In this document: positions 1 through 64,000 of the stretch, piece after piece
Layout: every line of letters starts with the position of its first letter
Position numbering within the stretch: position 1 is the first letter of the stretch
Assembly (NCBI GenBank): GCA_964449275.1
Contig: CAYVAM010000001.1
Span: 585 to 64,584 of the forward strand
Reading direction: 5' to 3'
Source: an uncultured Anaerolineales bacterium
GTDB lineage: Bacteria > Planctomycetota > Phycisphaerae > FEN-1346
Length of the DNA stretch: 64,000 nucleotides
Translations under genes and position numbers: made by a program
Notes under the pieces: generated by a model
Told to the model about the DNA's origin: nothing
What the model saw: only the letters and a program-made list of their open reading frames with translations
Database searches by the model: none

Positions 1-79
1 ACGAGGCCACCGGGAGCTTCCGCTCCCGGCTCGAAGAGGCGGCTCGAAGAGGCGGCTCGAACGATGCATGAGGTATACC

Positions 80-2980
80 ATGGCTAACGTCTACAAGAGC
101 ACGCTCAACCTGCCGAAGACGGCCTTCCCGATGAAGGCCAACCTCGTCCAGCGCGAGCCCGAAACCCGCCGGCGCTGGGCCAGGATGGACCTGTATGGGA
201 TGATCAGGGCCGCCGCCCATCCCAAGGGCCGGTACATCCTCCACGACGGGCCGCCGTACGCCAACGGCGACATCCATATCGGAACGGCCGTCAACAAGAT
301 CCTCAAAGACATCATCGTCAAGTACAAGACGATGCAGGGTTACGATGCCCCGTTCGTGCCGGGGTACGACTGTCACGGCCATCCGATCGAGCACGCCGTG
401 CGCCGCGAACTCGGCCCGAAGGCCGGGGCGATGAGCCCCGTCGAGATCCGAAAGCGCTGCGAAGCCTACGCCCGCAAGTTCATCGGGCACCAGAGCGAGC
501 AGTTCCAGATGCTCGGCGTCCTCGGACGGTGGGACCGGCCGTACCTGACGCTCGCGCCCGCGTACGAGCAGCGCCAGATGGAGACCCTCGCCCACCTGGT
601 GGACCAGGGGCTCATCCATCGGGAACTTCGAGCCATCCACTGGTGCATGCACTGCGAGACCGCCCTCGCGGAGGCCGAACTGGAGTACGAAGACGACGAG
701 GGGCCGAGCCTGTACGTCCTGTTCGTCCTCACCGAGGACGCGGCGGCGAAGTTGCCCGACCCGCTCACCGGGCAGCGCGTCCACCTCATGATCTGGACGA
801 CGACGCCGTGGACCCTCCCGGCCAATATGGCCGTGGCTGTGCACCCGGACTATCGGTACGCTTTGATTCGCTACGAGAAGGACGGCGATAAGCGCTCGGC
901 GTTCGTCGCCGAGGACCTCGTGGACACAGTCACGCAGGGCGCGGGCTTGGAGAATGTCGAGACGCTCACAACATTCACCGGCGCGGAACTCCAGGGCCTG
1001 ACCTACGAGCATCCGTTCATGGGCCCACCCTCCGGTGCCGAGTTCCGCCAGGTCTGGGCCGATCCGACCATGGTCACCCTCGAAGAGGGCACGGGCCTCG
1101 TGCACTCGGCCCCCGGCCACGGCCGCGAGGACAACCTCATGGGCCTGAGGGTCGGCATCCCGACCTACAGCCCCGTCACGGCCCAGGGCCGCATGGACGA
1201 GACCGTCCCGGACTGGATCCAGGGCAAGACCGTCTGGGAAGCCAACGATATCATCCTGGACCATCTCGCCGAGAGCGGGCACCTGGTCGCCTCCGGCATG
1301 ACGGCCCACCGGTACCCGCACTGCTGGCGGTGCCGCGAGCCGGTCATCTTCCGGGCCACCGAGCAGTGGTTCGTTGCGCTCGACAAGGCGGACGAGGGCA
1401 AGAGCCTGCGGCACCGTGCGCTGGAGGCGGTGGGCGGCGTCCACTGGGTGCCGGCGTGGACGGAGTCGCGCATCCGCGCGATGATCGAGACGCGGCCCGA
1501 CTGGTGCATCAGCCGCCAGAAGGTCTGGGACGTGCCGATCCCCGCCCTGTACTGCAAGGCGTGCGGCCAGGCGCTCCTGACGGGCGACATGATGCGGGCC
1601 GCCGCCAAGTTCTACGGCCGGCATGGCTCCGGCGCCTGGTACGAGGCCACGGTCGAGGATGTCTTCGGCCAGGCACCGACGTGCCCGAATTGCGACGCCA
1701 CCGACTGGCGCATGGAGACCGACGTCTTCGACGTCTGGCTCGATTCGGGCGTATCCTGGGCCAGCGCGTGCGAGGTCGAAGGGTTCGACGTGCCGGTGGA
1801 ACTGTACATCGAAGGCTCCGACCAGCACCGCGGGTGGTTCCAGTCGAGCCTTATCATGGGCGTGGTGGCGCGCGGACAGCCGCCGTTCCGCACGTGCATC
1901 ACCCACGGGTTCGTCGTGGACGAGGAAGGCCGCAAGATGTCCAAGAGCCTCGGCAACACCGTCAGCGTGCTGGACGAGGTGAAGCGGCTGGGGGCGGACG
2001 TGGTGCGCCTGTGGACGTCGAGCGTCGATTACGCCGGCGACATCCGGGCCTCCGACACACTGATCTCGAGCCTCCAGGACGCCTACCGCAAGATCCGAAA
2101 CACCGTCCGCTTCCTGCTGGGGAACCTGGCGGATTTCGACGCCGGCGCGCACGCCGTCCAACCCGGCGGCCTGGAGGAGATCGACCGGTGGCTGCTCGCG
2201 CGGCTGCAGCGGCTGGTGGCCGACGTGACCGCCGAGATGGAGGCGTTCCAGTTCCACCGCGTGTACCAGTTGGCCCACCTGTTCTGCGTGAACGACCTGA
2301 GCGCCTTCTACCTGGACGTGCAGAAAGACGTCCTGTACTGCGACGCGACCGGCTCGCCTCGCCGCCGCAGCGCCCAGACGGCCATGGCCCAGGTGGCCGA
2401 GGTGCTGGTGCGGCTGGTGGCGCCGATCCTGGTGCACACGGCGGAGGAGGCGTGGTCGCATCTGCCTGCCCCCGCCGAGGGCGATGCTACTCTGCGAAGC
2501 ACGAGGCGCGAAGAGAGCGTCCACCTGGCCGCATGGCCGCAGGTCGATGCCAAAGTCCTCGACGAAGAACTCCTGGCCAAATGGGAATGGCTCCAGGACG
2601 TTCGGCGCAACGCCTACGCGGCGCTCGAGGTCTTCCGCCAGGAGGGCAAGTTCGACAAGCACACCGAGGCCCGGGTGGCGCTGGCCGTGGCCGACGCCTC
2701 GGAACTCGAGCGCCTCCGCGAAGTGGGCGCCGAGACGCTCGCCGACCTGCTCCTCGTCAGTGAACTCCTGCTCGTGGCGCCCGAAGAGGCCGAGACGCTC
2801 GAAGGTGAGAGGGCGATGGGCGACGCCGCCAACGGCAAGCGGTTACACTCGGCCACGTTGCTCGTCCAGGAGTACGCCCGCTGCGAGCGGTGCTGGAACT
2901 ATCGGGCGAGCGTCGGTGAGGCCGAACCCGAAGACCTCTGCACCCGGTGCCGCCAGGTCCTCGCCGAACAGACACGTTAG
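80..2980 (+). CDS. ileS: Isoleucyl-tRNA synthetase
   Basis: The 970-aa ORF carries the class I aaRS HIGH motif (PPYANGDIHIGTA), KMSKS (KMSKSLGN) and a C-terminal Zn-ribbon (CxxC...CxxC). The start is moved to ATG 80 (MANVYK) because GAGG lies 6 nt upstream. ATG 68 has no RBS. Confidence 0.9.
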   Translation: MANVYKSTLNLPKTAFPMKANLVQREPETRRRWARMDLYGMIRAAAHPKGRYILHDGPPYANGDIHIGTAVNKILKDIIVKYKTMQGYDAPFVPGYDCHGHPIEHAVRRELGPKAGAMSPVEIRKRCEAYARKFIGHQSEQFQMLGVLGRWDRPYLTLAPAYEQRQMETLAHLVDQGLIHRELRAIHWCMHCETALAEAELEYEDDEGPSLYVLFVLTEDAAAKLPDPLTGQRVHLMIWTTTPWTLPANMAVAVHPDYRYALIRYEKDGDKRSAFVAEDLVDTVTQGAGLENVETLTTFTGAELQGLTYEHPFMGPPSGAEFRQVWADPTMVTLEEGTGLVHSAPGHGREDNLMGLRVGIPTYSPVTAQGRMDETVPDWIQGKTVWEANDIILDHLAESGHLVASGMTAHRYPHCWRCREPVIFRATEQWFVALDKADEGKSLRHRALEAVGGVHWVPAWTESRIRAMIETRPDWCISRQKVWDVPIPALYCKACGQALLTGDMMRAAAKFYGRHGSGAWYEATVEDVFGQAPTCPNCDATDWRMETDVFDVWLDSGVSWASACEVEGFDVPVELYIEGSDQHRGWFQSSLIMGVVARGQPPFRTCITHGFVVDEEGRKMSKSLGNTVSVLDEVKRLGADVVRLWTSSVDYAGDIRASDTLISSLQDAYRKIRNTVRFLLGNLADFDAGAHAVQPGGLEEIDRWLLARLQRLVADVTAEMEAFQFHRVYQLAHLFCVNDLSAFYLDVQKDVLYCDATGSPRRRSAQTAMAQVAEVLVRLVAPILVHTAEEAWSHLPAPAEGDATLRSTRREESVHLAAWPQVDAKVLDEELLAKWEWLQDVRRNAYAALEVFRQEGKFDKHTEARVALAVADASELERLREVGAETLADLLLVSELLLVAPEEAETLEGERAMGDAANGKRLHSATLLVQEYARCERCWNYRASVGEAEPEDLCTRCRQVLAEQTR

Positions 2981-3066
2981 CCGGCGGGCTTGCCCGCCGC
3001 GTGCTGCCGACCCTGCCGCGGAAGCGGCTCGACAAGACACGTTAGCCGGCGGGCTTGCCCGCCGCG
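2966..3066. repeat. Tandem duplication (63-bp period) of the ileS 3' end plus a REP-like GC hairpin, CGTTAGCCGGCGGGCTTGCCCGCCGCG
   Basis: The segment cga(a/c)a(g/a)gacacgttagccggcgggcttgcccgccgcg occurs twice, at 2966-3002 and 3029-3066. The hairpin stem is GGCGGGC/GCCCGCC. The same core recurs at 22163-22281, 28952-28984 and 47271-47306. Confidence 0.8.
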
Positions 3067-3081
3067 TTCAAGGAGTTTCGC

Positions 3082-4299
3082 ATGACCGGCGAACCACAAC
3101 CCGTTTCGCGAACCCAGGAAACCATCGACCGCTTCAACCGGTACGTCATCGGCAACTACACGCGGCTGCCCATCGTGGCGGTCCGGGGCGAGGGGCCGTA
3201 CCTCTGGGACGCCGACGGCAAGCGTTACCTGGACCTTTTCAGCGGCTGGGCCGTGACGGGCGTGGGCCACTGTCACCCGCGTCTGGTGGAGGCCATCCGC
3301 GAGCAGGCCGGCAAACTTATCTACATGCCGAACACATGGTACACCGAACCGCAGGGCCGCCTCGCCCAGTGGATCGCCGAGACGGGCTTCGGCGGCAAGT
3401 CGTTCTTCTGCAACTCCGGGACCGAGGCGAACGAGGCCGCCATCAAACTGGCACGCATCCATACGCCGCCGGGCAAGTACAAGATCATCACCTTCGAGAA
3501 CGGTTTCCACGGCCGCACCTTCGCCTCCATCACGGCGACGGCCCAACCGAAATATCACCAGGGCTTCCAGCCGCTGGTCCCGGGCTTCGTGTACGCCCCG
3601 CTGAACGACATGGAGGCGGTCGAGAAACTCGCCGACGAGGAAACCTGCGCTATCCTCGTCGAGCCGATCCAGGGCGAGGGCGGTGTCAACCTCGCTCGCG
3701 CCGAATGGCTCAAGGCGCTGCGCGACCTGTGCGACCAGCGCGGCATGGTGCTGATCTTCGACGAGGTCCAGACCGGCGTCGGACGTTGCGGCACGTGGTG
3801 GGGCTACCAGGTGCCCGGTGTCGTGCCGGACATTATGACGATGGCCAAGCAGTTGGCGGGCGGGACGGCCATCGGCGCCATGTGCGCCCGCGAAGAGGTG
3901 GCCGCCAGCCTGGTCCCCGGCACGCACGCCGCCACGTTCGGCGGCAACCCGCTTGCCGCCGCCGCCGGCTGCGCCGTCTTCGAGATCATCCGCGACGAGA
4001 ACCTCCTGGAGAACGCCAACCAGATGGGGACGTACCTGCGGCAGCAACTGCTGGAAATGAAGCAGGAGACGCCGCTCATTGCCGAGGTGCGCGGCGTCGG
4101 CCTCATGATAGGCGCGGACCTGACGCAGAACGGGGCGGACCTGGCGGCCAAGTGCCTCGACAAGGGCCTCCACATCAACTGCACGCACGAGACCGTGCTG
4201 CGGATCATGCCGCCCCTGATCATCACGCGCGAACAACTGGACGAGGGCCTCGCCATCCTGCGTGAGGCCCTGAGCGAATGGCAGGCGCAGGGCAACTAG
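3082..4299 (+). CDS. argD: Acetylornithine aminotransferase (class III PLP aminotransferase)
   Basis: Class III aminotransferase N-terminal signature (LFSGWAVTGVGHCHPRLVEA...NSGTEANEAAIKLAR) and the EVQTGVGRCG region. AAGGAG RBS lies before ATG 3082. The track's earlier start at 3055 overlaps the REP element. Confidence 0.8.
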   Translation: MTGEPQPVSRTQETIDRFNRYVIGNYTRLPIVAVRGEGPYLWDADGKRYLDLFSGWAVTGVGHCHPRLVEAIREQAGKLIYMPNTWYTEPQGRLAQWIAETGFGGKSFFCNSGTEANEAAIKLARIHTPPGKYKIITFENGFHGRTFASITATAQPKYHQGFQPLVPGFVYAPLNDMEAVEKLADEETCAILVEPIQGEGGVNLARAEWLKALRDLCDQRGMVLIFDEVQTGVGRCGTWWGYQVPGVVPDIMTMAKQLAGGTAIGAMCAREEVAASLVPGTHAATFGGNPLAAAAGCAVFEIIRDENLLENANQMGTYLRQQLLEMKQETPLIAEVRGVGLMIGADLTQNGADLAAKCLDKGLHINCTHETVLRIMPPLIITREQLDEGLAILREALSEWQAQGN

Positions 4300-4339
4300 C
4301 GCCGAGCCCGCAAGCGCCCTAACGCAGCGAGGTGACGCG

Positions 4340-5068
4340 ATGAAGCAAACCGCCAAACGCCCCGCCGACCGCCTCCGGCCCGTCAAGATCACGCCCGACT
4401 TCATCCGCACGGCACACGGGTCGGCACTCATCGAGATCGGCCGCACACGCGTCCTCTGCACGGCCACCGTTGAACAGAAGGTCCCGCCGTGGCTCAGAAA
4501 CGCCGGTAAGGGATGGGTCACCGGCGAGTACGGGATGCTGCCGGCGTCCACGGGTACGCGTAACCGGCGGCCGGGTCCCGGCCGGGTCAATTCGCGCGGG
4601 ACCGAGATCAGCCGCCTCATCGGTCGCGCGCTCCGTGCCGGAATGGACCTCGAAGCGCTCGGCGAGAACACCATCATCGTCGATTGCGACGTTCTGGAGG
4701 CCGACGGCGGCACACGCACGGCGGCGGTCACCGGCGGTTGGGTCGCCCTGGCCCGCGCCATCGCCGGGGCACGCGAGAGCGGTCGCCTGCCGGACGGCCC
4801 CGACCCCGTCGCCGAACAGGTGGTCGCCGTCAGTTGCGGCATCGTCGGCGGACGGGCCATCCTGGACCTCGATTACGGCGAAGACCGCGAGGCGGACGTG
4901 GACATGAACGTCGTCATGACTCCGGACGGTCGCCTCATCGAGGTCCAGGTATCCGGCGAGGAAGCGACGTTTCGCCGCTCGGACCTGTCGCGGTTGCTTC
5001 GCCTCGCGCAGAGCGGCTGCGAAAGGCTGGCGAAGAACCAGGCCCGCGCGGTAAAAGAGAAGCGTTAG
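4340..5068 (+). CDS. rph: Ribonuclease PH
   Basis: The 242-aa product aligns along its length to the RNase PH pattern (RPV.ITPDF...GS.L.E.G.T.VLCTA...GWVTGEYGMLP.ST..R). GAGGTGA RBS is present. Confidence 0.85.
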   Translation: MKQTAKRPADRLRPVKITPDFIRTAHGSALIEIGRTRVLCTATVEQKVPPWLRNAGKGWVTGEYGMLPASTGTRNRRPGPGRVNSRGTEISRLIGRALRAGMDLEALGENTIIVDCDVLEADGGTRTAAVTGGWVALARAIAGARESGRLPDGPDPVAEQVVAVSCGIVGGRAILDLDYGEDREADVDMNVVMTPDGRLIEVQVSGEEATFRRSDLSRLLRLAQSGCERLAKNQARAVKEKR

Positions 5069-5141
5069 CCGCCACGCTTGCCGAAGATCCGCTGCGGCGG
5101 GCGCGGCGTGTTCGACTGCGGCTGCCAAAGGGAGGAGTTAC

Positions 5142-6314
5142 ATGAACAGCCCCCTCCGCCGCTCGCGACACGTTGCGGCACAGGCCCTGACCCTCGCCGC
5201 TGTGGCCGTCCTCGCCGCCGGTTGCAGGCTGAGCGAGCAACGTAAACTCACCGTCGTCTTGGTCGAATACAAGGGGCCCGAGGCCGTCGCCAGCGCCCAG
5301 CGACTCGTCAAGGAACTCTCGGCGCAAGGCTTGCCCGACGTCTTCACCGTTGAGGGCGCCGAGTACGCCAGCGTCTGCGTCGGCCGATACAACTCGTGGA
5401 AGGACGCCGACGCCGACGCCATGCTCAAACGCGTCCGCGTCATCCGCGACGCTCGGGGGCAGTATCCGTTCGCCGGCGTCCTGCTGGTGCCGGTGCCCGA
5501 ACCGCTGCCGAAGAACCCCTGGCCGCTCGAGCAGGCCGACGGTCTGTTCACCCTCCACGTCGGCAGTTGGGAGGCCCCCGGCCGTATGGCCAGCGCCCAG
5601 CGGTACGCCGGCAGCCTGAGGTCGCGCGGGTACGAAGCATACGCCTACCACGGGCCGCGGCTCAGCATGGTCACCCTCGGCGCGTTCGGGATGCGAATCT
5701 TCGACGATCCCGGCAAGGTCGGCCGGCCGAAGGCCAAACCGAAGATCATCGACCCGAAGGTCCTGGGCCTCATCAAGAAGTTCCCGCGCATGCGTCTGGA
5801 AGGGCAGGAGACCCCGCCCGAAGCGCACGTGCAGACGCAACTGGTCAGGGTTCCGGGAAAGGAACCCGCAGGGTCCGCCGTCGCCCGGTCCAGGTCGCTC
5901 TATCGGCTCACGATTCTGTTCGTGGACACCAAGACGGGCCTGGCCCAGGGCCGCATGCGGGCGTCGGGCGTTGCGCAGGGCAAGGCTGAACTGCCGACGC
6001 TTGTCGGCGCACTCGTCAAGCAACTGATGGCCGGCCTCCCGCGGGACAAGGTCGCTCGTGTCGGCGTGGTCGGCGTTCTGGCAGCCGACCCGGCCTCCGC
6101 CAAGGACGGCGTGGACGCCACGGCACTGGAGGCCCTGAACGCCGCCCTGCGGGCCGCCGGCGCCGGCAGGATCCGCCTCTTCAGCCAGGAAGGTACGCGA
6201 CAGATGCTCGACGCGGCGGGGCTGAAGTCCGAAGACATCCTTCGCGATCCCCGACCGGTCAAGGGATTCGAAGCGCTCGACTTGCTCGTCGTCGGCTCGG
6301 TCAAGGCGTTCTAA
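5142..6314 (+). CDS. Lipoprotein with two SPOR-like (sporulation-related repeat) domains
   Basis: Signal peptide plus lipobox (LAAGC). Two roughly 70-aa repeats have a SPOR-like beta-alpha-beta-beta pattern (YASVCVGRYNSWKDADA...; FTLHVGSWEAPGRMASAQRYAGSL...). GGGAGGA RBS is present. Confidence 0.45.
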   Translation: MNSPLRRSRHVAAQALTLAAVAVLAAGCRLSEQRKLTVVLVEYKGPEAVASAQRLVKELSAQGLPDVFTVEGAEYASVCVGRYNSWKDADADAMLKRVRVIRDARGQYPFAGVLLVPVPEPLPKNPWPLEQADGLFTLHVGSWEAPGRMASAQRYAGSLRSRGYEAYAYHGPRLSMVTLGAFGMRIFDDPGKVGRPKAKPKIIDPKVLGLIKKFPRMRLEGQETPPEAHVQTQLVRVPGKEPAGSAVARSRSLYRLTILFVDTKTGLAQGRMRASGVAQGKAELPTLVGALVKQLMAGLPRDKVARVGVVGVLAADPASAKDGVDATALEALNAALRAAGAGRIRLFSQEGTRQMLDAAGLKSEDILRDPRPVKGFEALDLLVVGSVKAF

Positions 6315-6493
6315 GCGGTCTTACGTAAGTCTTTTGCTGTGGCGAGAACGGCACCCGCTCGCTTACGCTCGCGGCTAGTTACACTCGCGCCCGACCAGCC
6401 ACGTGAGAAAACCAGCCGCGCACGTAAGTAAGCGGCGCAACCCCTTGGGCTACGAGCCCAATCAGTTGTCCGCAGCCGCTCACAGGACCTGCC

Positions 6494-7090
6494 ATGCCCC
6501 GCACGCTCGTCATAGCCACACAAAACCGGAAGAAACTTGAGGAGATTGCCGCCATCCTCCGGCCGCGTGGCGTCCGGATGAAGTCACTCGAGGACTTCGC
6601 CGGCGTCCAGCCGGTTCCCGAAACGGGCGAGACCTTTGAGGACAACGCGCGGGCCAAGGCGCTCGGCTACGCCCGGGCGACGGGCGAATGGGCGCTGGCC
6701 GACGATTCCGGCCTCGAGGTGGACGCCCTCGGCGGCCGCCCGGGCACCCGGTCCAGCCGATGGGGCGGCGAGGAGGGCAACGACCGACTGAACAACCAGA
6801 CTCTCCTGCGGGCCTTGGCCGCCTACCCCAAAGAGACCTGGACCGCCCGCTACCGCTGCGTCGTGGCCCTGGCGACGCCCGACCGTGTCCTTGCCGTAAC
6901 CGAAGGCGTTTGCGAGGGCCGCATCACCGACCCGCCGGCCGGGTCGAATGGTTTCGGGTACGATCCGCATTTTTATCTGCCCGAACTCGGCCGGACGATG
7001 GCCGAACTCGCCCCCGAGACGAAGAACCGCCTCAGCCACCGCGCTCGCGCGCTGGCCGCCATGAAAACGCGGCTCGAAAAACTGTTGTAA
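6494..7090 (+). CDS. rdgB: Non-canonical purine NTP pyrophosphatase (Ham1/RdgB family)
   Basis: Ham1 motifs: VIATQNRKKLEE, TFEDNARAKA, DDSGLEVDALGGRPG, FGYDP.F..PE.G.T.AEL. It sits near rph, as usual. Confidence 0.8.
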   Translation: MPRTLVIATQNRKKLEEIAAILRPRGVRMKSLEDFAGVQPVPETGETFEDNARAKALGYARATGEWALADDSGLEVDALGGRPGTRSSRWGGEEGNDRLNNQTLLRALAAYPKETWTARYRCVVALATPDRVLAVTEGVCEGRITDPPAGSNGFGYDPHFYLPELGRTMAELAPETKNRLSHRARALAAMKTRLEKLL

Positions 7091-7202
7091 AGCCCCGCGG
7101 CACAACGTGCTACAAGCAATCGGGGATTGCGCTAACGCATCTTCAACCGCGACCTCCCCCCGCTTCTTGGGTTTAACGTCACGCCTCGACGCACTCGAAG
7201 GA

Positions 7203-9407
7203 ATGCCTATGCGTAGCGACCTCGACGGGTCTCTGCTCCGGTTGGCGCTGGCGGCTGCGCTGCTGTCGGCTGCGGCGGGGCCGTGCGCGGCACGCGGAAC
7301 GGGCGGGTTCCTGCGCGACTGGGCCGTCTGCGGCCCGATCAAAGGCACGAGGCTCGATGCGCCCGAACTGCCGGCGGACTTCGTCGGATACCCCGGCCTC
7401 TTTGCCACCGGCGCCGTGTGGCTGCCTGTCCAGGCCGAGCCGCAGGGACGCATCAACCTGCGGGCGCTCTATCCGGAGCCGCCATCCGGCACGGCTTTGC
7501 TCCACACCTTCTTCGAGATTCCCTCCGACGCCACGTACACCCTGCGGATCGGCAGCGATGACGCCGTCCGCGTCGACATCGACGGCCACACCGTTCACCG
7601 CCACGACATCAAGAGGTCGTGGTGCGCCGACGAGGACAAGGTCCGCGTGCGCCTTGCGTGCGGCTGGCACCGGATGCTGGTGCGTGTAGTCGATTACGGC
7701 GGCGCGTGGGCCGTGAGCGTTCGCGTGGCGGACGCGAAAGACCAGCCGCTCGACGTCCGACACCAGGCCGCGTGCCCGCGTGCCCTGGAGACCGAATACC
7801 GCCTGACGGAGCCGGTCGCGGCGGGCGAGCGAGCCGAGGCCGCCGGGTTCCTTGCCGATGAGGTCGCTCGCCTGATAGCCGATCTCGAGGCCGCGCTGCG
7901 ACGCCTCGCCGAGACGCCCGAAGGGTACGTCACGTTCGCCGAGTACGAGGGCGCACGCAACCTCGGCCGCATGTTCCTCGAGGCCGTGGTATCGCTCTGG
8001 CGCGGGGCCGTCGCGGAGGACCTGGACGCGGAGGCGGTGCGTGCGGCCCAGCACATGGCGGTTGAGGCGGCGCGCGGCTTCTCGGAGGTCCTGGCCCAGG
8101 AGACCGACCGAGTGGCCCGTTCCCTCGTCCGCCGACACAAGGTGTGGGAGACGCTCGCCGGCGGGTCGCTCCCGCGCCGAGAACTGGCCGCTGCCGCACT
8201 CGAGGTCGCCGAACTGGTCTCGCGGAGCCGGCGGCTGGCAACACAGATCGAAGATGAACGCATCCGCAACGCCCGCTTCGAGAACGACATCCGAAACTGG
8301 CGCCAGCGCGACCTCGTCCTGCACGTCCTCGATTCGGAAGGCAGGCCGGTGGCGGGGGCGAACGTCGAGATCGTCCAGCAGCAACACGACTTCGGGTTCG
8401 GCTGCAACCTGTTCGCCTTCCGGCAGTGGGGCGACGCGAAGAAGAACGCCCTCTACGAGCGCCGGTTCCGGATGCTCTTCAACCTGGCGACCGTCCCGCT
8501 CTACTGGTCGGTGCTCGAGAAACGCCGCGGCCGGCCGGACACCCAGCGACTCGACGCGGCCGTGGCCTGGTGCCGCGAACACGGCATCGCCGTCAGGGGC
8601 CATCCGCTGCTGTGGCAGGAAGCCGTCCCGCGATGGGCCGCTGAGTTGACCGACGATGAGGCGCCGGCTGCGGTCAGGGACCACGTGCGGCGGACCGTCG
8701 AACGGTACCGTGAGACGATCGCGTGGTGGGACGTGGTCCATGCGCCGGTCGGGCGTCTGCGCGTCGGACGGAGCGAGGTCGAGACGGCCCAGGCGCTTCG
8801 GTGGGCGGCCGAAGCCGAGCCGCGCGGCCGGCTGCTCATCAGCGGCGACGATCCTCAAACGCTCGTTGAGGTTGCCAGGCAGGTCTGCGCCGGGGAGGTG
8901 CGGCTCGACGGCATCGGCATCACGGCCCACCAGCACGACGGCGTCTGGCCGCTGAGCCGCGTCCAACAGACGCTGAACCGATGTGCGGCCGCAGGCCGGC
9001 CGATCCACGTCTCGGCTGTCACCATCCTCGGAAGGCCCGAGATGGAAGCCGAGCAGGCCGAAGCCGTCCGCCACTTCTATACGGCCGCGTTTGCCCATCC
9101 GAAGGTGGCGAGCATCACGTGGTGGGACCTGTCGGACCGGTTCGCGTGGCGGAACGCCCCGGCGGGCCTGCTGCGGGCGGACCTGTCGCCGAAGCCTGCC
9201 TACAAGGCGCTCGACCGGCTCATCAACCACCTGTGGCGGACCGACGCCGCCGGCCGCACCGACACCCGTGGCAAGGTGAAGGTCCGCGCATTCTTCGGGA
9301 CGCATCGGGTCACGGCCCAATGCGACGGCCGCAAGGCCGTCCTGGACGTTCACCTCGGCCGCGACGGGCCCGAGCAGGTCGAGATCGTCCTGCCGCCCGC
9401 AAGGTAG
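7203..9407 (+). CDS. Secreted protein with an N-terminal PA14-like domain and a C-terminal GH10-like TIM-barrel domain that may be non-catalytic
   Basis: Signal peptide (MPMRSDLDGSLLRLALAAALLSAAAGPCAA). PA14-like block (TYTLRIGSDDAVRVDIDGHTVH...WHRMLVRVVDYGG). The C-terminal half resembles GH10 (FNLATVPLYWSVLE, RGHPLLWQEAVPRW). The positions where GH10 normally has WDVVNE and ITELD read WDVVHA and SAVTI. Start is placed at ATG 7203 after a GAAGGA RBS. Confidence 0.55.
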   Translation: MPMRSDLDGSLLRLALAAALLSAAAGPCAARGTGGFLRDWAVCGPIKGTRLDAPELPADFVGYPGLFATGAVWLPVQAEPQGRINLRALYPEPPSGTALLHTFFEIPSDATYTLRIGSDDAVRVDIDGHTVHRHDIKRSWCADEDKVRVRLACGWHRMLVRVVDYGGAWAVSVRVADAKDQPLDVRHQAACPRALETEYRLTEPVAAGERAEAAGFLADEVARLIADLEAALRRLAETPEGYVTFAEYEGARNLGRMFLEAVVSLWRGAVAEDLDAEAVRAAQHMAVEAARGFSEVLAQETDRVARSLVRRHKVWETLAGGSLPRRELAAAALEVAELVSRSRRLATQIEDERIRNARFENDIRNWRQRDLVLHVLDSEGRPVAGANVEIVQQQHDFGFGCNLFAFRQWGDAKKNALYERRFRMLFNLATVPLYWSVLEKRRGRPDTQRLDAAVAWCREHGIAVRGHPLLWQEAVPRWAAELTDDEAPAAVRDHVRRTVERYRETIAWWDVVHAPVGRLRVGRSEVETAQALRWAAEAEPRGRLLISGDDPQTLVEVARQVCAGEVRLDGIGITAHQHDGVWPLSRVQQTLNRCAAAGRPIHVSAVTILGRPEMEAEQAEAVRHFYTAAFAHPKVASITWWDLSDRFAWRNAPAGLLRADLSPKPAYKALDRLINHLWRTDAAGRTDTRGKVKVRAFFGTHRVTAQCDGRKAVLDVHLGRDGPEQVEIVLPPAR

Positions 9408-9464
9408 GCATATCCCCGCACCGCCGAGAATAACCCGGACCTCCCGGTGGGGGCTCGATAAATC

Positions 9465-10757
9465 CTACACGTCCTTTTCGGGCGCGACGAGGTCGTCGTA
9501 GGTGCCGCGGCGGCGGATGAGACGGGCCTGGGACCCATCGACGAGCACCTCGGCCGGACGCGGAAACGAGTTATACTCCGACGCCATCGACATCCCGTAC
9601 GCCCCGGCGCAGAAGACGGCCAGGTAGTCGCCTCGCGCGGCCGGCGGCAGGTGGCGATCCTTGGCGAAGAAGTCGGCCGACTCGCAGATCGGACCGACCA
9701 CGTCCACCGCCTCGGTACCCGGGAATACCTCATCGCGGGTCCGCTGCTCGGGCACGAAGTCCTCGCCGGGCTCCAGTGGCCAGATGTGATGGTACGATCC
9801 GTACAGAGCCGGCCGGATAAGATGGTGCATGCCGCTGTCGCACAAGAGGAACGTGCGGTCGCCGCCCGCCTTGACGTACTGGACCTGCGTGATAAGGATG
9901 CCGGCGTTGCCGGCGATGAAGCGTCCGGGCTCCATGATGATCTTGAGGTGGCGGCCTTTGAGGATCGGGACGATGGCGGCGGCAAAGGCCCGGGCCTCGA
10001 GCGCCTGGCCGCTCTCGTAATCGGCGCCGAACCCGCCGCCGAAGTCGAGGGTCGTGATCTCGTGACCGGCGGCGCGGAGGCGGTTAATCAAGACCACGAT
10101 CTTCTCGAGCGCCTGGACGTACGGCTCGACCGTCGTAATCTGCGACCCGATGTGCGCCTGCACGCCCGTCAGGGCCACGTGCTCGCCGCCGCTTGAGGCA
10201 GCGAAATCGCCGAAGACCCGCTCGGCCCGTTCGAGGTCCACACCGAACTTGGTCTCCTTCTTGCCGGTGGCGATGTAGCGGTGCGTCTTGGGGTCCACGT
10301 CGGGGTTGACGCGAAGCGCCGCCCGTGCCGGCCGCCCCGTCTCTTGGGCCAGGCGTGCGAGGTTCTCCAGTTCGGCCTCGCTCTCGACGTTGAACAGGAG
10401 GATCCCGGAATCGAGGGCAAAGCGAATCTCGTCGTCGGTCTTGGCGACGCCGGCGTAGCAGCACGTGGCAGGGTCGCCGCCCGCCTCAAGAACCCGGTGT
10501 AGTTCCCCGCCCGAAACGATGTCGAAGCCGCTGCCCTCGTCCTTCAGGACCCGCAGAATATGGATGTTCGAGCAGACCTTGACCGAGTAGCAGATGAGCG
10601 GCTCGACGGCCGAGAACGCCGAGGCAAGTTTGCGGTAGTGCTGCCGCAGCGTGCCGGCGCTGTACAGGTAGAGCGGCGTGCCGAAGCGTCGAGCCAGGTC
10701 GGCTGCGGCGAGGTCCTCGCAATACAGCCGGCCCTCTCGATAGTCGAAACGGTCCAT
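9465..10757 (-). CDS. lysA: Diaminopimelate decarboxylase
   Basis: Fold-III PLP decarboxylase motifs (TPLYLYS, ICYSVKVCSN, DIVSGGEL, EPGRFIAG). Start is trimmed to MDRFDY after a GCAGGAGGGG RBS. Confidence 0.85.
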   Translation of the reverse strand: MDRFDYREGRLYCEDLAAADLARRFGTPLYLYSAGTLRQHYRKLASAFSAVEPLICYSVKVCSNIHILRVLKDEGSGFDIVSGGELHRVLEAGGDPATCCYAGVAKTDDEIRFALDSGILLFNVESEAELENLARLAQETGRPARAALRVNPDVDPKTHRYIATGKKETKFGVDLERAERVFGDFAASSGGEHVALTGVQAHIGSQITTVEPYVQALEKIVVLINRLRAAGHEITTLDFGGGFGADYESGQALEARAFAAAIVPILKGRHLKIIMEPGRFIAGNAGILITQVQYVKAGGDRTFLLCDSGMHHLIRPALYGSYHHIWPLEPGEDFVPEQRTRDEVFPGTEAVDVVGPICESADFFAKDRHLPPAARGDYLAVFCAGAYGMSMASEYNSFPRPAEVLVDGSQARLIRRRGTYDDLVAPEKDV

Positions 10758-10880
10758 CGGGCGCCCCCTCCTGCGGCCATCCCCCAAGTGGAAGCGCATA
10801 GTTTAGAGAGGTCGATGCAGTGTGTCAAGCGGGCGGGCCGGACTGACGGTGGCGAGATTCTTCGTGCCCGGAGCGCGGGC

Positions 10881-11020
10881 GGTTGTAGCGCCGGGCTTTA
10901 TGCCCGGTCCCGATGTATCGGGATTGGCAGCGGCGCCGGCCAGGATGCGCCGGGGATAAACCCCGGCGCTACGGCCAAACCGCAGGAAATCGTCCCATGC
11001 CGGAAAAAGTTGCCACACGC
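10881..11020. repeat. MITE-like element, copy 1. It has 23-bp terminal inverted repeats (GTAGCGCCGGGCTTTATGCCCGG ... CCGGGGATAAACCCCGGCGCTAC)
   Basis: The terminal inverted repeat (TIR) contains a small hairpin (CCGGGC-ttta-t-GCCCGG). Copies are at 10881-11020, 20089-20175 and 20176-20320 (a tandem pair) and at 43820-43897 (inverted orientation and diverged). About 40 bp of conserved sequence extends to the right of the TIR (ccgcaggaaatcgtc.catgcc.gaaa..gttgccac). Confidence 0.8.
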
Positions 11021-11042
11021 CCGTCCCGGGAGCCGGCAGAAC

Positions 11043-11070
11043 TTGACTTTGGGCCAATTGTGTGTAAACT
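11043..11070 (+). promoter_or_regulatory. Sigma70-like promoter: -35 TTGACT, 16-nt spacer, extended -10 TGtTAAACT
   Basis: This AT-rich patch (ttgactttgggccaattgtgtgtaaactt) lies in 70% GC DNA, about 175 nt upstream of the 11246 start. Confidence 0.45.
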
Positions 11071-11245
11071 TATGGTGAGGGGATATACGCACTCGGTGCT
11101 GAGTCCGCCCGCCGGCGACCCGGCCCGTTTTTTGCTGCAAGAAGGGCACGACGGCAGGCGGGTCCTCCAGTTGGACCGGCCGAACGGAGATGGAACGCGG
11201 GACACCGTGCCGCAATGGTGACCCGAGCCGTACAGGGAGGCTGAT

Positions 11246-14200
11246 ATGCGATATCGTGACGTGGCGGCCGTTATCGCCGGGGTGCTGGTGGTGGCGAGTT
11301 CGGCGGCCGCACAGACGGACTACCTGTGGATGACCGACGGCGACGGCTCGTGGACCGATTCGGGGAACTGGGCCCCTCCGGGGTTCCCGGACGGTCCCGG
11401 CGACTGGGCGCTGTTTGACCTGCCCCTGACGAGCCCGGTGACGGTCGATGTCAACGCGCCGATCACGGTCGGCCGCATCGTCCTGGCGGACTGGAACTGG
11501 GACTTGCCGCGCTTTACGCTTGCGCCGGGCCCGGGCGGCGGGTCGCTCACGTTCGACGGCGGCGGCGCCGAGGCCTCGATCGTGGGATTCGGCCGCCACG
11601 AGATCGCCGCGCCCGTTATCCTCAACGATACGCTCTGGGTCGAGAACACGGACGAGGGAGAACTGGAACTTCTGCTTTCAGGGAGCGTCGCGGGCGGGCC
11701 CGGCCAGGACCTCATCCTGGACGGCATGCGGATGAACGTCGACCTCATGGCGCCGGCCAACCCGGTCCAGGGAGCGGTTATCGTCTACCCCACCGATCCC
11801 TACAGCGAAAGGGCCGCGCTCACCCTCACCCAGCAGGGAACGGTCCTGGGAGCCTCCCATTTCGAGGCCCACCTGGGCGCCATCATCGGACTGGACAACG
11901 CCGTCACCAACGTGAACAACCGCATGGACAGTCCCCTGCGGTTGTATGGCGGGGGGCTCGGGCTGCACGGGAATGCGGCGGCAACCACCGAGACGCTTCC
12001 GCACGTGGACCTGGTCATGGGCTCCTCCAGCCTCGGCGTGAACACCTTTGTCGGAGGGGATTCGGCGACGCTTCACGTCGAGACGCTGGACCGCGCCCCC
12101 GGAGCGACCATCGAGTTCTGGGGCTGGGAGTTGATGACCACGGCGTTCATTCTGATTGGCGAACCGGCCGGCCCGACGCTCGACTGGGGCGGCCTGGTCG
12201 GTGGATGGGCCGTCGTCAGCGACTGTTCCGACCGCGATTTCGCCACGTACGCCCAGGGCCAAGGCGTCATGCCCGTGCCGGTGTATGCAAACGACATCAA
12301 CGCGGCTAACCCGCGGGACAATGTCCTGCTGGATGCGCCGGACATGCTTCTGTCGCCGAAGACGATCAACTCGGTCAAGATCGCCGGCGGACAGGCGCTC
12401 GACCTGGGCCAGAACCTGCTCAACATCGCAAGCGGTGGCGTGCTCTGCACACCGGACTCCGGCCTGCCGGCGGGCGGCCCCGTCGTCGAAGGCCAGGCCG
12501 CATCCTCTGGCGCCATCCGGAACGGACAGTTGACGGCCGGCGGCTCGTTGCCCGAGCAGCCCGAACTCATCGTCCACGTCTGGCAGGACCTGGAGATCGC
12601 CGCCGCCATCGTGGACAACGGCCTAGTCCCCGTGTCCCTGACCGTCTCGGGTTCTTCCCTTCCATGGTGGGAGTTTGCCCGGTCTTTTGACCCGGTCCTG
12701 ACCCTTTCAGGCCTTAACGCCTATACCGGCCCGACCACCATCTGCTCGGCCCGGGTTGCAGTTGATGCCGACGAGCGCCTCGGCGACCCGGCCGGCCCTC
12801 TGGTCCTTGCCGGGGGCATGGTTCAGGCCACGTCAACGTTCACGATGAACCGAGACGTCGAGGTGTACGACGGGGCCGCCTTCGAGGTTGCCCGCGACCA
12901 AACCCTGACGCTGGCCGGCGAGGTCGGCGGAGAGGCCTCCGAACTTCACGTCCGAGCCATCGACGGCGAGGACCCCGTCTCCGAACAGGGCATCGACCCC
13001 GCTGCGCCCCGCGCGACGCTTGTCCTGGCCGCGCCCAACACGTTCAAATCCAACATCGTCGTGGGTGCGGGCGGCGACGACGGACCGGTGCCCGTCCTGG
13101 AAGTCAGCGAAGATGCGAACCTCGGCGACCCGGACCAGGACATCATGCTTCGCGGCGGCATCTTCCGCGCCGCCGGGTCATTCGCCGCCCACGCCGAGCG
13201 GGTGTTCGTTATCGACTGGGCCGGAGGCGCCTTCGACGTGGACGAGGGCGAGGTCTTCTCGCTCGATGCGCCGTGGCAACTGGAAGGCGATGGTTCCGGC
13301 ATGAAGATCGGCCTCGGCAAGATGGTCGTCTCCGGATTCAATCCCCGCTACAACGGCCCGGACATGGAGGTCGCCGAGGGTGTCCTCGAACTCCGCGATC
13401 CTGCGGCCCTGAACGGGCAGCACATCACCGTGGCCGGTGGAGTGCTGAACCTGCGACACGACGCCGACGTTGAGTTCCCGGACAACGTGACCGTCCGGGA
13501 TGAAGGTGGCATCAACGTTGATGGCTCGGCGGCGGCCGACCCCGTCCTCTCGATCGCCGGCCTCGAATTGGAGGACGACGCCGAGTTGACGGTTACGGGA
13601 GGACCCGGTTACAGCCTGGCGGTCGAAGGGGATACCACCTTGCTCGGGTGGTTCGGCGTCATCCGCACCCAGACGGCCGACCTCACGCTCAACGGGACGC
13701 TGCGAATGAGCGAATCCACCGCCATGCTGATGAAGGAAGGCCCGGCCACGCTCAACGTCAGCGGCCCGCAGGCGCCGGCAGCCCTCACGAACTTCTGGGC
13801 AACGGGAGGCACAACCAACATCGACACGGACGGTGGAGGCCAGGGGGCCCCTCCTGCCCGGAACCTCACGGTCGAAGTCCATGGCTCCGGCACAGTGGTC
13901 AACTTCCGGCATAGCCAGCATCTGGCCGGTCTCAGCCTCGCCGGCGGCGGGATGGCCAATCTGACCAGCGGAGGGACAAAGACCATCGTGGTCAACGCCC
14001 TCGCGATCGATCCGGACACGCACGGCGCACCCGCGGGTACCCTCGACCTGACGGACAACAACCTCATCTGCGATTACACGGACGGCACGAGCCCGTTTGA
14101 CGCCATCGCCGGCTGGATCGCCTCCGGCTTCTGGGACGGGACGAATGGCTACTGGGACGGTCCCGGCATCACCTCGAGCGCGGCGGCCGCGCAGTCCCAG

Positions 14201-14614
14201 CGCCTGGCGGCCTTGGGCGTCATCGACAACAACGACCCCCAACTGGGCATCGGCGACCTGACGGACCTGGAGGGCGAGCCGGTGCCCGAAGATTCCGTCC
14301 TCGTCAAGTATACCTGGTGGGGGGACGCGAACCTGGACGGCATCATAAACTCCAACGACTACGACAAGATCGACACTGCGTGGCTGCTGTGGGAGAACGA
14401 AGGCCGGGAGCCTGAGGGCGGTTTCCGGTGGGCGGTGGGCGACTTCAACTACGACGGCACGATCAACTCGAACGACTACGACAAGATCGACAACGCCTGG
14501 ATCCTGAGCGGCGGCGCCCCACTCGGCGGCGGTAGGCCCGCACCGACACCCGAACCCGCCACGCTCGCGCTGCTGGCCGTCGGCGCCCTGGCCATCGCGA
14601 GCAAGCGACGGTAG
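11246..14614 (+). CDS. Giant secreted surface protein (1122 aa) with a Gly-rich beta-helix-like body, two dockerin-type Ca-binding repeats and a C-terminal PEP-CTERM anchor
   Basis: Signal peptide (AVIAGVLVVASSAAAQ). Dockerin repeats (GDANLDGIINSNDYDKID; GDFNYDGTINSNDYDKID). PEP-CTERM tail (PTPEPATLALLAVGALAIASKRR). GGGAGG RBS is present. Confidence 0.75.
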   Translation: MRYRDVAAVIAGVLVVASSAAAQTDYLWMTDGDGSWTDSGNWAPPGFPDGPGDWALFDLPLTSPVTVDVNAPITVGRIVLADWNWDLPRFTLAPGPGGGSLTFDGGGAEASIVGFGRHEIAAPVILNDTLWVENTDEGELELLLSGSVAGGPGQDLILDGMRMNVDLMAPANPVQGAVIVYPTDPYSERAALTLTQQGTVLGASHFEAHLGAIIGLDNAVTNVNNRMDSPLRLYGGGLGLHGNAAATTETLPHVDLVMGSSSLGVNTFVGGDSATLHVETLDRAPGATIEFWGWELMTTAFILIGEPAGPTLDWGGLVGGWAVVSDCSDRDFATYAQGQGVMPVPVYANDINAANPRDNVLLDAPDMLLSPKTINSVKIAGGQALDLGQNLLNIASGGVLCTPDSGLPAGGPVVEGQAASSGAIRNGQLTAGGSLPEQPELIVHVWQDLEIAAAIVDNGLVPVSLTVSGSSLPWWEFARSFDPVLTLSGLNAYTGPTTICSARVAVDADERLGDPAGPLVLAGGMVQATSTFTMNRDVEVYDGAAFEVARDQTLTLAGEVGGEASELHVRAIDGEDPVSEQGIDPAAPRATLVLAAPNTFKSNIVVGAGGDDGPVPVLEVSEDANLGDPDQDIMLRGGIFRAAGSFAAHAERVFVIDWAGGAFDVDEGEVFSLDAPWQLEGDGSGMKIGLGKMVVSGFNPRYNGPDMEVAEGVLELRDPAALNGQHITVAGGVLNLRHDADVEFPDNVTVRDEGGINVDGSAAADPVLSIAGLELEDDAELTVTGGPGYSLAVEGDTTLLGWFGVIRTQTADLTLNGTLRMSESTAMLMKEGPATLNVSGPQAPAALTNFWATGGTTNIDTDGGGQGAPPARNLTVEVHGSGTVVNFRHSQHLAGLSLAGGGMANLTSGGTKTIVVNALAIDPDTHGAPAGTLDLTDNNLICDYTDGTSPFDAIAGWIASGFWDGTNGYWDGPGITSSAAAAQSQRLAALGVIDNNDPQLGIGDLTDLEGEPVPEDSVLVKYTWWGDANLDGIINSNDYDKIDTAWLLWENEGREPEGGFRWAVGDFNYDGTINSNDYDKIDNAWILSGGAPLGGGRPAPTPEPATLALLAVGALAIASKRR

Positions 14615-14706
14615 CACCCTCGGCTGCGACCTGTCGGCCGGGCTGTCAGAAAGACAAGGACCGGGAACCTTCGCGGTTGCCGGCCCTGACGTACAGGGCA
14701 GAAGGT

Positions 14707-15276
14707 CTACTTCGTTTCGTCGCCCGTCGGTTTGGGGTTGACGATCGACGCCAACCATTCGCCGTAACGGTTGATGAGGCTCTGTGTGTTAACCGTGTTC
14801 TCGACGACCTTGGGATTGCCGGCCAGGACGTAGGCCCCTCCGGGCGTTCCGGCGACCGGTTCCATCGTCACGCGGAAGCGGAAGTACATGTGCTGCTTCG
14901 AGTCTCTCATACGCAGCCGCACCTGCCCGGCGGTGCCCAGCCATACGCGGTTCTGCCCCCCCTGTCGCACCCAACGGTACGCCGGCACGCGATCGGCCCG
15001 GAGCCACCCGTACTGCGCGCGTTCGGGCAGTTCAAAGAAGAGGTACTCGAAATCGGGGTCGGCCTCTCCGATGGGCGCGGCCGTGCGGCGAAAGAGGATG
15101 ATCTGGACCTTCCGCTGGCGGGCCAACTGGAACGTGGCCGAATCGTAGAGGACCTGTTCGTCGGGACCGCCGGTCGCGTATCGGATGCTGGCGCGCGGCT
15201 TTCCACAACCCGCCGCCACAATCGCCGCTACCGCAGACGCCGCAAGAAACACCGTTCGCAGACTCACCGTTCGCAT
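14707..15276 (-). CDS. Hypothetical lipoprotein
   Basis: The 189-aa ORF has a signal peptide plus lipobox (AIVAAGCG). No family was recognised. Confidence 0.5.
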   Translation of the reverse strand: MRTVSLRTVFLAASAVAAIVAAGCGKPRASIRYATGGPDEQVLYDSATFQLARQRKVQIILFRRTAAPIGEADPDFEYLFFELPERAQYGWLRADRVPAYRWVRQGGQNRVWLGTAGQVRLRMRDSKQHMYFRFRVTMEPVAGTPGGAYVLAGNPKVVENTVNTQSLINRYGEWLASIVNPKPTGDETK

Positions 15277-15410
15277 GCGGACACTTCCTTCTGACGCCGA
15301 CCTGTGTGGGGAAGTTTACCGCGCCCAGGTCGGTCGCGGCCACGCAAATCCGCCCAGCCGCGCGGGCGCCGGGCGCGACTGACGCAAAGACGTTCGCAGC
15401 AAATCAGGTC

Positions 15411-15439
15411 TTGCAACGACGCGGGGCTCCCGGCATAAT
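15411..15439 (+). promoter_or_regulatory. Sigma70-like promoter: -35 TTGCAA, 17-nt spacer, -10 CATAAT
   Basis: Located 52 nt upstream of the 15491 start. Confidence 0.4.
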
Positions 15440-15490
15440 GGCCGCCGATGGTCCACGACGGCGCCGGGTCGGGTTAGGTGGGGAGCCCTG

Positions 15491-16621
15491 ATGAGCGTCT
15501 ACATTAAGACGAAGCCGAGCGCCCCCGCCCAGGGTCCCTTTACCCGGACGCAACTCAAAGGCCTCGCCACGTCCGGGCAACTGAAGGCCCATTACCTGCT
15601 GTCGAAGGACATGAAGACGTGGTACCGGCTCCAGAACGTCCGAGGCCTCCTGGCTTCGCAGGGCGCTGCGGCCGGCACGGCGGCTGGACCGCCGGGCGCC
15701 GCAGCAGAAGCGACCGCGGCAGCCCCCGCCGCTGACTCGATACCCGTGGCAGAGCGGATGCCGCCCGCAGCAGGTCCGCCCGCAGCCGAGCCGGCCGGAG
15801 CGAAGCCCGACCTGATGGCAACCCTGCGAGCCAGGCCGCTGCTGCTTGCCCTGATGGCAGGCCTGGCCGGCGCCCTGCTCGTCGCGCTGATCGTCATCGT
15901 GTGCCTTCTGTTCGCCGGCGGCGGGGACGGCGGACCACCGCCCGCGCCGGCCGTCACGCCGCCGGCCGGGCAGCCGACCACGCCGACACCTCCTGCGACT
16001 ACGGCTTCGCCGCCCCAGCCGACCACCCCGGCGCCCGCGCCGCCCGCGCCGCCCCCACAGCCGCCGACGCCAACGCCCTCTGCGGTTACACCTCCCGCTA
16101 CGCAGCCGCCGCCGCCCGCGCCTCCCGCGCCCACGCCGCCGCCAACGCCTCCGGCGCCTGTGACGCCGCCTGCGACCACGCCGGCGACGCCTTCCGGACC
16201 TGTGGTTGTCCCGCCCCCTCGCGACGCCCCGACCCCGCCGCCGCCCAGGCCCAACACCAAGGCCGAGCCGGCGACGAAGCCGCAGGCGCTGGCGATCCTC
16301 ACCGTGATGTACGGCGGGCAACAAGTGCAGGCGATGGGGTCGCGCCTGTCGTTCACCCTGACGAACCGGACGGGGCTCGAGATCAAGTCGGCCAAAGGCC
16401 AAATCCGGCTGTACGACCCGTCCGGGGGCTACCTGGCCGGTCTGCCGGCCGAGATCGACGGGCCGATCAAGCGGGGCGGAACCGTGGTCAAAGAGGGCGT
16501 GTGGATGGAAGTGGGCGGCATGATCCTCGGAATGCTCAACACCTCGTCGAAGCAGATGAAGTTCAAGTTTGCCGCCGAGGAGATCACCTACACGAACGGC
16601 CGGACGGTGTCGTTCAAGTAG
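15491..16621 (+). CDS. Membrane protein with an N-terminal DUF4339/GYF-like domain, a long Pro/Thr/Ala-rich linker and a C-terminal beta-rich domain
   Basis: The N-terminus reads GPFTRTQLKGLATSGQLKAHYLLSKDMKTWYRL, a DUF4339-like pattern. A TM helix follows (LLLALMAGLAGALLVALIVIVCLLFA). A PT-rich tract is about 120 aa long. Confidence 0.5.
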   Translation: MSVYIKTKPSAPAQGPFTRTQLKGLATSGQLKAHYLLSKDMKTWYRLQNVRGLLASQGAAAGTAAGPPGAAAEATAAAPAADSIPVAERMPPAAGPPAAEPAGAKPDLMATLRARPLLLALMAGLAGALLVALIVIVCLLFAGGGDGGPPPAPAVTPPAGQPTTPTPPATTASPPQPTTPAPAPPAPPPQPPTPTPSAVTPPATQPPPPAPPAPTPPPTPPAPVTPPATTPATPSGPVVVPPPRDAPTPPPPRPNTKAEPATKPQALAILTVMYGGQQVQAMGSRLSFTLTNRTGLEIKSAKGQIRLYDPSGGYLAGLPAEIDGPIKRGGTVVKEGVWMEVGGMILGMLNTSSKQMKFKFAAEEITYTNGRTVSFK

Positions 16622-16689
16622 GCCGCGCCACTGCCTCTTCTGTCGCACGAGCCTATCCGACCGTGACGCCTGCATAGCGCGGCACAGAA

Positions 16690-16713
16690 CACGGCCGGGC
16701 AAGACCGGCCGTG
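16690..16713. terminator. Bidirectional terminator-like hairpin (CACGGCCGG-gcaaga-CCGGCCGTG) between convergent genes
   Basis: Perfect 9-bp GC stem between the 15491..16621 (+) and 16737..17912 (-) genes. There is no U-tract, which is common in high-GC genomes. Confidence 0.4.
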
Positions 16714-16736
16714 GCACATCTGTTGGGAAGGTTTCC

Positions 16737-17912
16737 CTACCCCTTCAAGCGCGAGCGCAGGTTGTCGAGGACGTTCATGAAGTTGATATAGGAATCGTAC
16801 GGCGACTCGTAGGGGTTGAAGTACTTGTGGACGTCGCCGTCGGCGAACCACTTGGTGCACATGTAGTAGAAGTGGTCGGAGGTCTGGAGCCGCCGCCAGT
16901 CGTCGAGCAGTTCGGCGTTGCCCGCCGCCTTGACCTCGTCTTCCATGCGGTACAGTTCGTGCAGGGCGTTGGACTGCATGGCGTTGCCGAGCCAGGCCGA
17001 CAGATCCCTTTCGGCATCGGCCCATGAGACCATGTGGGGGATGTCGAGTTCGGCCACGGGCTCGTATGCGGCAGCGGCGGCCGAGAGCGTCATGAAGTTG
17101 TTCTTGCCGCCGGCCAGGATGTGCTCGGGCAGGTGTTCCATGAACTCGAAGATACCCGAGTCGGCCCACTGATGCTCGCCGAACGTCTCGTAGTCCATGA
17201 ACAGGTTCACGACGTACCCGTTGCCGTTGACCTGGTCCACCCACTGGGCAAACGTCTCGGCGCGCAGCGGCCACTCGGGCCAGGACCGGTCGGAGAAACG
17301 GAACGCGATGTCGTCCGAGAGGCGATAGTTCTTCAGGAGCAGCCTGATGCCGTCGGTGCCGACGGGCCGGTACACGAAGGTCGGCGAGCGGTAGCCGAGG
17401 ATGTGGTCGGCGCCCTCGGCCGTGATGCCGGTGAAACCGAGTCCCTCGACGAAATGCGCCAAGTCGTTGTTGTAGATGAGTTCCGTGTTGCGGAACACCT
17501 TGGGGCGAACGCCGAACGCCTCGGCCATTCGGGCCGAGTGGGCCGTCACCTGCTCGCGGAACTCCTCCCGGCTGTACAGAAACGCCAGGCTGTGGTAGAA
17601 GGTCTCGGCCAGAAGTTCCACCTGCCCGGTATCCACCAGCGCTCGGAACGAATCGACCACCTCCGGCGCCCACCGCTCGAACTGCTCCAGCGCCACCCCC
17701 GTGATGGAGTAGGAGACCGCGAAATCCTTGCCGTACCGGCGCACGAGGTCCAGCATCAGCCGGTTGGTCGGCAGGTAGCAGCGAGAGGCGACCTTGCGGC
17801 AAAGTTCGGCGTTCTTGTAGTCGTCGAAGTAGTCCGTGCCGGAGTCGAACACGCTGTACCGACGCAGCCGGAACGGCTGGTGGACCTGGAAGTAGAAACA
17901 GACGCTTGCCAT
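16737..17912 (-). CDS. Glycoside hydrolase family 57 protein (alpha-glucan branching/amylase-type)
   Basis: GH57 N-terminal signature (CFYFQVHQPFRL) and an overall 391-aa GH57-like pattern. The overlapping 16588..17916 ORF is rejected as alternate-frame. Confidence 0.75.
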   Translation of the reverse strand: MASVCFYFQVHQPFRLRRYSVFDSGTDYFDDYKNAELCRKVASRCYLPTNRLMLDLVRRYGKDFAVSYSITGVALEQFERWAPEVVDSFRALVDTGQVELLAETFYHSLAFLYSREEFREQVTAHSARMAEAFGVRPKVFRNTELIYNNDLAHFVEGLGFTGITAEGADHILGYRSPTFVYRPVGTDGIRLLLKNYRLSDDIAFRFSDRSWPEWPLRAETFAQWVDQVNGNGYVVNLFMDYETFGEHQWADSGIFEFMEHLPEHILAGGKNNFMTLSAAAAAYEPVAELDIPHMVSWADAERDLSAWLGNAMQSNALHELYRMEDEVKAAGNAELLDDWRRLQTSDHFYYMCTKWFADGDVHKYFNPYESPYDSYINFMNVLDNLRSRLKG

Positions 17913-17931
17913 TCAAACGGCCTTCACGGAA

Positions 17932-17973
17932 GTTCAGAGTTCAAGGTTCAAGGTTCAAGGTTCAAAGTTCAAA
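17932..17973. repeat. Tandem heptamer array, (GTTCARR) x6, in the GH57 5' region
   Basis: The array reads gttcaga gttcaag gttcaag gttcaag gttcaaa gttcaaa. It is an inverted copy of the array at 18476-18531. Confidence 0.9.
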
Positions 17974-18027
17974 ACCAAGAGGCGACGGCAAGGGCCTGAA
18001 ACCGCGGACGGCAGCGATGCTACGGCC

Positions 18028-18432
18028 TCACGTGTACTTGCTCCCGCGCAATGGCGATCGCCGCAAGTGCTTCATCAACCCCGAGAGCATGCGACCAACT
18101 TCCAAGGCCTTGTCGTACACCAGGCGGTGTTCCGACGCGTCAATGTACCCTTGATCCAGCGCCACGCAGCAGTGGGAGCGGACCTCGCCGGAGGATCCTT
18201 TAGAGATGGCAAGGAACTGGAGAAACTCCTTGTTCCCCCCGCGCTCGAACCCCTCGGCGATATTGGCCATGGCCGAAACAGCCGCACTGCGCAACTGGTT
18301 TCGCAACGACCAGTCTTGGCCAAAAGCCGGCTTGGCCGTAATGCGGTACGCCAGCGCCACCAACTCCCTCGCTTTCTGCCAGACCTCGAGGTCCTCAAAT
18401 CGCTCGATCTTCCCCACGCCCCCACCCACCAC
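18028..18432 (-). CDS. Four-helix-bundle protein (TIGR02436-type, the family found in 23S rRNA intervening sequences)
   Basis: N-terminus reads IERFEDLEVWQKARELV...LRNQLRSAAVS...NIAEGFERGGNKEFLQFL.ISKGSSGEVRS, the family signature. The gene sits between the two inverted heptamer arrays. Confidence 0.8.
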   Translation of the reverse strand: MVGGGVGKIERFEDLEVWQKARELVALAYRITAKPAFGQDWSLRNQLRSAAVSAMANIAEGFERGGNKEFLQFLAISKGSSGEVRSHCCVALDQGYIDASEHRLVYDKALEVGRMLSGLMKHLRRSPLRGSKYT

Positions 18433-18475
18433 AAAAGGTCCAAAACTCCAACGCGAGCCTCAGGCGGTCGTTCAC

Positions 18476-18531
18476 TTTGAACTTTGAACTTTGAACCTTG
18501 AACTTTGAACCTTGAACTTTGAACCTTGAAC
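18476..18531. repeat. Tandem heptamer array, (YTTGAAC) x8, the reverse complement of GTTCAAR
   Basis: Eight units abut the GT4 stop codon. Together with 17932-17973 it forms inverted arrays bracketing the four-helix-bundle gene. Confidence 0.9.
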
Positions 18532-19856
18532 TACTTCCCGCCTTCCGTCGCATCCCGATAGACTTCCATACACGCCTGCCCGGCGTCGGTCCAGGCGAAT
18601 TTGCGGACCTCGAACGCCCCGTGTTCGCGGAGCGTTTTCTGGAGCGGCGGGTGCCGCAGCACCGCCACGATCTTGTTCGCCATCTCATGGATATCCCAGA
18701 AATCAACCTTCAACGCGTGCGTCAGAACCTCGCTCACGCCGCTCTGTTTCGAGATCAGCACCGGCACGTCGTGCTGGAGCGCCTCAAGCGGCGCCAGGCC
18801 GAACGGCTCGCTCACGCTCGGCATCACATACAGGTCGGCCATCTCGAAGACGCGGTCCAGGTCGGCGCCACGGAGGAACCCGGTGAACGTCACGCGGTGG
18901 CCGATGCCCATGGCGGCGGCCAGTTCGATCATCCGCCGGATCATGTCGCCGGAGCCGGCCATGACGAACTTGACGTTGTCCATAACCTCCAGCACCTTCT
19001 TGGCCGCCGCCAGAAAATACTCCGGGCCCTTCTGCATCGTGATGCGGCCGAGGAACAGAACGATCTTGTCGCCTCGCTCGATGCGGTTGACGCTCGTCCG
19101 GACCGGCTCGCCGTTGATGGTGATGGCGTTGTAAATGACGCGGCACTTCGACTTTGGCACGCCGTAGTGCCCGGTCACGATGCCGCGCGTCAGGCGGCTG
19201 ACGCAGATAACGCTCCGTGCCCCGTGCAGGCCGGCGCGTTCCACGTCGTAGACCCGCTGGTTCACGTGCAGGCCGCTTCGGTCGAACTCCGTGGAGTGGA
19301 CGTGCACGACGAGCGGCTTGCCCGTGAGCGCCGCCACGCTCAGGCCGGCCGGGTACGTCATCCAATCGTGCGCGTGGATGACATCGAACTCGTGCCGCCG
19401 CGCTACCTCCGCCACCAGGCGTGCGTACCGGTTGATCTCGCCGAAGAGGTCTCCCGCGTACATGTCCGGCCCGTTCGTGAGACCGAGACTGGTCGGCCCA
19501 TGGGGATCGAGGGCGGCCGCGAAGGCCTCCCCGGCGCTGGCCTGGCCGGCGTGCGTCTCGCGCCGCCGCTCTTCCCGGTATCGCGCTTCGGTCTGGTACG
19601 GGTCGAGGGCTGCGGCCACGGGGATGAGGCGGACGTGTTCCAGTCCCTCGACGGTCCAGTAAGCGGTCCGGCCCGGGTTATCGACCGCCGAGAGAACGTG
19701 GACGCGGTCGACCCGCCCGTCGGCCCCGCCGCGAGGGAGCACGAACAGGATATCCGTACCCAGATCGCTGAGGGCCTTGGTCAGGCCATAGCAGGCGGTC
19801 CCCAGACCGCCGCTTATGAAAGGCGGGAACTCCCACCCCAACATCAGGATTCGCAT
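18531..19856 (-). CDS. Glycosyltransferase family 4 (probable alpha-glucan/glycogen synthase-like)
   Basis: GT4 architecture: N-terminus MRILMLGWEFPPFISGGLGTA. EX7E region (SEPFGLAPLEALQHDVPV). Adjacent to GH57, as in alpha-glucan clusters. Confidence 0.75.
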   Translation of the reverse strand: MRILMLGWEFPPFISGGLGTACYGLTKALSDLGTDILFVLPRGGADGRVDRVHVLSAVDNPGRTAYWTVEGLEHVRLIPVAAALDPYQTEARYREERRRETHAGQASAGEAFAAALDPHGPTSLGLTNGPDMYAGDLFGEINRYARLVAEVARRHEFDVIHAHDWMTYPAGLSVAALTGKPLVVHVHSTEFDRSGLHVNQRVYDVERAGLHGARSVICVSRLTRGIVTGHYGVPKSKCRVIYNAITINGEPVRTSVNRIERGDKIVLFLGRITMQKGPEYFLAAAKKVLEVMDNVKFVMAGSGDMIRRMIELAAAMGIGHRVTFTGFLRGADLDRVFEMADLYVMPSVSEPFGLAPLEALQHDVPVLISKQSGVSEVLTHALKVDFWDIHEMANKIVAVLRHPPLQKTLREHGAFEVRKFAWTDAGQACMEVYRDATEGGK

Positions 19857-20088
19857 CTCGCCAGCCGCCTATGCCCCTCTCGCGCCCCGCCTCCGGCGAA
19901 GCGCGCCCGCAGTACAACCCCTCCGCTTTGCGTCCCTTGCACAAACCGCCACCCTGCCGGTTCACCAACTCCTATTCTATCATTCTATCCCCGGCCCGCA
20001 AGCCTGTCAAACGATAAGACACAATGGCCTCTGTCGCCCCGACCGACCCCCGGCCCGTCATGGCAAGTTTTTCTGGCGAGCGAAGGCG

Positions 20089-20320
20089 GTTGTAGCGCCG
20101 GGCTTTATGCCCGGCGGCCGTTGGCGGCGGCGCCGGCCAGGATGCGCCGGGGATAAACCCCGGCGCTACGGCCAAGGTTGTAGCGCCGGGCTTTATGCCC
20201 GGTCCCGATGTATCGGGATTGGCGGCGGCGCCGGCCACGATGCGCCGGGGATAAACCCCGGCGCTACGGCCAAGCCGCAGGAAATCGTCGCATGCCAGAA
20301 ATCGTTGCCACCCCCCCCCC
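20089..20320. repeat. Two tandem copies of the MITE-like element (20089-20175, 20176-20274) plus the conserved right-flank extension
   Basis: Same TIRs as at 10881. Copy 2 matches copy 1 at 10881 nearly base for base, including the internal tcccgatgtatcgggattggc hairpin. Confidence 0.85.
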
Positions 20321-20438
20321 TGCCCGTCGCGGCAGAATCACCTTGAACCGTCGCCGCACCTGTGGCAGGATGGCCGGAGTAACCTGACGCGGGCCGTGCA
20401 TAGCCCGATTCATCGCGAACGCTGACAGGAGGCAAGAG

Positions 20439-22163
20439 ATGAGACGCCGCCAGTTCCTTCGAACGGTGGGCCTCGGCGCCGCGGCACTCGCGGTGCCGTT
20501 GCGTCGGGTTGCCGCCGCAACGCCGGCCGCGACGCCGGGCATGTCGGGCGCCAAGCCCAACATCATTCTCATCATGTCCGACGACATGGGGTTCTCGGAC
20601 ATCGGGTGCTACGGCAGCGAAATCCATACGCCGAACCTCGACTCGCTCGCCGCCGACGGCGTCCGTTTCACCCAGTTCTACAACACCGCCCGGTGCTGCC
20701 CCACGCGGGCCAGCCTGCTGACCGGCCTGTATCCTCACCAGGCCGGCATCGGCCACATGATGGGCGACCGCCACCTGCCGGGCTATCACGGCGACCTGGG
20801 CAAAAACTGCGTCACCATCGCCGAGGCGGTCAAACCCGCCGGCTATGCCGCCTACATGGCCGGCAAGTGGCACGTCACGCCGCACACCAAACCCGACGGG
20901 CCGAAGTACAACTGGCCGCTCCAGCGCGGCTTCGACCGCTTCTTCGGCACCATCCACGGCGCGGGCTCCTTCTACGACCCCAACACGCTGACGCGCGACA
21001 ATACGCAGATCGCGCCGGACACCAAGGACTTCTACTACACAGACGCCATCAGCGACAATACCGCCAAGTTCATCCTCGACCACAAGCGCGATAAGGACGG
21101 CAAGCCGTTCTTCATGTACGTTGCCTATACCGCCGCCCATTGGCCCATGCACGCCAAGCCACGCGACATCGCCAAGTACAAGGGCCGCTACGACAAGGGC
21201 TGGCACGTCCTTCGCAAGCAGCGCTACGAGCGGATGCAGAAGATGGGCCTCCTGAAGAAACAGTGGGACATGTCGCCCCACGACAGCAAGCCGTGGGACG
21301 AGGTCTCCGACGAGGACAAGAAGTGGCACGTCCGCCGCATGGAAGTCTACGCCGCCATGGTCGATTCGATGGACGCTGGGATCGGCCGCATCATCGACGC
21401 CCTGAAGAAAACCGGCGCCTTCGAGAACACCCTCATCCTGTTCCTCGAGGACAACGGCGGCTGCGCCGAGGAGTACGGCAGCCGCGGGGCCGTCCGGCCC
21501 GACCCGTCGAAGCCGGTCAAACTGAAACCGATGGGGCCGGACGAACTCCAGAGACGGATGCAGCCCGCCGTCACGCGCGACGGCCGCCCCGTCCGCACCG
21601 GTCACGGCGTCATGCCCGGCCCCGCCGACACGTACATCGCCTATGGCAAAGAGTGGGCCAACGTCTCGAACACGCCGTTCCGCATGTACAAGCACTGGGT
21701 GCACGAGGGCGGCATCTCGACGCCGCTCATCGCGCACTGGCCGGCGGCGATTCGCCGAAAGGGCGACCTCGAACGCCAGCCGGGGCATCTCATCGACCTG
21801 ATGACCACCTGCGTGGACGTGGCCGGCGCCGAGTACCCCGCCGAGGCGGGCGGCATCAAAATCACGCCCATGGAAGGCCGCAGCCTCGTCCCCGCCTTCG
21901 CGGGCAAAACCATCCAGCGCGACGCCATCTACTGGGAGCACGAGGGCAACCGGGCCGTCCGCATCGGCAAGTGGAAACTCGTCGCACGCGGCGCCACCGG
22001 CCCGTGGGAACTCTATCGGATGGACGCCGACCGCAGCGAACTGAGCGACCTGGCGTCCGAGCAGCCCGACCGCGTCCGACAGATGGCCGCCCAGTGGGAG
22101 ACGTTCGCCAAAAAGGCTCACATGATCCCCTGGCCCTATAAAGGCAAGTACGCAGGCAAGTAA
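20439..22163 (+). CDS. Arylsulfatase, Cys-type, Tat-secreted
   Basis: Twin-arginine signal (MRRRQFLRTVGLGAAALA). Sulfatase CxPxR motif (CCPTRASLLTG). Also SDDMGFSD and GKWH. AGGAGG RBS is present. Confidence 0.85.
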   Translation: MRRRQFLRTVGLGAAALAVPLRRVAAATPAATPGMSGAKPNIILIMSDDMGFSDIGCYGSEIHTPNLDSLAADGVRFTQFYNTARCCPTRASLLTGLYPHQAGIGHMMGDRHLPGYHGDLGKNCVTIAEAVKPAGYAAYMAGKWHVTPHTKPDGPKYNWPLQRGFDRFFGTIHGAGSFYDPNTLTRDNTQIAPDTKDFYYTDAISDNTAKFILDHKRDKDGKPFFMYVAYTAAHWPMHAKPRDIAKYKGRYDKGWHVLRKQRYERMQKMGLLKKQWDMSPHDSKPWDEVSDEDKKWHVRRMEVYAAMVDSMDAGIGRIIDALKKTGAFENTLILFLEDNGGCAEEYGSRGAVRPDPSKPVKLKPMGPDELQRRMQPAVTRDGRPVRTGHGVMPGPADTYIAYGKEWANVSNTPFRMYKHWVHEGGISTPLIAHWPAAIRRKGDLERQPGHLIDLMTTCVDVAGAEYPAEAGGIKITPMEGRSLVPAFAGKTIQRDAIYWEHEGNRAVRIGKWKLVARGATGPWELYRMDADRSELSDLASEQPDRVRQMAAQWETFAKKAHMIPWPYKGKYAGK

Positions 22164-22281
22164 CGTGGTTAGCCGGCGGGCTTTGCGCGGCGGGTCAGGA
22201 GACCCGCCGCGCATAATGGGCAGCGCGTCGTCATCGAACTCGGCAAGTAACCTGGTTAGCCGGCGGGCTTGCCCGCCGCGC
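22163..22281. repeat. REP-like palindromes duplicating the sulfatase 3' end: cgtggTTAGCCGGCGGGC...CCCGCCGCG, with the nested palindrome GCGCGGCGGGTCAGGAGACCCGCCGCGC
   Basis: Copies are at 22163-22210, with a 19-bp nested insertion, and at 22250-22281. Both are preceded by a recopied ggcaagtaac stop-codon segment. Confidence 0.8.
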
Positions 22282-22305
22282 ATCTGTTACGAAAGCGAGC
22301 ATCGC

Positions 22306-24393
22306 GTGAAGCGCCGCCAGTTCCTCAAAGCAGCCGGCCTTGGCGCGGCCACGCTGGTCGCGGCCTGTGCGCGGGCCACCCGGGCCGAGACGCCCGCACG
22401 CCGGCCCAACTTCATCATCTTTCTCACCGACGACCAGGGGTACAACGACGTCGGATGTTTCGGCTCCCCCCAGATTCGCACGCCGCACTTCGACCGCATG
22501 GCCGCCGAGGGGATGAAGTTCACGAGTTTCTACGCCCAGGCGGTGTGCGGCCCGTCGCGCGCCGCCATCATGACCGGCTGCTACCCCATCCGCGTGGCGG
22601 AACCGGGCAACCGGAAGAACCAGCACACGATCCTGCACCCGCGCGAAATCACCATCGCCGAGGTCCTGAAAGGCGCCGGCTACGCCACGGCCTGCATCGG
22701 CAAGTGGCACCTTGCCGGAAGCGGTGGCGGCCGCGGACGCGGACCGTTCCCGCCGGAACTCATGCCCACGGCCCAGGGCTTCGACAGTTTCTTCGGGACG
22801 CCGCTCCACAACGGCTTTACGCGGGAACCCGACCCCAAGAGATTCGTCACCGAACTGATGCGCGGCAGCGCGGTCATCGAGTCCCCCGCCAACATGGACC
22901 TCCTGACGAAACGCTACACCGAGGAGGCGATCCGGTTCATCCGAACGAACCAGGACCGGCCGTTCTTCCTGTACCTGGCACACAACATGCCGCACGTCCC
23001 GCTGGGCGCGTCGAAGGCGTTCCGCGGCCGCTCGCCGCGCGGCCTGTACGGCGACGTCATCGAGGAACTGGACGCCGGCGCCGGCCGCGTCATCGAGACG
23101 CTCAAGGAACTCGGCCTCGACGAGCACACGCTCATCGTCTTCACCTCCGACAACGGCCCGTGGATCGAGAAACACATCGGCAATTACGCCGGCAGTGCCG
23201 ACCCGCTTCGAGGCTCGAAGATGATGACCTGGGACGGCGGCCTGCGCGTCCCCTGCATCATGCGATGGCCCGGCAAGGTCCCCGCCGGCAAAGTCAGCGG
23301 CCAAATCGTCACCACGATGGACCTCCTGCCGACATTCGCCCGCCTGGCCGGCGCCGACCTGCCCGACGACCGCACCATCGACGGGGTGGACCTCCGGCCC
23401 CTCATCACCGGCCGACCCGGCGCGGCGAGCCCCCGCGAAGCGTTCTACTACTACTGCTTCACGCACCTCCAGGGCGTCCGGAGCGGCAAGTGGAAACTCG
23501 TTCTCTCGCGCCCCGCGCGGCCGCCGTGGACCGGGTGGTCCGCACGGATGGTCGACGCCGTCCCACAGACGCAACTCTACGACCTGGAGGCCGACGTCGA
23601 AGAGAAGCATGACGTGGCCGACCGCCACCCCGAGATCGTCGCCCGGTTGACGGCCCTTGTCGAGAAGGCCCGCGACGACCTCGGCGACTACGACCGCGTC
23701 GGCAAGGGCGCCCGCTTCTTCGACGGTCCGCCCCCGGCATCGGCCGACCGGCGCGACGGACGGCGCGGGGCTCCCCGCGTCAAGGTCGTCTACGACCATC
23801 CCCCGCCCGTCGGCAACCTGCGATGGGACTTCGAGAGCGGCGACCTACAGGGCTGGAAGGTTGTCGAGGGCGCCTTCGAGGCCCTCGTAAGCGACCGCCC
23901 ACGGTTTCATCACCTGAACGGCGCCGCCAAGCACAACAAACAGGGCCGGTACTTCCTGACCACGCTCGAACGCGCCGCCGGCGGAAAGGGGAAGGACGCA
24001 CAGACCGGCGTTGTCGAATCGCCCGTCTTCACGCTCCGCGGGTCGAAGATGTCGTTCCTGGTGGGTGGCGGCCGCCACGCCGACACGTACGTTGCCCTCT
24101 GCGACGCCGCCGGCGGCAAGGAACTCATCAAGGCCCGCGGCGCCAACAGCGAGGCCATGCTGCGGGTCACCTGGGACGTCGCCCCCTACAGGGGCCGCAA
24201 ACTCTTTCTTCGCATCGTGGACGCAAACACCGGCGGTTGGGGACACGTGACCTTCGACGACTTCTCCACCGAGGGGACAATCGACGCAAAGGCGACGGCC
24301 GGGCCAAGGGTGCGGCAAGGCACGCCTTGTTCTACGGGCGAAACGCGCCTTTGCACCGTACGGACCGCGCCAAAGGCGGATATAGTGTTGTAG
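22306..24393 (+). CDS. Sulfatase (Cys-type, Tat-secreted) with a C-terminal ConA/LamG-like beta-sandwich domain
   Basis: Tat signal (VKRRQFLKAAGLGAATLVAACARA). CxPxR motif (CGPSRAAIMTG). The roughly 250-aa C-terminal extension reads GWKVVEGAFEA...FLRIVDANTGGWGHVTFDDF. The start is uncertain. GTG 22306 is chosen because the track start 22165 translates the REP palindromes. Confidence 0.7.
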   Translation: MKRRQFLKAAGLGAATLVAACARATRAETPARRPNFIIFLTDDQGYNDVGCFGSPQIRTPHFDRMAAEGMKFTSFYAQAVCGPSRAAIMTGCYPIRVAEPGNRKNQHTILHPREITIAEVLKGAGYATACIGKWHLAGSGGGRGRGPFPPELMPTAQGFDSFFGTPLHNGFTREPDPKRFVTELMRGSAVIESPANMDLLTKRYTEEAIRFIRTNQDRPFFLYLAHNMPHVPLGASKAFRGRSPRGLYGDVIEELDAGAGRVIETLKELGLDEHTLIVFTSDNGPWIEKHIGNYAGSADPLRGSKMMTWDGGLRVPCIMRWPGKVPAGKVSGQIVTTMDLLPTFARLAGADLPDDRTIDGVDLRPLITGRPGAASPREAFYYYCFTHLQGVRSGKWKLVLSRPARPPWTGWSARMVDAVPQTQLYDLEADVEEKHDVADRHPEIVARLTALVEKARDDLGDYDRVGKGARFFDGPPPASADRRDGRRGAPRVKVVYDHPPPVGNLRWDFESGDLQGWKVVEGAFEALVSDRPRFHHLNGAAKHNKQGRYFLTTLERAAGGKGKDAQTGVVESPVFTLRGSKMSFLVGGGRHADTYVALCDAAGGKELIKARGANSEAMLRVTWDVAPYRGRKLFLRIVDANTGGWGHVTFDDFSTEGTIDAKATAGPRVRQGTPCSTGETRLCTVRTAPKADIVL

Positions 24394-24492
24394 TATTATC
24401 GGACTCAGTATTTGCACAACGGGGCAACCGGCCCGGGAGGCCCACCGCGCCGGCCTGAGATATGAAATCTGCGATCCGCAGCCCGAGGTGTC

Positions 24493-26139
24493 CTACGGCG
24501 TCGTCTTTCGCACCTCTTCCTTGATCCGCTGGATGTGACCGCGGCCGAGGGCCTTGACCTCGCACCCCAGTTCAAAGTACCGGCGGATGGCCGCGTCCGA
24601 CAGGATGCCGAAGCAATCGACGACGGCCAGGGGCCCGCCGGCCCACGCGACCACGTCGTCCGGCGCCAGGTCCAGGTACGGAGCGTGCCGGACGGCCAGG
24701 ACGACGGCCTCGGCGCCTTCGATGGCGGTCTTCAGGTCCTTCTCGACCCGCAGGTTCACGAGGTCTTCCTGGTTCCGGAAGAAGCGTGCCAGCGAGCGGC
24801 CCGGCGCCGGATAGGTGTCCTGCTTCTCCAGTTCGTACCAGTGGTCCACGTACGGGTCGTGGACGTGCATCTCGGCGCCCATTTCGGTCAGTTTGCGTAC
24901 GACGAGTTCGGAGCCGGAGTAGCGTGTGTCGCCGACGTCCTCGCGGTAACTGGCGCCCAGGAGGAGGACGCGGGCGCCGGCGATGTATCGGCCCATGTTC
25001 CGCAGGCCGTCGCGCACCAGTTCCGCCGCATGCAGGGCACGCGTATCGTTGACGTCGATGGCCGTGGGGGTGATCTTGAACACGCGGTCCTGGTCCTCGA
25101 ATCCCAGGACGTGCTTGTACGCCCAGTACCCCAGGCCGCCGTCCTTCGGCAGGCAGTACCCGCCGATGCCCGGGCCGGGAAAGATGATGTTCGAGTGCGT
25201 CGGCCGCACCTTGATCGCCTTGTACACCTTGATGAGGTCCACGCCGTTGCGTTCGGCGAAGAGGCTCCACTCATGGAGGAACGCGAGGATCGTCGCGCGG
25301 TATGAGTTCTCGACGATCTTCGTGGTCTCCGACTCGATGGGCCGGTCCATGACGGTCAGCGGGAACTCGTCGGTGTTGAGGACTTCGTCGAGGAACTTGA
25401 CGACCCTCTGGCGGGCCTCGGGGGTGCACCCCGAGCAGACGCGCCAGAAGTCGCGGATGCTCTTGACGTACTCGCGGCCGGGCATCACGCGCTCGAAGGA
25501 GTGGGCCAGGACGGGTTCCGATTCGATCCCCCGCGCCCGGAAGGCCTTGCGCATGATCGGCATCGCCACGAACTCGGTCGTCCCCGGCGCGACGGTCGTC
25601 TCGATCAGGACCAGGCAGTGCGGAGAGACGTTCTCGCCGATGACCCGCATGGTGGTCTCCAGCGCCGCCATGTCGGTCTCGCCGGAGCGCATGTTCCCCA
25701 GGTCGTTCTTCAAGTAGTCGCACTGAACGTCCACGACGACGCAGTCGGCCAACCGGAGGCAGTCGCTTGCGAACGTGGCGGTCAGGGTCTTTTTTTCGAG
25801 GACGCACCGGGCGATCATCGGCTCGACTTCCGGGTCCTCCGCCTTGACGGGCGAGACCCCGCGGTTCAGCACCGGGATCTTCCAGTAACTGCGCACGCTT
25901 GGCCGCTGGCATCCGATGACGAACTTGGACGGCTTGCCGGTCGTCTTATCGACCGTGTCGGCGATGATGGCCGCCATGACGGCGCCGACGAACCCCACGC
26001 CCATGACGACGACGATCTCCTTGTCTTCGGCCCGGGCCGCCGCGACGAGCCGTTCGAGACGCTCCATCTCGGGAGCGTACTCGTCCGGACCCGGAATGGC
26101 GAACGTCTCTCCGTCGGGACTGACGGCATGGTCCGGCAT
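24493..26139 (-). CDS. Nucleotide-sugar dehydrogenase (UDP-glucose/GDP-mannose dehydrogenase family)
   Basis: Rossmann N-terminus (VVVMGVGFVGAVMAA). Catalytic Cys motif GPGIGGYCLPKD. AGGAGA RBS is present. Confidence 0.75.
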   Translation of the reverse strand: MPDHAVSPDGETFAIPGPDEYAPEMERLERLVAAARAEDKEIVVVMGVGFVGAVMAAIIADTVDKTTGKPSKFVIGCQRPSVRSYWKIPVLNRGVSPVKAEDPEVEPMIARCVLEKKTLTATFASDCLRLADCVVVDVQCDYLKNDLGNMRSGETDMAALETTMRVIGENVSPHCLVLIETTVAPGTTEFVAMPIMRKAFRARGIESEPVLAHSFERVMPGREYVKSIRDFWRVCSGCTPEARQRVVKFLDEVLNTDEFPLTVMDRPIESETTKIVENSYRATILAFLHEWSLFAERNGVDLIKVYKAIKVRPTHSNIIFPGPGIGGYCLPKDGGLGYWAYKHVLGFEDQDRVFKITPTAIDVNDTRALHAAELVRDGLRNMGRYIAGARVLLLGASYREDVGDTRYSGSELVVRKLTEMGAEMHVHDPYVDHWYELEKQDTYPAPGRSLARFFRNQEDLVNLRVEKDLKTAIEGAEAVVLAVRHAPYLDLAPDDVVAWAGGPLAVVDCFGILSDAAIRRYFELGCEVKALGRGHIQRIKEEVRKTTP

Positions 26140-26317
26140 GGTCTGTCTCCTGGGATTGAAATCTTCCGGTCTTGCGTCGCCCTCTACGCCTCGTGCATTC
26201 TATCGGCCGCCGGCGACGCCCGCCATGAGTTGGCTTGCCAGCGTTTGCCGCCGGACGGGACCGGCGCGGGACGCGCCGCGTGGACATCAGCGCCGCGCGC
26301 GGCTATGATGATGGCGA

Positions 26318-28912
26318 GTGGCCAAACCGTTTTCGAGGGGAACCGCCGTGCGCACACGAACCGCCGTCATCGTTGTGACAGTGCTTCTGCTCGCAACCGG
26401 CGCCGCCCTTGCCGCCGGGAAGCACACGGCGCTCACCATCCACTGCGAGATCGGCAGTTGGATCATCTACGACTACGTCCTGCTGACGACCGACCCCAAG
26501 CCGCCGAAACTGACGAGCGAGAGCGATACGCTCCTCGAAGAAGCCCTCGCCGGACCGATGGCCGGCGCCGGCGACATCATCTTCGCGGAACGGCCCGCCG
26601 GTCCCGACCCACACTGGTACGCCAACATCAGTTACTACGCCGAGGACGCCAGTCGCAAGACCTACGTTCCCGGCGGCCGCCTCTGCCGCATGAATCTCAG
26701 GACCGGCAAGGTCAAGGTTCTCTTGGAGGACATGCAGGGCAACGTTCGCGACCCGCACGTCCACTACGGCGGCAAGAAGATCCTGTTCTCCTACCGCAAG
26801 GGCGGCGGTGACCACTACCACCTGTACGAGATCGGCGCCGACGGCGCCGGCCTCCGGCAACTCACCCGCGGCGACTACGACGATTACGAGGCCATCTACC
26901 TGCCGGACGACGACATTATGTTCGTCTCCACACGCTGCAAGCGCTGGGTCAACTGTTGGCTCACGCAGGTCGGCGTCCTGTACCGCTGCGGGCCCAACGG
27001 CGAGAACATCCGCATGGTCTCCTCGAACAACGAGCACGACAACACCCCCTGGCCGCTGCACGACGGCACCATCCTTTACACGCGGTGGGAATACGTGGAC
27101 CGCAGCCAGGTACATTACCATCACCTGTGGATCATCAACCCCGACGGCACCGGCCAGATGGCCTATTACGGCAACATGCACGGCGGCATCGTGATGATCG
27201 ACTCGAAGCCGATTCCAGGGACAGGGATGGTCGTCTCGATCTTCTCGCCAGGCCACGGACGCCGCGAGCACGACGGGCCGGTGACGATCCTCGATCCGCG
27301 CGGCGGGCCGGACGCCCGTCCCCTGGCCCGGACGATCAGCCGGGGCTCGAACTTCCGCGACCCGTATCCGTTCTCGGAGGACTGTTTCCTCGTGGCGCGC
27401 GGCCACGAACTTCTCCTGATGAACGGTCGCGGCGCCACGACAACGCTCTTCACGCTGCCGGAAGCCGACCGCAAGGCGCGCCTCCAGTTGCACGAACCGC
27501 GTCCGCTTCGCGCGCGGCCGCGCGAGCCCGTCATCCCGCCGCGCATCGAGCCGGAAGAGCAGACCGGCCGCCTGATGCTCGTCGATGTACGCCACGGCCG
27601 CAACATGGCCGGCGTCAAGCCCGGCGAGATCACACGGCTGCTCATCCTCGAAACGCTGCCGAAACCGATCAACTTCACGGGCGGCATGGAGCCCATGAGT
27701 TATGGCGGCACGTTCACACTGGAGCGAGTCCTGGGCACGGTGCCGGTCGAGCCGGACGGGTCGGCGTACTTTGAGGCGCCGGCGCTTCGGAGCCTGATCT
27801 TCGTGGCCCTCGACTCCGGCAACCTGGCCGTCAAGCGGATGCAGAGTTTCGTCACGCTCCAGCCCGGTGAGACGACCGGCTGTGTCGGCTGCCACGAGAA
27901 CCGGACCGACCGGCCGGTGCAACTCGCGCGCCGTGCGGCGTTTCGCCGGACGCCGAGCAAAATCCGGCCCGTCACCGGCGTGCCCGACGTGCTCGACTTC
28001 CCGCGCGACATCCAGCCGATCCTCGACCGGCACTGCGTGAAGTGCCACGGCTACGAGAAGACCCAGGCCGGCGGGCCGCGCTCGGGCGGCGTCATCCTGA
28101 CCGCCGACCGCGGGCCGATGTTCTCGCACAGTTACTTCACCCTCTCGGCCCGGCGCCAGATGGCCGACGGACGCAACCTCCCCAAGAGCAACTACCCGCC
28201 GCGCGGCCTCGGCAGCGCCGCCGCGCCACTGATGAAGAGGGTCCTCACCGGGAAAATCGGCGCCAAATCCTCGGACCGCGAAAAGACGATCCTGCGACTC
28301 TGGATCGACACCGGCGCGCCGTACCCCGGCACGTACGCGGCCCTGGGAACCGGCATGATAGGCGGCTACGCGCGGAACCACCTCGACCGGTCCGATACGA
28401 AATGGCCGAGCATGGTGGCGCTGGCCGAGGTCGAGAAGCGCCGCTGCGGCTCCTGTCACACCAAGCGCCTCAGACTGCCCGCCTCGCCGTCCGACAACAT
28501 GGCCATGCCGCCGTGGGCCGTCCGATACGGTGACCCGCGGCTCAGGTTCTCCCGGCACATCCTCTACAACCTGACGCGGCCGGAGAAGTCGTTGCTGCTG
28601 CTCGCGCCGCTGGCCAAGGACGCCGGCGGGTTCGGCACCTGCAAGAACGGGAAGGAGACGGCACGCGTTTTCGCCGACACGAGCGACGCCGACTATCAGA
28701 AACTTCTGGCCGCCGTCCGAGACACCGCCAAGCGCCTGAGCGAGATCAAGCGGTTCGACATGGCAGGCTTCCAGCCCCGGCCGGCCTATCTGCGCGAAAT
28801 GAAACGCTACGGCCTGCTCCCGAAAGACCAGGCCGACGGCGTGCCGGTGGACTACTACGCCCTCGAGCAGAAATACTGGCGCTCGTTCTGGCACGAGCCG
28901 GCCGCACAATAG
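26318..28912 (+). CDS. Secreted TolB-like beta-propeller protein with C-terminal c-type cytochrome (3 x CxxCH) domains
   Basis: Signal peptide. PD40-like repeats. Three CxxCH motifs (CVGCH, CVKCH, CGSCH), planctomycete PSCyt-like. The start may instead be GTG 26348, which has a GAGGGG RBS. Confidence 0.55.
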   Translation: MAKPFSRGTAVRTRTAVIVVTVLLLATGAALAAGKHTALTIHCEIGSWIIYDYVLLTTDPKPPKLTSESDTLLEEALAGPMAGAGDIIFAERPAGPDPHWYANISYYAEDASRKTYVPGGRLCRMNLRTGKVKVLLEDMQGNVRDPHVHYGGKKILFSYRKGGGDHYHLYEIGADGAGLRQLTRGDYDDYEAIYLPDDDIMFVSTRCKRWVNCWLTQVGVLYRCGPNGENIRMVSSNNEHDNTPWPLHDGTILYTRWEYVDRSQVHYHHLWIINPDGTGQMAYYGNMHGGIVMIDSKPIPGTGMVVSIFSPGHGRREHDGPVTILDPRGGPDARPLARTISRGSNFRDPYPFSEDCFLVARGHELLLMNGRGATTTLFTLPEADRKARLQLHEPRPLRARPREPVIPPRIEPEEQTGRLMLVDVRHGRNMAGVKPGEITRLLILETLPKPINFTGGMEPMSYGGTFTLERVLGTVPVEPDGSAYFEAPALRSLIFVALDSGNLAVKRMQSFVTLQPGETTGCVGCHENRTDRPVQLARRAAFRRTPSKIRPVTGVPDVLDFPRDIQPILDRHCVKCHGYEKTQAGGPRSGGVILTADRGPMFSHSYFTLSARRQMADGRNLPKSNYPPRGLGSAAAPLMKRVLTGKIGAKSSDREKTILRLWIDTGAPYPGTYAALGTGMIGGYARNHLDRSDTKWPSMVALAEVEKRRCGSCHTKRLRLPASPSDNMAMPPWAVRYGDPRLRFSRHILYNLTRPEKSLLLLAPLAKDAGGFGTCKNGKETARVFADTSDADYQKLLAAVRDTAKRLSEIKRFDMAGFQPRPAYLREMKRYGLLPKDQADGVPVDYYALEQKYWRSFWHEPAAQ

Positions 28913-28951
28913 CGCCGTCTCGGCCGTCGCCGTGCCGGCGACGGGGTCCGA

Positions 28952-29010
28952 ACGTTGCGCGGTGGGCAGTCTTGCCCACCGCGCGGCAGGCAGGACTACC
29001 CGCCGCGCGA
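28952..29010. repeat. REP-like palindromes (acgttGCGCGGTGGGcagtcttgCCCACCGCGC plus a second partial palindrome)
   Basis: Same family as at 2966, 22163 and 47271 (core cgtt.gc.gg.ggg...ccc.ccgcg). Confidence 0.7.
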
Positions 29011-29152
29011 GGGGGGCGCCTGCATCATCCGCCCAGTACCCACACGAGACGTGGTGAATTGGACGTGAAAAGTGCCGCGAGCGGCAGATTGTTACGGATG
29101 TGGACACCGGCCCTACGGCGCCTGGCAGCATGTGGCCGCAACGCGCCGCATA

Positions 29153-29192
29153 AGCGGACGTTTGGGGACGCCCCGGCCCCAAACGTTCCGCT
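29153..29192 (-). terminator. Terminator-like hairpin (15-bp stem) just 3' of the low-GC island operon
   Basis: The stem reads AGCGGACGTTTGGGG-acgccccggc-CCCCAAACGTTCCGCT. It ends 21 nt before the stop of the 29213 gene. Confidence 0.45.
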
Positions 29193-29212
29193 TGATGCGG
29201 ATGTTAGCACCT

Positions 29213-29740
29213 CTACTGCCGGTTGAACTCTCGCAACTCCCATTGTGCCACGGAAATCTGCCCCCCCGAAGCTTCTTCTGCGGCTCTGACGAGCATCCTG
29301 TACTCTTCTATGTCATCCATGTCCGTCCAGTTGATCTTTTGGGCACAACGGAGCTTCTTTATGATCGTCCTGTCAAAGGGACAATGCGGTGGTTCGGGAA
29401 ACCCACCCCAGCACCAGAGATACTTGAGGTAGAGATTGAGAATCTTCTGCGCAACGCCCAAGCGAAGCCTCCCGTTGGCCAGTAGATCGCCGTAGTGGTC
29501 TGACGCCCATGCTGCGAGCTCGGCGATTTCCTGAGTGTGCTCGGCGGAACTGACATCGCCTTGAGCGTACTTCGACCGAACGAGTTCCCGTACTCTTCGC
29601 TTGATCGCTTCGCGGAACTTGCCCTTTGAGGCATCGGACGCTTTGGCGTTGTATACAGATGCCCGCTGGAACGCTCCCCCGAAAGTGAGAATCCAGATTT
29701 CGTTCTCAAGGTAGGCGTGCTTCGCAGACTCGATGTCCAT
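29213..29740 (-). CDS. Hypothetical protein (175 aa) encoded in the low-GC island; possible Cys/His cluster (CWGGFPEPPHCPFDRTIIKKLRC)
   Basis: Complete ORF in DNA that is about 50-55% GC, against about 69% in the flanks. It lies 35 bp downstream of the PD-(D/E)xK gene on the same strand. No family was recognised. Confidence 0.55.
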   Translation of the reverse strand: MDIESAKHAYLENEIWILTFGGAFQRASVYNAKASDASKGKFREAIKRRVRELVRSKYAQGDVSSAEHTQEIAELAAWASDHYGDLLANGRLRLGVAQKILNLYLKYLWCWGGFPEPPHCPFDRTIIKKLRCAQKINWTDMDDIEEYRMLVRAAEEASGGQISVAQWELREFNRQ

Positions 29741-29774
29741 TCAGATCTTATCTCCCGTGCTAACGACTTGGCGA

Positions 29775-30425
29775 TTAGCGGCGGCGCAAAGCGCCGTCCT
29801 GCTGCATCGCCTTGTTAGCGAGCCCCCTCTGATTCTCTGCCGCTTCTTCAACGGCTTGTTTGAGCCTGGAGAAGTTAACCGGTTCCCCGGACAGCTTCCT
29901 CAGTGATGGCAGTGTGATCGAGTGCTGACTTCGTTTTCGGTTGTCGAGTGCCGTTGTTGGTAAGACAAAAAACTCCCATTGAGCTACGTTCAATGGATCG
30001 AGAGTGTTCTGATCGGTGTGTGCGAGTAGCGCGAAGACATACACGTCCGCCTGTCGTCGGGTATCCTCGCCCTGCCGGTTAGTGTCCCTGTCCCAAGTGC
30101 GGGTCTTCGGCACGCGAAAGGAGATTCGCGAGAGTCGGTCTTGATGCCAGCTCTGAATGTAGGCCGCGGACTTAACCTCAACGCGTGTGCCATCGGATGC
30201 CTTCAGGTCGTATGCGGCCCACTCCTCGCGGACGCTGTCTCCGGCAACGCCGAGGGCTTGGGCAACAAGGTACTCCGCGAGCACCCCCCGAGTCGCATTG
30301 CTCACGACATCTGAAGAACTCCATTGCCAGAAGCTCAGCAAGTCGAAGAGCAACCTCCGGCCCTCAACGTGAAACGGCTCGTGTCCCTCGCGCCGTTTCA
30401 GCTCGATCGGTCCAAGTTCGTTCAT
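29775..30425 (-). CDS. PD-(D/E)xK nuclease-like protein (about 216 aa) in the low-GC island
   Basis: A helix carrying E (GVLAEYLVAQAL) is followed by a D...EVK core (YDLKASDGTRVEVKSAAY), typical of restriction-endonuclease-like folds. The start is uncertain. The track ORF extends to 30548. Confidence 0.5.
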   Translation of the reverse strand: MNELGPIELKRREGHEPFHVEGRRLLFDLLSFWQWSSSDVVSNATRGVLAEYLVAQALGVAGDSVREEWAAYDLKASDGTRVEVKSAAYIQSWHQDRLSRISFRVPKTRTWDRDTNRQGEDTRRQADVYVFALLAHTDQNTLDPLNVAQWEFFVLPTTALDNRKRSQHSITLPSLRKLSGEPVNFSRLKQAVEEAAENQRGLANKAMQQDGALRRR

Positions 30426-30750
30426 CCGGTTCACCGTTGGTGTCCTGCGACTGGCTAACAGTGAGTATACAGACTGCATAAGATCTCGCCACGCCTCACA
30501 ACGTGTCCGGCGGGCTCTTGACGCCATGCCCGCCACGGTTGAGCACATAGGTCTGGACCTTCGGTCACGCCCCGATCGGACGTTCCCACGTTGTCAGGCG
30601 CTTGCCGTAGTGCTGACACTCCCGCCGACGCACGATCCGGCCACCTGATGCCCAGCGTGTATAGATTACCAGGAAGTCTCTGCATCCGCAAGCGCCGGAT
30701 TCCACGCCCTTCTGGTCGGGTGTGACCACGGAAGATGGCAGGTCTGCTGA

Positions 30751-30990
30751 GGCCCATTTTATGGGCCTTTGCCCGCCGCAGGCGGGTGTAGCCCCGGCCC
30801 TCTGGGCCGGGGCCGTCAAGCGGCCTGCGTTTCCTCTTCTTGTCTTCTCTCCCGCGGTGGCCCGCCTGAGGCGGGCCACCGCGGGAGAGAAGAAGATGGT
30901 CTCTCGCCCCGAAAAGCCGGGGCCAAAGGCCCCGGCCTATACGCCGCTTCGCGGCGGCAAGGCGGCTGGAAGCCGCCTCAAACCAGTAAC
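30751..30990. other. Dense cluster of at least 7 consecutive GC-rich stem-loops, including a perfect 24-bp-stem hairpin (30844-30894)
   Basis: Hairpins: ggcccattttatgggcc; gcccgccgcaggcgggt; gccccggccctctgggccggggc; TCTTCTCTCCCGCGGTGGCCCGCC-tga-GGCGGGCCACCGCGGGAGAGAAGA; ccggggccaaaggccccgg; ggcggctggaagccgcc. Confidence 0.7.
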
Positions 30991-31136
30991 GGCAAACCGC
31001 TGCCAGAAAAATGGTCACGTCCTTCTGCTCCTTCTCCTTGGCCTGCGGCTTGCGACCCTCCGGCCGAAGAGCGAGAGGCAGCGGGGGTTGCCCATCGGCA
31101 CAACCATCCGGTACAATACGCCCCGGGAGGTGACCT

Positions 31137-33371
31137 ATGCGCACTGTAGGGCTGGTCTGCAGCGTCGTTCTTGCTGCCGCGTCACCGATGGCCGCCGAGT
31201 GGACCGCCGGCGCCGACGGTGCGCCGGAAAAGGTCCCGTACGTGCGGCCGAAGGCCGAGTGGGACCGCTTCCTCATCCTCGTCTGGCAATACAAGACCAG
31301 CGCCCCGGAGGACCTGGCGCTGTACCGCGAAGGGGGCTTTCGCGGCTTTCACATCGACCGCGGCGCCGGGCGGGCGGACCGCGTCAAGTTCGCCGCTCGC
31401 GAGAAGATGCCGTACTACAACGACCACGCCGCCGACAAAGGGTACCTCCATCTGACGGACCGCACCGGCGTGCGCAGCGTCATGCGTAAGCGTAACCTTA
31501 TCCCCCGGCCGCACAGCCTGGCCGACCCCAAGACGATGGACCTGATGAAGGGGCACTTGGCGCGCAACGTCACGGTCACGAAGGAGGGCCCGGTCGTCGC
31601 GTACGCCTTCGACGATGAGGTCAGCCTGGGCTGCTTCAACTCGCCGGCCGAGGTGGACGCTTCACCCCTATCCGTCGCGGCTTACCGCAAGTGGCTCGCC
31701 AAGACCTACGGCGGCATCGAGAAACTCAACGCCACGTGGGGCACGGCGCAGCGGGACTTCGCCGAAGCGAAACCCGTCTCGTTCGAGGACGTCCGCCGCG
31801 CCCACACCAGGCCTCCCTTCGCCAAGTGGAACCTGGCGCGCTGGATGGATTGGCGAACCTACATGGATACACAGTTCGCCGACTGTCTGGCGGAACTCGC
31901 GCGGTACACGGGCTCGCTCGACCCGGCCACGCCGGCGGGCTTCGTGGGCGGCCAGCAGCCGTCCGTCTACGGCGGGTACGATTACGCCAAGATCGCGCGG
32001 GCCGTCCAGTTCATCGAGGCGTACGACATCGGCGGCACGTGCGAGATCCTGCGGTCGCTATGGCGGTGGCCCGAGCGGCGGCCGTACGTCCAGACGTGGT
32101 TCTCGAAGGGCGACGCGCGGCTCGATGCGTGGTTCCTGTGGTACTACCTCGTGCACGGCAACCGCGGCGTCATCGCCTGGCCGGACCGCGGCGGGTCGTG
32201 GTTCCACTGGAAGGGCGGCGGCCTGGCGCCGTTCATCAAAGACAACATCGAGACCATCCGCGAAGTGCAGAGCGATGTCTCGCGGCCTATCCTCGACCCC
32301 GACGCCCGTTTCGACGCCGACCCCATCGCCGTCTTCTACTCGCACCCCAGCATCCAGGCATCGTGGGCGATGGACGCCGTCACCCACGGCGGCACGTGGC
32401 CGAACCGCTCGAGCAGCCTCGACAACTCGTCCCAGACCCTCGGCCGCAACCGCGTCGCATGGTTCAAGATACTCGAGGATTGCGGATACCAGTACAACGT
32501 GGTCGCGGGCGAGGATGTGGCGGCGGGGGCGCTTGTGAAGGACAAGTACCGCGTCCTCATCCTGAACCGGGCCGTGTGCCTGTCGGACGGTGAGGCGGCC
32601 GCCATCCGGCGGTTCGTCGAGGCCGGCGGCGCCGTCATCGCCGACCACCTGACGGGCATCCTGACGGAGCACGGCGTCGGACGGCCCAAGGGCGCGCTCG
32701 ACGACCTCTTCGGCATCACGCGCGACGAGTCGAAAGGCTACCTCGACGGCAAGTCCATCACCGAGGTCGACGGCGAGAAGTACGGCAAGCCGCTGCTTCA
32801 GCGGTTGACGTACAGCGGCGCTCTGCGGCAGGAGGGGATTGTGGTCTATGAGCGCGGCACACAGACCGACGGGAAGGAGGACGCCAAGGCGAGCGCGCGC
32901 GTCAAGGGCGCCGACGTCCTCATCAGAAAACAAACCGGCCGCGGGCGGACCGTCTATCTGAACCTGACGCCGGTGGCGTACAACGATCTCGGCTCGCGCC
33001 TGGGCGCCTTCGGCGATGCGTGGCGGGAGATCGTCTCGGGGCTGCTCGCCGAGGCCGGCCTTGCCCCTCGCGCCCGTGTCCTGGCGGGCGGCAAACCCGT
33101 GCCGATGGCCGAGACGCTCTTCTGGCGCAAGGGCAACCGCGTGGTCATCGCCCTCGTCAAGAACCCGCCGCGCGAGGCCGCCGTCTCCCACGCCGGCCGC
33201 ATCGACGGCGCCTTCGGGCGGGAAGGGCCGGTGGAGATTGCGCTGTCGCGGCCGGTCACGGCCGTCCGCAACATCCGCAGCGGCGAGATGCTGCCCGACG
33301 GCCAGGCGCTCAAGGCCTCCTGGAAACCGTGGGAAGCGCTGCTCTTCGAGGTGACCTGGCCCCAGCCGTAG
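31137..33371 (+). CDS. GH42-like glycoside hydrolase family protein (beta-galactosidase-like, with a trimerisation-type domain)
   Basis: Signal peptide. A GH42-type AAYRKWLAKTYGGIEKLNATWGT motif. A central YRVLILNRAV...FVEAGGAVIADHLTG block resembles the GH42 GATase-like trimerisation domain. GGGAGG RBS is present. Confidence 0.5.
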   Translation: MRTVGLVCSVVLAAASPMAAEWTAGADGAPEKVPYVRPKAEWDRFLILVWQYKTSAPEDLALYREGGFRGFHIDRGAGRADRVKFAAREKMPYYNDHAADKGYLHLTDRTGVRSVMRKRNLIPRPHSLADPKTMDLMKGHLARNVTVTKEGPVVAYAFDDEVSLGCFNSPAEVDASPLSVAAYRKWLAKTYGGIEKLNATWGTAQRDFAEAKPVSFEDVRRAHTRPPFAKWNLARWMDWRTYMDTQFADCLAELARYTGSLDPATPAGFVGGQQPSVYGGYDYAKIARAVQFIEAYDIGGTCEILRSLWRWPERRPYVQTWFSKGDARLDAWFLWYYLVHGNRGVIAWPDRGGSWFHWKGGGLAPFIKDNIETIREVQSDVSRPILDPDARFDADPIAVFYSHPSIQASWAMDAVTHGGTWPNRSSSLDNSSQTLGRNRVAWFKILEDCGYQYNVVAGEDVAAGALVKDKYRVLILNRAVCLSDGEAAAIRRFVEAGGAVIADHLTGILTEHGVGRPKGALDDLFGITRDESKGYLDGKSITEVDGEKYGKPLLQRLTYSGALRQEGIVVYERGTQTDGKEDAKASARVKGADVLIRKQTGRGRTVYLNLTPVAYNDLGSRLGAFGDAWREIVSGLLAEAGLAPRARVLAGGKPVPMAETLFWRKGNRVVIALVKNPPREAAVSHAGRIDGAFGREGPVEIALSRPVTAVRNIRSGEMLPDGQALKASWKPWEALLFEVTWPQP

Positions 33372-33671
33372 GGGCGAGGCATGCACGTATTTAGCGCCGG
33401 GTGGCATGGCCACGCCCGCCACGGCGGGTAAACTTGCGTGGCCATGAGCATCAATGCGCGAAAGGTCCACCATGGCCACGCAAGCGTGGCCATGCCACCC
33501 CCGATAAACGGGCTGTGTCGCCAAAGACGTGTCGAGGCATGCCTCGCCCGGACGTTTTCTTGGGCAAGAGACAGGGCGCGCCCCTCCGACGCGCCCCGGT
33601 CGGTTCGACATAATAGACCGGCCCCGGCACCCCCCATGAGGCACCGGGGCGGCCCAAACACTGCGGGTGTC

Positions 33672-34541
33672 CTACGACTTTCGTATCTCGCGCCGCCGCG
33701 CGACGTACGTCAGAAGCGACCCGACGAGCAGCATGCCGAGCGTGGCGGGTTCCGGGATATGCGGCGAATCTACGCCCTTGACGCGAATCACGTCGTTGCC
33801 GCAGCCCCACGTAATCTTGGTGGTCAGTTCGGTCGGCTCACCGAATCCCAGAACGCTCGTGTCGAACGTGTACTGGATGAGGAACGTGCCGTCCTCCTTC
33901 CCGCCGTAATCGAACGAATCGGTGTCGATGGTCGCGGCGCCGATGAGTTGGCCGGCGTCGATCGATCCGCTCACGGCCCAGGGCTCGGCGATCTTCGGGA
34001 CGGTCGCGTCCGGCCCGTAGTCGTTCTCGACGACCGCCGTGTGGCCGTAGTAACTGCGGGGCAGGTCCTGGAGTCCCTCAAGGTCGGCGTCGCCGTTGAT
34101 GCGATAGATGTTGCCGGCCGGCAAGCCCTGGCCGCCGCTGTGGGTGACGATGGCGAACTGCCGGCCGCCCGCGTGGATCATCAGGTCGCCCAGGCGCCAC
34201 GTGCTGCCGACGGCATCGACCGACGGGCCGTTGCTGGCAACCAACAGGATCTGTGTCCGGCTCTGCGTGGCGCGGGCATACATCTCTTCGAGGTCGAACC
34301 TCTCGCCCGTCGCCCCGCCGGGGCTGGGCTGGTGGCCCACGCCGCCCGGATAGTTGATGGGCGAGTAGTCGTTCTCGATGGTCAGCCAGAGGGTGCCGTC
34401 GAACGTGTCGGACAGGTTGGGCCGGCTGAAGGGCGTGATGCCCCAGTCCGGGACGTTGCCGAGCCCGTCCACGAGACCGCCGAACGCCGCGCTCGCCAGT
34501 AACAGATGAACCACGGCCGCAACAAAGAGATTCCTCCGCAT
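33672..34541 (-). CDS. PEP-CTERM domain secreted protein
   Basis: Signal peptide (MRRNLFVAAVVHLLLASAAFG). C-terminus reads PEPATLGMLLVGSLLTYVARRR. AAGGAGG RBS lies before the trimmed start. Confidence 0.7.
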   Translation of the reverse strand: MRRNLFVAAVVHLLLASAAFGGLVDGLGNVPDWGITPFSRPNLSDTFDGTLWLTIENDYSPINYPGGVGHQPSPGGATGERFDLEEMYARATQSRTQILLVASNGPSVDAVGSTWRLGDLMIHAGGRQFAIVTHSGGQGLPAGNIYRINGDADLEGLQDLPRSYYGHTAVVENDYGPDATVPKIAEPWAVSGSIDAGQLIGAATIDTDSFDYGGKEDGTFLIQYTFDTSVLGFGEPTELTTKITWGCGNDVIRVKGVDSPHIPEPATLGMLLVGSLLTYVARRREIRKS

Positions 34542-34742
34542 ATAGTCCTCCTTGGCAAAACACTTCCGCTTTTGGTCCACGTGAACGGCTTTGCCGCGTA
34601 GGGGAAAGGGTCGCCGCCGGGTGCGCCATTGCGGCGCCACCGATAACGTATGCGTAAAGGGCGTTGGGTCAAACGGCCCCGCGCAGCGGCAGCCGAGGGC
34701 GGGCCGTCTGACGGGTGTCCGGGATACCGCGGCGGGGGCAGA

Positions 34743-34777
34743 GAACGGCGATTTCCGGGCCAGGAACGGCGATTTCC
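34743..34777. promoter_or_regulatory. Tandem direct repeat GAACGGCGATTTCC x2 (21-bp period), about 200 bp upstream of the PEP-CTERM gene
   Basis: Exact 14-bp repeats at 34743-34756 and 34764-34777. The spacing of two helical turns suggests a response-regulator-type binding site. Confidence 0.3.
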
Positions 34778-35191
34778 AGCGCTTCGCCGATGGCGGCGGA
34801 GGGCTTCCCCGCAGGAGGCTAGCGGGCCGAAAAACCCCTCGGATTCCTGCGCACCGCGGCCGGAAAACGCGCGAAAAACTGCGCTCTTCCGAACGAGCCG
34901 AGCGGCCGTCGTGATGCCCCGCTCGTCATCTTGGTGCGGCTGTTCGCCGAGCGGTTAAACGCAATTGGGCCACGCGCGGGACGCAGAAACGGACCGCCGT
35001 GGTCGGGGAAGGTTTGACGACGCTCGCCTGCGGCGATAGGGTATCCGCAGGTCGAGAACCCCGGGGCGGAGGCACGCACGTGGCGGGCAAGCGAGTGACG
35101 CCACATCCAAGAACCAAGCGCGACATTCGCCAATTAGCCGCACGCGTATGCAAGCGGCTGTCACCCCTGTGATAGAAAAGGCAGGTGCCCG

Positions 35192-36391
35192 ATGAAAGCG
35201 TCTTTCTCGCTTGTGTTGCTAGGAGTTCTGTGCGTCATGGCCCACGCCAAATCCAACCATCCGCACCAGAGCGAAGAGGCGGCGCGGAAACAACTGGCGG
35301 CCTTCGCCAAGACGTATCACACGCGCCAGCAGTGGGAAGCCCGCGCCAAACGCAACCGCCAGGGAATCCTGAAAGGCGCGAACCTCGTGCCGCTGCCCGA
35401 ACGCTGTCCCCTCAAGCCCATCATCCGCGGCCGCCAAGAACGCAAGGGGTATGCCGTCGAGAACGTGGCCATCGAGAGCCTGCCCGGGTTCTTCTGCACG
35501 GGGAACCTGTACCGGCCGGCGAAGAAACTCAAATCGTACGCCGCCGTCCTGTGCCCACACGGTCACGCACGCGATGGGCGGAAGGGCGTCAAGGACTCGC
35601 TGGCTCGCGGCGGCCGGTTCCGGCCGGACCAGCAGGCCCGCTGCGCCACGCTCGCACGCATGGGGGCCGTCGTCTTCTCGTACGATATGGTCGGGTGGGG
35701 AGAATCGACACAGGTCACCCACTCCGACCCGAACGTCCTGACGCTGCAACTGTGGAACAGCATGCGGGTCCTCGATTTCCTCCTCTCGCTCGACGGAGTG
35801 GACCCGGAGCGCATCGGATGCACGGGCTGCTCCGGCGGCGGGACGCAGACGTTCATGCTCACGGCCGTCGACGACCGCGTGAAGGTCAGTGTGCCGGTCG
35901 TCATGGTCAGCGCGCACTTCTTCGGCGGATGCCAGTGCGAGAGCGGCCTGCCCATCCATAAGAGCGAGACGCACGAGACGAACAACTGCGAGATGGCCGC
36001 CATGGCCGCCCCGCGGCCGATGCTCGTGGTCTCCGACGGCAAGGACTGGACCAAGAACCTGCCCGGCGTCGAGTTCCCCTACATCTGGAACGTGTACCGC
36101 CTGTTCGGCAAACAGACGCTCGTCGAGAACGCCCACCTGCCGCACGAGGGTCACGGCTACGAGTACCCGAAGCGGCTGCCGATGTACTCTTTTCTGGCGC
36201 GGCACCTGAAACTGGACCTGAAGGCGGTCGAACTTCCCGGCGGCGGCGTGGACGAGTCGGATACGGTTGTGGAGGATCGCGACTCGCTCTGCGTCTTCAC
36301 CGACGAGCACCCGCGCCCGAAAGACGCGCTCACCGGCACCGAAGCCGTCGCCAAATCGCTCGCCGACGCGAAGAAGGCGGCGGGGAAGTAG
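35192..36391 (+). CDS. Alpha/beta hydrolase (acetyl-xylan-esterase / dienelactone-hydrolase-like)
   Basis: Signal peptide. Nucleophile elbow GCSGGG. Length and pattern fit AXE1/DLH-type esterases. Confidence 0.6.
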   Translation: MKASFSLVLLGVLCVMAHAKSNHPHQSEEAARKQLAAFAKTYHTRQQWEARAKRNRQGILKGANLVPLPERCPLKPIIRGRQERKGYAVENVAIESLPGFFCTGNLYRPAKKLKSYAAVLCPHGHARDGRKGVKDSLARGGRFRPDQQARCATLARMGAVVFSYDMVGWGESTQVTHSDPNVLTLQLWNSMRVLDFLLSLDGVDPERIGCTGCSGGGTQTFMLTAVDDRVKVSVPVVMVSAHFFGGCQCESGLPIHKSETHETNNCEMAAMAAPRPMLVVSDGKDWTKNLPGVEFPYIWNVYRLFGKQTLVENAHLPHEGHGYEYPKRLPMYSFLARHLKLDLKAVELPGGGVDESDTVVEDRDSLCVFTDEHPRPKDALTGTEAVAKSLADAKKAAGK

Positions 36392-36407
36392 ATGTTCCGC
36401 ACACCCA

Positions 36408-37373
36408 TCATGGAAGTCGAACGGGACGCTCGATCAGCATCGGGCCGTCTTCTGTTTCCATGACCCGCGGCTCTCTACTGCAACTTGCCCTGGTGAAGAG
36501 CAGGACGAGGACTACGCAGACGGTGGCGGCGATGCCGGCGGTGACCATGCTCCATCGGATGGCCCGTTTCAGCATAACGGCCGATTTGGCCTGCGCCAGC
36601 CGCCGGCACGCGATGATAAGGATCACCATCGAGGCGACGTAAACGAACGGCGCGGTCAGTGTGGCCGACAAAAACAGGAGGATGAACAGCCGCTTGGCCC
36701 ACCGAAACAGCCCTTCGCCAGGGTCCGACGTTTCGGCGGTTTCTTCCGGGGGCTCATCTTCCTCCTGCTTCTCTTCCATCTTCCGGCGCTCTGCAAGGAC
36801 AGCCCAGGCATCCTCAAGCCGCCCGTTCGGCACCAAGATGCGAATGCCTCGTGGATGCATGGCGAACTGCATGTGCCAGTACCACCCGGCCGTCGCGCCG
36901 CCTTCTACCCAGGCGGGGATGCCAGCGCCGCGGAGGACGCTGGCGATAACTTCTGCCCGCTCCAGTCCGTAGGCTGTGGCCGCGATGGCCAGACCACCAT
37001 CTTGATAGGCCTCGGGATCGGTCGGCAGGCCCAGTTGCTTGGCCCGCTCCTCAACGCGTCGGCTGTAATCCCCGTCGGTACGCCTTTGGCCGAAGGCTCC
37101 GACGGCGCGGACACCAAGCCAAAGTCCGGCGACCGAGACGGAGAGACCTATTGCCGCGACGCCCACGCGCGCAAACGCCGCCCCCGGCGCCCCTACAGCC
37201 GTAACAAGCACCCAAATGCCCACGCTCGTCAAGACCGCCGCCGCGATGCCCAGCCCCATTCGGAGCGGAATGCCCGGCCGAGATGCGCCTTCGGCAGTTG
37301 CAGTGGTCTTGCAACCGTTGGCCGGTTGCTCGGTCTGACCGTCCGTTCCCGCCCGTTCGATGTCGTCCGGCAT
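36408..37373 (-). CDS. Membrane protein with a DUF2007-like domain
   Basis: The DUF2007-like block reads AEVIASVLRGAGIPAWVEG...IRILVPNGRLEDAWAVLAE. TM helices flank it. The track's 664-aa ORF (36408..38402) is split because its 5' two-thirds is the alternate frame of the rhomboid gene. Confidence 0.5.
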   Translation of the reverse strand: MPDDIERAGTDGQTEQPANGCKTTATAEGASRPGIPLRMGLGIAAAVLTSVGIWVLVTAVGAPGAAFARVGVAAIGLSVSVAGLWLGVRAVGAFGQRRTDGDYSRRVEERAKQLGLPTDPEAYQDGGLAIAATAYGLERAEVIASVLRGAGIPAWVEGGATAGWYWHMQFAMHPRGIRILVPNGRLEDAWAVLAERRKMEEKQEEDEPPEETAETSDPGEGLFRWAKRLFILLFLSATLTAPFVYVASMVILIIACRRLAQAKSAVMLKRAIRWSMVTAGIAATVCVVLVLLFTRASCSREPRVMETEDGPMLIERPVRLP

Positions 37374-37462
37374 GAGCCCGTCCCCCCATGCGTGAAGGGC
37401 TGTGCCGGCACCATGGTACCCGGATGTGTCCGGCGTGGCCACGGCATTCGACCGCCGGTGGT

Positions 37463-38182
37463 TTAGGCCTGATGGAGGAGGGCGTGTTGTGACCGGCGCG
37501 TTTCGGGCGGCCGTTTCCGGGGCCGCGCCGCACCCGCCAGACCGAAGACGTGGAGCAGAGACATCTCGCCTTTGTACAGGGTCACCCACCCGCAGCGCAC
37601 CAGGACGATGCCGAGCCCGACGCCCGAGAGCAGCCCGGCCACGTGGGCGCCGTAACCGATGCGGCCCGCGCCGGTCACCAGGCCGTGCACGTCGAAGGCG
37701 AACCACAGGCCGATCAGAAAGAGCGAAGGAACGTACAAGACGCACCCGAAGACGTACGCGATGGTGGTGAGCAGCCTGACCCGGCTCAGGGGAAACAGAA
37801 CCACAAAGAGGCCGATGACACCGTTGACGGCAGAACTGGCGCCGACGGACCGATGCCCCGCTTCGGGCATGGCGATCAGGCCGGCCACGATCCCCAGGCC
37901 GGCGTAGAGCAGCGGGTACCACAAGTTGCCGACCCGCGAGCACACCGCGTTGCCGAAGACCCACAAGAACAGCATGTTGCCGGCCAGGTGCCAGAAGTCG
38001 GCGTGCATCCAGATGCGGCCGATAAGGCCCGACAACGACCCGTGCGTATAGATGAACGGGTGGTACTCGTACTCGAACGCCGGTCCGGTCCACAAGTACA
38101 CGATGACCGTCAGGGCGATGAGAAACGAGTTCGCGTACGGCAGCGTCCGCATCCGCACGTCGGTTGTCAGCGGAAGCATCAT
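37463..38182 (-). CDS. Rhomboid family intramembrane serine protease
   Basis: Rhomboid motifs: HLAGNMLFLWVFG, GASSAVNGVIG (catalytic Ser), AHVAGLLSG (His). Six TM segments. Confidence 0.8.
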   Translation of the reverse strand: MMLPLTTDVRMRTLPYANSFLIALTVIVYLWTGPAFEYEYHPFIYTHGSLSGLIGRIWMHADFWHLAGNMLFLWVFGNAVCSRVGNLWYPLLYAGLGIVAGLIAMPEAGHRSVGASSAVNGVIGLFVVLFPLSRVRLLTTIAYVFGCVLYVPSLFLIGLWFAFDVHGLVTGAGRIGYGAHVAGLLSGVGLGIVLVRCGWVTLYKGEMSLLHVFGLAGAARPRKRPPETRRSQHALLHQA

Positions 38183-38818
38183 GGTTCATCCCTCCCACTC
38201 GACATCCACGCCTCGCTTTCCACCAGTGATACGCTGCGGGGGAGAGGGTTATTCGCGGATTGCGCCTGGTCTGCCGGCAGGTGCGGAAACGGTACGCCGC
38301 TAGTGTTCTGTCCCACGTGAAACGGTGGGTGCCACTGGCGGCTTGTCCGCCAGTGCCTTCCTGCTGCTCGCCACACACTGGCTGACAAGCAGCCAGTGGC
38401 ACCCTGCAAATCAGCAGAGACGCGAGCCCTAGCCGTCGCCGATCCGCATAAGTTCATCCGCCGGCGCCGGAAAGGGGTACGCAGCGAAATCTCTTGACCG
38501 CCCATCGGCCGGTGCGCATCATTCCCGTCGCGGCCCTGCGGAAGGACCGACCGAAGTGTACGACGTCCACGAAGTCCGCCGGAAGCGCGGCTGCCGCAAT
38601 CCGGCGAGCCGAGACCAGCCGTGGGTGCTGCGGTGGGCCGACCCGCCGGGTTCCAAGGACCTGCGGCAGCGGACGGTCGGCCTGGGAACCGGCCAGGAGC
38701 ATCAAGGAACTGCTGCGGTGAAACGCGCCGGGCACGACCGGTTCTGCGGCGCAGAAGTGGCGCAGCCTACAGACCGGACGGCCGAAACGCGCGTAAGTCT
38801 TGCGGCCTCAACCACTTC

Positions 38819-38893
38819 GGGCCCATAGCTCAGCGGCAGAGCAGGGGACTCATAATCCCTTGGTCGCAGGTTCGAATCCTGCTGGGCCCACCA
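38819..38893 (+). tRNA. tRNA-Met (anticodon CAT). Elongator-type G1:C72. It could also be tRNA-Ile2 (lysidine)
   Basis: Cloverleaf: 7-bp acceptor stem GGGCCCA/TGGGCCC, D-arm GCTC..GAGC, anticodon loop CTCATAA, T-arm GCAGG-TTCGAAT-CCTGC, discriminator A, encoded CCA. Confidence 0.85.
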
Positions 38894-38962
38894 TTGTCAG
38901 GTAGTGACAAGTCTTGCCAAGTGGCGACACACGCGCGACTTGCGCCCCTTTCGCCCCTCGCG

Positions 38963-39244
38963 TTACCGAACACCCCGTCTTGCCAGGTGATGACAGGTTC
39001 TGGCGTACCGGGGTACCTGCGCGCTGCAAATGCGCTGAAAGAATCCGGCCGGTTTGGCCGTGAGCGGCGGTTGTTCGGTCCCCAAACGCGCCAGCCGCGT
39101 GATGTACGTGTGCCGCAGGGCGTGGAAGTCGGCCACGCCGTCCGACGTGTCGCGGTAGGGAATGCCGGCCGCCCGGGGAATCCCCCCGGCCCGGCCTGCT
39201 GGTCTCCCGACAAAAACGTCTTGCGTCAAGACTCCCGTGGACAA
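38963..39244 (-). pseudogene. Tyrosine recombinase (phage integrase) C-terminal fragment, a remnant of an element integrated at the tRNA
   Basis: The 93-aa ORF carries the box II motif DFHALRHTYITRLARLG. The N-terminal two-thirds of an integrase is missing. Direct repeats gtcttgccaRgtgRYgaca at 38909-38928 and 38968-38987 resemble arm-type sites. Confidence 0.4.
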
Positions 39245-39399
39245 TCGGCGCGGTTTCGTGCAGAATATGGCCGGTGCGGTTCCTGCAACGGGCGGCGTGG
39301 CGGGGGAACGCCCCTCGCCGGCCGAGGCGACTATCGCGACCGCACGCGGAACACGGACACAAAGTCAGCGACGGCTCTCGATCCAGGAGGAGACGAGCG

Positions 39400-40689
39400 A
39401 TGAAGACCGCAGGCGCCAAACACTTCAGCCGGAGACAGTTCTTGCGGGGGGCTGTGGCAGCGGCAGGCGGGGTCCTGGCGGCGCCGTATGTCATTCCGGG
39501 CGCCGCCCTGGGCAACAGCGGCGCCGTGGCTCCCAGCGAACAGATTACGCTGGGCGGCATCGGCATCGGCAACAGGGGTTCGTATGACCTGGGATGCTTC
39601 CTGCGGGAACCGGACGTGCGGTTCCTGGCCGTCTGCGACGTGAAAGACGCCCGCCGCAAGGCCGTCAAGAAAATGGCCGACTCGAAATACGGCAACGAGG
39701 ACTGCGCCATGTATCGCGATTTCCGCGAACTGCTGGCCCGGCCCGACATCGATGCCGTGCTCATCGCCACGGGGCCGAACTGGCACGCGACGGCCGCGAT
39801 TACGGCGGCCAAGGCCGGAAAGGACGTGTATTGCGAGAAGCCCTGCACGAAGAACATCGTGCAGAGCCTGATGCTGGCCGAGACCTTCCGCCGCACGGGG
39901 CGCGTGTTCCAGGGCGGCATGCAGCGGCGGAACCTGCCCCACGTCGCGCTGGCGGTCGAGTTGGCCCGCACCGGGAAACTCGGCAAACTCCATACCGTCC
40001 ACGCCCATCCGGGCGGCATGGGAACCGGAAGCAGCGGCTGGCTGCCGGCCCAACCCGAACCGCCCAAGGAAGAGGTGGACTGGGACCTCTACCTCGGGCC
40101 TGCGGCCTGGCGGCCGTTCAACCGGCGGCTGCTGAACGGGTTCAACTTCGAGAAAGGCGGCGGACTGGTAGGCGGCGGCGTGCTGGAATGGGGGTCCCAT
40201 TGCGTGGACCTCTGCCAGTGGGCCAACGATGCCGACGAGACGGCGCCGGTCGAATACGAGCCCCCGGTCGGCGGCCAGGCGGTTGCCCACTACGCCAACG
40301 GCGTGAAACTGGTGCTACGCGGAGGAGGCTGGCTCGGGCTCGGTTCATGCCCGGTCCGGTTCGAGGGAGACACCGGCTGGGTCGAGACGGGCGATAACGG
40401 CGACATGGTCGCCAGTTCGCCCGCGTTGCTGGCCGCAAGGGGCGCCAAGGTCGGCGGTTACCCGGCGAACAACCACATCCGCGACTTCCTCAACTGTGTG
40501 AAGACACGGGGGCTGCCCCGGGCCAACCACGACGTGACCTGTCACACCCACATTGCCTGCCATGCCGCAGGCATCGCCATATTCCTGAAGCGCAAGGTCA
40601 CGCTTGATCCCAAGACGTACAGGTTCGTCGGTGACGAGGAAGCGAACCGGTTGCGGTCGGAGGCGCTGCGCGAACCGTGGCGGCTCTAG
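39400..40689 (+). CDS. Gfo/Idh/MocA family oxidoreductase, Tat-secreted
   Basis: Tat signal (SRRQFLRGAVAAAGGVLAAP). Rossmann N-terminus (ITLGGIGIGNRG...RFLAVCDV). AGGAGG RBS lies before ATG 39400. Confidence 0.75.
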   Translation: MKTAGAKHFSRRQFLRGAVAAAGGVLAAPYVIPGAALGNSGAVAPSEQITLGGIGIGNRGSYDLGCFLREPDVRFLAVCDVKDARRKAVKKMADSKYGNEDCAMYRDFRELLARPDIDAVLIATGPNWHATAAITAAKAGKDVYCEKPCTKNIVQSLMLAETFRRTGRVFQGGMQRRNLPHVALAVELARTGKLGKLHTVHAHPGGMGTGSSGWLPAQPEPPKEEVDWDLYLGPAAWRPFNRRLLNGFNFEKGGGLVGGGVLEWGSHCVDLCQWANDADETAPVEYEPPVGGQAVAHYANGVKLVLRGGGWLGLGSCPVRFEGDTGWVETGDNGDMVASSPALLAARGAKVGGYPANNHIRDFLNCVKTRGLPRANHDVTCHTHIACHAAGIAIFLKRKVTLDPKTYRFVGDEEANRLRSEALREPWRL

Positions 40690-40735
40690 GATCGGGTATC
40701 CCGGAAGAAACCACCTGCCTGCGAGGAGAATGACG

Positions 40736-43183
40736 ATGTTCAGGATTCGGTCTTTCGCATTGTGTGCCGCTTTCGCCGCGTCGGTCCTCTGCGCGATGGC
40801 TGCCGGCCGCGCCTCGGCCGCCGCCGACAAGAATGCCGCCGACCAGAGGCAGCGCAAACTCATCGGCGTGCTCCAGTCCGACGGGCCGCCCCAGGACAAG
40901 GCCATCACCTGCAAACAACTGGCCATCTATGGGAACGAGGAAGCCGTCCCGGCGCTGGCGGCGCTCCTGCCGGACAAGGAACTTGCGTCGTGGGCGCGAA
41001 TCGCCTTAGAGGCCATTCCCGGTCCGGCCGCCGATGAGGCGCTGCGCGAGGCGATGGGCAAGGTAAAGGGCAGGCTGCTCGTCGGCGTGATCAACTCGAT
41101 CGGCGTGCGGCGCGACGCCAAGGCCGTCGGCGGGCTCGTCGAGAGGCTCAAGGACGCCGACGAGGACGTGGCGTCGGCTGCGGCCGCGGCCTTGGGCCGC
41201 ATCGGCGGCCCTGCTGCTGCCAAGGCCCTGGAGCCGTTGCTGGCCACCGCGCCGGCCGCGGTCCGCTCGACGGTGGCGGAGGGCTGCATCCTGTGCGCGG
41301 AACGGTTCCTCGCCGGCGGCAATCGCAACGAAGCCGTGAGGTTGTACGACACCGTCCGCAAGGCGGACGTGCCCAAGCAGAGAGTGCTCGAGGCGACCCG
41401 CGGGACCATTCTCGCCCGCCGGGCCGCCGGCGTGCCGCTGCTGGTCGAACAACTCAGGTCGACCGACAAGGCGTTTTTCGGCATCGGGCTTCGCACGGCC
41501 CGCGAACTGCCCGGCCCCGAAGCGACCGAGGCCCTGGCGGCCGAACTGGCGGGCGCGGCGTCGGACCGGCAGGCCCTGATGCTCCTCGCCCTGGCCGACC
41601 GCGGCGACGCCAAGGCGCTGCCCGCCGTGCTCAAGGCAGTAAAGAGCGGCGCGGTTCACGTGCGGACGGCGGCCATGAGGGCGCTCGAACGCTTCGCCGA
41701 CGCCTCGTGCGTGCCGGTGCTCCTGGATGCCGCGCTCGATGAGAATGCCCAACTGGCTCAAACGGCCAAGGCGACGCTGGCAAGGCTGCCCGGCCGGGAC
41801 GTGGACGCGGACCTTGCGGCCCGCCTGCCGAAAGAGACGGGCAGGAAACGCCAGGTCCTCATCGAAGTTGCAGGGCAGCGACGCATCGAGGCGGCCCTTC
41901 CCGCCATGGTGCGGTGCGCCGAAGACCCCGATACGGGGGTCCGCCGCGCCGCCGTTGACGCCATCGGCACCATCGGCGGCGCCAAGCAGGCCGCCGACCT
42001 CGTGAGGGTCCTTCAGAAGACCGCCGACCCCAAGGAGCAGGCGGGCATCGAGAAGGCGCTCATGGCGATCGGCGGCCGCGCGGGCACGGCGTGCGGCCAG
42101 TACCTGATGCCCCTTGCCAGGAGCGGCGCGCCCGCCCTTCGCGTGATCGGGCTGCATGCCCTGGGCTGCGCGGGCGGGCCCGATGCCCTGGCCGCCGTCA
42201 CGTCAGCGATCGACGACACCGATGAGACCGTCCAGGATGAAGCGGTGCGCACCTTGTCGACCTGGCCCAGCCGGTGGCCGGAGGACGACGGCGTGGCCGA
42301 ACCGCTTCTGGCCCTGGCCAAGTCCGCCAGGAAAGCGCCGCACCGGGTCCTGGCGCTCCGCGGTTACCTCCAGTGCATCCAGGCAACCCGGAAACTCAAG
42401 GACGACGAGAGGCTGGCCAAGGTCCGCGAGATCCTGCCGCTGATCACGCGGCCCGAGGACAAGAAACTCATGCTGGCCAGCCTGGCCAAGTTCCCTCACC
42501 CCGGCGCCCTGAAGATCGTGGAACCGCTGCTCAAGGAAGAGGCCGTCCGTGCCGAGGCCGAACTGGCCATGCTCAAGATCGCCCAGGGAATCGCCGGATC
42601 GAACCGCCAGGAGGCCCGGGCCGCCGCCGACATGCTCAGGACGCAGGCCAAGAACCCCGCCGTCCGCAAGCGGGCCGCACAGGTCATCCGGCAGATGGAG
42701 AAGTTCGAGGACTACGTGACGGCCTGGCAGGTCAGCGGCCCGTACATCAAGGGCAGCGCGTTCGACACCGCCTATCCGCCGGAGAAGGATCCCGCCAAGG
42801 CCCAGTGGAAGGTTCTGCCGCCCGGCGGGGCCAAGCAGCCCTGGATGATGGACCTCTCGGCCGCCCTTGGCGGCGAGAGCCGCGCGTGCTACGTCCGTAC
42901 CTATGTCCACTGCGACACCGAGCGGCGTGCCCGCCTCGAGTTCGGCGTCGATGACGGCAGCAAGGTCTGGCTCAATGGGAAACTGGTGCACGCCGACGGG
43001 GCAGGCGGGGCCGCCATCCCCGGCGAGCACAAGGTGCCTGTCGCCCTGCGAAAAGGCTGGAACGCCCTGATGCTGAAGATCAGCCAGGACACCGGCCCGT
43101 GGGAGTTCTGCGTCCGCATCCGCGGCGCCGACGGCGGAAAACTCGACGGCCTCAAGGTGCAGCCGCTGCCTCCCGCCGACTGA
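40736..43183 (+). CDS. HEAT-repeat (PBS-lyase-type) protein with a C-terminal PA14-like domain
   Basis: Signal peptide. Many HEAT-like repeats (...DEDVASAAAAALGRIGG..., ...VRRAAVDAIGTIGG...). The C-terminal PA14-like block reads EFGVDDGSKVWLNGKLVH...LKISQDTGPWEFCVRIRG. GAGGAG RBS is present. Confidence 0.7.
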   Translation: MFRIRSFALCAAFAASVLCAMAAGRASAAADKNAADQRQRKLIGVLQSDGPPQDKAITCKQLAIYGNEEAVPALAALLPDKELASWARIALEAIPGPAADEALREAMGKVKGRLLVGVINSIGVRRDAKAVGGLVERLKDADEDVASAAAAALGRIGGPAAAKALEPLLATAPAAVRSTVAEGCILCAERFLAGGNRNEAVRLYDTVRKADVPKQRVLEATRGTILARRAAGVPLLVEQLRSTDKAFFGIGLRTARELPGPEATEALAAELAGAASDRQALMLLALADRGDAKALPAVLKAVKSGAVHVRTAAMRALERFADASCVPVLLDAALDENAQLAQTAKATLARLPGRDVDADLAARLPKETGRKRQVLIEVAGQRRIEAALPAMVRCAEDPDTGVRRAAVDAIGTIGGAKQAADLVRVLQKTADPKEQAGIEKALMAIGGRAGTACGQYLMPLARSGAPALRVIGLHALGCAGGPDALAAVTSAIDDTDETVQDEAVRTLSTWPSRWPEDDGVAEPLLALAKSARKAPHRVLALRGYLQCIQATRKLKDDERLAKVREILPLITRPEDKKLMLASLAKFPHPGALKIVEPLLKEEAVRAEAELAMLKIAQGIAGSNRQEARAAADMLRTQAKNPAVRKRAAQVIRQMEKFEDYVTAWQVSGPYIKGSAFDTAYPPEKDPAKAQWKVLPPGGAKQPWMMDLSAALGGESRACYVRTYVHCDTERRARLEFGVDDGSKVWLNGKLVHADGAGGAAIPGEHKVPVALRKGWNALMLKISQDTGPWEFCVRIRGADGGKLDGLKVQPLPPAD

Positions 43184-43394
43184 CCCGCCGGCGCCGCCGG
43201 GCGGCCCACGGAAACCGCCGCCTGGGCCCGCGTCGCCCTCAGCGATCTGCCGCGAAAGGGTGAGACGGCGGAGTTTCGGGCCGATGACTTTCCATTCCTC
43301 ATCGCCGGCGCGGATCTGGGCCTTGGCTTCGGCCAGATGAAGATGCGCCGCGAGTTCCCCGGCCTCCGACTGCTGCTGCCTGTATCGGCGGACG

Positions 43395-43823
43395 ATGCTG
43401 GAGGACCTTCGCCTGCCGGACGGCGAACTGTACGATGAGGATTTCTTCGCCTACGCCGACGAGGCCGACGTGGGCTGGCGGGCCCGGCGGCTGGGATGGA
43501 AAAGCCTGTACGAGCCCTCGGCCTTGGTGTACCATCATCAGGTGGCCCCCTCGGGCAGCGTGAGTCCGCTGCTGGTCCGGCTGGTGGAGCGGAACCGCAT
43601 CTGGGTGGCCGTCAAGAACTTCCCGACTTGGCTCCTCGCCTGCGGGGTGGCGTGGTTGGTGTGGCGGACATTCCGGCAGGTGTGGGGTGGCCTGACGCGC
43701 CGGGGCCGGGCCGGTTGGGCGTCGGGCGGCTCCGGGAGGTCTTCCGCCGGTTCGGCATCGCCGCACGCGACATCGCTCTGCGGGACTAAGCAGGAGCAAG
43801 GAAATCTTTCCGAACAGCGGTAG
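43395..43823 (+). pseudogene. Glycosyltransferase family 2 C-terminal fragment (N-terminal catalytic half missing)
   Basis: EDFFAYADEADVGWRARRLGWKSLYEPSALVYHH is the typical GT2 C-terminal block. An in-frame stop lies at 43338. No DxD domain is present upstream. It abuts MITE copy 43820-43897. Confidence 0.5.
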
Positions 43824-43897
43824 CGCCGGGGTTTATCCCCGGCGCGGAACCGCCGTCGGCCTGACTATCCGGCCGCCGGGCATGAAGCCCGGCGCTA
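43820..43897. repeat. MITE-like element copy in inverted orientation and diverged (GTAGCGCCGGGGTTTATCCCCGG ... CCGGGCATGAAGCCCGGCGCTAC)
   Basis: Its TIRs are the reverse-complement forms of those at 10881 and 20089. Confidence 0.7.
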
Positions 43898-44014
43898 CGG
43901 ACTTGGGTGCACGCCAAGTCAGCCGCCGAATTCGGATTGACTTCATCGCTCCTGCTTAGCCATGCCGGCCATTTGGCCGCCGTGCTTGCGCAGCGCGTTT
44001 CTAAGGATATATAC

Positions 44015-45136
44015 ATGACCATCCCCGTCTTTCGGCCGAGTTACGGCGAGGGCGAGTTCGAGGCGGTCCGCGAGGTCCTGGCCTCCGGCTGGGTGGGTCT
44101 GGGTCCGAAGACCGCCGAGTTTGAGAAACGCTTCGCCGAGTATCTGGGCGTGCCCGACGCCGTCGCCTTGAACAGCGGGACGGCGGCCCTGCACTTGGCA
44201 ATGATCCTGGCCGACGTCCGGGACCATGAGGTCATCACCACGCCGGTGACCTTCGTCTCGACCAACCACGCCATCCTGTACTGCGGCGGCGAGCCGGTCT
44301 TCGCCGATGTCGAACCGGACACCGCCAACATCGACCCGGAGAGCGTCTCGCGCCTCGTGACCGACCGCACCCGGGCCGTCGTCTGCATGCACTACGGCGG
44401 CCGGCCGTGCAAGATGGATGCCCTGACGGCAATTGCCCGCGAGCACGACCTGGTGCTGATCGAGGACGCCGCCCACGGCTGCGGTGGGCAATGGCATGGG
44501 CAGAAACTCGGCACCATCGGCGACTATGGGTGCTTCAGTTTCCACGCCGTCAAGAACCTTGCCACCGGCGAGGGCGGCATGATCGTGACCGGCAATCCCG
44601 AAGAGGTGGTCCGACTCCGCCGCCTACGATGGCTCGGCATCACCAAAGATACCTGGAGCCGCGAGACCTTCACCCAGTACTCCTGGTACTACACGGTCGA
44701 GGAGGTCGGCTACAAGTACCACATGCACGATATCTCGGCAGCGATCGGGTTGGTGCAACTGGCTCGGCTGCCGGACCTGAACGCACGCCGCGCCCAACTG
44801 GCCAAGCGGTACGACGAGGCGCTGGCGGGGCTGGACTGGATCCGGCGCCCCGTTGTCGAGCCCGACACGAAGCCCGCCTGGCACAACTACGCCATCCAGA
44901 CCGACCACCGCGACGCCCTGAACCTGTACCTGGCTGAGCGCGGTATCTCGACCGGCGTCCACTACATCCCCAGCAACCACTACGAGATGTACAAGGCGTG
45001 CCGGGGCGAGACGCCTGTGGCCGAGGCCCTCTGGAAGCGGCTGCTCACCCTGCCGCTGTACCCGGACCTGACGGATGAGGACTTCGAGCGGGTTGTCGCC
45101 GCGATCGGCGACTTCGGCCGGGAACAGGGTCTTTAG
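44015..45136 (+). CDS. DegT/DnrJ/EryC1/StrS family sugar aminotransferase (PLP-dependent)
   Basis: Motifs IPVFRPSYGE, NSGTAALHLA, EDAAHGCGG, SFHAVKNLATGEGG (Lys site). AAGGA RBS lies before the trimmed start. Confidence 0.8.
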   Translation: MTIPVFRPSYGEGEFEAVREVLASGWVGLGPKTAEFEKRFAEYLGVPDAVALNSGTAALHLAMILADVRDHEVITTPVTFVSTNHAILYCGGEPVFADVEPDTANIDPESVSRLVTDRTRAVVCMHYGGRPCKMDALTAIAREHDLVLIEDAAHGCGGQWHGQKLGTIGDYGCFSFHAVKNLATGEGGMIVTGNPEEVVRLRRLRWLGITKDTWSRETFTQYSWYYTVEEVGYKYHMHDISAAIGLVQLARLPDLNARRAQLAKRYDEALAGLDWIRRPVVEPDTKPAWHNYAIQTDHRDALNLYLAERGISTGVHYIPSNHYEMYKACRGETPVAEALWKRLLTLPLYPDLTDEDFERVVAAIGDFGREQGL

Positions 45137-45164
45137 TCCCTGAGACCCGAGCCGCGACCGTAAG

Positions 45165-46154
45165 GTGTGGCGCATCCCTGCAAGCGCTGTCATGCTGACC
45201 GAAGCGAAGCATCTCGCCTGCATCCTGTGCGGTCGGCCCGGCGAACCGCGGTTCGAGAAGGCCGATAAGTTCCCTCCGCGCGAGCGGTTCCAGGTGGTCC
45301 GCTGCCCGGCGTGCGGGCTTCAATGGGTCAGCCCCCGGCCGGAATCGGAGGATCTGGCCCGCTACTACCCTGAGACGTACAGTTGGAAGCCCCCGGCTGA
45401 GGCGGAAACCGAGTCCGCCGTCCACCGCCTGGAACGCGGGTACCGGTTTCACCTGCTGCGGTTTGAGTTGCGGCAACTCCTCCGCCATGCGAACCTCTCG
45501 CCCGGCAACGCGGTGCTGGACGTCGGCTGCTCGTCCGGCGATCGGCTCCTGGTCATGCGGGGGGCGGGCCTGGAGCCGGCGGGTGTGGAACTCGGGCCGG
45601 CCGCCGATTACGCCCGCGAGCGGCTGGGCCTGGACGTCCGACGGGGCACCCTGCCGGAGGCCGGCTTCGAGGCGGGCCGATTCCACGCCGTCACGCTCTA
45701 CAACGTGCTGGAGCACCTGCCGGACCCGCGGGCCGTGCTGGCCGAGGCCCGCCGCCTCCTGGTTCCCGGCGGTCGGCTGGTCATCCAGGTGCCCAATGCG
45801 CGGAGCCTTCAGGCCCGGCTCCTCGGCCGGCGGTGGGCGGCGGTGGACGTGCCGAGGGATCTGTTCTACTGGACGCCCGCCCTTCTGGGCCGGCTTCTGG
45901 AGACGGAGGGTTTTCAGGTGACGCGGGTGGTCCATCGGACGAGCCTGCTGCACCCGCCGACCGCGGCGGTGAGCCTGGTTCCGTGGGCAGACCCGCAGCG
46001 GTTCTGGGCGGCGGAGGCGGGCGGCAGCGCCGCCGGCGGCCTCGCGCGCCGGCTCGTGTGGGCCGCCGTCACGGTGGCGGTGATGGGGCCGGCGTGGGTG
46101 GAGTCCGCCCTCGGCGCCTCGGCCATTCCCACCGCCTTTGCGCGGAAAGGATGA
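45165..46154 (+). CDS. Class I SAM-dependent methyltransferase with an N-terminal Zn-ribbon (CxxC...CPxC)
   Basis: Motif I VLDVGCSSGD, post-I GLEPAGVE, motif IV region LVPGGRLVIQVPN. The GTG 45165 start is uncertain. ATG 45192 is an alternative. Confidence 0.65.
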   Translation: MWRIPASAVMLTEAKHLACILCGRPGEPRFEKADKFPPRERFQVVRCPACGLQWVSPRPESEDLARYYPETYSWKPPAEAETESAVHRLERGYRFHLLRFELRQLLRHANLSPGNAVLDVGCSSGDRLLVMRGAGLEPAGVELGPAADYARERLGLDVRRGTLPEAGFEAGRFHAVTLYNVLEHLPDPRAVLAEARRLLVPGGRLVIQVPNARSLQARLLGRRWAAVDVPRDLFYWTPALLGRLLETEGFQVTRVVHRTSLLHPPTAAVSLVPWADPQRFWAAEAGGSAAGGLARRLVWAAVTVAVMGPAWVESALGASAIPTAFARKG

Positions 46155-46244
46155 CCTGCCGGGGCGGCGAGTCGGCTCGCGCGCGGCCGTCCGGAGCGCA
46201 GACGTTCTTACTGTCAGAATGTCCGCACGGAAGGAAATCGGGAC

Positions 46245-47252
46245 ATGAGCGAGTGGCAGATTCTCAATGCCACGGACGGTTGTGTGGAGGCGGTCTCGCG
46301 TCTGCGGGGCGCCACCATTTTCTACTCGACGCGTTGGGCGCGGGTGCTGGCCCGGGGATTCGGCTGCCCCGTCCGGGTGGTGGCGTTGGTGGAGCCTGGT
46401 GGACGGTTTTCAGCGGCCCTGCCGGCCTGTTTGCTGAAGATGGGCCCCATTCGCATGCTGTACGGTGTGTTCCCGAAGGGGAACTTCGTCGGCGACGCCG
46501 GGGCGGTTGCGGAACACATCAATGGGCTCGAGGAGATCTTCCGCCGGGAGGGCCTGCACGCGGTCCGGGTCATCGCCTGCGAGGATGCCCTCATCCGGGG
46601 TCTGCCCGGGGCCTCGCGGGCGCGGCAGATGCGGCACGTGCTGAGGATCGACGGCCGGTCGGCCGAGCAGATTTGGCGCGATTACCCCAAGAAGATCCGC
46701 CGGGACGTCCGCGTGCCGATGAAGGCCGGCTACGTGACCCGGCCGATGCGGCGGGAGGAGTTTCCGACGTTCCACAGGATGATGGGCGAGGTGTTTGTCC
46801 GCAACGCCGCCGCCACCGGGCCCCCGCCCGAGTTTTATGAGGCCGTCTGGGACGAGATGGTCGGCGACGGAACGGCCGAGTTCATCGTGGCCGACAAGGA
46901 CGGCGACGCGCACGCCGCGGTCGTTGCCATCCACGACGGGCCGACCACCTACTACTTTGCCGGGTGCAGTTGGACCGGTTCGATGCGCGATGGGGTGAAC
47001 GACCTGACGGTCCACGCGATGATTGCCTCGGCTGCCCGCCGGGGGGCTGAGCGGGTCGATATGCTCTCCAGTGATGCACGCCACGTCGGCCTGATTCGGT
47101 TCAAGGCCAAGTGGGGGGCCGACCAGTGGCCGTTCGACATCCTGGAATGGTGGTTCGCGCCGCTCCGCCATCTTCTCTGGAAGACCGGCATGGCGGTGGC
47201 GGGCACGCGCGCCGGAGCGGCCCTGATCCGCCGGCTTCGCGGACAGAGGTAG
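46245..47252 (+). CDS. FemAB-like / GNAT-fold acyltransferase (Acetyltransf_6-type)
   Basis: 335 aa with the pattern common to FemAB-family proteins in polysaccharide loci (...EFIVADKDGDAHAAVVAIHDGPTTYYFAG...). GGAAGGA RBS is present. Confidence 0.5.
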   Translation: MSEWQILNATDGCVEAVSRLRGATIFYSTRWARVLARGFGCPVRVVALVEPGGRFSAALPACLLKMGPIRMLYGVFPKGNFVGDAGAVAEHINGLEEIFRREGLHAVRVIACEDALIRGLPGASRARQMRHVLRIDGRSAEQIWRDYPKKIRRDVRVPMKAGYVTRPMRREEFPTFHRMMGEVFVRNAAATGPPPEFYEAVWDEMVGDGTAEFIVADKDGDAHAAVVAIHDGPTTYYFAGCSWTGSMRDGVNDLTVHAMIASAARRGAERVDMLSSDARHVGLIRFKAKWGADQWPFDILEWWFAPLRHLLWKTGMAVAGTRAGAALIRRLRGQR

Positions 47253-47270
47253 ATATGCCGTTGCCGGCCC

Positions 47271-47355
47271 GCGTTTCGCGCGGTGGGTCTCCGCGCCCAC
47301 CGCGTGCAAAAGGGCATTTGTCGGGCTGCGCGGCGGGTACGGAGACCCGCCGCGC
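47271..47355. repeat. REP-like palindromes (cgtttcGCGCGGTGGGtctccgcgCCCACCGCG and GCGCGGCGGGTACGGAGACCCGCCGCGC) after the FemAB-like stop
   Basis: Same family as 22183-22210 (GCGCGGCGGGTCAGGAGACCCGCCGCGC) and 28957-28984. Confidence 0.75.
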
Positions 47356-47414
47356 ACGACGTAGCATTGCAGCATTAGGTGCGCCGTTGCCGGCCGACAC
47401 CCCCGTCCTGCGCG

Positions 47415-48164
47415 TCAGCGCTTCCGGAGCCGCCAGAACGTGTGGCTCCGCAGCGGACGGGGCGTCAGGCGGACCGCCCAGCGATGCAGCCACTCCAGCA
47501 GCCGCGTCATCCGGGGGCCGGTCGGCCACCGCCAGCGGCGAAGCAGAAACGTGGCGATGGCAGGGAGCGGCATCGTGTGGTCGTAGGCAAGACGGGCGAT
47601 CGCCAGACCCGGTACCGAGGCGACGACCCGGCGGACGGCCCGCGGGCTGGTGTTCAGTATGCCCCGCTCCGGCGGGCGGACCCAGGCGAACATCCGCTGG
47701 TACGGGTTCCAGGGGTTCGGCTCGATGATGGCGACCTCGCCCCCCGTCTCCAGGACGCGGGCCATCTCGCACAGGGCAGGGCGGATCGCGTCCCGGCCCA
47801 GATGGTGCAGCACTCCCATGCAGCAGACGCGGTCGAATGCCCCGTCGGCGAACGGCAGGCGGGTGACATCGGCCACGGCCAGTCGGCGGCCGGGCCGCTT
47901 CCGGCCCTCGCGGACCAGGGCCTCCGAGAGGTCGATGCCGACGTAGTCGGCCGCGCCGGCCCGGAGGGCGGCCTCGCCCACGCCGCAGCCCACGTCGAGG
48001 ATTCGGCTTCCCCCGTGAAACATGCAGCGGTAGCGGCGTTCGGCAAGCCGGGCCACATAGCCCTGACCGAATCGCCAGCGCACCAGGGCGGCGTCGCGGT
48101 CGGAGAACCGGCTGAACCGTTCCTCGGAGGAACAGGTGGTCTGGTCGACAGCGTCGGCGTCCAT
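47415..48164 (-). CDS. Class I SAM-dependent methyltransferase
   Basis: Motif I ILDVGCGVGE. Also LPFADGAFDRV and LETGGEVAIIEPN. Confidence 0.7.
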   Translation of the reverse strand: MDADAVDQTTCSSEERFSRFSDRDAALVRWRFGQGYVARLAERRYRCMFHGGSRILDVGCGVGEAALRAGAADYVGIDLSEALVREGRKRPGRRLAVADVTRLPFADGAFDRVCCMGVLHHLGRDAIRPALCEMARVLETGGEVAIIEPNPWNPYQRMFAWVRPPERGILNTSPRAVRRVVASVPGLAIARLAYDHTMPLPAIATFLLRRWRWPTGPRMTRLLEWLHRWAVRLTPRPLRSHTFWRLRKR

Positions 48165-48180
48165 AGGAACCCGGCGTCTT

Positions 48181-49578
48181 TCAGAATGCCCCTCGGGCGA
48201 TCATCCCCGCTGCGAAAATGGCGACAATGAGGCCTGCTACCAGCGCCGCCCGCCCTGCGACGGGGCTGTGCAACTTGAACCGGATCAGCAGGAGTTTGGC
48301 GACCCACGCCGGCACCAGCGCGCCGACAAACGCCACGGAGATGCCCGTCAGGTAGTAGGCCTGGTAGAGCGGAATCGCCAGTCCGCACAGCAGGGCAAAC
48401 TTGCTCCATTCGATGCCCGTGACCCAGCGGGCCAGCCCGGAGCCGTTAAGCAGCGGGTCCAGCGCACACCGCTGGGCCTCGAAGGCCATCCCGAACGCCA
48501 AGATCGACAGCGGGAGCACCAGGTGCTGGTACTCGGGCCCGAAAATGCCCAGAAGGTGTTCGGGCAGCACCATGAACAACCCCAGGATGGCCGCGGCGGC
48601 CAGTCCGGTTCCCGTCAGTGCCCGGCGGACGAGTCCGGCCAGCACGCCGGCGTCGCGGCTGCCGTGGGCGTCGCTGACGGCCGGCAGCAGGGCGACCGCC
48701 ACCGGCCAAAGCAACACCTCATATCCGCGGGTCAGACTCCACAGCGGCACGTAATACCCGACGCTGCGATAGCCCTGCCCGTGCGGGTCCATCCACCAGA
48801 TGATGCAGATGGCCAGGTACTGGAGGATGAACGCCGCCGCCAGGGGCGTAAACAGGGCGGCTCCGACGCGCAGCCGCCGAAGCGGGCGGTACCCGGTCAG
48901 GCTCACCCTCGCGCCGCACCGGCGAAGGACGACCATCAGCAGGCCCAGGGCGAAGACCGCGGCCGAGCCGTACCAGAGGGTCCACCCGTGGACGATTTGC
49001 TCCCAAGGTCCGGCCAGAAGGGCAACGGCTGCGCAGATGCCCAGCCGCGGCAGATGGGTGACTGCGTTCTGGAGCAGGGAGTACTGCATCCGCTGAAAGC
49101 CGGCGAACACGCCGATCGTCTGCTGCATGAGGGTAGCGGCGACGACCCAGACCGCCACCAGGCGAACAAGCGGGGCCAAGCGGAGCATCTCGTCGGCGCG
49201 CCCGGCGGCCCCCACGGCCCGGGCAAGCCGCGGGAGGACCTCGGGAATCAGCAGCACGAAGGCCCCCAGCACCGCCCCGCCGACCGCCGACTGGAGCAGA
49301 CCGGCCCCGACCGCCTGGCCGGGCTTCGGTCCGCCCATCGCCGCCAGGCGACGCGAGATGAGCAGCGTGGAGGCCTGGCCCGCACCGAGGTCCGCCAGGA
49401 GCGACCCGATGCCGGAAATCAGCAGCAGCACCCCCAGTTGGCCGACCACATCGACCGAATAACGCCACGCTACGATGACCGTACTGGCGAACGAGACGAC
49501 GTTCACCAGGCCGGAGTCCACGAGCAGGAGGACGACGTTGCGGGAGAGGCGTCCGGTGATGCTTTGAAGCCTGGCCAT
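48181..49578 (-). CDS. Polysaccharide/oligosaccharide flippase (Wzx-like, MOP superfamily)
   Basis: About 466 aa with roughly 12-14 TM helices. Start is trimmed to MARLQSITG. The 5' part of the track ORF overlaps the upstream methyltransferase gene. Confidence 0.6.
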   Translation of the reverse strand: MARLQSITGRLSRNVVLLLVDSGLVNVVSFASTVIVAWRYSVDVVGQLGVLLLISGIGSLLADLGAGQASTLLISRRLAAMGGPKPGQAVGAGLLQSAVGGAVLGAFVLLIPEVLPRLARAVGAAGRADEMLRLAPLVRLVAVWVVAATLMQQTIGVFAGFQRMQYSLLQNAVTHLPRLGICAAVALLAGPWEQIVHGWTLWYGSAAVFALGLLMVVLRRCGARVSLTGYRPLRRLRVGAALFTPLAAAFILQYLAICIIWWMDPHGQGYRSVGYYVPLWSLTRGYEVLLWPVAVALLPAVSDAHGSRDAGVLAGLVRRALTGTGLAAAAILGLFMVLPEHLLGIFGPEYQHLVLPLSILAFGMAFEAQRCALDPLLNGSGLARWVTGIEWSKFALLCGLAIPLYQAYYLTGISVAFVGALVPAWVAKLLLIRFKLHSPVAGRAALVAGLIVAIFAAGMIARGAF

Positions 49579-49628
49579 GGGAGCCTTTCCCGGAACGGCC
49601 GCGGGCGGCGACCGTCGATGCGGGGGCC

Positions 49629-50312
49629 TCACTCGGCGTCGACCCGGAAGAGCATCAGGGCAACCGCCTTGCCCTGGTAGTCGACCTGGGTGATCGTCGC
49701 GCCGACCTCGCGGAACAGGACCGGATAGTCGTGGGCGAACGTGTAGTCGTTGATGCTGAACGATTTGCCGCGGAGGTCGGGGGTCCGCACCTGCTCCTCG
49801 ATGCACCAGAGCGTTCGGCCGGTTACGCGGACCAGTTCGCGGATGCCGTCGCGAACGTCGTCCGGCGGCACGTGCATCAGCACGCCGTGCGTCACGACGG
49901 TCTTGAACGCCGCGTCGGCCAGCGGCAGCCGGGTCACGTCGCCGCAGACCAGGGGGACGTCCAGGGCGAACTCCCCGTGGACCTTGCGGAGCAGTTCCAG
50001 GCTGATGTCCAGGCCGTAGAGTCGGCACGGAAGGTCCGATTCGTCGTGGAGCATCTTCAGGTTGCGACCGAACCCGCAGCCGACCTCGAACACCTCAGTG
50101 GGATGGACCTCGCGGAGCCGCTCCAGCAGCCAGCGATTCGATTCGTGGAGTTCACGCTGATACGGTTGCCGGGCAAACCGGTCGGACCACTCGTTCCAGA
50201 ACCGCTTCGGATCGTAGCCGTTGCGGAGAAATCGCAGCGTGCCGTTTCTTAGATTCACCAGCCACCGCGCCAGGCGAAAGCGTGTCAGGAAGATTTTCAA
50301 TCGGTTAATCAC
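49629..50312 (-). CDS. Class I SAM-dependent methyltransferase
   Basis: Motif I VFEVGCGFGRN. Also LPLADAAFKTVVTHGVLMHV. It overlaps the Alg13-like gene by 8 nt. Confidence 0.7.
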   Translation of the reverse strand: MINRLKIFLTRFRLARWLVNLRNGTLRFLRNGYDPKRFWNEWSDRFARQPYQRELHESNRWLLERLREVHPTEVFEVGCGFGRNLKMLHDESDLPCRLYGLDISLELLRKVHGEFALDVPLVCGDVTRLPLADAAFKTVVTHGVLMHVPPDDVRDGIRELVRVTGRTLWCIEEQVRTPDLRGKSFSINDYTFAHDYPVLFREVGATITQVDYQGKAVALMLFRVDAE

Positions 50313-50811
50313 GCGCGATATTGTCCACGAAGGCCGCTACGGTGTCAACAAGCCTCTGCTTCAGGCGGTGGGTCTGGTAGCGGTGCCCGTCGCGTCGCTT
50401 GGTGATGGCTCTCTGGAGGGCCGGTTCGAGGTCCTGGATGTCGAGCACCGTTTCGCGCATGGCCGACTCGCCGCGGATGGCCTCGCAGATCTCACACTGG
50501 TGGTCGTTGTAGCACTCGCCGTGCCGCTTCTGCCGGGGCGCGAGCACCAGCGGAATGCCCAGGCGCCGGGCGGTCAGGATCGGCCCCGCCGAGCCGTGCG
50601 CCACCGCCACGTCCGACTTGCGGAACCGGTCCTGGAAATGGGCGAACGGGGCGAACTCGAACCATTCGGCGGCGTTCGCCGGCCGGCAGGTCGAGTACCC
50701 GATTTGCATCGTCACCTCGTGCTCGGGATGCCGGCCGGCCCAGGCGTCCATGGCCCGGACCAGGCGGTCCATCGGGTAGGGCAGGCTGCCCACGGTTACG
50801 AGGATCTTCAC
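50305..50811 (-). CDS. Alg13-like glycosyltransferase C-terminal-domain subunit (GT28 family; PssE/EpsF-type)
   Basis: 168 aa, VKILVTVGSLPYPMDRL...VAHGSAGPILTARRLGIPLVLAPR. The GTG start overlaps the Alg14-like stop (GTGA). GAGGGG RBS is present. Confidence 0.6.
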   Translation of the reverse strand: MKILVTVGSLPYPMDRLVRAMDAWAGRHPEHEVTMQIGYSTCRPANAAEWFEFAPFAHFQDRFRKSDVAVAHGSAGPILTARRLGIPLVLAPRQKRHGECYNDHQCEICEAIRGESAMRETVLDIQDLEPALQRAITKRRDGHRYQTHRLKQRLVDTVAAFVDNIARD

Positions 50812-51302
50812 AGGACTCGCCCCTCGTGGCGTGCCTTGGGTCCGAACATCCGGACCTGGTGCGGCCACTGGACCAGGAACAGGTCGCTCCACCGGTAGAG
50901 CCAGTGCGCGGTCACGGTGCACTTGTGGATGCGGGTGACGGTCTCGATGTAGATGTTGCGGGTTCGCCATAAGATCTTGCCCATGATGAACGGGCCGATG
51001 GCGATCTCGCTGCCGGTCGAGAACAGGATGTCCGGTCGCTCCCGCAGGAAGATCCGGACGAATTCCAGCAGGTTGACGATGAGCGAGAGGTAGAGCAACA
51101 GGCCCCGGGCGCCGAACAGGCTCACCAGGTGCACGCGGGAGACCAGCGGGTGGGTGAACGTGGCCATCTCGCCCCGGTGCCGGTATACGACGACGACCAG
51201 GTCGGTGTCGGCAAAGGCGTCGAAGCATTCGATCGCCTCTTCGAGGTGGCCTCCGCCGGAGACGATACACAGGGTTTTCCGTCGGCGGTTGCGGTTGGTC
51301 AT
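50808..51302 (-). CDS. Alg14-like glycosyltransferase N-terminal/membrane-anchor subunit (PssD/EpsE-type)
   Basis: LCIVSGGGHLEE signature plus a hydrophobic segment. Start is trimmed to MTNRNRRRK. It overlaps the upstream methyltransferase stop. Confidence 0.6.
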   Translation of the reverse strand: MTNRNRRRKTLCIVSGGGHLEEAIECFDAFADTDLVVVVYRHRGEMATFTHPLVSRVHLVSLFGARGLLLYLSLIVNLLEFVRIFLRERPDILFSTGSEIAIGPFIMGKILWRTRNIYIETVTRIHKCTVTAHWLYRWSDLFLVQWPHQVRMFGPKARHEGRVL

Positions 51303-52132
51303 CTCGCGTTTTGTATCCGCTCGAGGGTCATGTGGAAAGAATCGTGTCGCCACGCCCGCGGTCCGAGTCGTCCGACGGCCCGGCAGACGGCCCAGGCCGC
51401 ACGGAACAGCCAAGGCGAGGTCTCGCCCTTGGCCGCGGGCAGCCGCGTTACGTAACTGTAGAGGCCAACCGAGCCGGCGACCGGCCGCAGGCCGACCCGC
51501 CGGCCGAGGGCGGCGATCCGCCCCGGCCAGAGCGCCATCTCGTTGTCCGTGAACGTCCGCTCAATGACGTCCAGGCGGGCCACCCGCTTAATCACCTGGG
51601 CCCCGCCGAACGCCAGTACGTGATACGGGTACAGCAGGCTCAACTCGCCGATGAACACCCGGCCGCCGGGCGCCAGCACCCGGGCCGCCTCCGCCAGGAC
51701 GCGTTCCAGCCCGCGAAAGAAGAAATGGTGCAGCACGTTGAACAGCAGCACCGTCCGGACCGCCCCGTCGCCGACGGCAAGTCGCGAGGCGTCCGAGGCA
51801 ACAAACCGGACGTCCAGGTTCCGGGCCTTGGCTTCGGCCCGGCCGCTCTCGAGCATGGCCAGACTCACGTCGATCCCCACGCCGGGCCGGCTGTGGGCCT
51901 CGGCCAGGTTCAGCAGATGGAGACCGTCGCAGCAGCCGATCTCCAGCACCGGCTCGTCGGGCGGCAGGAACCTGAGCCAGTCCAGCAGCCCCATTTTGCC
52001 GTAGATGGCCAGGTACTCCGCCGGCGGGAGGCGGGTCCGCCGACGGTCCGCCGCCATGCGGTCGAAGGTGGCGGCGTCCGCCTTCCAGCCGGCCGCCTTC
52101 GCTGGTGTCCGGGTCCGCCGCTTCTCAGGCAA
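51299..52132 (-). CDS. Class I SAM-dependent methyltransferase
   Basis: Motif I VLEIGCCDGLH. Also LLFNVLHHFF and LAPGGRVFIGE. Confidence 0.7.
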   Translation of the reverse strand: MPEKRRTRTPAKAAGWKADAATFDRMAADRRRTRLPPAEYLAIYGKMGLLDWLRFLPPDEPVLEIGCCDGLHLLNLAEAHSRPGVGIDVSLAMLESGRAEAKARNLDVRFVASDASRLAVGDGAVRTVLLFNVLHHFFFRGLERVLAEAARVLAPGGRVFIGELSLLYPYHVLAFGGAQVIKRVARLDVIERTFTDNEMALWPGRIAALGRRVGLRPVAGSVGLYSYVTRLPAAKGETSPWLFRAAWAVCRAVGRLGPRAWRHDSFHMTLERIQNAR

Positions 52133-53615
52133 GGTTCGCGTACTCCGTACGGTAGAGCCCGTAGAGTTTCCAGAAGTACCGAACCTCCGGCCACCCCTTG
52201 ATTTTCCGCAGGGGCCGAATGGGGTTCAGGAACTTCGTCACCCGCGAGCGGTAGAACCGTCGGTAGGCCTCGTGCATCTTGTCGGCCAGTTGTTCGCGTG
52301 TGAAGTGCTCGGTGTCGCACATGGCCTCGCTCTGGTGGCCCTGGAACTGGCGCCGCAGGTGTTCGCCCAGGTCCGGCAGCAGGCCGCGGGCGCGGTAGAT
52401 GTCGAACAGCGGTGTCCCAGGGAAGGGCGTGGCCACGAAGAACGCCGCAAAGTCCAGGTCGCTGTCCACGGCGTAGCGGATGGTCTGTTCCACCTGGTCG
52501 GGCGTCTCGAACGGGAAGCCGATGATGAATGACGAATGGGTCCACATGCCGGCACGGTTGCACGCGCGGACGATCTCATTTGCCCGGTCCAGTTTGACCT
52601 GCGTCTTGCCGATGAATCGCAGCGTCTCGAGGCACCCGGTCTCGATACCGAAGGTCACCTTGTAACAGCCGCTGGCGGCCATCTTCTTGATTAACTCGTC
52701 GCTGAGCGTCCAGATGGCCACGCCGTTCGGCGTGCACCAGTGCAGGTCGAGCCGGCGGCGGAGGATCTCGTCGCAGATGACGATCATCCGTTTCGGGTTC
52801 AGCGTCAGGTTGTCGTCCTGGAAGGCCACCTCCCGTACGCCGTACGTCTTGACGAGCATCTCCAACTCCTCGACCACGCTCTCGGCGCTGCGGGCACGAT
52901 AGCCGTTGCGCCAAATCGAGTGGATCGAGCAGAAGACGCACCGGCACGGGCAGCCTCGGCTCGTGACGACGTTGGCCCGTGGCGGGGCCATCGCCACCCG
53001 GTTCCGGTACTCCTCGGCCAGGTAGTGCGGCATGTCGACCAAATCGCGGGCGAGCGGCGGCAGGCTGTCCAAGTCCGGGATAAACGGACGCGGCGGGTTC
53101 CGGACCACACGGCCGTCGCGGCGGACGGCGGTGCCCGCCACGTCGTCAAGCGGCTGTCCGCGGAGCCGACGGTCCACGATCTCCTGAAGCGTCGCCTCGC
53201 CCTCGCCGATCACCGCCAGGTCGATGTTTGGGTCTTCGAGCACCCAGTCGGGAAGGGCGGAGACGTGGCTGCCGCCCACCACCACGGGCACGTCGGGCCA
53301 GATGCCCTTGACCACGGCTGCCGCATCGTGCACGCCCCGGGAGTGCATCGTGAACATGCTGGTCAGACCGACGACATCGGGTCTGGGCAGACTCTCCAGC
53401 GCCGACCGCAACTCGGCATCACTCATGCCCGCCTTGAAGAATCCGTCGCCGCAATCCACGTAGTCGGCCCGCAGGGTGTCGAGGATGTGGACCTCGTGTC
53501 CCCTCTCGCGCACATAGGCCGCCAGCGCCATCAGGCCGAGCGGTTCGTCCACCTGGACGTGCGCGGGACCGCCGTAACGGGTGTAGGGAGGATTGACCAG
53601 CAGGACGAACGCCAT
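52125..53615 (-). CDS. B12-binding radical SAM protein (class B rSAM)
   Basis: N-terminal cobalamin-binding Rossmann block (VLLVNPP...LGLMALAAYVRERGHEVHILD). Radical SAM cluster motif CPCRCVFC (CxxxCxxC). Confidence 0.8.
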   Translation of the reverse strand: MAFVLLVNPPYTRYGGPAHVQVDEPLGLMALAAYVRERGHEVHILDTLRADYVDCGDGFFKAGMSDAELRSALESLPRPDVVGLTSMFTMHSRGVHDAAAVVKGIWPDVPVVVGGSHVSALPDWVLEDPNIDLAVIGEGEATLQEIVDRRLRGQPLDDVAGTAVRRDGRVVRNPPRPFIPDLDSLPPLARDLVDMPHYLAEEYRNRVAMAPPRANVVTSRGCPCRCVFCSIHSIWRNGYRARSAESVVEELEMLVKTYGVREVAFQDDNLTLNPKRMIVICDEILRRRLDLHWCTPNGVAIWTLSDELIKKMAASGCYKVTFGIETGCLETLRFIGKTQVKLDRANEIVRACNRAGMWTHSSFIIGFPFETPDQVEQTIRYAVDSDLDFAAFFVATPFPGTPLFDIYRARGLLPDLGEHLRRQFQGHQSEAMCDTEHFTREQLADKMHEAYRRFYRSRVTKFLNPIRPLRKIKGWPEVRYFWKLYGLYRTEYANLA

Positions 53616-53630
53616 GATTTCGGTTGTCCC

Positions 53631-54683
53631 CTAGAGCGTCTCGATCAGGTCGGCCAGGTTCGGGTCGTAACGCTTCGGGACGGCGATGCGATACGCCTTC
53701 GTCGGGGCGATCAGTTCCCGCAGCGCCTGGCCCAGACCTCGGTCCCACCCGTGGCCGTAGGTCGATTCCGGCACGACGTAACGGTACGCCTCCAGGAACC
53801 GGCCGATGCGAAAGCCGTGGCCGACGTAGGCCGTCCGCTCCATGCGGCAGTTCAGTTCCAGGGCCTCTGCGGCCGGGCCGAGTTTGAGAGGCGCCGGCTC
53901 AGGGGCGGCTTGCCCTTCCACAGCCTGGAGCAGGACGACCCGACCGAGCGACGCCTCCGCCACGAACGCCACGCTCACGTCCCGCCGGTGATACAGGTAC
54001 CGGAGAAGACGGAGTTTATCCCACAGCGACAGGTCCTCGTCTTCCATGTTTTGGAGTTGGAACTGGAACCACCGCGGGCTCGTCGGCATCGCCAGGACCA
54101 CCGTACCGCGCGGGGGCTGGTTCCGCAAGAGGACGAAGTCGTCGCTCATCGGCTGCCAGCCCCGGCGGCACAACTCGGCCACGAGGGCCGTCTTGTTCAC
54201 CCCGCCGCGCCCGGCGATGACGACGGACCGGCCGTCGCGCTCCACCGCCCCGGCATGGACCAGCCACAGACCCCGGGCCGCCAACTCGCACTCCAGCACC
54301 GGCCAGAGGACGTACAGGTGCATGACGAGGTCCGGGAACAACCGCCACGGTATGCGCCGGCGGTTCGCCTTGCCGTGGGCGAAGCGGATCCGCAGCGGCT
54401 TGCCGGCCGGGCGGTCCAGCCCGTCAATCTCCGCCCGCCACGACAGGCCCTTGTCCGACTCCTCCAGGTACAGGTAGCCCGGCCGGACCCAGTACCGGCG
54501 GTCCAGGGCCAGGCAGCCTTCGCGCCGCGGCTCGAACGGGCTGATACGCATCTCGATATCCGCCTGCCGGCCGTCGTCGCGAATCTCGAACCAGTGCAGT
54601 TTGGCGTTGATGTCGGGCACGGCGGCGCGGCAGAGGCCTTCGACGCGTACGGCCAGCCCGCGAATGTCGTAGAGGGCGTTCAC
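53631..54683 (-). CDS. HPr-kinase-like (HprK C-terminal-domain) P-loop protein with a degenerate Walker A
   Basis: The HprK-type core reads HAGAVERDGRSVVIAGRGGVNKTALVAELCRRGWQPMSDDFVLL. The P-loop reads GGVNKT, not GxGKT. It is a paralog of the upstream gene. The GTG start overlaps the upstream stop (GTGA), and a GGGGGAGG RBS is present. The track ORF extends to 54827. Confidence 0.55.
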   Translation of the reverse strand: MNALYDIRGLAVRVEGLCRAAVPDINAKLHWFEIRDDGRQADIEMRISPFEPRREGCLALDRRYWVRPGYLYLEESDKGLSWRAEIDGLDRPAGKPLRIRFAHGKANRRRIPWRLFPDLVMHLYVLWPVLECELAARGLWLVHAGAVERDGRSVVIAGRGGVNKTALVAELCRRGWQPMSDDFVLLRNQPPRGTVVLAMPTSPRWFQFQLQNMEDEDLSLWDKLRLLRYLYHRRDVSVAFVAEASLGRVVLLQAVEGQAAPEPAPLKLGPAAEALELNCRMERTAYVGHGFRIGRFLEAYRYVVPESTYGHGWDRGLGQALRELIAPTKAYRIAVPKRYDPNLADLIETL

Positions 54684-55741
54684 GGCGCCGCCTCCCCCGC
54701 CAGGTCGGCCTCGGCCCGAGCGCGGATCATCTCGAAGACGTCCGGCGTATAGCGGCCGGGTACGGTGACGCGGCGGCAGAGGCAATCGGCCAGACGGCGC
54801 CGCAGCGCCTCGCGCGCCTCGTCCCACAGGTTTGCCAGGTGGCTGCCCGGGTTGCCGTAGCGATAGGCGAGCAACATCGCCCGCAGTTCATCGGCCTCGA
54901 ACAGCGTGTTGATGAGGACGGACTCGGCGAACGGCTCGACGGGCTGCGGGTCGGAGATCGCCGCCTCCGGTCCCTGCATCAGCAGGTACACCGCTCCGAG
55001 GGGGGCGGCGTCCACGATCTGCTCGCCGAAGACGTCCACCGGGTCGATCCGCGAGAAGAGATTGATGTGCCCGAGCGTCGCCACCGACAGGCACCGCTTC
55101 AGGACAATCTCCGACCGCTTCCGCCGGCTGAACCGGATGCCCAGCAGCCGCTGCACGTCGTAGGTGAACCGCAGGTTGAACGGCACGACGAAACTGCGGA
55201 CGCCGCAGTCGGTCAGGATGGCCGAATCGTCGCCCATGAACCCCCATCCGCGGCGGGCAAAGTTGACCGCCGTAATCGTCTTGCCGGTGCCACCCCGGGC
55301 CGGGAGCAGCAGCGCTCGGCCGCCGAACGTCACCGCCGGGGCGTGCAGCAACAGGTGCCCCCGGCGGGCGAGGCTCAGCCGGACGAGCGAGTAAATCGTC
55401 TCGCCGGGAAACACCATCCGGGCGGGCGTGTTGGAGGCGATGCGCACCCGGAGCCGGTCGCCGTCGAGCCCCTCGATCTCGGTCCGCCAGCGGCCCACTT
55501 TCAGGCGGGAGTCGTAGAGCACGCGGCCCGGGGCGACCCACCACCGGCCGTCCACCGACAGCGTGCCGGCGAGATGCGGCTCGAACGGCCCGACCGCCAC
55601 GTCGATGTCTACGTCCTCGGCGGTCGGCTCGACGCGGTAGTGGGCGAACGTGGAGTCGAGGAAACTGTCGGCCCAGGTTCGGCGGTGCCGGCGGATGCGC
55701 AGCGTGACGAGGTCGTGGAAGTTATACTGGTCGACGATCAC
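54680..55741 (-). CDS. HPr-kinase-like (HprK C-terminal-domain) P-loop protein with an intact Walker A
   Basis: Core reads LHAPAVTFGGRALLLPARGGTGKTITAVNFARRGWGFMGDDSAIL (GxGKT plus DD). Its N-terminal domain is paralogous to the downstream gene (FEP...DGRWWVAPG... against FEPRREG...DRRYWVRPG). Confidence 0.6.
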   Translation of the reverse strand: MIVDQYNFHDLVTLRIRRHRRTWADSFLDSTFAHYRVEPTAEDVDIDVAVGPFEPHLAGTLSVDGRWWVAPGRVLYDSRLKVGRWRTEIEGLDGDRLRVRIASNTPARMVFPGETIYSLVRLSLARRGHLLLHAPAVTFGGRALLLPARGGTGKTITAVNFARRGWGFMGDDSAILTDCGVRSFVVPFNLRFTYDVQRLLGIRFSRRKRSEIVLKRCLSVATLGHINLFSRIDPVDVFGEQIVDAAPLGAVYLLMQGPEAAISDPQPVEPFAESVLINTLFEADELRAMLLAYRYGNPGSHLANLWDEAREALRRRLADCLCRRVTVPGRYTPDVFEMIRARAEADLAGEAAP

Positions 55742-55765
55742 CCTCAGGGCTCTCTCGGAAAGGTT

Positions 55766-57238
55766 TCAGGTGCCGACCGGCTGGGCGCGCCGGCCGTCCT
55801 CGGCGGAGGCCAAGGTTTCGGCTCGGCGGCGCAGATCGGTCAAGAGGGCCTGGTTGTTCGAGTAATCTTTGGGCTGGATATGAAGCAGGGCCCGAGCCAG
55901 GGCCCGGTTGCTGAGAATCCGAAGGAGTTGCCTCGGCCGAAGGTAAAACCGCAGGACCGCCTTCTTCTGCCAGCGCTCCAGGTCCCGTACGCTCAAGGTC
56001 GGCGTCCGCAGCACCGGGTGTTTCTGCTTGAACATTGCCGGATTGTTGCAGAGTTGCGACGGGTCGAAGTTCGTGATGAGCCCCTCGGCCACCGCCTTCT
56101 CGAACAGTTCCGTGCCGGGGAACGGCGTCGTGATGGTGAAGATCGCGAAGTCGGTGTTCAGGGCGCAGGCATAGTCGATGGTCTGGCGGATCGTCTCGGC
56201 GCTGTCGCAGTAGTTGCCGATCATGAAGAAAGCGAGCGTCCGGATGCCGGCGTTCTGCACGATGTCGAATGCCTCGCGGGCGCGGTCCAGGTTAAGGTTC
56301 TTCCTCAGGACCTGCTGGATGTCGGGGCTGCCGCTCTCGACGCCCAGCCCCAGGTGCCAGCATCCGGCCTCGTGCATGGCCTTTGCGAGGTCGGCGTCGA
56401 CCGAGTTGGCGTGCGAGAGGGCCATCCACGTCAGGTCCAGGTTCTCCTGGTGGATCCGCTCGCAGAACTCGTAGACGCGCTGCTTGTTGGCCGTCATGTT
56501 GTCTTCGCGGAACAGGATCTCGCGGGCCCCGTAGTCGCGCATCAGGACCTTGACCTCTTCGATCATCCGGTCGGAGGAGTTGAACCGGTACCGTTTGCCG
56601 AAGATCTCGTGTGCGCAGAAGATGCACCAGAACGGGCAGCCGCGGCTTGTGATCATCACATGCACGGGCTTGCGCTTGTACACGCGTCCGTAGTTGCGGT
56701 AGAGCGACATCGGCAGCAGGTGCCGGGCCGGCATGGGGCCGTCGTCCAGGTTGGCGATCAACTCGTAGTCGGGCAGATGGACCTGCTCGCCGTCGGTCTT
56801 GTAACTCAGACCGTTGGTGCCGAACCCGTCTCGCCGGCCGCCCAGGTAAGCCTGGCAGAACTCGCTGAAACTGAACTCCGCCTCGCCGCGGAGAACGTAA
56901 TCGACCTGAGGCTGGGCGAGCACGCCCTCGGGGTCGAGTGTCGGGTGCGGGCCGCCCAGGACCACCGCCGTCTGAGGCCGGGCCGCTTTGATGAGGGCGG
57001 CGAAATCCTCCGCGGCCTGGATCTCCGGCGTCGTGGCCGAAAGGCCCACGATCTGCGGGTCGATCCCGTCGATCCGCCGGAGCGCCCCGTCGACGTCCAG
57101 GCGCTCCATGCCGGCGTCCACCACCGAGACCCGGATGCCGTCCCGCTCCAGTTGGCCCCCCAGGTACAGCGGGCCCAGCGGCGGGGTGTTGCTCCGAATC
57201 CCCGGCGGGATGATCAGCAGGACGTCGGCCTCGGACAT
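55766..57238 (-). CDS. B12-binding radical SAM protein (second class B rSAM)
   Basis: Radical SAM cluster motif CPFWCIFC. N-terminal B12-binding block (VLLIIPPG...LGPLYLGGQLERDGIRVSVVD). Start is trimmed to MSEADVLL. The track's extra 317 N-terminal aa are antisense to the methyltransferase at 57443. Confidence 0.75.
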   Translation of the reverse strand: MSEADVLLIIPPGIRSNTPPLGPLYLGGQLERDGIRVSVVDAGMERLDVDGALRRIDGIDPQIVGLSATTPEIQAAEDFAALIKAARPQTAVVLGGPHPTLDPEGVLAQPQVDYVLRGEAEFSFSEFCQAYLGGRRDGFGTNGLSYKTDGEQVHLPDYELIANLDDGPMPARHLLPMSLYRNYGRVYKRKPVHVMITSRGCPFWCIFCAHEIFGKRYRFNSSDRMIEEVKVLMRDYGAREILFREDNMTANKQRVYEFCERIHQENLDLTWMALSHANSVDADLAKAMHEAGCWHLGLGVESGSPDIQQVLRKNLNLDRAREAFDIVQNAGIRTLAFFMIGNYCDSAETIRQTIDYACALNTDFAIFTITTPFPGTELFEKAVAEGLITNFDPSQLCNNPAMFKQKHPVLRTPTLSVRDLERWQKKAVLRFYLRPRQLLRILSNRALARALLHIQPKDYSNNQALLTDLRRRAETLASAEDGRRAQPVGT

Positions 57239-57380
57239 CGTCGTGTTCCCCAGTGGCGGCTGGAGGGCAGGATTCCCGACCCCCGAAAGATAAGCCTGCC
57301 GCCCCGTCAAGTCAAGCGAAAGGGCTGCCGCTGCCGGCCCCACTTCGCCACACGCGGGCACGGCGACGGGCGGGCGGCGG

Positions 57381-57409
57381 TTGCATCCGCCCCGGTAGCC
57401 CCGTATACT
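57381..57409 (+). promoter_or_regulatory. Sigma70-like promoter: -35 TTGCAT, 17-nt spacer, -10 TATACT
   Basis: In the divergent intergenic region, 34 nt upstream of ATG 57443. Confidence 0.45.
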
Positions 57410-57442
57410 CTGCCGGTCGCGTTTCAGGTTCCGTCCCAAAAG

Positions 57443-58201
57443 ATGAGGCACGCCGAATCCGACAATCAGAAACTGAGGGGTAAGGCCCGGCTTTTCGACC
57501 GTTGGATGCCGCAGGGCGTCGAGACGCTGCTGGACGTTGGCTGTGCCTACAGCCCCATGCTGCACCTGCTGGGCCGAAAAGCCCGGCTGGCCTGCGGCGT
57601 GGAATACGACTTCGAGAAACTCCGGCAGGCCGGCCGACGGTTTCCCGAGAATTGCTACATCCGCGCTTCCGGGGAGACCCTGCCGCTCGAGAGCGAGTCG
57701 ATGGACGTGGTCACCTTCTTCGAAGTGCTGGAACACGTGGGGCGCGAGCGGCGGTTCCTGGAAGAGGTACACCGCGTGCTGCGCCCCGCCGGCCGCATTA
57801 TCCTGAGCGTGCCCAACAAGGGCTTGGCTGAACCGCTCGACATGGATAACCTGGTTTTTGCCCCGGCCTTGAAGGTCGCCAAACGCCTGGGCCTGTTTCG
57901 CCGCGTCAGCGATTACCACCTCAGGCACCACCGCCATTACAACGTTCAGGATTTGGAAAGGCTCTTCGACGGTCTGTTCCGGATCGACGCGGTCTACTAC
58001 GGGGGACTGGTGGCCAACCAGATCGGGTTCCTGATCTACAAGTCCGGCACGGTTGGTCTGCGGCTGCTGGGTCTCGCCGAGGACGCGCCGCTGATGAAGC
58101 GCATGGAGGCCTGGATGAACACGGTGACCGACTGGGATTTCGACCATACCTACGGCCCGCGGTCCGACAAATTGGCCGTCCGCGCTCACCGGATCGGGTG
58201 A
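57443..58201 (+). CDS. Class I SAM-dependent methyltransferase
   Basis: Motif I LLDVGCAYSP. Also DVVTFFEVLEHV and LRPAGRIILSVPN. It is the tail of the track's artefactual 54839..58201 ORF. Confidence 0.7.
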   Translation: MRHAESDNQKLRGKARLFDRWMPQGVETLLDVGCAYSPMLHLLGRKARLACGVEYDFEKLRQAGRRFPENCYIRASGETLPLESESMDVVTFFEVLEHVGRERRFLEEVHRVLRPAGRIILSVPNKGLAEPLDMDNLVFAPALKVAKRLGLFRRVSDYHLRHHRHYNVQDLERLFDGLFRIDAVYYGGLVANQIGFLIYKSGTVGLRLLGLAEDAPLMKRMEAWMNTVTDWDFDHTYGPRSDKLAVRAHRIG

Positions 58202-58217
58202 AGGAGCCGATGCGTTT

Positions 58218-59825
58218 ATGCCTCAGGCCTCTGCGCAACCGTCTCGAAGGTCGACCCGGAGCGGGCGTCTGTTGCCGGTCCGCGCGAGTCTGCGCGAGCA
58301 CCCGGCTGCCTGCGCCTGGCTGGTCGCCCTGCTGATCGGATTGGCCGTCTTCGCCGTCGGCGCCGTCACCGACCCGTCGTTGGGCGACGAGAATTACCAT
58401 TTCCGCAAAGCGGCCCACTTTGCCCGGGCGGGCCGGCGCCTTACGCACGATCCCGACTATGGCCCCACCGTGCCGCCGGGCATCCCGTACTATGACGGGC
58501 CGCTGTGGCACGGCCTGTTGGCCGCCGTCTGGCGCGTGACCGGACCGAGCGTCCTGGTTGCCCAAGCATACCAGGCCCTGTGGGTGGTGCTGTTTGTGGG
58601 GCTGGCGTGGACGGCGGGCCGGCATCTGGGCGGCCCGGCGGCGGCGTGGTGGACAGCGCTGATAGCGGGGACGCTGCCCGTGACGCTGTTCTTTGGCGTC
58701 GTCCTCTACGTGGAGGCGGCCATGCTGGCGCTGTTGGCCGGGTGCGCCGCACTGCTGATTCGCCGCCGCGCGCTGCTCGCGGGCATCGCCTTCGGGGCGG
58801 CGTTTCTGGCGCGCCCCGCAGTGGCGGTGGCCTACCCGGCCTTTCTGGTGGGGTGCCTGCTTCTGGAAGAGCCGGCGTGGTCGAAGCGGCTGCTGAAGGC
58901 GTTTCTCGGCAGCCTCGGCGCCGCCCTGCTCATCACGCCGGACCTCGTGTGGCGCAAGATGAACCTGGGCACCATCGGCGTGGTTTACCTGACCCGCTCA
59001 GGCGGCGACCCCCACATTCCCGAAGCCATCCGCCGGATGCTGCTTGAGAAAGGGCCTGAGACGTTCTACTGGGCGGCGAGCGTTCTCAAGCCGGCGGACG
59101 TTCTCATGCACCTTGGCCTGGTGGTGCTGGTCGGGGCGGTGCTCTCGCTCGTTCTGATCCGCCGGCTGGGTCGGCCCGCCCAGGCGCTGTGGGCCGTGGC
59201 CGTCGCATTTCTCGTGCCCCAAGTGGCCATCATGGCCGTCAACCGGTTTCCGGACGTTCGGTACCTGATGCCCGTGTTCCCCGTGTTCGTGCTGCTGGCG
59301 GGGTGGGCTGTGTCGGCGGCGCTGGGGCGAAGCGGGAGACCTGTCCTGGCCGGGCTGATTATCCTGGTAGCCGTGGCCCAGGCCGGCAGCGTGGTCGCGT
59401 TCGTGTATTATCGCCGGCAGGTGGCCCCGGAGGCGATGGAGGCCATGCGAACGCTGGGTCGGCTCGACGTGCGCCACCCGCCGGGCTTTGTGGTATGCCC
59501 GGAGGCTTCGGTGACTACCTACAGCGGGCGGCCGATTCTTTGGGCGGCCATCAACCCGGGCGCCTTCTTCTTCCGCTGGTCTCCCGAGAAGCAGTGGACG
59601 CTGCTGGACTACTACGGTGTCGAGTTCATCGCCGTGCCGCAACACCGCGTCTACGACGACACGAAGACGAAGCACACGGGCGGTTTCCCGCGGAGTTACG
59701 TCCAGCGGCTGCCGGAACTGCCGTATGTCGCCGATGGCCCGGTGGTCAATCGGGGCGGGTTGACCGTTTACCGGGTCCGCCCCCGAGGGTCGGTGCCGGG
59801 TGGGGCTTCGTGTCCGTCCGGCTGA
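58218..59825 (+). CDS. GT-C fold membrane glycosyltransferase (ArnT/PMT-like, GT39/GT83-type)
   Basis: 535 aa with about 11 TM helices. DENYHFRKA acidic motif in the first periplasmic loop. Paralogous to 59768..61588. Confidence 0.6.
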   Translation: MPQASAQPSRRSTRSGRLLPVRASLREHPAACAWLVALLIGLAVFAVGAVTDPSLGDENYHFRKAAHFARAGRRLTHDPDYGPTVPPGIPYYDGPLWHGLLAAVWRVTGPSVLVAQAYQALWVVLFVGLAWTAGRHLGGPAAAWWTALIAGTLPVTLFFGVVLYVEAAMLALLAGCAALLIRRRALLAGIAFGAAFLARPAVAVAYPAFLVGCLLLEEPAWSKRLLKAFLGSLGAALLITPDLVWRKMNLGTIGVVYLTRSGGDPHIPEAIRRMLLEKGPETFYWAASVLKPADVLMHLGLVVLVGAVLSLVLIRRLGRPAQALWAVAVAFLVPQVAIMAVNRFPDVRYLMPVFPVFVLLAGWAVSAALGRSGRPVLAGLIILVAVAQAGSVVAFVYYRRQVAPEAMEAMRTLGRLDVRHPPGFVVCPEASVTTYSGRPILWAAINPGAFFFRWSPEKQWTLLDYYGVEFIAVPQHRVYDDTKTKHTGGFPRSYVQRLPELPYVADGPVVNRGGLTVYRVRPRGSVPGGASCPSG

Positions 59826-61588
59826 GGCGCGGCGTCGCCTCGGTGGGCGGCCTGGGCCGGCCGTTCCGGTGTTTCGGGTTCCTCCGGCATCCGCCACGCT
59901 CGTGGCATTCGCTCGGGATGCACCTGGTAGACGAGGAACTTCCCCTCCGCGTCGCCGTCGTAGTCGGGCGGGTAGACCGGTTCCAGGTACGGCCGGCGGT
60001 CCAGCGTGGCGATCCAGTCGCGCGGATACTCCATGACGGGGCGGGTAGGGACGGCGGGCGGCCCCCGGCGCGTCGGGTGGACGGCGATGTAGTCGATGCC
60101 GAGCACGCTCAGTATCGTGGCCTGGGCCGGCTCCGTGGTGGTGAAAAAGAACCGTGGCAGCACCGCCGCCCAGAAGATAGGCCGGCCGGTCAGCGTCGTC
60201 AGGTTCTCTTCCAGGTACAGGAAGCGGGCATCCGGTTCGGTGTGTCGGCGAATCCATCGGTAGGCGGCAACGGTCTGCTCGGGCAACTGCCGATTGGCAT
60301 GGACAACAGCCGGCGCGGCGGCCAGTTGAACCGCGCACAGGACCACCAGCGCGCTTGCGCCGATGCGGGCGGGCCGGCGCCATCGGTCGGTCCGCGAGAA
60401 GGGGCGGAGCGCCACCAGCGCCCCGGCCAGCAGTAAGCCGGCCGGAAGCGTCACCGGTTCCAGGTACCGCACGTCGTAGGCCCTGCGAAGCATAACGACG
60501 TACGCCGCCAGGTAGAAGAGCAGCGGCAGACCGCAGACCACAATGCTCCGGGGAAGGTGGGAACCCGAGATTGCCGGTTCGTTGCCGGAGGCTTTGCTGG
60601 GCCGACGCTTCAGGAGCCGGCGAACGCGGCCGACCGGCGCACCGACCGTCACCGCGACGGCCCAGCCGAGAGCCACCAGGCCCCCGACGCCGAACATCTT
60701 GAGATCATGCGTCGGGTTGAAGATGCTGAGCGGCACGGCAGTCCGTTCGGGCACGGGCATCCGGTTGGAGGCTAGCAACAACCAGTCGGGGTAGAACGGG
60801 GTCGTGCTCACGTAGTGCCGTAACTTGATCGGTTGGCCGAAATGGACGCTCTGCCAGATCAGGTCCGGGGCCACGGCCACCAGCGTGACCGCGATCGCCA
60901 GCCCCACCCGGCCCAGGCGACGTTTCCAACTGTTCCCCATAACGAGCAGCGCCGCGACAAGGGTCGGCGGAATCAGAACCGAGGCGGTGGTCTGCTTTGT
61001 CAGGTACATGCCCGCCAAGGCCAGCCCCATCAGCACCGCCCGCCGACGCAACAGAAAATAGAAAGCGGCGGCGGCGAAGGCCAGCACCGGCACCTCCAGG
61101 TAAAACGTCATGGCAAAGAGCAGGTTCATCGGGACCGTCAGCACCAGGACCCAGGCCCACACCCCCCCGCGATGGCCGTACAGTTCCCGCCCGCACAGGT
61201 ACGTGAAGATGCCGAGGGCGAAGAGAAACGCCCCGTGATAGACCTGGGCCGCCCACAGGGCCGGCGTGCCGAGGACCTTCCACACCAGGGCCAGGCCCAT
61301 GTGCCAGAGCGCCGCCCCCCAGTAGAGCACTGCGGCGAGCCCCTCGGGCGGATACGCCGGATCGTGCGTCACGCGGAAGTCCGGCCATTGTGCCTCGAAA
61401 CAGTTGATGGCATGGCGAAAGTGCCTGGCCTCGTCGCCGAGGATCGGTTCCGTGCCGTACGTCCACGCCCCTGCGTATCCGCAGACCAGCAGCGTCGCGA
61501 GCGAGACGGCCAGCAGCCGCCGACGGTTCGACGCCGGCTCTCCGTCCGGCAGCAGGTTCGCGGGATGGTTCGAGTGCGGACGGGTCAT
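59768..61588 (-). CDS. GT-C fold membrane glycosyltransferase (ArnT/PMT-like), paralog
   Basis: 606 aa, multi-TM. GDEARHFRHA motif. Its 3' end overlaps the convergent paralog by 58 bp. Confidence 0.6.
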   Translation of the reverse strand: MTRPHSNHPANLLPDGEPASNRRRLLAVSLATLLVCGYAGAWTYGTEPILGDEARHFRHAINCFEAQWPDFRVTHDPAYPPEGLAAVLYWGAALWHMGLALVWKVLGTPALWAAQVYHGAFLFALGIFTYLCGRELYGHRGGVWAWVLVLTVPMNLLFAMTFYLEVPVLAFAAAAFYFLLRRRAVLMGLALAGMYLTKQTTASVLIPPTLVAALLVMGNSWKRRLGRVGLAIAVTLVAVAPDLIWQSVHFGQPIKLRHYVSTTPFYPDWLLLASNRMPVPERTAVPLSIFNPTHDLKMFGVGGLVALGWAVAVTVGAPVGRVRRLLKRRPSKASGNEPAISGSHLPRSIVVCGLPLLFYLAAYVVMLRRAYDVRYLEPVTLPAGLLLAGALVALRPFSRTDRWRRPARIGASALVVLCAVQLAAAPAVVHANRQLPEQTVAAYRWIRRHTEPDARFLYLEENLTTLTGRPIFWAAVLPRFFFTTTEPAQATILSVLGIDYIAVHPTRRGPPAVPTRPVMEYPRDWIATLDRRPYLEPVYPPDYDGDAEGKFLVYQVHPERMPRAWRMPEEPETPERPAQAAHRGDAAPQPDGHEAPPGTDPRGRTR

Positions 61589-61597
61589 CGTTGTCCC

Positions 61598-62227
61598 TCA
61601 GGCGTCACCCTGTTCGAGAGCGCATTTGCCGTGGCCGCCGTCTCGCGAGTCGGCTCTGTCGGACGCCGAGGGGCCTGCCTCGCCGCGGTAGCGGATGACC
61701 TGGGCAGGAACCCCCGCTGCCACGGCCTGGTCGGGTACGTCGTGGCGAACAAGGGCGGCAGCGCCGATGACGGCCCGGTTGCCGATCGTCACCCCCTTCA
61801 GCACCGTCACGCCGGCGCCGAGCCAGACGTCCTGGCCGACGTGGATCGGCTCGGCCTCGACCGGCTGTGTGGCGACCGGGGTGTTGGGGTCGGCATAGCC
61901 GTGGTTGAAGTCCACCAGGTTGGCGTGCGGGGCGATGATTGTGTCGGCCCCGATGCAGATGTCGGCGTTGCTGGTGATTACGCCGTACTCACCGATGTAA
62001 ACGTTGTCGCCGAGTTCAATGCGGCCGCTCTCGGCGGTCGAAAGCACCACCCCGCGCATCAGCCTCACGCCGTTGCCGATCACAATGGGCCGGTGTCGGG
62101 CGCACGCCAGGCAGACGCCCGGCTGGATCGTGCATCGGTGTCCGAGGCGTCCGCCGCGCAGCCGCAGCACCAGCCGCCAGAACGTGACCCGGCAGAAGTT
62201 GATCAGTCGGATTGCAGTGCCGAACAC
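61598..62227 (-). CDS. Hexapeptide-repeat (left-handed beta-helix) sugar O-acetyltransferase
   Basis: Hexapeptide repeats (IGNGVRLMRGVVL..., IGEYGVITSNADICIGADTII..., VGQDVWLGAGVTVLKGVTIGNRAVIGAAALV). Confidence 0.7.
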   Translation of the reverse strand: MFGTAIRLINFCRVTFWRLVLRLRGGRLGHRCTIQPGVCLACARHRPIVIGNGVRLMRGVVLSTAESGRIELGDNVYIGEYGVITSNADICIGADTIIAPHANLVDFNHGYADPNTPVATQPVEAEPIHVGQDVWLGAGVTVLKGVTIGNRAVIGAAALVRHDVPDQAVAAGVPAQVIRYRGEAGPSASDRADSRDGGHGKCALEQGDA

Positions 62228-62281
62228 GACTCCGGGCCTCCGCTTTCAGGCGATGCTGCCGCAGGTTGCAGTCCGGGACGT

Positions 62282-62947
62282 TTACCGCTGGCGGATCACC
62301 ACGGCCGGAACGCCCCCGGCGACGACTCCCGGAGGCAACCGGCCCGAGACAACCGCCCCGGCGCCCACGACCGTGCCGCGGCCGACGTGCGAACCCGGCA
62401 GGAGTACCGCCCGGTACCCGATCCACACGTCGTCCTCGACGGTAATCTCGGCCGTCCGGATGCCTTGGGAGATAATCGTGGCTCTCGGATCGTCGAAGAC
62501 ATGGCCGCCCGTCACCGCGCCGGCGCCGCGGGTGAACAGGACGTTGCGTCCGAGGCGAATCGTGCTGCCATGATGGCACAGCAGTTCCGCGCCGCTGTAA
62601 ACGATTGAGCCGTCGCCCACGATGATTCGCCCGTTGCCGCCCAGCGTATCGAGCGTGGCCCGGCCGATGAAACACCGCCGGCCCAGGGTCACGTTCCAGT
62701 CGATCCGGGCCAGCGGATGGATCAGCGACCGCGTCACAAGAGCCCGGACCAGGTTTACCAGTGGACGCCACAGGATGCACGTGGCCAACCCGCGCATGAG
62801 CGTCTCGCGAAGCACATGGCCGCCCACCCGTGCAAACTGCCCGTCGGTTGTCTCGTGCATCGGGACCTCGAACTCGCCCGATGAAGCACCGGCCACGGAC
62901 GCACGACGCCGGTTTGGCCATTTAACATAGGCTGTCGGTGCAGGCAT
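62282..62947 (-). CDS. Hexapeptide-repeat acetyltransferase (second copy)
   Basis: Left-handed beta-helix repeats (IIVGDGSIVYSGAELLCHHGSTIRLG..., VEDDVWIGYRAVLLPGSHVGRGTVVGAGAVV). The start is uncertain. M at 62947 or 62860. Confidence 0.6.
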   Translation of the reverse strand: MPAPTAYVKWPNRRRASVAGASSGEFEVPMHETTDGQFARVGGHVLRETLMRGLATCILWRPLVNLVRALVTRSLIHPLARIDWNVTLGRRCFIGRATLDTLGGNGRIIVGDGSIVYSGAELLCHHGSTIRLGRNVLFTRGAGAVTGGHVFDDPRATIISQGIRTAEITVEDDVWIGYRAVLLPGSHVGRGTVVGAGAVVSGRLPPGVVAGGVPAVVIRQR

Positions 62948-63004
62948 GTCAAGGATGGATGGGTCCAGTGTCGCTGTGGCGTGACAGGCGAAAAACTTGA
63001 GCCT

Positions 63005-63032
63005 TGACGGAAGGCGGCCGGTGTTATATTCT
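63005..63032 (+). promoter_or_regulatory. Sigma70-like promoter: -35 TTGACG, -10 region TGtTATATTCT (extended -10)
   Basis: In the divergent region between the acetyltransferase operon and the ArsR gene, about 55 nt upstream of ATG 63088. Confidence 0.4.
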
Positions 63033-63087
63033 AGCACCGGAATATGGTTCGCGGCGGGACTGTGCGTGTCGTATGCGGAGAGGTCTT

Positions 63088-63462
63088 ATGGGCTCTCGAA
63101 AGGCGGACGAATGGGCCAAGAAGTTGAGGGTCCTGTCGCATCCGACCCGGCTGATGATCCTCGAGGAACTTCTGAAAGGCGTCAAGTGCGTCAACGATAT
63201 GACCGAGTTGCTCGAACTACCTCAACCGAACGTCTCGCAGCATTTGATGGCCCTCCGGGAGGCTGGTCTCGCTGAGTGTCGGCGGCATGGGCTGTTTCGC
63301 TGTTACTACCTGCCGAAGCCGGCTCTGGTCCGCGGCCTGTTCGATGTTCTTGGAAAGGATTACCGCACAGGGGTTCCCTCCCGGGATAAGATCGTGGCGG
63401 CTTCGGGGCAGGCCCAGCGAAAGACGCACGCTCGGCGGAAGGTGAGGAAGCGAGGGGTTTGA
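63088..63462 (+). CDS. ArsR/SmtB family transcriptional regulator
   Basis: Winged HTH (LSHPTRLMILEELLKGVKCVNDMTELLELPQPNVSQHLMALREAGL). The canonical CVC metal site is absent (VKCVND). GGAGAGG RBS is present. Confidence 0.7.
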   Translation: MGSRKADEWAKKLRVLSHPTRLMILEELLKGVKCVNDMTELLELPQPNVSQHLMALREAGLAECRRHGLFRCYYLPKPALVRGLFDVLGKDYRTGVPSRDKIVAASGQAQRKTHARRKVRKRGV

Positions 63463-63488
63463 GCCCCGCCTCCGGCGGTTCGACCGTT

Positions 63489-64000
63489 ATGGATTTGGCG
63501 GAAAGAAGCGAAATGGTGAACGTGGCGGGTAAGACCATGAGACGTCCCGGGGTCGAGGTATTCGAGCAAGGGGCCTCGCGGTACGACGCCTGGTTCGAAA
63601 CGGCTCGCGGGCGGGCGATTTTCGCAGCCGAAGTCCGATGTCTCCGACACCTCAGCGCCGACCTTCCCCGGCCCTGGCTCGAGGTGGGGGTGGGCACGGG
63701 GCGGTTTGCCGCGGCCCTGGGGATGGATGTGGGCGTGGATCCGGCAATGGCGCCGTCACAATATGCCCGAGCCAGGGGGATAGCGGCAGCGGCGGCGCTG
63801 GGGCAGGCGTTGCCCTTTGCCGACGGTCAGTTCGGAGCCGTCTTTGTGATTGTGACTATCTGCTTTGCGGATGATCCATCCGGGTTACTGGCGGAGGCGC
63901 GGCGGGTCGTGAAAGGGGATGGCGGAGTCGTCCTGGGCATTGTGCCGGCAGGCAGTGCGTGGGCGAGGCTGTACGCGTCGAAGGGGATGTCGGGCCACCC
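63489..64000 (+). CDS. Class I SAM-dependent methyltransferase (5' partial; runs off the window end)
   Basis: It is not in the ORF track because no stop falls inside the window. The frame is open from 63489. Motif I LEVGVGTGRF. Also LPFADGQFGAVFV and VKGDGGVVLGIVP. The start may be 63489, 63513 or 63537. Confidence 0.6.
   Translation, partial: MDLAERSEMVNVAGKTMRRPGVEVFEQGASRYDAWFETARGRAIFAAEVRCLRHLSADLPRPWLEVGVGTGRFAAALGMDVGVDPAMAPSQYARARGIAAAAALGQALPFADGQFGAVFVIVTICFADDPSGLLAEARRVVKGDGGVVLGIVPAGSAWARLYASKGMSGH

Follow-up and report, generated by a model that had tools for sequence, protein, structure and literature searches.

A compact, methyltransferase-rich glycan assembly gene cluster containing a conserved pair of putative kinase-like genes

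What kind of glycan would be made by a long run of sugar-modifying genes with no accompanying polymerase? This question is raised by positions 43395-64000 of the window (the whole stretch of 64,000 nucleotides analysed), for which a preliminary description proposed an unusually methyltransferase-dense glycan assembly and modification locus. Genes were assigned by Pfam and NCBIfam profile searches. In the 20-kb stretch from 43362 to 62860, 18 genes are intact and a further one, a GT2, is a pseudogene; about 94% is coding, and the stretch is a genuine, closely packed glycan assembly gene cluster with many methylating enzymes. Five class I SAM methyltransferases lie within it (45165-46154, 47415-48164, 49629-50312, 51299-52132 and 57443-58201) and a sixth lies beyond it, giving a total of six in 43395-64000, where six or seven had been reported. 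The domain search found no class I methyltransferase domain in the approximately 27 other genes of the window, which bears out the density claimed; if six such genes were placed at random among 48, the probability of all falling in a stretch of 21 would be 0.004 by our own arithmetic (C(21,6)/C(48,6)). Every component named beforehand was recovered (DegT, FemAB-like, Alg13/Alg14, hexapeptide, GT-C, ArsR and methyltransferase genes), but the gene list had left out two HprK/PEPCK-fold genes and contained a spurious ORF. Searches across the whole window turned up no domain of Wzy, Wzz or a phosphoglycosyl transferase, and the locus therefore does not fit the textbook O-antigen or EPS type, as had been suggested. 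Wzy and Wzz were also absent from the called genes of the comparison loci L001-L005, L010-L013 and L036, and from the scanned flanking ORFs of the metagenome loci.

The backbone of the cluster consists of ten minus-strand genes, running from 57238 down to 47415 and packed by 4-8-nt overlaps or short gaps. The first encodes a class B (B12-binding) radical SAM enzyme (rSAM; 55766-57238, hereafter referred to as the g14 type), with B12-binding and Radical_SAM Pfam domains and a CPFWCIFC motif at residue 201; it is 75-92% identical to its counterparts in Phycisphaerae-type loci and 56-58% identical to those in low-GC loci. A second class B rSAM (52125-53615, the g11 type; B12-binding E 2.4e-23, Radical_SAM E 2.1e-21) carries CPCRCVFC at residue 222 and shares 56% identity with orthologues from contigs of 37-42% GC; its best NCBIfam matches (a P-methyltransferase family, BchE, HpnJ and ApyD) were all far under cut-off. 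Both domains and a CxxxCxxC motif are present in each protein, upholding the earlier count of two B12-rSAM enzymes. Downstream lie an accessory methyltransferase (51299-52132; Methyltransf_25 E 3.7e-19), with a syntenic counterpart in L005 and L013 only, and the two halves of a split GT28-type glycosyltransferase. The Alg14/EpsE/PssD-like membrane-anchor half (50808-51302; Alg14 E 1e-8, NCBIfam PssD E 3.9e-25) has one hydrophobic segment, and the gene for the Alg13/EpsF/PssE-like half (50305-50811; Glyco_tran_28_C E 8.8e-9, NCBIfam PssE E 1e-20, also WelK) overlaps the next methyltransferase gene by 8 nt. This core methyltransferase (49629-50312; Methyltransf_25 E 2e-15), with weak NCBIfam matches to a Pse-associated methylase and MftM, has an orthologue in every full locus, with 37-38% identity to those of low GC. 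The Wzx-like (MOP superfamily) flippase (48181-49578) has about 10 hydrophobic segments and no Pfam or NCBIfam match by its own sequence; the assignment made previously stands on its positional orthologues, seven of 10 of which match Polysacc_synt (best E 4e-12), the L005 orthologue (83% identical) having PF01943. The operon ends with a further methyltransferase (47415-48164; Methyltransf_11 E 9.5e-20), with orthologues in L001, L005, L008 and L023 (62-79% identity).

The two omitted genes, between the rSAM genes in this operon, are the locus's most distinctive feature and the one conserved most widely. They encode adjacent HprK/PEPCK-fold P-loop paralogues (29% identical), hereafter referred to as the L type (54680-55741; HprK_rel_A E 1.9e-7) and the K type (53631-54683), the L stop overlapping the K start by 4 nt. 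The K type has weak NCBIfam matches to HprK_rel_A and ScmC and homologues with PF27840, and its AlphaFold model (pLDDT 89) matches HprK/P and ATP-PEPCK structures. The family profile aligns His, P-loop and Asp-Asp with the HprK/P catalytic core, and both types retain the His, Lys-Thr/Ser and Gly-Asp-Asp residues. The L type conforms to the canonical Walker A motif (ARGGTGKT), whereas the K type (GRGGVNKT) has a non-glycine residue in place of the canonical glycine ahead of the P-loop lysine. The fold and motifs point to a putative phosphotransferase, the altered P-loop of the K type counting against this activity, and the pair would represent kinase-like proteins never studied before. The L-then-K order was found in every examined locus long enough for both genes. 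The pair also occurs in glycan clusters without rSAM or Alg13/14, such as L024, L028, L032 and L033, and in an archaeal glycan cluster of the methanogen Methanoculleus (L036).

The spurious ORF, of 807 aa (55766-58189), was rejected as a high-G+C artefact: orthologues of the rSAM are 482-492 aa long, and a divergent methyltransferase gene fills the remainder. The real genes are the 490-aa g14-type rSAM on the minus strand and, on the plus strand, the hidden methyltransferase (57443-58201; Methyltransf_11 E 6e-17), which is 84% identical to its L005 orthologue. The divergent promoter region between them (57239-57442) was aligned with its orthologues (five regions); TTGACT-17-TATCTT and a GTATAC block are both conserved, no small ORF is common to the five, and a promoter-like match lies on the minus strand (57315-57287), upstream of the ten-gene operon.

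Two GT-C fold glycosyltransferase genes follow, one on the plus strand (58218-59825; ArnT/PMT_2-like, PMT_2 27.5 bits, cut-off 26.1) and one on the minus strand (59768-61588; PMT_2 23.1 bits, under cut-off). They are paralogues in convergent overlap, as proposed (58 nt; proteins 30% identical over 530 aa), and the pair is kept in L001, L005 and L013; the same holds for the part of L006 that its contig covers. The AlphaFold model of the first (pLDDT 84) matches AglB/STT3 and ArnT (5ezm, TM 0.60/0.60), confirming the predicted GT-C fold; it resembles oligosaccharyltransferases and ArnT about equally. The Gly-Asp-Glu of the first GT-C loop (G56-D57-E58) is invariant.

A comparison of synteny had been recommended, and it revealed that relatives carry these genes in an unchanged order, at 75-92% identity; the gene set is therefore not accidental. 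Overall, near-identical gene order, at 50-92% identity, was found in L005, L013, L001, L008, L009, L011 and the partial contig L006, from Phycisphaerae-like MAGs. The core of the cassette comprises rSAM, L, K, (rSAM), Alg14, Alg13, methyltransferase, Wzx and GT-C, and recurs in metagenome contigs of 37-45% GC from unrelated uncultured microbes (L017, L018, L021, L023 and L025), with the permuted order GT-C, Alg14, Alg13, methyltransferase, Wzx, rSAM, L, K, rSAM (Wzx was not detected in L023). Identity to these low-GC loci is 56-58% for the rSAMs, 40-43% for L and 32-35% for K. In the minimal versions (L009 and L010), a methyltransferase and a large membrane protein accompany Wzx, L, K and Alg14/13. 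What was shown directly for the cassette is which genes it holds, their folds and motifs, how tightly the operon is packed and how far it is conserved; all its homologues with a source name are labelled “hypothetical protein”. The arms vary among genomes (DegT/FemAB/methyltransferase/GT2, hexapeptide acyltransferases, GT2+DUF2304, formyltransferase), so the modular assembly suggested previously holds for the arms, but not for the fixed core.

In this genome, the left arm begins with the C-terminal remnant of a GT2 glycosyltransferase (43362-43789, plus strand; no Pfam match), the pseudogene recognized at the left edge from the start. By tblastn with the 349-aa GT2 of L005, only residues 167-283 (85% identity) and 324-349 are retained; the catalytic half at the N-terminus has been lost, and so have residues 284-323. 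Three plus-strand genes follow: a DegT/PseC/ArnB-type sugar aminotransferase (44015-45136, start set from orthologue length; DegT_DnrJ_EryC1 E 3.7e-116), with top NCBIfam matches to PseC (321 bits) and ArnB (307 bits), both under cut-off; a methyltransferase (45165-46154; Methyltransf_23 E 1.2e-21) 80% identical to its L005 orthologue; and a FemAB-like/Acetyltransf_6 acyl- or aminoacyl-transferase (46245-47252; Acetyltransf_6 E 1.5e-10, FemAB E 2.4e-6), weakly matching TIGR03019 (PEP-CTERM-associated FemAB family). On the right, the minus strand encodes two hexapeptide-repeat acyltransferases, one WbbJ/WcaF-like (61598-62227; Hexapep E 1e-14, WbbJ E 2e-29 but under cut-off) and the other (62282-62860; Hexapep E 1.5e-11) 81% identical to its L001 orthologue from residue 60 of the long ORF onwards.

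We consider it slightly better than an even chance (about 0.55) that the cassette makes a short, Wzx-dependent, non-polymerised lipid-linked glycan that carries methyl and probably phosphate groups and is transferred by GT-C enzymes; what we infer here is the sequence of steps, their substrates, the phosphorylation, the C-methylation and the acceptor. The glycan would be built on a polyprenyl carrier, heavily decorated, and transferred at the outer face of the cytoplasmic membrane. Its first step, the formation of a lipid-PP-sugar, would fall to an initiating transferase whose gene lies elsewhere; the split Alg14/Alg13 (EpsE/F, PssD/E-type) enzyme would then add a second sugar. Class I methyltransferases may then O- or N-methylate the intermediate, and the two class B rSAM enzymes may act on unactivated carbons, with C-methylation as the most likely reaction; non-methylating chemistry is also within the range of such enzymes. 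The translationally coupled L-K pair would act on the intermediate as a heteromeric phosphotransferase, the Wzx-like flippase would move the product across the membrane, and one or both GT-C enzymes would pass it to a final acceptor (protein, lipid or another envelope glycan). A protein O-glycosylation or S-layer decoration system, as suggested earlier, is possible. PMT_2/ArnT-type GT-C enzymes usually take a polyprenyl-P-monosaccharide as donor, and en-bloc transfer of a Wzx-flipped, PP-linked glycan therefore fits poorly; a GT2 able to make that donor is itself missing or degenerate in the window. The accessory arm (DegT, FemAB-like transferase, methyltransferase and hexapeptide acyltransferases) may supply an acylated, methylated amino sugar; in relatives it also has GT2, GT2+DUF2304 and formyltransferase genes, its GT2 having been lost here, where it is a pseudogene.

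At the right end, an ArsR/SmtB regulator (63088-63462, plus strand; HTH_5, HTH_metalloreg) lies in the divergent position described. Its own class I methyltransferase, the sixth of those counted above, begins 50 nt downstream (63513 to the end of the window at 64000, plus strand; weak NCBIfam methyltransferase match). The regulator is not conserved with the cluster: the unit (63088-64000) is absent from every syntenic locus compared and is not part of the cluster; given the adjacent methyltransferase, the two genes are probably a separate ArsR-methyltransferase unit.

The REP copies reported inside the locus correspond to REP-like hairpins at two sites. Two in inverted orientation, identified by direct reading, lie between the GT2 remnant and DegT (43820-43899), and the repeat search placed them in families (D4, D7 and I10) with further copies at 10871-11022 and 20078-20317. 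A 30-nt palindromic hairpin between convergent genes (47327-47356; D18/I12) has a 93% identical copy at 22184-22213 and is probably either a REP element or a terminator acting in both directions.

Genes were picked on third-position G+C content and then annotated with Pfam and NCBIfam; the G+C content of the window is 65–70%, and mechanical ORF lists are for this reason crowded with shadow frames. All the items in the gene list of the preliminary description were recovered. Domain matches were obtained for the DegT, Methyltransf_23 and FemAB/Acetyltransf_6 proteins, three class I methyltransferases encoded on the minus strand, two B12-binding radical SAM (rSAM) enzymes, two hexapeptide acyltransferases and ArsR, and the Alg13-like/Alg14-like gene pair was identified with the NCBIfam families PssE and PssD. 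The two PMT_2-like membrane proteins described as paralogues are 30% identical, and their genes overlap convergently by 58 nt. Class I methyltransferases, previously estimated at six or seven, number five in the glycan cluster (43362–62860), with a sixth, on the plus strand and starting at 63513, downstream of ArsR. The fifth of the cluster (57443–58201, plus strand), identified by translation and a Pfam match, had been concealed by a spurious ORF of 807 aa (55766–58189). This ORF, which reads as an rSAM enzyme with an N-terminal extension, was ruled out: its orthologues are 482–492 aa long and the opposite strand encodes the methyltransferase. The rSAM gene itself (hereafter referred to as g14; 55766–57238, minus strand) encodes 490 aa, a length matching that of all its orthologues. 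None of the approximately 27 other genes of the window encodes a class I methyltransferase, so the clustering of these enzymes does not reflect a general feature of this genome. The GT2 pseudogene reported at the left edge of the locus is real, only residues 167–283 and 324–349 of a 349-aa orthologue remaining; it is adjoined by REP-like hairpins (43820–43899), and another such hairpin (47327–47356) lies between convergent genes.

Ten overlapping or closely spaced genes form a minus-strand operon running from 57238 down to 47415, and the plus-strand units consist of a methyltransferase with a GT-C glycosyltransferase and of DegT, methyltransferase and FemAB genes. The divergent promoter region, which is conserved among orthologous loci, is the only sizeable gap in a cluster that is 94% coding, and no conserved small ORF was found within it. 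The proposal that ArsR regulates the cluster was rejected, as the gene is missing from every syntenic locus. An ArsR/SmtB gene followed, 50 nt further on, by a class I methyltransferase gene cut by the end of the window (63088–64000) appears to constitute a metal(loid)-responsive unit of its own, outside the glycan cluster. The preliminary list did not include two adjacent minus-strand genes, at 54680–55741 (hereafter referred to as L) and 53631–54683 (hereafter referred to as K), and these genes are the most distinctive of the locus and the most widely conserved.

No match to L or K was found in the local copy of Pfam, and the NCBIfam matches, to HprK-related kinases A/B and ScmC, were weak (ScmC scores of 28 and 15.5 bits, for a cut-off of 125). 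PF27840, a more recent Pfam family, is present in homologues of K. An AlphaFold model of K, based on a 21-sequence alignment (pLDDT 89, pTM 0.89), gave 75 PDB matches with E≤0.001, and the 50 matches listed were all to HprK/P or ATP-dependent PEP carboxykinase (PEPCK), placing K in the HprK/P-PEPCK superfamily of P-loop kinases. PEPCK spans nearly the full K chain, including the N-terminal domain, with a TMq of about 0.5 for the Escherichia coli enzyme. Likewise, a profile of 39 diverse family members aligned to the catalytic core of Lactobacillus casei HprK/P with the motifs in register (family consensus lHaaav...GRGgagKT...GDD, as against MHGVLV...GDSGVGKS...ADD). L and K are paralogues (29% identity). 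L contains the histidine, a canonical Walker A motif of the GxxGxGK[ST] form (ARGGTGKT) and the Asp-Asp pair. In K, the P-loop reads GRGGVNKT, with asparagine replacing the glycine preceding the lysine; His, Phe or Tyr occupies this position in relatives, and the K type always has a non-glycine residue there. The histidine of the phosphotransfer site, the Lys-Thr/Ser and the Asp-Asp are nevertheless retained in both types across the family. In K, the conserved residues are His143, Lys164 of the P-loop and Asp181/182, and L has their counterparts. Phosphoryl transfer by the L-K pair is thus predicted from its fold and motifs. The stop codon of L overlaps the start of K, and L precedes K in all the examined loci long enough to contain both genes, suggesting that the two products may form a heteromeric enzyme.

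The pair shares its fold with HprK/P and PEPCK, and the register of the histidine, P-loop and Asp-Asp motifs with HprK/P. It differs from these enzymes, and from ScmC of the SynChlorMet cassette, HprK-related kinases A/B and the lasso-peptide kinases, in that its members are about 350 aa long and always occur as a pair of L and K paralogues. The family also has an arginine at position 2 of the P-loop, unlike HprK/P and PEPCK, and its genomic context is glycan biosynthesis, rather than the PTS, gluconeogenesis or RiPPs. About 25 homologues of the K type, and about as many of the L type, were found in a set of 5.8 billion proteins. An exhaustive HMM search of 1.84 billion representatives yielded at least 105 family clusters (50% identity) with E≤1e-30 and 369 with E≤1e-10, one of which contains a protein from Methanoculleus. 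All the members with a source name are called “hypothetical protein”. The open-access full-text literature yielded nothing relevant on ScmC or on the combination of an HPr kinase, a radical SAM enzyme and a glycosyltransferase.

We investigated the conservation of the cluster in other genomes. A scan of one genome per GTDB species identified four loci, all in metagenome-assembled genomes (MAGs), labelled as one Phycisphaerae, one Planctomycetia and two Anaerolineales. The synteny comparison with relatives advocated in the preliminary description was fruitful, as these loci and further metagenome contigs (L001–L013) have the gene order of the window, with 50–92% protein identity. Their common core consists of a methyltransferase gene divergent from a series comprising an rSAM gene of the g14 type, L, K, in some cases an rSAM gene of the g11 type (g11; 52125–53615, minus strand in the window) and a methyltransferase gene, then Alg14, Alg13, a methyltransferase gene, in some cases a further rSAM gene, Wzx and a methyltransferase gene, together with at least one GT-C gene. 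The arms are variable and include DegT/MT23/FemAB/GT2, hexapeptide acyltransferase, GT2+DUF2304, Formyl_trans_N and LPG_synthase_TM genes. The modular assembly proposed for the locus is thus borne out by the arms, which differ among loci, but not by the core, which is fixed. The minimal version (L009) contains only rSAM, L, K, rSAM, Alg14, Alg13, methyltransferase, Wzx and GT-C genes, and sits between sugar-catabolic genes and an integrase gene.

A metagenome scan with distant K-type sequences identified 21 further loci, mostly with a G+C content of 37–45%. Five of these loci (L017, L018, L021, L023 and L025) have this core with its genes rearranged (GT-C, Alg14, Alg13, methyltransferase, Wzx, rSAM, L, K and rSAM), although no match to Wzx was obtained in L023. 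Identity between these five loci and the window was highest for the two rSAM enzymes (56–58%), followed by L (40–43%), K (32–35%), GT-C (26–29%) and Wzx (24%). The low-GC loci also carry DUF218, GT2+DUF2304, O-acetylation (MBOAT and AlgX-like) and sugar epimerase/dehydratase genes. Other loci retain the pair in different company: with GT2, DegT, Alg14, Alg13 and Wzx (L024); with a Wzx-like protein, Alg13, Alg14, membrane proteins, two methyltransferases and YdjC (L010); with UDP-GlcNAc 2-epimerase, GT2, DUF354 and GT4 (L028); and with an rSAM enzyme and two GT4 genes (L032). In Methanoculleus (L036), adjacent L-type and K-type genes lie among genes for DUF354, DegT, an LbH acetyltransferase, a GFO_IDH oxidoreductase, several GT2 enzymes, GT4 and a methyltransferase. 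In total, about 25 loci bearing the family were compared, one of them from a methanogen, and the neighbours were glycan-biosynthesis genes wherever the locus was long enough to show them. In five loci (L010, L024, L028, L033 and L036), the compared stretch contains L and K without an rSAM gene, always among glycan genes. L and K thus belong to glycan biosynthesis clusters in both domains, with no strict linkage to rSAM enzymes or to Alg13/14.

Two MAGs labelled “uncultured Anaerolineales” contain the cassette with 62–92% protein identity (80–92% in L006 and mostly 62–69% in L008), the L008 cassette having a G+C content of 69%; these labels suggest mis-binning, mislabelling or recent transfer. 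Toxin-antitoxin-like genes (HEPN and nucleotidyltransferase) adjoin low-GC cassettes in L021 (14546–15314) and L025 (11210–11968), an IS200-type transposase gene is present in L023, an rve_3 fragment in L011 and an integrase gene in L009. Together, these genes provide a hint that the cassette is mobile.

The assignments of the remaining core proteins are supported to various degrees. The split glycosyltransferase is a pair of adjacent genes with matches above the gathering thresholds (GA) of Pfam (Alg14, 35.8 bits, GA 27; Glyco_tran_28_C, 36.1 bits, GA 22); the top NCBIfam matches, PssD (E 4e-25) and PssE (E 1e-20), were below the equivalog cut-offs (89 vs 110 and 74 vs 120, respectively). Split Alg14/13-like enzymes of the EpsE/F type act once the first sugar is linked to the lipid, and attach the second one to it (PMC8993221). 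The cassette resembles the EpsE/EpsF, Cps14F/Cps14G and PssD/PssE systems in having a small Alg14-like anchor adjacent to an Alg13-like catalytic half and in its linkage to a Wzx-type flippase, but differs from the Eps, Cps and Pss loci in having no linked Wzy, Wzz or priming transferase. We know of no description, for these loci, of an Alg14/13 pair embedded among radical SAM, kinase-like and methyltransferase genes. The Wzx candidate (48181–49578) has about 10 hydrophobic segments; it gave no direct family match and a PDB sequence search with the Wzx profile was empty, but seven of 10 positional orthologues match Polysacc_synt, and the L005 orthologue, which is 83% identical, carries PF01943, so that membership of the MOP family is supported by the orthologues.

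The GT-C genes (g16, 58218–59825, plus strand; g17, 59768–61588, minus strand) gave PMT_2 scores of 27.5 bits (above GA) and 23.1 bits (below GA), respectively, and a PDB sequence search was empty. The g16 model (pLDDT 84) matched the AglB/STT3 oligosaccharyltransferases and ArnT, a fold that does not discriminate between a PP-linked oligosaccharide and a P-linked monosaccharide as donor. The first loop contains a Gly-Asp-Glu motif (G56-D57-E58) that does not vary among 17 sequences and lies where the catalytic acidic residues of GT-C enzymes are usually found, and this motif and the multi-pass fold place the protein in the ArnT/PMT/STT3 class. Both rSAM enzymes have B12-binding and radical SAM domains above the Pfam GA, with CxxxCxxC at residues 222 and 201, and their relatives in PDB sequence searches were TokK, AprD4 and TsrM. 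No NCBIfam family reached its cut-off (best score 223 bits vs 575), and the best families (a P-methyltransferase family, BchE, HpnJ and ApyD) include both methylases and non-methylases, all below cut-off. The two enzymes share the B12-binding and radical SAM core of the class B rSAMs (the C-methyltransferases TokK, GenK and Fom3, together with TsrM, PhpK-type P-methyltransferases, HpnJ/HpnR and BchE), but differ from these named enzymes in lying in a lipid-linked glycan cassette, and no precedent for a cobalamin-dependent radical SAM enzyme in a glycan or O-antigen cassette was found among the 12 top-ranked matches in the open-access full-text literature. The two enzymes may methylate a glycan intermediate.

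These assignments are consistent with a pathway in which a priming enzyme encoded elsewhere would supply a lipid-PP-sugar, the methyltransferases and rSAM enzymes would methylate the lipid-linked intermediate, L-K would phosphorylate it, Wzx would flip it, and the GT-C enzymes would hand the flipped glycan to an acceptor. A short product is to be expected from a single chain-building glycosyltransferase in the absence of a polymerase. We propose, with a probability of about 0.3 for the proposal as a whole, that L-K may be a heteromeric phosphotransferase of ancient origin, hitherto unrecognised, that acts in lipid-linked glycan assembly and is common to Archaea and Bacteria, that L-K and the two conserved cobalamin rSAM enzymes may install an undescribed envelope-glycan decoration, such as a C-methylated and/or (methyl)phosphorylated sugar, and that the Alg14/13, Wzx and GT-C unit may be a bacterial counterpart of archaeal and eukaryotic lipid-linked-oligosaccharide glycosylation. 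The similarities to N-glycosylation in archaea and eukaryotes (Alg7/AglH, Alg13/14/Agl24, flippase and STT3/AglB) lie in the Alg14/13-type second step, the flippase and the best Foldseek E-values of the GT-C enzyme, which were to AglB/STT3; the L-K pair was, in addition, found in the glycan cluster of an archaeon, Methanoculleus. The cassette GT-C differs from STT3/AglB in its length of 535 aa, with a small C-terminal domain, no WWDxG-type motif was seen in the conserved GT-C columns, and the target-length-normalised TM-score was higher for ArnT (0.60) than for AglB (0.35). A precedent for decoration with phosphate and then methyl is provided by WbdD of E. coli O9a, which reportedly acts as a kinase and methyltransferase, capping the glycan with methyl phosphate; in both systems, a SAM methyltransferase function accompanies a kinase-like one within a glycan pathway. 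The fold of WbdD is that of eukaryotic-type protein kinases, and this enzyme terminates chains in an ABC-transporter pathway; we know of no sequence or fold relationship between it and the L-K pair.

The similarity to ArnT raises the question of an Arn-like route, in which a DegT-derived amino sugar, N-acylated or formylated, would be loaded by a GT2 enzyme onto polyprenyl phosphate, flipped and transferred by an ArnT-like GT-C enzyme to lipid A or another envelope lipid. DegT is nearest to PseC and ArnB in NCBIfam (307 bits for ArnB), the g16 model superimposes on ArnT (entry 5ezm) with a TM-score of 0.60 in both normalisations, some homologues are named “4-amino-4-deoxy-L-arabinose transferase-like” by JGI and, in relatives, GT2+DUF2304 and Formyl_trans_N genes adjoin the GT-C pair. 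However, the window contains no equivalents of ArnA, ArnC, ArnD or ArnE/F, Pfam detected no ArnA-type dehydrogenase/decarboxylase or deformylase in it, and its sole GT2 gene is the pseudogene. DegT is absent from the minimal locus, from L010 and from the compared parts of the low-GC loci, even though a GT-C or a membrane protein of GT-C size is kept. The likeness to the Arn pathway thus concerns the ArnB-related DegT and the fold and size of the GT-C enzymes; the cassette has two GT-C paralogues, and Alg14/13, Wzx, the rSAM enzymes and L-K have no Arn counterpart and are left unexplained. As an account of the whole cassette, this route appears unlikely; an Arn-like lipid modification may account for the accessory arm, although not for the core. 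This arm, for the amino sugar (DegT, FemAB-like, MT23 and acyltransferases), is similar to the first part of an Arn-type route, with a GT2 that is degenerate in this genome, and the window lacks the GT2+DUF2304 pair present in L005, L013 and L021.

An ordinary Wzx/Wzy-dependent O-antigen or exopolysaccharide locus, with the polymerase, chain-length regulator and initiating transferase encoded elsewhere in the genome, would account for the Wzx-like flippase, the EpsE/F-type second-sugar transferase, the acetyltransferases and the aminotransferase, all of which are usual components of loci of this kind. The wecA gene is also missing from enterobacterial O-antigen clusters, and the PEP-CTERM proteins of the window, together with a weak match between the FemAB-like protein and the PEP-CTERM-associated FemAB family, provide a hint of an EPS system. 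The absence of Wzy, Wzz and a priming phosphoglycosyl transferase, already noted in the preliminary description, extends over the whole window. Pfam gave no match to Wzy or Wzz-PCP in the window genes, the called genes of related loci or the scanned flanking ORFs, and no WbaP/WecA-type initiating enzyme, which may be encoded elsewhere, was found in the window or the compared flanks. Furthermore, none of more than 10 related loci with flanks of 8–10 kb has Wzy, Wzz or export genes, the conserved core contains a GT-C enzyme instead of genes for Wzy-type polymerisation, and the single chain-building glycosyltransferase argues for a very short glycan. A Wzy-dependent locus with parts elsewhere receives no support from any related locus, and we regard it as doubtful.

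Two further explanations concern the L-K pair itself. Rather than a glycan kinase, it might be an NTP-dependent accessory factor, for instance a chaperone that loads the cofactor into the B12-radical-SAM enzymes or reactivates them, or it might serve as a scaffold with no catalytic function. P-loop chaperones for B12 enzymes, such as MeaB, exist, class B rSAM genes flank the pair on both sides in most loci and the Walker A motif is degenerate in the K type, but the catalytic His, Lys and Asp-Asp of HprK/PEPCK are kept in both types and the pair persists in compared stretches with no rSAM gene (L010, L024, L028, L033 and the Methanoculleus locus), making such a role very unlikely. Still less probable, and rejected as the main model, is a RiPP-type module for peptide modification within the glycan locus (the rSAM-L-K-rSAM-methyltransferase block), with the HprK-like proteins phosphorylating a precursor peptide, by analogy with phosphorylated lasso peptides or the SynChlorMet cassette: the nearest named families, ScmC and HprK-related kinases A/B, are both from RiPP-like neighbourhoods, the rSAM matches include ApyD and families of RiPP C-methyltransferases, and a review (PMC8498205) discusses HPr kinase homologues as phosphorylating tailoring enzymes of lasso peptides, but the ScmC and HprK_rel_A matches (28–35 bits) are far below the cut-offs (125–200 bits), the cluster contains no PqqD/RRE, SPASM domain, protease, exporter, precursor or other conserved small ORF, and the pair also occurs amid glycan genes without any rSAM gene.

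The general kind of pathway considered here, lipid-linked glycan assembly with tailoring enzymes, is already known. What is new is the conserved combination, across very different genomes, of two class B rSAM enzymes, an HprK/PEPCK-fold pair and an Alg14/13-Wzx-GT-C backbone, no description of which was found in the open-access full-text literature. To our knowledge, neither class B rSAM enzymes nor HprK/PEPCK-fold P-loop proteins have an established role in lipid-linked glycan assembly, and the chemistry of the envelope glycans of Planctomycetota and most uncultured lineages is not known. The cassette joins glycan assembly to both types of protein in a compact, conserved unit that could be transplanted for testing. 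Its main value lies in the L-K family as a testable lead: assignment of its reaction would annotate hundreds of gene clusters and could lead to a hitherto undescribed modification of glycans (C-methyl or phospho-methyl sugars, for example), with relevance to cell-surface biology, phage/host recognition and glyco-engineering. If the product is an ordinary methylated oligosaccharide, the outcome would be a gene-model correction and a new cluster family, and nothing more.

Several other features of the window were recorded. REP/MITE-like repeats of 98–142 nt, 94–98% identical and forming GC-rich hairpins (GTAGCGCCGGGCTTTATGCCCGG), are present at 10871–11022 and 20078–20317; the repeat is tandemly duplicated at 20.1–20.3 kb, and short partial copies are found at 43820–43899. 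A 38-nt hairpin element (GTTAGCCGGCGGGCTTGCCCGCCGCG) occurs in three copies at gene ends (2965–3067 and 22244–22281), two of them 65 nt apart. Two inverted arrays of a 7-nt tandem repeat (GTTCAAG/GTTCAAA), each of about 42 nt and 91–97% complementary, lie at 17930–18532, where Rfam gave no match; they enclose about 500 nt between a GH57 gene (16737–17912, minus strand) and a GT4/glycogen-synthase-like gene (18531–19868, minus strand). The G+C content falls to 0.63 at 28900–31100, where two minus-strand ORFs (29213–29740 and 29775–30593) have a low third-position G+C content (0.66–0.68) and no Pfam match; the DNA of this region may be non-coding or of foreign origin. Rfam and tRNA scans of the window detected a single RNA gene, for tRNA-Met (CAT), at 38819–38893, outside the glycan locus. 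Two proteins have PEP-CTERM tails (11222–14614 and 33672–34925), one of them with dockerin-like repeats, implying the existence of an exosortase system in this genome. Finally, an 866-aa protein (26312–28912) contains a hydrazine-synthase-alpha middle domain (E 3e-18) and weak haem c-binding motifs, and its gene is preceded by two sulfatase genes, with a UDP-sugar dehydrogenase-like gene in between.

What the first reader, a model, noticed from the sequence alone, without database searches (positions are those of the whole stretch)
52125..57238. A rSAM, two HprK-like proteins and a second rSAM form a module inside a 10-gene overlapping operon; the HprK-like pair is a kinase plus a pseudokinase-like paralog
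Two paralogous HprK-C-terminal-type P-loop proteins lie between two B12-binding radical SAM enzymes. The upstream HprK-like protein has an intact GxGKT loop. The downstream one reads GGVNKT, suggesting an inactive or regulatory paralog. Stop/start overlaps (GTGA, ATGA) couple the genes translationally, down through methyltransferases, the Alg14/Alg13 subunits, Wzx and another methyltransferase. HprK-like kinases outside HPr signalling are known mainly as tailoring kinases, for example on lasso-peptide tails. Their coupling to class B rSAM methylases in a glycan-export operon is not a described pathway. It could phosphorylate or C-methylate a sugar or a peptide-like substrate.
Basis: partly seen in the sequence, partly recalled or inferred. 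Interest (0 to 1): 0.72.

Follow-up and report, generated by a model that had tools for sequence, protein, structure and literature searches.

The report
Paired mini-PEPCK-like kinases in glycan operon
Two adjacent, related P-loop proteins (one with a normal ATP-binding loop, one with a conserved altered loop) form an uncharacterised enzyme pair that sits in surface-sugar biosynthesis gene clusters of bacteria and archaea, here flanked by two B12-type radical SAM enzymes.

Summary
On the minus strand, rSAM1 (55766-57238), X1 (54680-55741, ARGGTGKT), X2 (53631-54683, GRGGVNKT) and rSAM2 (52125-53615) open a 10-gene co-directional operon with 4- and 8-bp overlaps. It continues through methyltransferases, Alg14/Alg13 and a Wzx-like flippase.

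The pair is ancient and appears obligate. There are 342 family representatives, split about 1:1 between canonical and deviant loops. In 15 of 15 loci the canonical gene directly precedes the deviant one. The pair occurs in Planctomycetota, Omnitrophota and the archaeon Methanoculleus.

X2 is not decayed: it keeps Lys, Thr, His, Asp-Asp and Glu at least as strongly as X1.

The constant neighbours are glycan genes, not peptides. No precursor ORF or RRE was found. B12-rSAM linkage is frequent in bacteria but not universal: one close relative lacks rSAM2 and two archaeal-type loci have no rSAM.

My best reading is a two-subunit phosphotransferase that tailors a sugar or lipid-linked glycan. The substrate is unknown.

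The parts
55766..57238 (-). rSAM1: B12-binding-domain radical SAM enzyme (490 aa), first gene of the operon
   Evidence: Pfam B12-binding 75.5 bits and Radical_SAM 63.9 bits, both above cut-off. CPFWCIFC at residue 201. Best NCBIfam matches are HpnJ (204 bits, cut-off 578) and BchE. Best solved relative is AprD4, 6fd2, E 1e-28.
54680..55741 (-). X1: PEPCK/HprK-fold P-loop protein with canonical Walker A (ARGGTGKT, nt 55277-55300), His133 and Asp171-Asp172
53631..54683 (-). X2: paralog of X1 with deviant loop (GRGGVNKT, nt 54189-54212). GTG start overlaps the X1 stop (GTGA)
52125..53615 (-). rSAM2: second B12-binding-domain radical SAM enzyme (496 aa), paralog of rSAM1
   Evidence: Pfam B12-binding 82.7 bits and Radical_SAM 77.3 bits. 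CPCRCVFC at residue 222. 33% identical to rSAM1. Best NCBIfam match is the Sden_1168 P-methyltransferase family, 223 bits against a cut-off of 575. Absent from the close relative L007.
51299..52132 (-). SAM-dependent methyltransferase (MT_d). Putative TTG start overlaps the rSAM2 stop by 8 bp
   Evidence: Pfam Methyltransf_25/11. Junction.
50808..51302 (-). Alg14-like membrane subunit of a split glycosyltransferase (ATGA overlap with MT_d)
   Evidence: Pfam Alg14 35.8 bits, cut-off 27. Junction.
50305..50811 (-). Alg13-like catalytic subunit (Glyco_tran_28_C), GTGA overlap with Alg14
   Evidence: Pfam 36.1 bits, cut-off 22. Junction.
49629..50312 (-). SAM-dependent methyltransferase (MT_c)
   Evidence: Pfam Methyltransf_25/11. 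Junction.
48181..49578 (-). Polytopic membrane protein, Wzx-like flippase (465 aa)
   Evidence: No direct Pfam hit. Hydrophobic sequence. Homologous to the L003 gene that carries Polysacc_synt/MatE.
47415..48164 (-). SAM-dependent methyltransferase (MT_b), last gene of the operon
   Evidence: Pfam Methyltransf_11/25. Junction.
57287..57315 (-). Sigma-70-like promoter match (TTGACT-17-TATCTT) about 50 nt upstream of the rSAM1 ATG, in the divergent intergenic region
   Evidence: Consensus scan only; 2 sites found against 0.8 expected. Weak evidence.
57443..59825 (+). Divergent genes: methyltransferase MT_e (57443-58201) and a PMT_2-type GT-C glycosyltransferase (58218-59825)
   Evidence: Pfam. 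The same arrangement occurs in L001, L006 and L007.
59768..62920 (-). Second PMT_2 GT-C (59768-61588), hexapeptide acyltransferase (61598-62227) and a second hexapeptide-like ORF (about 62285-62920)
   Evidence: Pfam. Sequence reading for the second hexapeptide ORF.
43907..47252 (+). Left arm of the glycan island: DegT aminotransferase, methyltransferase MT_a and a FemAB/Acetyltransf_6-like transferase
   Evidence: Pfam. Syntenic in L007.

Best explanation
X1 and X2 are the two subunits of one enzyme. It is an uncharacterised, ancient, tandem-encoded pair of trimmed PEPCK/HprK-fold P-loop proteins.

X1 carries the canonical nucleotide-binding Walker A. X2 carries a conserved non-glycine loop but keeps the Lys-Thr, His and Asp-Asp/Glu residues.

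Inferred: X1 binds ATP and donates the phosphoryl group. X2 supplies a second phosphate-, metal- or acceptor-binding site.

The enzyme most likely phosphorylates a sugar, either a nucleotide-sugar or a lipid-linked oligosaccharide intermediate. This would occur on the cytoplasmic side of a Wzx-dependent surface-glycan pathway, built by Alg14/Alg13, flipped by the Wzx-like protein and finished by PMT_2-type GT-C enzymes.

The two B12-domain radical SAM enzymes are co-tailoring enzymes of the same glycan. They could perform C-methylation, or a radical rearrangement or deoxygenation as in HpnJ and AprD4. They are frequent bacterial companions rather than obligate partners.

Shown: gene anatomy, paralogy, fold, loop dichotomy, tandem order and neighbourhood. 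Inferred: heteromer formation, phosphotransfer, glycan substrate and rSAM chemistry.
For: - Paralogy and translational coupling are established.
- Both AF2 models are confident, with pLDDT 91.5 and 92.5.
- The His..GxGK[ST]..DD core aligns to HprK/P at E 2e-5.
- An exhaustive profile search finds 342 representatives at E<=1e-30.
- Among 141 representatives with a readable loop, 73 are canonical and 68 deviant.
- In 15 of 15 distinct loci the canonical gene is immediately followed by the deviant one, usually overlapping.
- X2-type proteins keep H143, K164, T165, D181, D182 and E282 at 90-100%.
- Every neighbourhood is a glycan cluster. Partners include Alg14/13, GT2, GT4, PMT_2, DegT, hexapeptide acyltransferases, FemAB or ATP-grasp, Wzx/Polysacc_synt and methyltransferases. 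This holds in Planctomycetota, Omnitrophota, unassigned metagenomic contigs and Methanoculleus.
- The superfamily already contains a small-molecule kinase. Five of 40 members match the FomB phosphonate-monophosphate kinase model, best E 3.4e-10.
Against: - No biochemical data exist for any member.
- Neither kinase activity nor a heteromer has been shown, and I could not run a multimer prediction.
- All family-model matches are far below their cut-offs.
- The acceptor is unknown.
- The PEPCK-like fold would also fit carboxylate or enolate chemistry, or PPi or Pi use.
- The second Asp (D172) is only 49% conserved in X1-type proteins. This is odd if X1 alone is the catalytic subunit.
- Neighbourhood evidence comes from about 20 loci, not a genome-wide statistic.
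Confidence: 0.55

Rival explanations
1. PEPCK-like chemistry rather than simple hydroxyl phosphorylation. The pair would act on a carboxylate or keto-acid sugar such as a uronic or ulosonic acid. It could form an acyl- or enol-phosphate for amidation or decarboxylation, or use PPi or PEP instead of ATP.
For: - The whole-protein fold is closest to ATP-PEPCK.
- His133 and Asp171-Asp172 align with the PEPCK and HprK core. From my own knowledge of E. coli PEPCK, these correspond to the His232 and Asp268-Asp269 metal-site region.
- X2-type proteins conserve the Asp-Asp and Glu more strongly than X1-type.
- Neighbours include amino-sugar enzymes and amino-acid ligase-type enzymes (FemAB-like, ATP-grasp) that could use an activated carboxylate.
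- HprK/P and one PEPCK class are known to use PPi (established knowledge; PPi-PEPCK 8e1u appears among the hits).
Against: - The proteins are about 350 aa, against more than 500 for PEPCK.
- PEPCK family models match only 1-2 of 40 members, at E about 1e-3.
- I obtained no residue-level structural alignment for the oxaloacetate-binding residues.
- No uronic-acid dehydrogenase lies inside the island. The nearest UDP-sugar dehydrogenase is about 20 kb away.
Confidence: 0.15
2. Non-catalytic or accessory role. The pair would be an ATP-binding scaffold or chaperone that presents the substrate to, or assembles or regulates, the B12-radical SAM enzymes or glycosyltransferases, with no phosphoryl transfer to the product.
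For: - The pair sits tightly between two rSAMs in 6 of 9 close loci.
- At least one B12-rSAM is present in all close loci and in 3 of 3 distant bacterial-type loci.
- One subunit has a non-canonical loop, as in many regulatory pseudo-NTPases.
Against: - The pair occurs without any rSAM in the archaeal-type loci L016 and L017, and without rSAM2 in L007.
- Both subunits keep the full set of catalytic-type residues under strong constraint.
Confidence: 0.15
3. RiPP-type tailoring. X1 and X2 would phosphorylate a ribosomal peptide, as the HprK-like kinases of paeninodin-type lasso peptides and lpp clusters do, and the rSAMs would modify the same peptide.
For: - Weak matches to HprK-related kinase A and B and to ScmC, families that occur in peptide-modification cassettes.
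- HprK-like kinases phosphorylate precursor-peptide Ser residues (PMC13381572).
- The ApyD RiPP rSAM model is among the sub-threshold hits for both rSAMs.
Against: - Gaps and overlaps within the module are +24, -4, +15 and -8 bp, which leaves no room for a precursor gene.
- Every small ORF conserved in L001 and L003 lies inside a large gene.
- No RRE/PqqD gene, peptidase, lasso cyclase or ABC exporter is present in the island.
- All neighbourhoods are glycan clusters.
Confidence: 0.05
4. Regulatory protein kinase/phosphorylase of the HprK/P type that controls the activity of the glycan-assembly enzymes.
For: The HprK/P core motif matches. In the alignment printed, X2 shares slightly more sequence with HprK than X1 does.
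Against: - There is no Hpr_kinase_N domain.
- None of the annotated window genes is HPr or a PTS component.
- The pair is embedded in translationally coupled biosynthetic operons.
Confidence: 0.07

Closest known systems
ATP-dependent phosphoenolpyruvate carboxykinase (PckA; e.g. 1ii2, 1aq2)
   Different: X1 and X2 are about 350 aa, against more than 500 for PEPCK, and share only 12-14% identity with it. PEPCK sequence models barely match. The proteins occur as an obligate two-gene pair, one with a non-Gly loop, inside glycan operons rather than central metabolism.
HPr kinase/phosphorylase (HprK/P; 1ko7, 1jb1, 2qmh)
   Different: The match covers only about 50 residues by sequence and about 130 by structure. 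Pfam Hpr_kinase_C scores 10.8 and 16.8 bits against a cut-off of 33.3. There is no HprK N-terminal domain and no HPr or PTS context.
HprK-related kinase A/B (TIGR04352, TIGR04355), SynChlorMet cassette protein ScmC (TIGR04249, Pfam PF27840) and RiPP HprK-like kinases (paeninodin-type, LppK)
   Same: These are the nearest named families. HprK_rel_A and HprK_rel_B each match 33 of 40 members, and ScmC matches 9 of 40. Precomputed PF27840 'ScmC' hits are recorded for the Phycisphaerae-clade proteins. All are stand-alone HprK-superfamily proteins in biosynthetic cassettes. From memory, ScmC cassettes also contain radical SAM enzymes.
   Different: Scores are 15-35 bits against cut-offs of 125-200. 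The partner rSAMs here are B12-domain class B, not SPASM. No precursor peptide or RRE is present. The context is glycan rather than peptide, and the canonical/deviant tandem pairing is not a described feature of those families.
FomB phosphonate-monophosphate kinase (NF000361)
   Same: It is a small-molecule kinase of the same superfamily. Five of 40 family members match it, best E 3.4e-10. From established knowledge, it also sits in a cluster (fosfomycin) that contains a B12-radical SAM enzyme, Fom3.
   Different: The window proteins themselves do not match the FomB model at E<=1. No PEP mutase or other phosphonate genes occur in the island.
WbdD-type kinase/methyltransferase capping of O-antigen (E. 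coli O9a)
   Same: This is a functional analogy only, drawn from established knowledge. WbdD is a kinase working with a SAM methyltransferase to decorate a glycan with methyl-phosphate. Here X2 is directly followed by a methyltransferase in L007, L010 and L012.
   Different: WbdD has a eukaryotic-like kinase fold and works in an ABC-transporter pathway. I did not test any homology.

Membership tests
HPr kinase/phosphorylase (HprK/P) | Pfam Hpr_kinase_C (PF07475) or TIGR00679 at or above the curated cut-off | tested here: not met
   PF07475 scores 10.8 bits for X1 and 16.8 bits for X2, against a cut-off of 33.3. TIGR00679 scores 16.6 bits against 240.
HPr kinase/phosphorylase (HprK/P) | N-terminal Hpr_kinase_N domain, with HPr/PTS partner genes | tested here: not met
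HPr kinase/phosphorylase (HprK/P) | Catalytic core: His, Walker A GxxGxGK[ST], Asp-Asp | tested here: met
   X1 has H133, ARGGTGKT and D171-D172. X2 has H143 and D181-D182, but its loop reads GRGGVNKT, so the Gly is lost.
PEP carboxykinase (ATP) | Two-domain PEPCK fold | tested here: met
PEP carboxykinase (ATP) | Sequence-family membership (TIGR00224 / PRK09344) and full length above 500 aa with the oxaloacetate-binding residues | tested here: not met
   There is no hit for the window proteins at E<=1. Only 1-2 of 40 family members match, at E about 1e-3. Length is 350-353 aa. Oxaloacetate-site residues could not be mapped.
HprK-related kinase A / B (TIGR04352, TIGR04355) | Score at or above the curated cut-off (200 bits) | tested here: not met
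   HprK_rel_A scores 30.4 and 35.5 bits. HprK_rel_B scores 15.8 and 23.9 bits. The matches cover the P-loop core only.
SynChlorMet cassette protein ScmC (TIGR04249 / PF27840) | Model score at or above the cut-off, in a cassette with SPASM-type radical SAM enzymes | tested here: inconclusive
   TIGR04249 scores 15.5 and 28.4 bits against 125, so it is not met. The database's precomputed annotation lists PF27840 'ScmC' for the Phycisphaerae-clade X1 (weak) and X2, but that model is not in the Pfam copy I could run. The partner rSAMs carry B12-binding domains, and no SPASM family appears among the Pfam hits returned for them.
RiPP tail kinases (lasso/lpp HprK-like kinases) | Adjacent precursor peptide gene and an RRE (PqqD-like) protein | tested here: not met
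   Intergenic space is at most 24 bp inside the module. No stand-alone conserved small ORF was found. No PqqD/RRE, peptidase or lasso cyclase appears in the Pfam scans of the island.
Class B (B12-binding domain) radical SAM enzymes | N-terminal B12-binding domain plus a radical SAM core with CxxxCxxC | tested here: met
   PF02310 scores 75.5 and 82.7 bits. PF04055 scores 63.9 and 77.3 bits. The cysteine motifs are CPFWCIFC and CPCRCVFC.
Class B radical SAM methylases (a specific named subfamily) | Equivalog-level match to a characterised methylase, or demonstrated methyl transfer | tested here: not met
   The best models are HpnJ (204/578), BchE (194/481) and Sden_1168 P-methyltransferase (223/575), all far below cut-off. 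The closest solved relative of rSAM1 is the non-methylating dehydratase AprD4. The chemistry cannot be tested with these tools.
Alg13/Alg14-type split glycosyltransferase | Adjacent Alg14 (PF08660) and Glyco_tran_28_C (PF04101) genes scoring above cut-off | tested here: met
   Scores are 35.8 bits against 27 and 36.1 bits against 22. The two genes overlap by 4 bp.

The most novel reading that the evidence does not exclude
X1-X2 would define a previously unrecognised two-subunit enzyme class. It is a trimmed PEPCK-fold heteromer with one ATP-binding subunit and one deviant-loop subunit. The class is shared by Bacteria and Archaea and dedicated to tailoring cell-surface glycans. In Planctomycetota and Omnitrophota it would work with up to four B12-radical SAM enzymes and several methyltransferases. 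Together they would build a sugar modification not yet described in any glycan, such as a phosphorylated and C-methylated or ring-rearranged amino sugar.
Probability: 0.35. Interest if true: 0.75.

Novelty: new variant of a known kind. Interest (0 to 1): 0.58.

Why it matters
If the reading is right, the PEPCK/HprK kinase superfamily gains a branch with a new quaternary logic, an obligate pair of canonical and deviant P-loop subunits. It would also gain a new substrate class, glycans. So far its known substrates are oxaloacetate/PEP, HPr, RiPP peptides and fosfomycin phosphate.

The pair gives a concrete handle on otherwise opaque surface-glycan clusters of poorly studied phyla: Phycisphaerae, Omnitrophota and methanogens. 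Those clusters contain several B12-radical SAM enzymes of unknown chemistry.

It is also a clean natural test case. Here a 'pseudo-kinase' paralog is as conserved as its catalytic partner, so one can ask what that subunit does.

Tried and rejected
- **Precursor peptide search.** I took all 20-110 aa ORFs in 46-62.5 kb and ran tblastn against the loci fetched at that point (L001-L005). Every hit lies inside a large gene in another frame or on the other strand, so there is no stand-alone conserved small ORF.
- **Literature.** Searches for ScmC/SynChlorMet (only unrelated acronyms), HPr kinase + radical SAM + lasso peptide, HprK-like terms, Alg14 + radical SAM and PEPCK-like + glycan found nothing on this family. 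They returned only RiPP HprK-like kinases.
- **Genome scan with the joint alignment.** The search for related loci with the mixed X1+X2 alignment failed for lack of a conserved stretch. The X1-only alignment returned just 7 loci.
- **Third word-indexed homolog search.** A diverse profile returned almost only proteins already seen.
- **AlphaFold-database fold search.** It was not available, so no annotated AFDB neighbours were obtained.
- **Weak hit P0040.** It has PF27840 and scores E 5e-4, but its context is unrelated. I do not count it as a member.
- **Phosphonate idea.** I considered a phosphonate pathway because of the P-methyltransferase-like rSAM2 and the FomB matches. I rejected it because the island contains no PEP mutase or other phosphonate genes.
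- **RNA elements.** Rfam and tRNA scans of the window found only tRNA-Met at 38819-38893. No cobalamin riboswitch lies near the operon.

Full report
**1. What is in the sequence**

The window has about 67% G+C. Its gene content includes tandem sulfatases, glycoside hydrolases and a protein with an HZS_alpha domain. The closest homologs come from Phycisphaerae and Planctomycetia MAGs. The window therefore most likely comes from a member of the Planctomycetota.

The finding lies on the minus strand. Reading frames, start codons and junctions were checked directly.

| Gene | Coordinates | Length | Key feature |
|---|---|---|---|
| rSAM1 | 55766-57238 | 490 aa | CPFWCIFC at residue 201 |
| X1 | 54680-55741 | 353 aa | ARGGTGKT at residues 148-155 |
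| X2 | 53631-54683 | 350 aa | GTG start inside GTGA with the X1 stop; GRGGVNKT at residues 158-165 |
| rSAM2 | 52125-53615 | 496 aa | CPCRCVFC at residue 222 |

Six more co-directional genes follow. The junctions, in order, are: MT_d (-8 bp), Alg14 (-4, ATGA), Alg13 (-4, GTGA), MT_c (-8), a Wzx-like membrane protein (+50) and MT_b (+16).

A sigma-70-like match lies about 50 nt upstream of rSAM1, in the divergent region shared with a plus-strand methyltransferase and a PMT_2 GT-C gene.

The whole glycan island runs from about 43.3 to 63 kb. Besides the operon it contains:
- a DegT aminotransferase;
- a FemAB/Acetyltransf_6-like transferase;
- two PMT_2 GT-C enzymes;
- one or two hexapeptide acyltransferases;
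- six SAM-dependent methyltransferases in all.

X1 and X2 are paralogs (29% identity, E 2e-34). So are rSAM1 and rSAM2 (33% identity, E 1e-62).

**2. What X1 and X2 are**

No curated model claims them.
- Pfam Hpr_kinase_C scores 10.8 and 16.8 bits against a cut-off of 33.3.
- NCBIfam HprK-related kinase A, HprK-related kinase B and ScmC score 15-35 bits against cut-offs of 125-200. These matches cover only about 50 residues around the P-loop.
- A profile of the family matches solved HprK/P structures at E 2e-5. The aligned segment is His, then G-x-G-K-[ST], then Asp-Asp. ATP-PEPCKs match more weakly.

AlphaFold2 models built on a 36-sequence alignment are confident, with pLDDT 91.5 and 92.5 and pTM 0.90.

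| Fold search | ATP-PEPCK | HprK/P |
|---|---|---|
| Foldseek, X1 | E about 1e-8, TMq 0.52-0.59 | E about 2.5e-5, TMq 0.31 |

So "HprK-C-terminal-type" is correct for the phosphate-binding core only. Each protein as a whole is a trimmed two-domain PEPCK-like fold.

**3. The pair is ancient, obligate in order, and X2 is not degenerate**

The word-indexed searches found only 40 relatives of X1 and 29 of X2. The exhaustive profile search found far more: 342 cluster representatives at E<=1e-30, all about 340-365 aa and matching full length.

Among 141 representatives with a readable loop, 73 have Gly before the Walker Lys and 68 do not. The replacements are F 28, H 11, Y 10 and N 6, with the other 13 spread over ten further residues. 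Asn is the Phycisphaerae-clade version.

In every locus where both positions are in view (15 of 15 distinct loci), the canonical gene is immediately followed by the deviant one. The two usually overlap by 4-17 bp. This is the pattern expected for two subunits made in equal amounts.

I aligned 72 canonical and 70 deviant proteins and scored conservation by type.

| Position (X1 numbering) | X1-type | X2-type |
|---|---|---|
| His133 | 100% | 100% |
| Lys154 | 100% | 100% |
| Thr155 | 93% | 96% |
| Asp171 | 100% | 99% |
| Asp172 | 49% | 90% |
| Glu282 | 75% | 96% |
| Lys81 | 94% | 33% |
| Asn104 | 86% | 16% |

X2 is therefore a conserved partner with a deviant loop, not a decayed pseudokinase. 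From my own knowledge of E. coli PEPCK, His232 and Asp268-Asp269 belong to its metal sites. If the equivalence holds, X2 preserves a metal- or substrate-binding site better than X1 does. This was not checked by residue-level superposition.

**4. Neighbourhoods**

Close relatives (63-88% identity) and two more distant bacterial lineages (33-45% identity) keep the pair inside the same kind of island. Those islands contain B12-rSAM genes, Alg14/Alg13, methyltransferases, a Wzx or Polysacc_synt protein, PMT_2, LPG_synthase_TM, hexapeptide acyltransferases, FemAB-like genes and DegT.

The strict order rSAM-X1-X2-rSAM occurs in 6 of 9 close loci. The exceptions are:
- L007, a Phycisphaerae MAG 81% identical in X1, which has X2 followed directly by MT_d and no rSAM2;
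- L008, which has other B12-rSAM paralogs further downstream;
- L010 (Omnitrophota), which has four B12-rSAMs in a rearranged order.

More distant members lie between GT4 and GT2 genes with one B12-rSAM nearby (L015, L018, L019).

In Methanoculleus sp. 10 (L016) and an archaeal-type contig (L017), the pair sits with DegT, GFO_IDH_MocA, a hexapeptide acyltransferase (L016 only), ATP-grasp or HAD genes and GT2 genes. No radical SAM lies within 10 kb.

The invariant association is thus with glycan and amino-sugar biosynthesis. B12-rSAM linkage is frequent in bacteria but not obligatory.

**5. Peptide substrate?**

A peptide substrate is unlikely, for four reasons.
- Inside the module the gaps are +24, -4, +15 and -8 bp.
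- Every small ORF with conservation in the related loci searched maps inside a large gene.
- No RRE/PqqD gene, peptidase or exporter typical of RiPP clusters is present.
- Characterised HprK-like tailoring kinases depend on such partners (PMC13381572).

**6. The radical SAM enzymes**

Both have a B12-binding domain and an intact CxxxCxxC motif, so class B membership is met. No equivalog model comes near its cut-off.
- rSAM1: HpnJ 204 bits against 578, BchE 194 against 481.
- rSAM2: Sden_1168 P-methyltransferase 223 bits against 575, BchE 180.

The nearest solved relative of rSAM1 is AprD4, a sugar diol-dehydratase (E 1e-28). For rSAM2 the nearest are an unnamed entry (9ccb) and TokK.

From established knowledge, HpnJ and AprD4 act on amino sugars without methylating them. 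"Methylase" is therefore an open assumption.

**7. Most likely mechanism**

Shown: two translationally coupled PEPCK/HprK-fold subunits, one with a canonical nucleotide loop, inside a cytoplasmic-face glycan assembly operon.

Inferred: X1 and X2 form a heteromer. The heteromer transfers phosphate from ATP to a sugar hydroxyl, or another oxygen nucleophile, of a nucleotide-sugar or lipid-linked oligosaccharide. The modified unit is further tailored by the rSAMs and SAM methyltransferases. It is then flipped by the Wzx-like protein and transferred or extended by the PMT_2 GT-C enzymes.

A methyltransferase directly follows X2 in L007, L010 and L012. This allows a kinase-plus-methyltransferase decoration analogous to WbdD, but that is only an analogy.

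The matches of some family members to the FomB kinase model (5 of 40, best E 3.4e-10) show that this superfamily already includes a small-molecule kinase.

Rivals, with my confidence in each:
- PEPCK-like carboxylate, enolate or PPi chemistry: 0.15.
- Accessory or scaffold role for the rSAMs: 0.15. The rSAM-free archaeal-type loci count against it.
- HprK-type protein regulation: 0.07.
- RiPP kinase: 0.05.

**8. Novelty and score**

I found no description of this family. PGAP names the Methanoculleus protein 'hypothetical protein', and five literature searches were empty. A very recent Pfam model, PF27840 'ScmC', partly covers the Phycisphaerae clade in precomputed annotations, so the superfamily link is already known to curators.

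New here are:
- the whole-protein PEPCK-like fold;
- the universal tandem of a canonical and a deviant-loop paralog;
- the strong conservation of the deviant subunit;
- the glycan context in both Bacteria and Archaea;
- the recurrent but facultative coupling to B12-radical SAM enzymes.

I class this as a new variant of a known kind, the PEPCK/HprK superfamily kinases of biosynthetic clusters. Interest is 0.58. The genomic case is solid and the experiments are clear, but the substrate and chemistry remain unknown, and the finding does not overturn an established view.

Noticed in passing
L007:11059-12932 (Phycisphaerae MAG JAWODB010000130.1): A close relative (X1 81% identical) has the same operon but lacks rSAM2 altogether. 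X2 is followed directly by the MT_d ortholog. This is a natural 'deletion' that could show what rSAM2 adds to the glycan.
   Followed up: partly
L016:10001-12078 (Methanoculleus sp. 10, GCA_913757945.1): The canonical/deviant pair (SQSGAGKT then GRPGVWKT) also occurs in a methanogenic archaeon. It sits next to DegT, hexapeptide acyltransferase, GFO_IDH_MocA, ATP-grasp and GT2 genes, with no radical SAM within 10 kb.
   Followed up: partly
L019:3782-5924 and 9965-11038: One metagenomic locus carries the usual X1-X2 pair and a third family member 4 kb downstream in the same glycan cluster. My loop pattern gave no match for it; one search reads the loop of the near-identical cluster representative P0158 as AKGHTGKT. 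DUF362 sits next to a B12-rSAM here and also occurs in L001.
   Followed up: no
alignment A5 members: Five of 40 diverse family members match the FomB phosphonate-monophosphate kinase model (best E 3.4e-10), although the window proteins do not. This suggests that FomB is a branch of the same superfamily.
   Followed up: no
L010:3614-15859 (Omnitrophota MAG JBFMBJ010000007.1): Four B12-domain radical SAM paralogs lie in one glycan cluster around the X1-X2 pair. L001, L003 and L008 each have three. The radical SAM complement is expanding and contracting between lineages.
   Followed up: partly
window:48181-49578 (-): The Wzx-like flippase gives no Pfam hit at E<=0.01, and its L001 ortholog also has none on record. 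Only the more distant L003 ortholog carries Polysacc_synt/MatE. It appears to be a divergent MOP-family branch.
   Followed up: partly
window:62285-63459: Beyond the annotated hexapeptide acyltransferase there is a second left-handed beta-helix-like ORF (about 62285-62920, minus strand). An ArsR-type HTH regulator follows at 63001-63459 (plus strand), then a methyltransferase that runs off the window end. These were read from the sequence only.
   Followed up: no
window:26312-28912 (+): An 866-aa protein has a hydrazine-synthase alpha middle-domain match (HZS_alpha, 66.5 bits) in a non-anammox-looking context.
   Followed up: no
window:11222-14614 (+), 5055-6314 (+), 33672-34925 (-): Three ORFs with strong coding signal (GC3 0.83-0.85) have no Pfam family at E<=1e-5. 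They are 1130, 419 and 417 aa long.
   Followed up: no
window:20388-24393 (+): Two tandem sulfatase genes lie here. GH10, GH57, GH42-like and glucuronyl-esterase-like genes occur elsewhere in the window. This is typical of polysaccharide-degrading Planctomycetota.
   Followed up: no
window:28000-31100: This stretch has the lowest G+C in the window (0.63-0.65). My GC3 filter called no ORF between 28912 and 31134.
   Followed up: no
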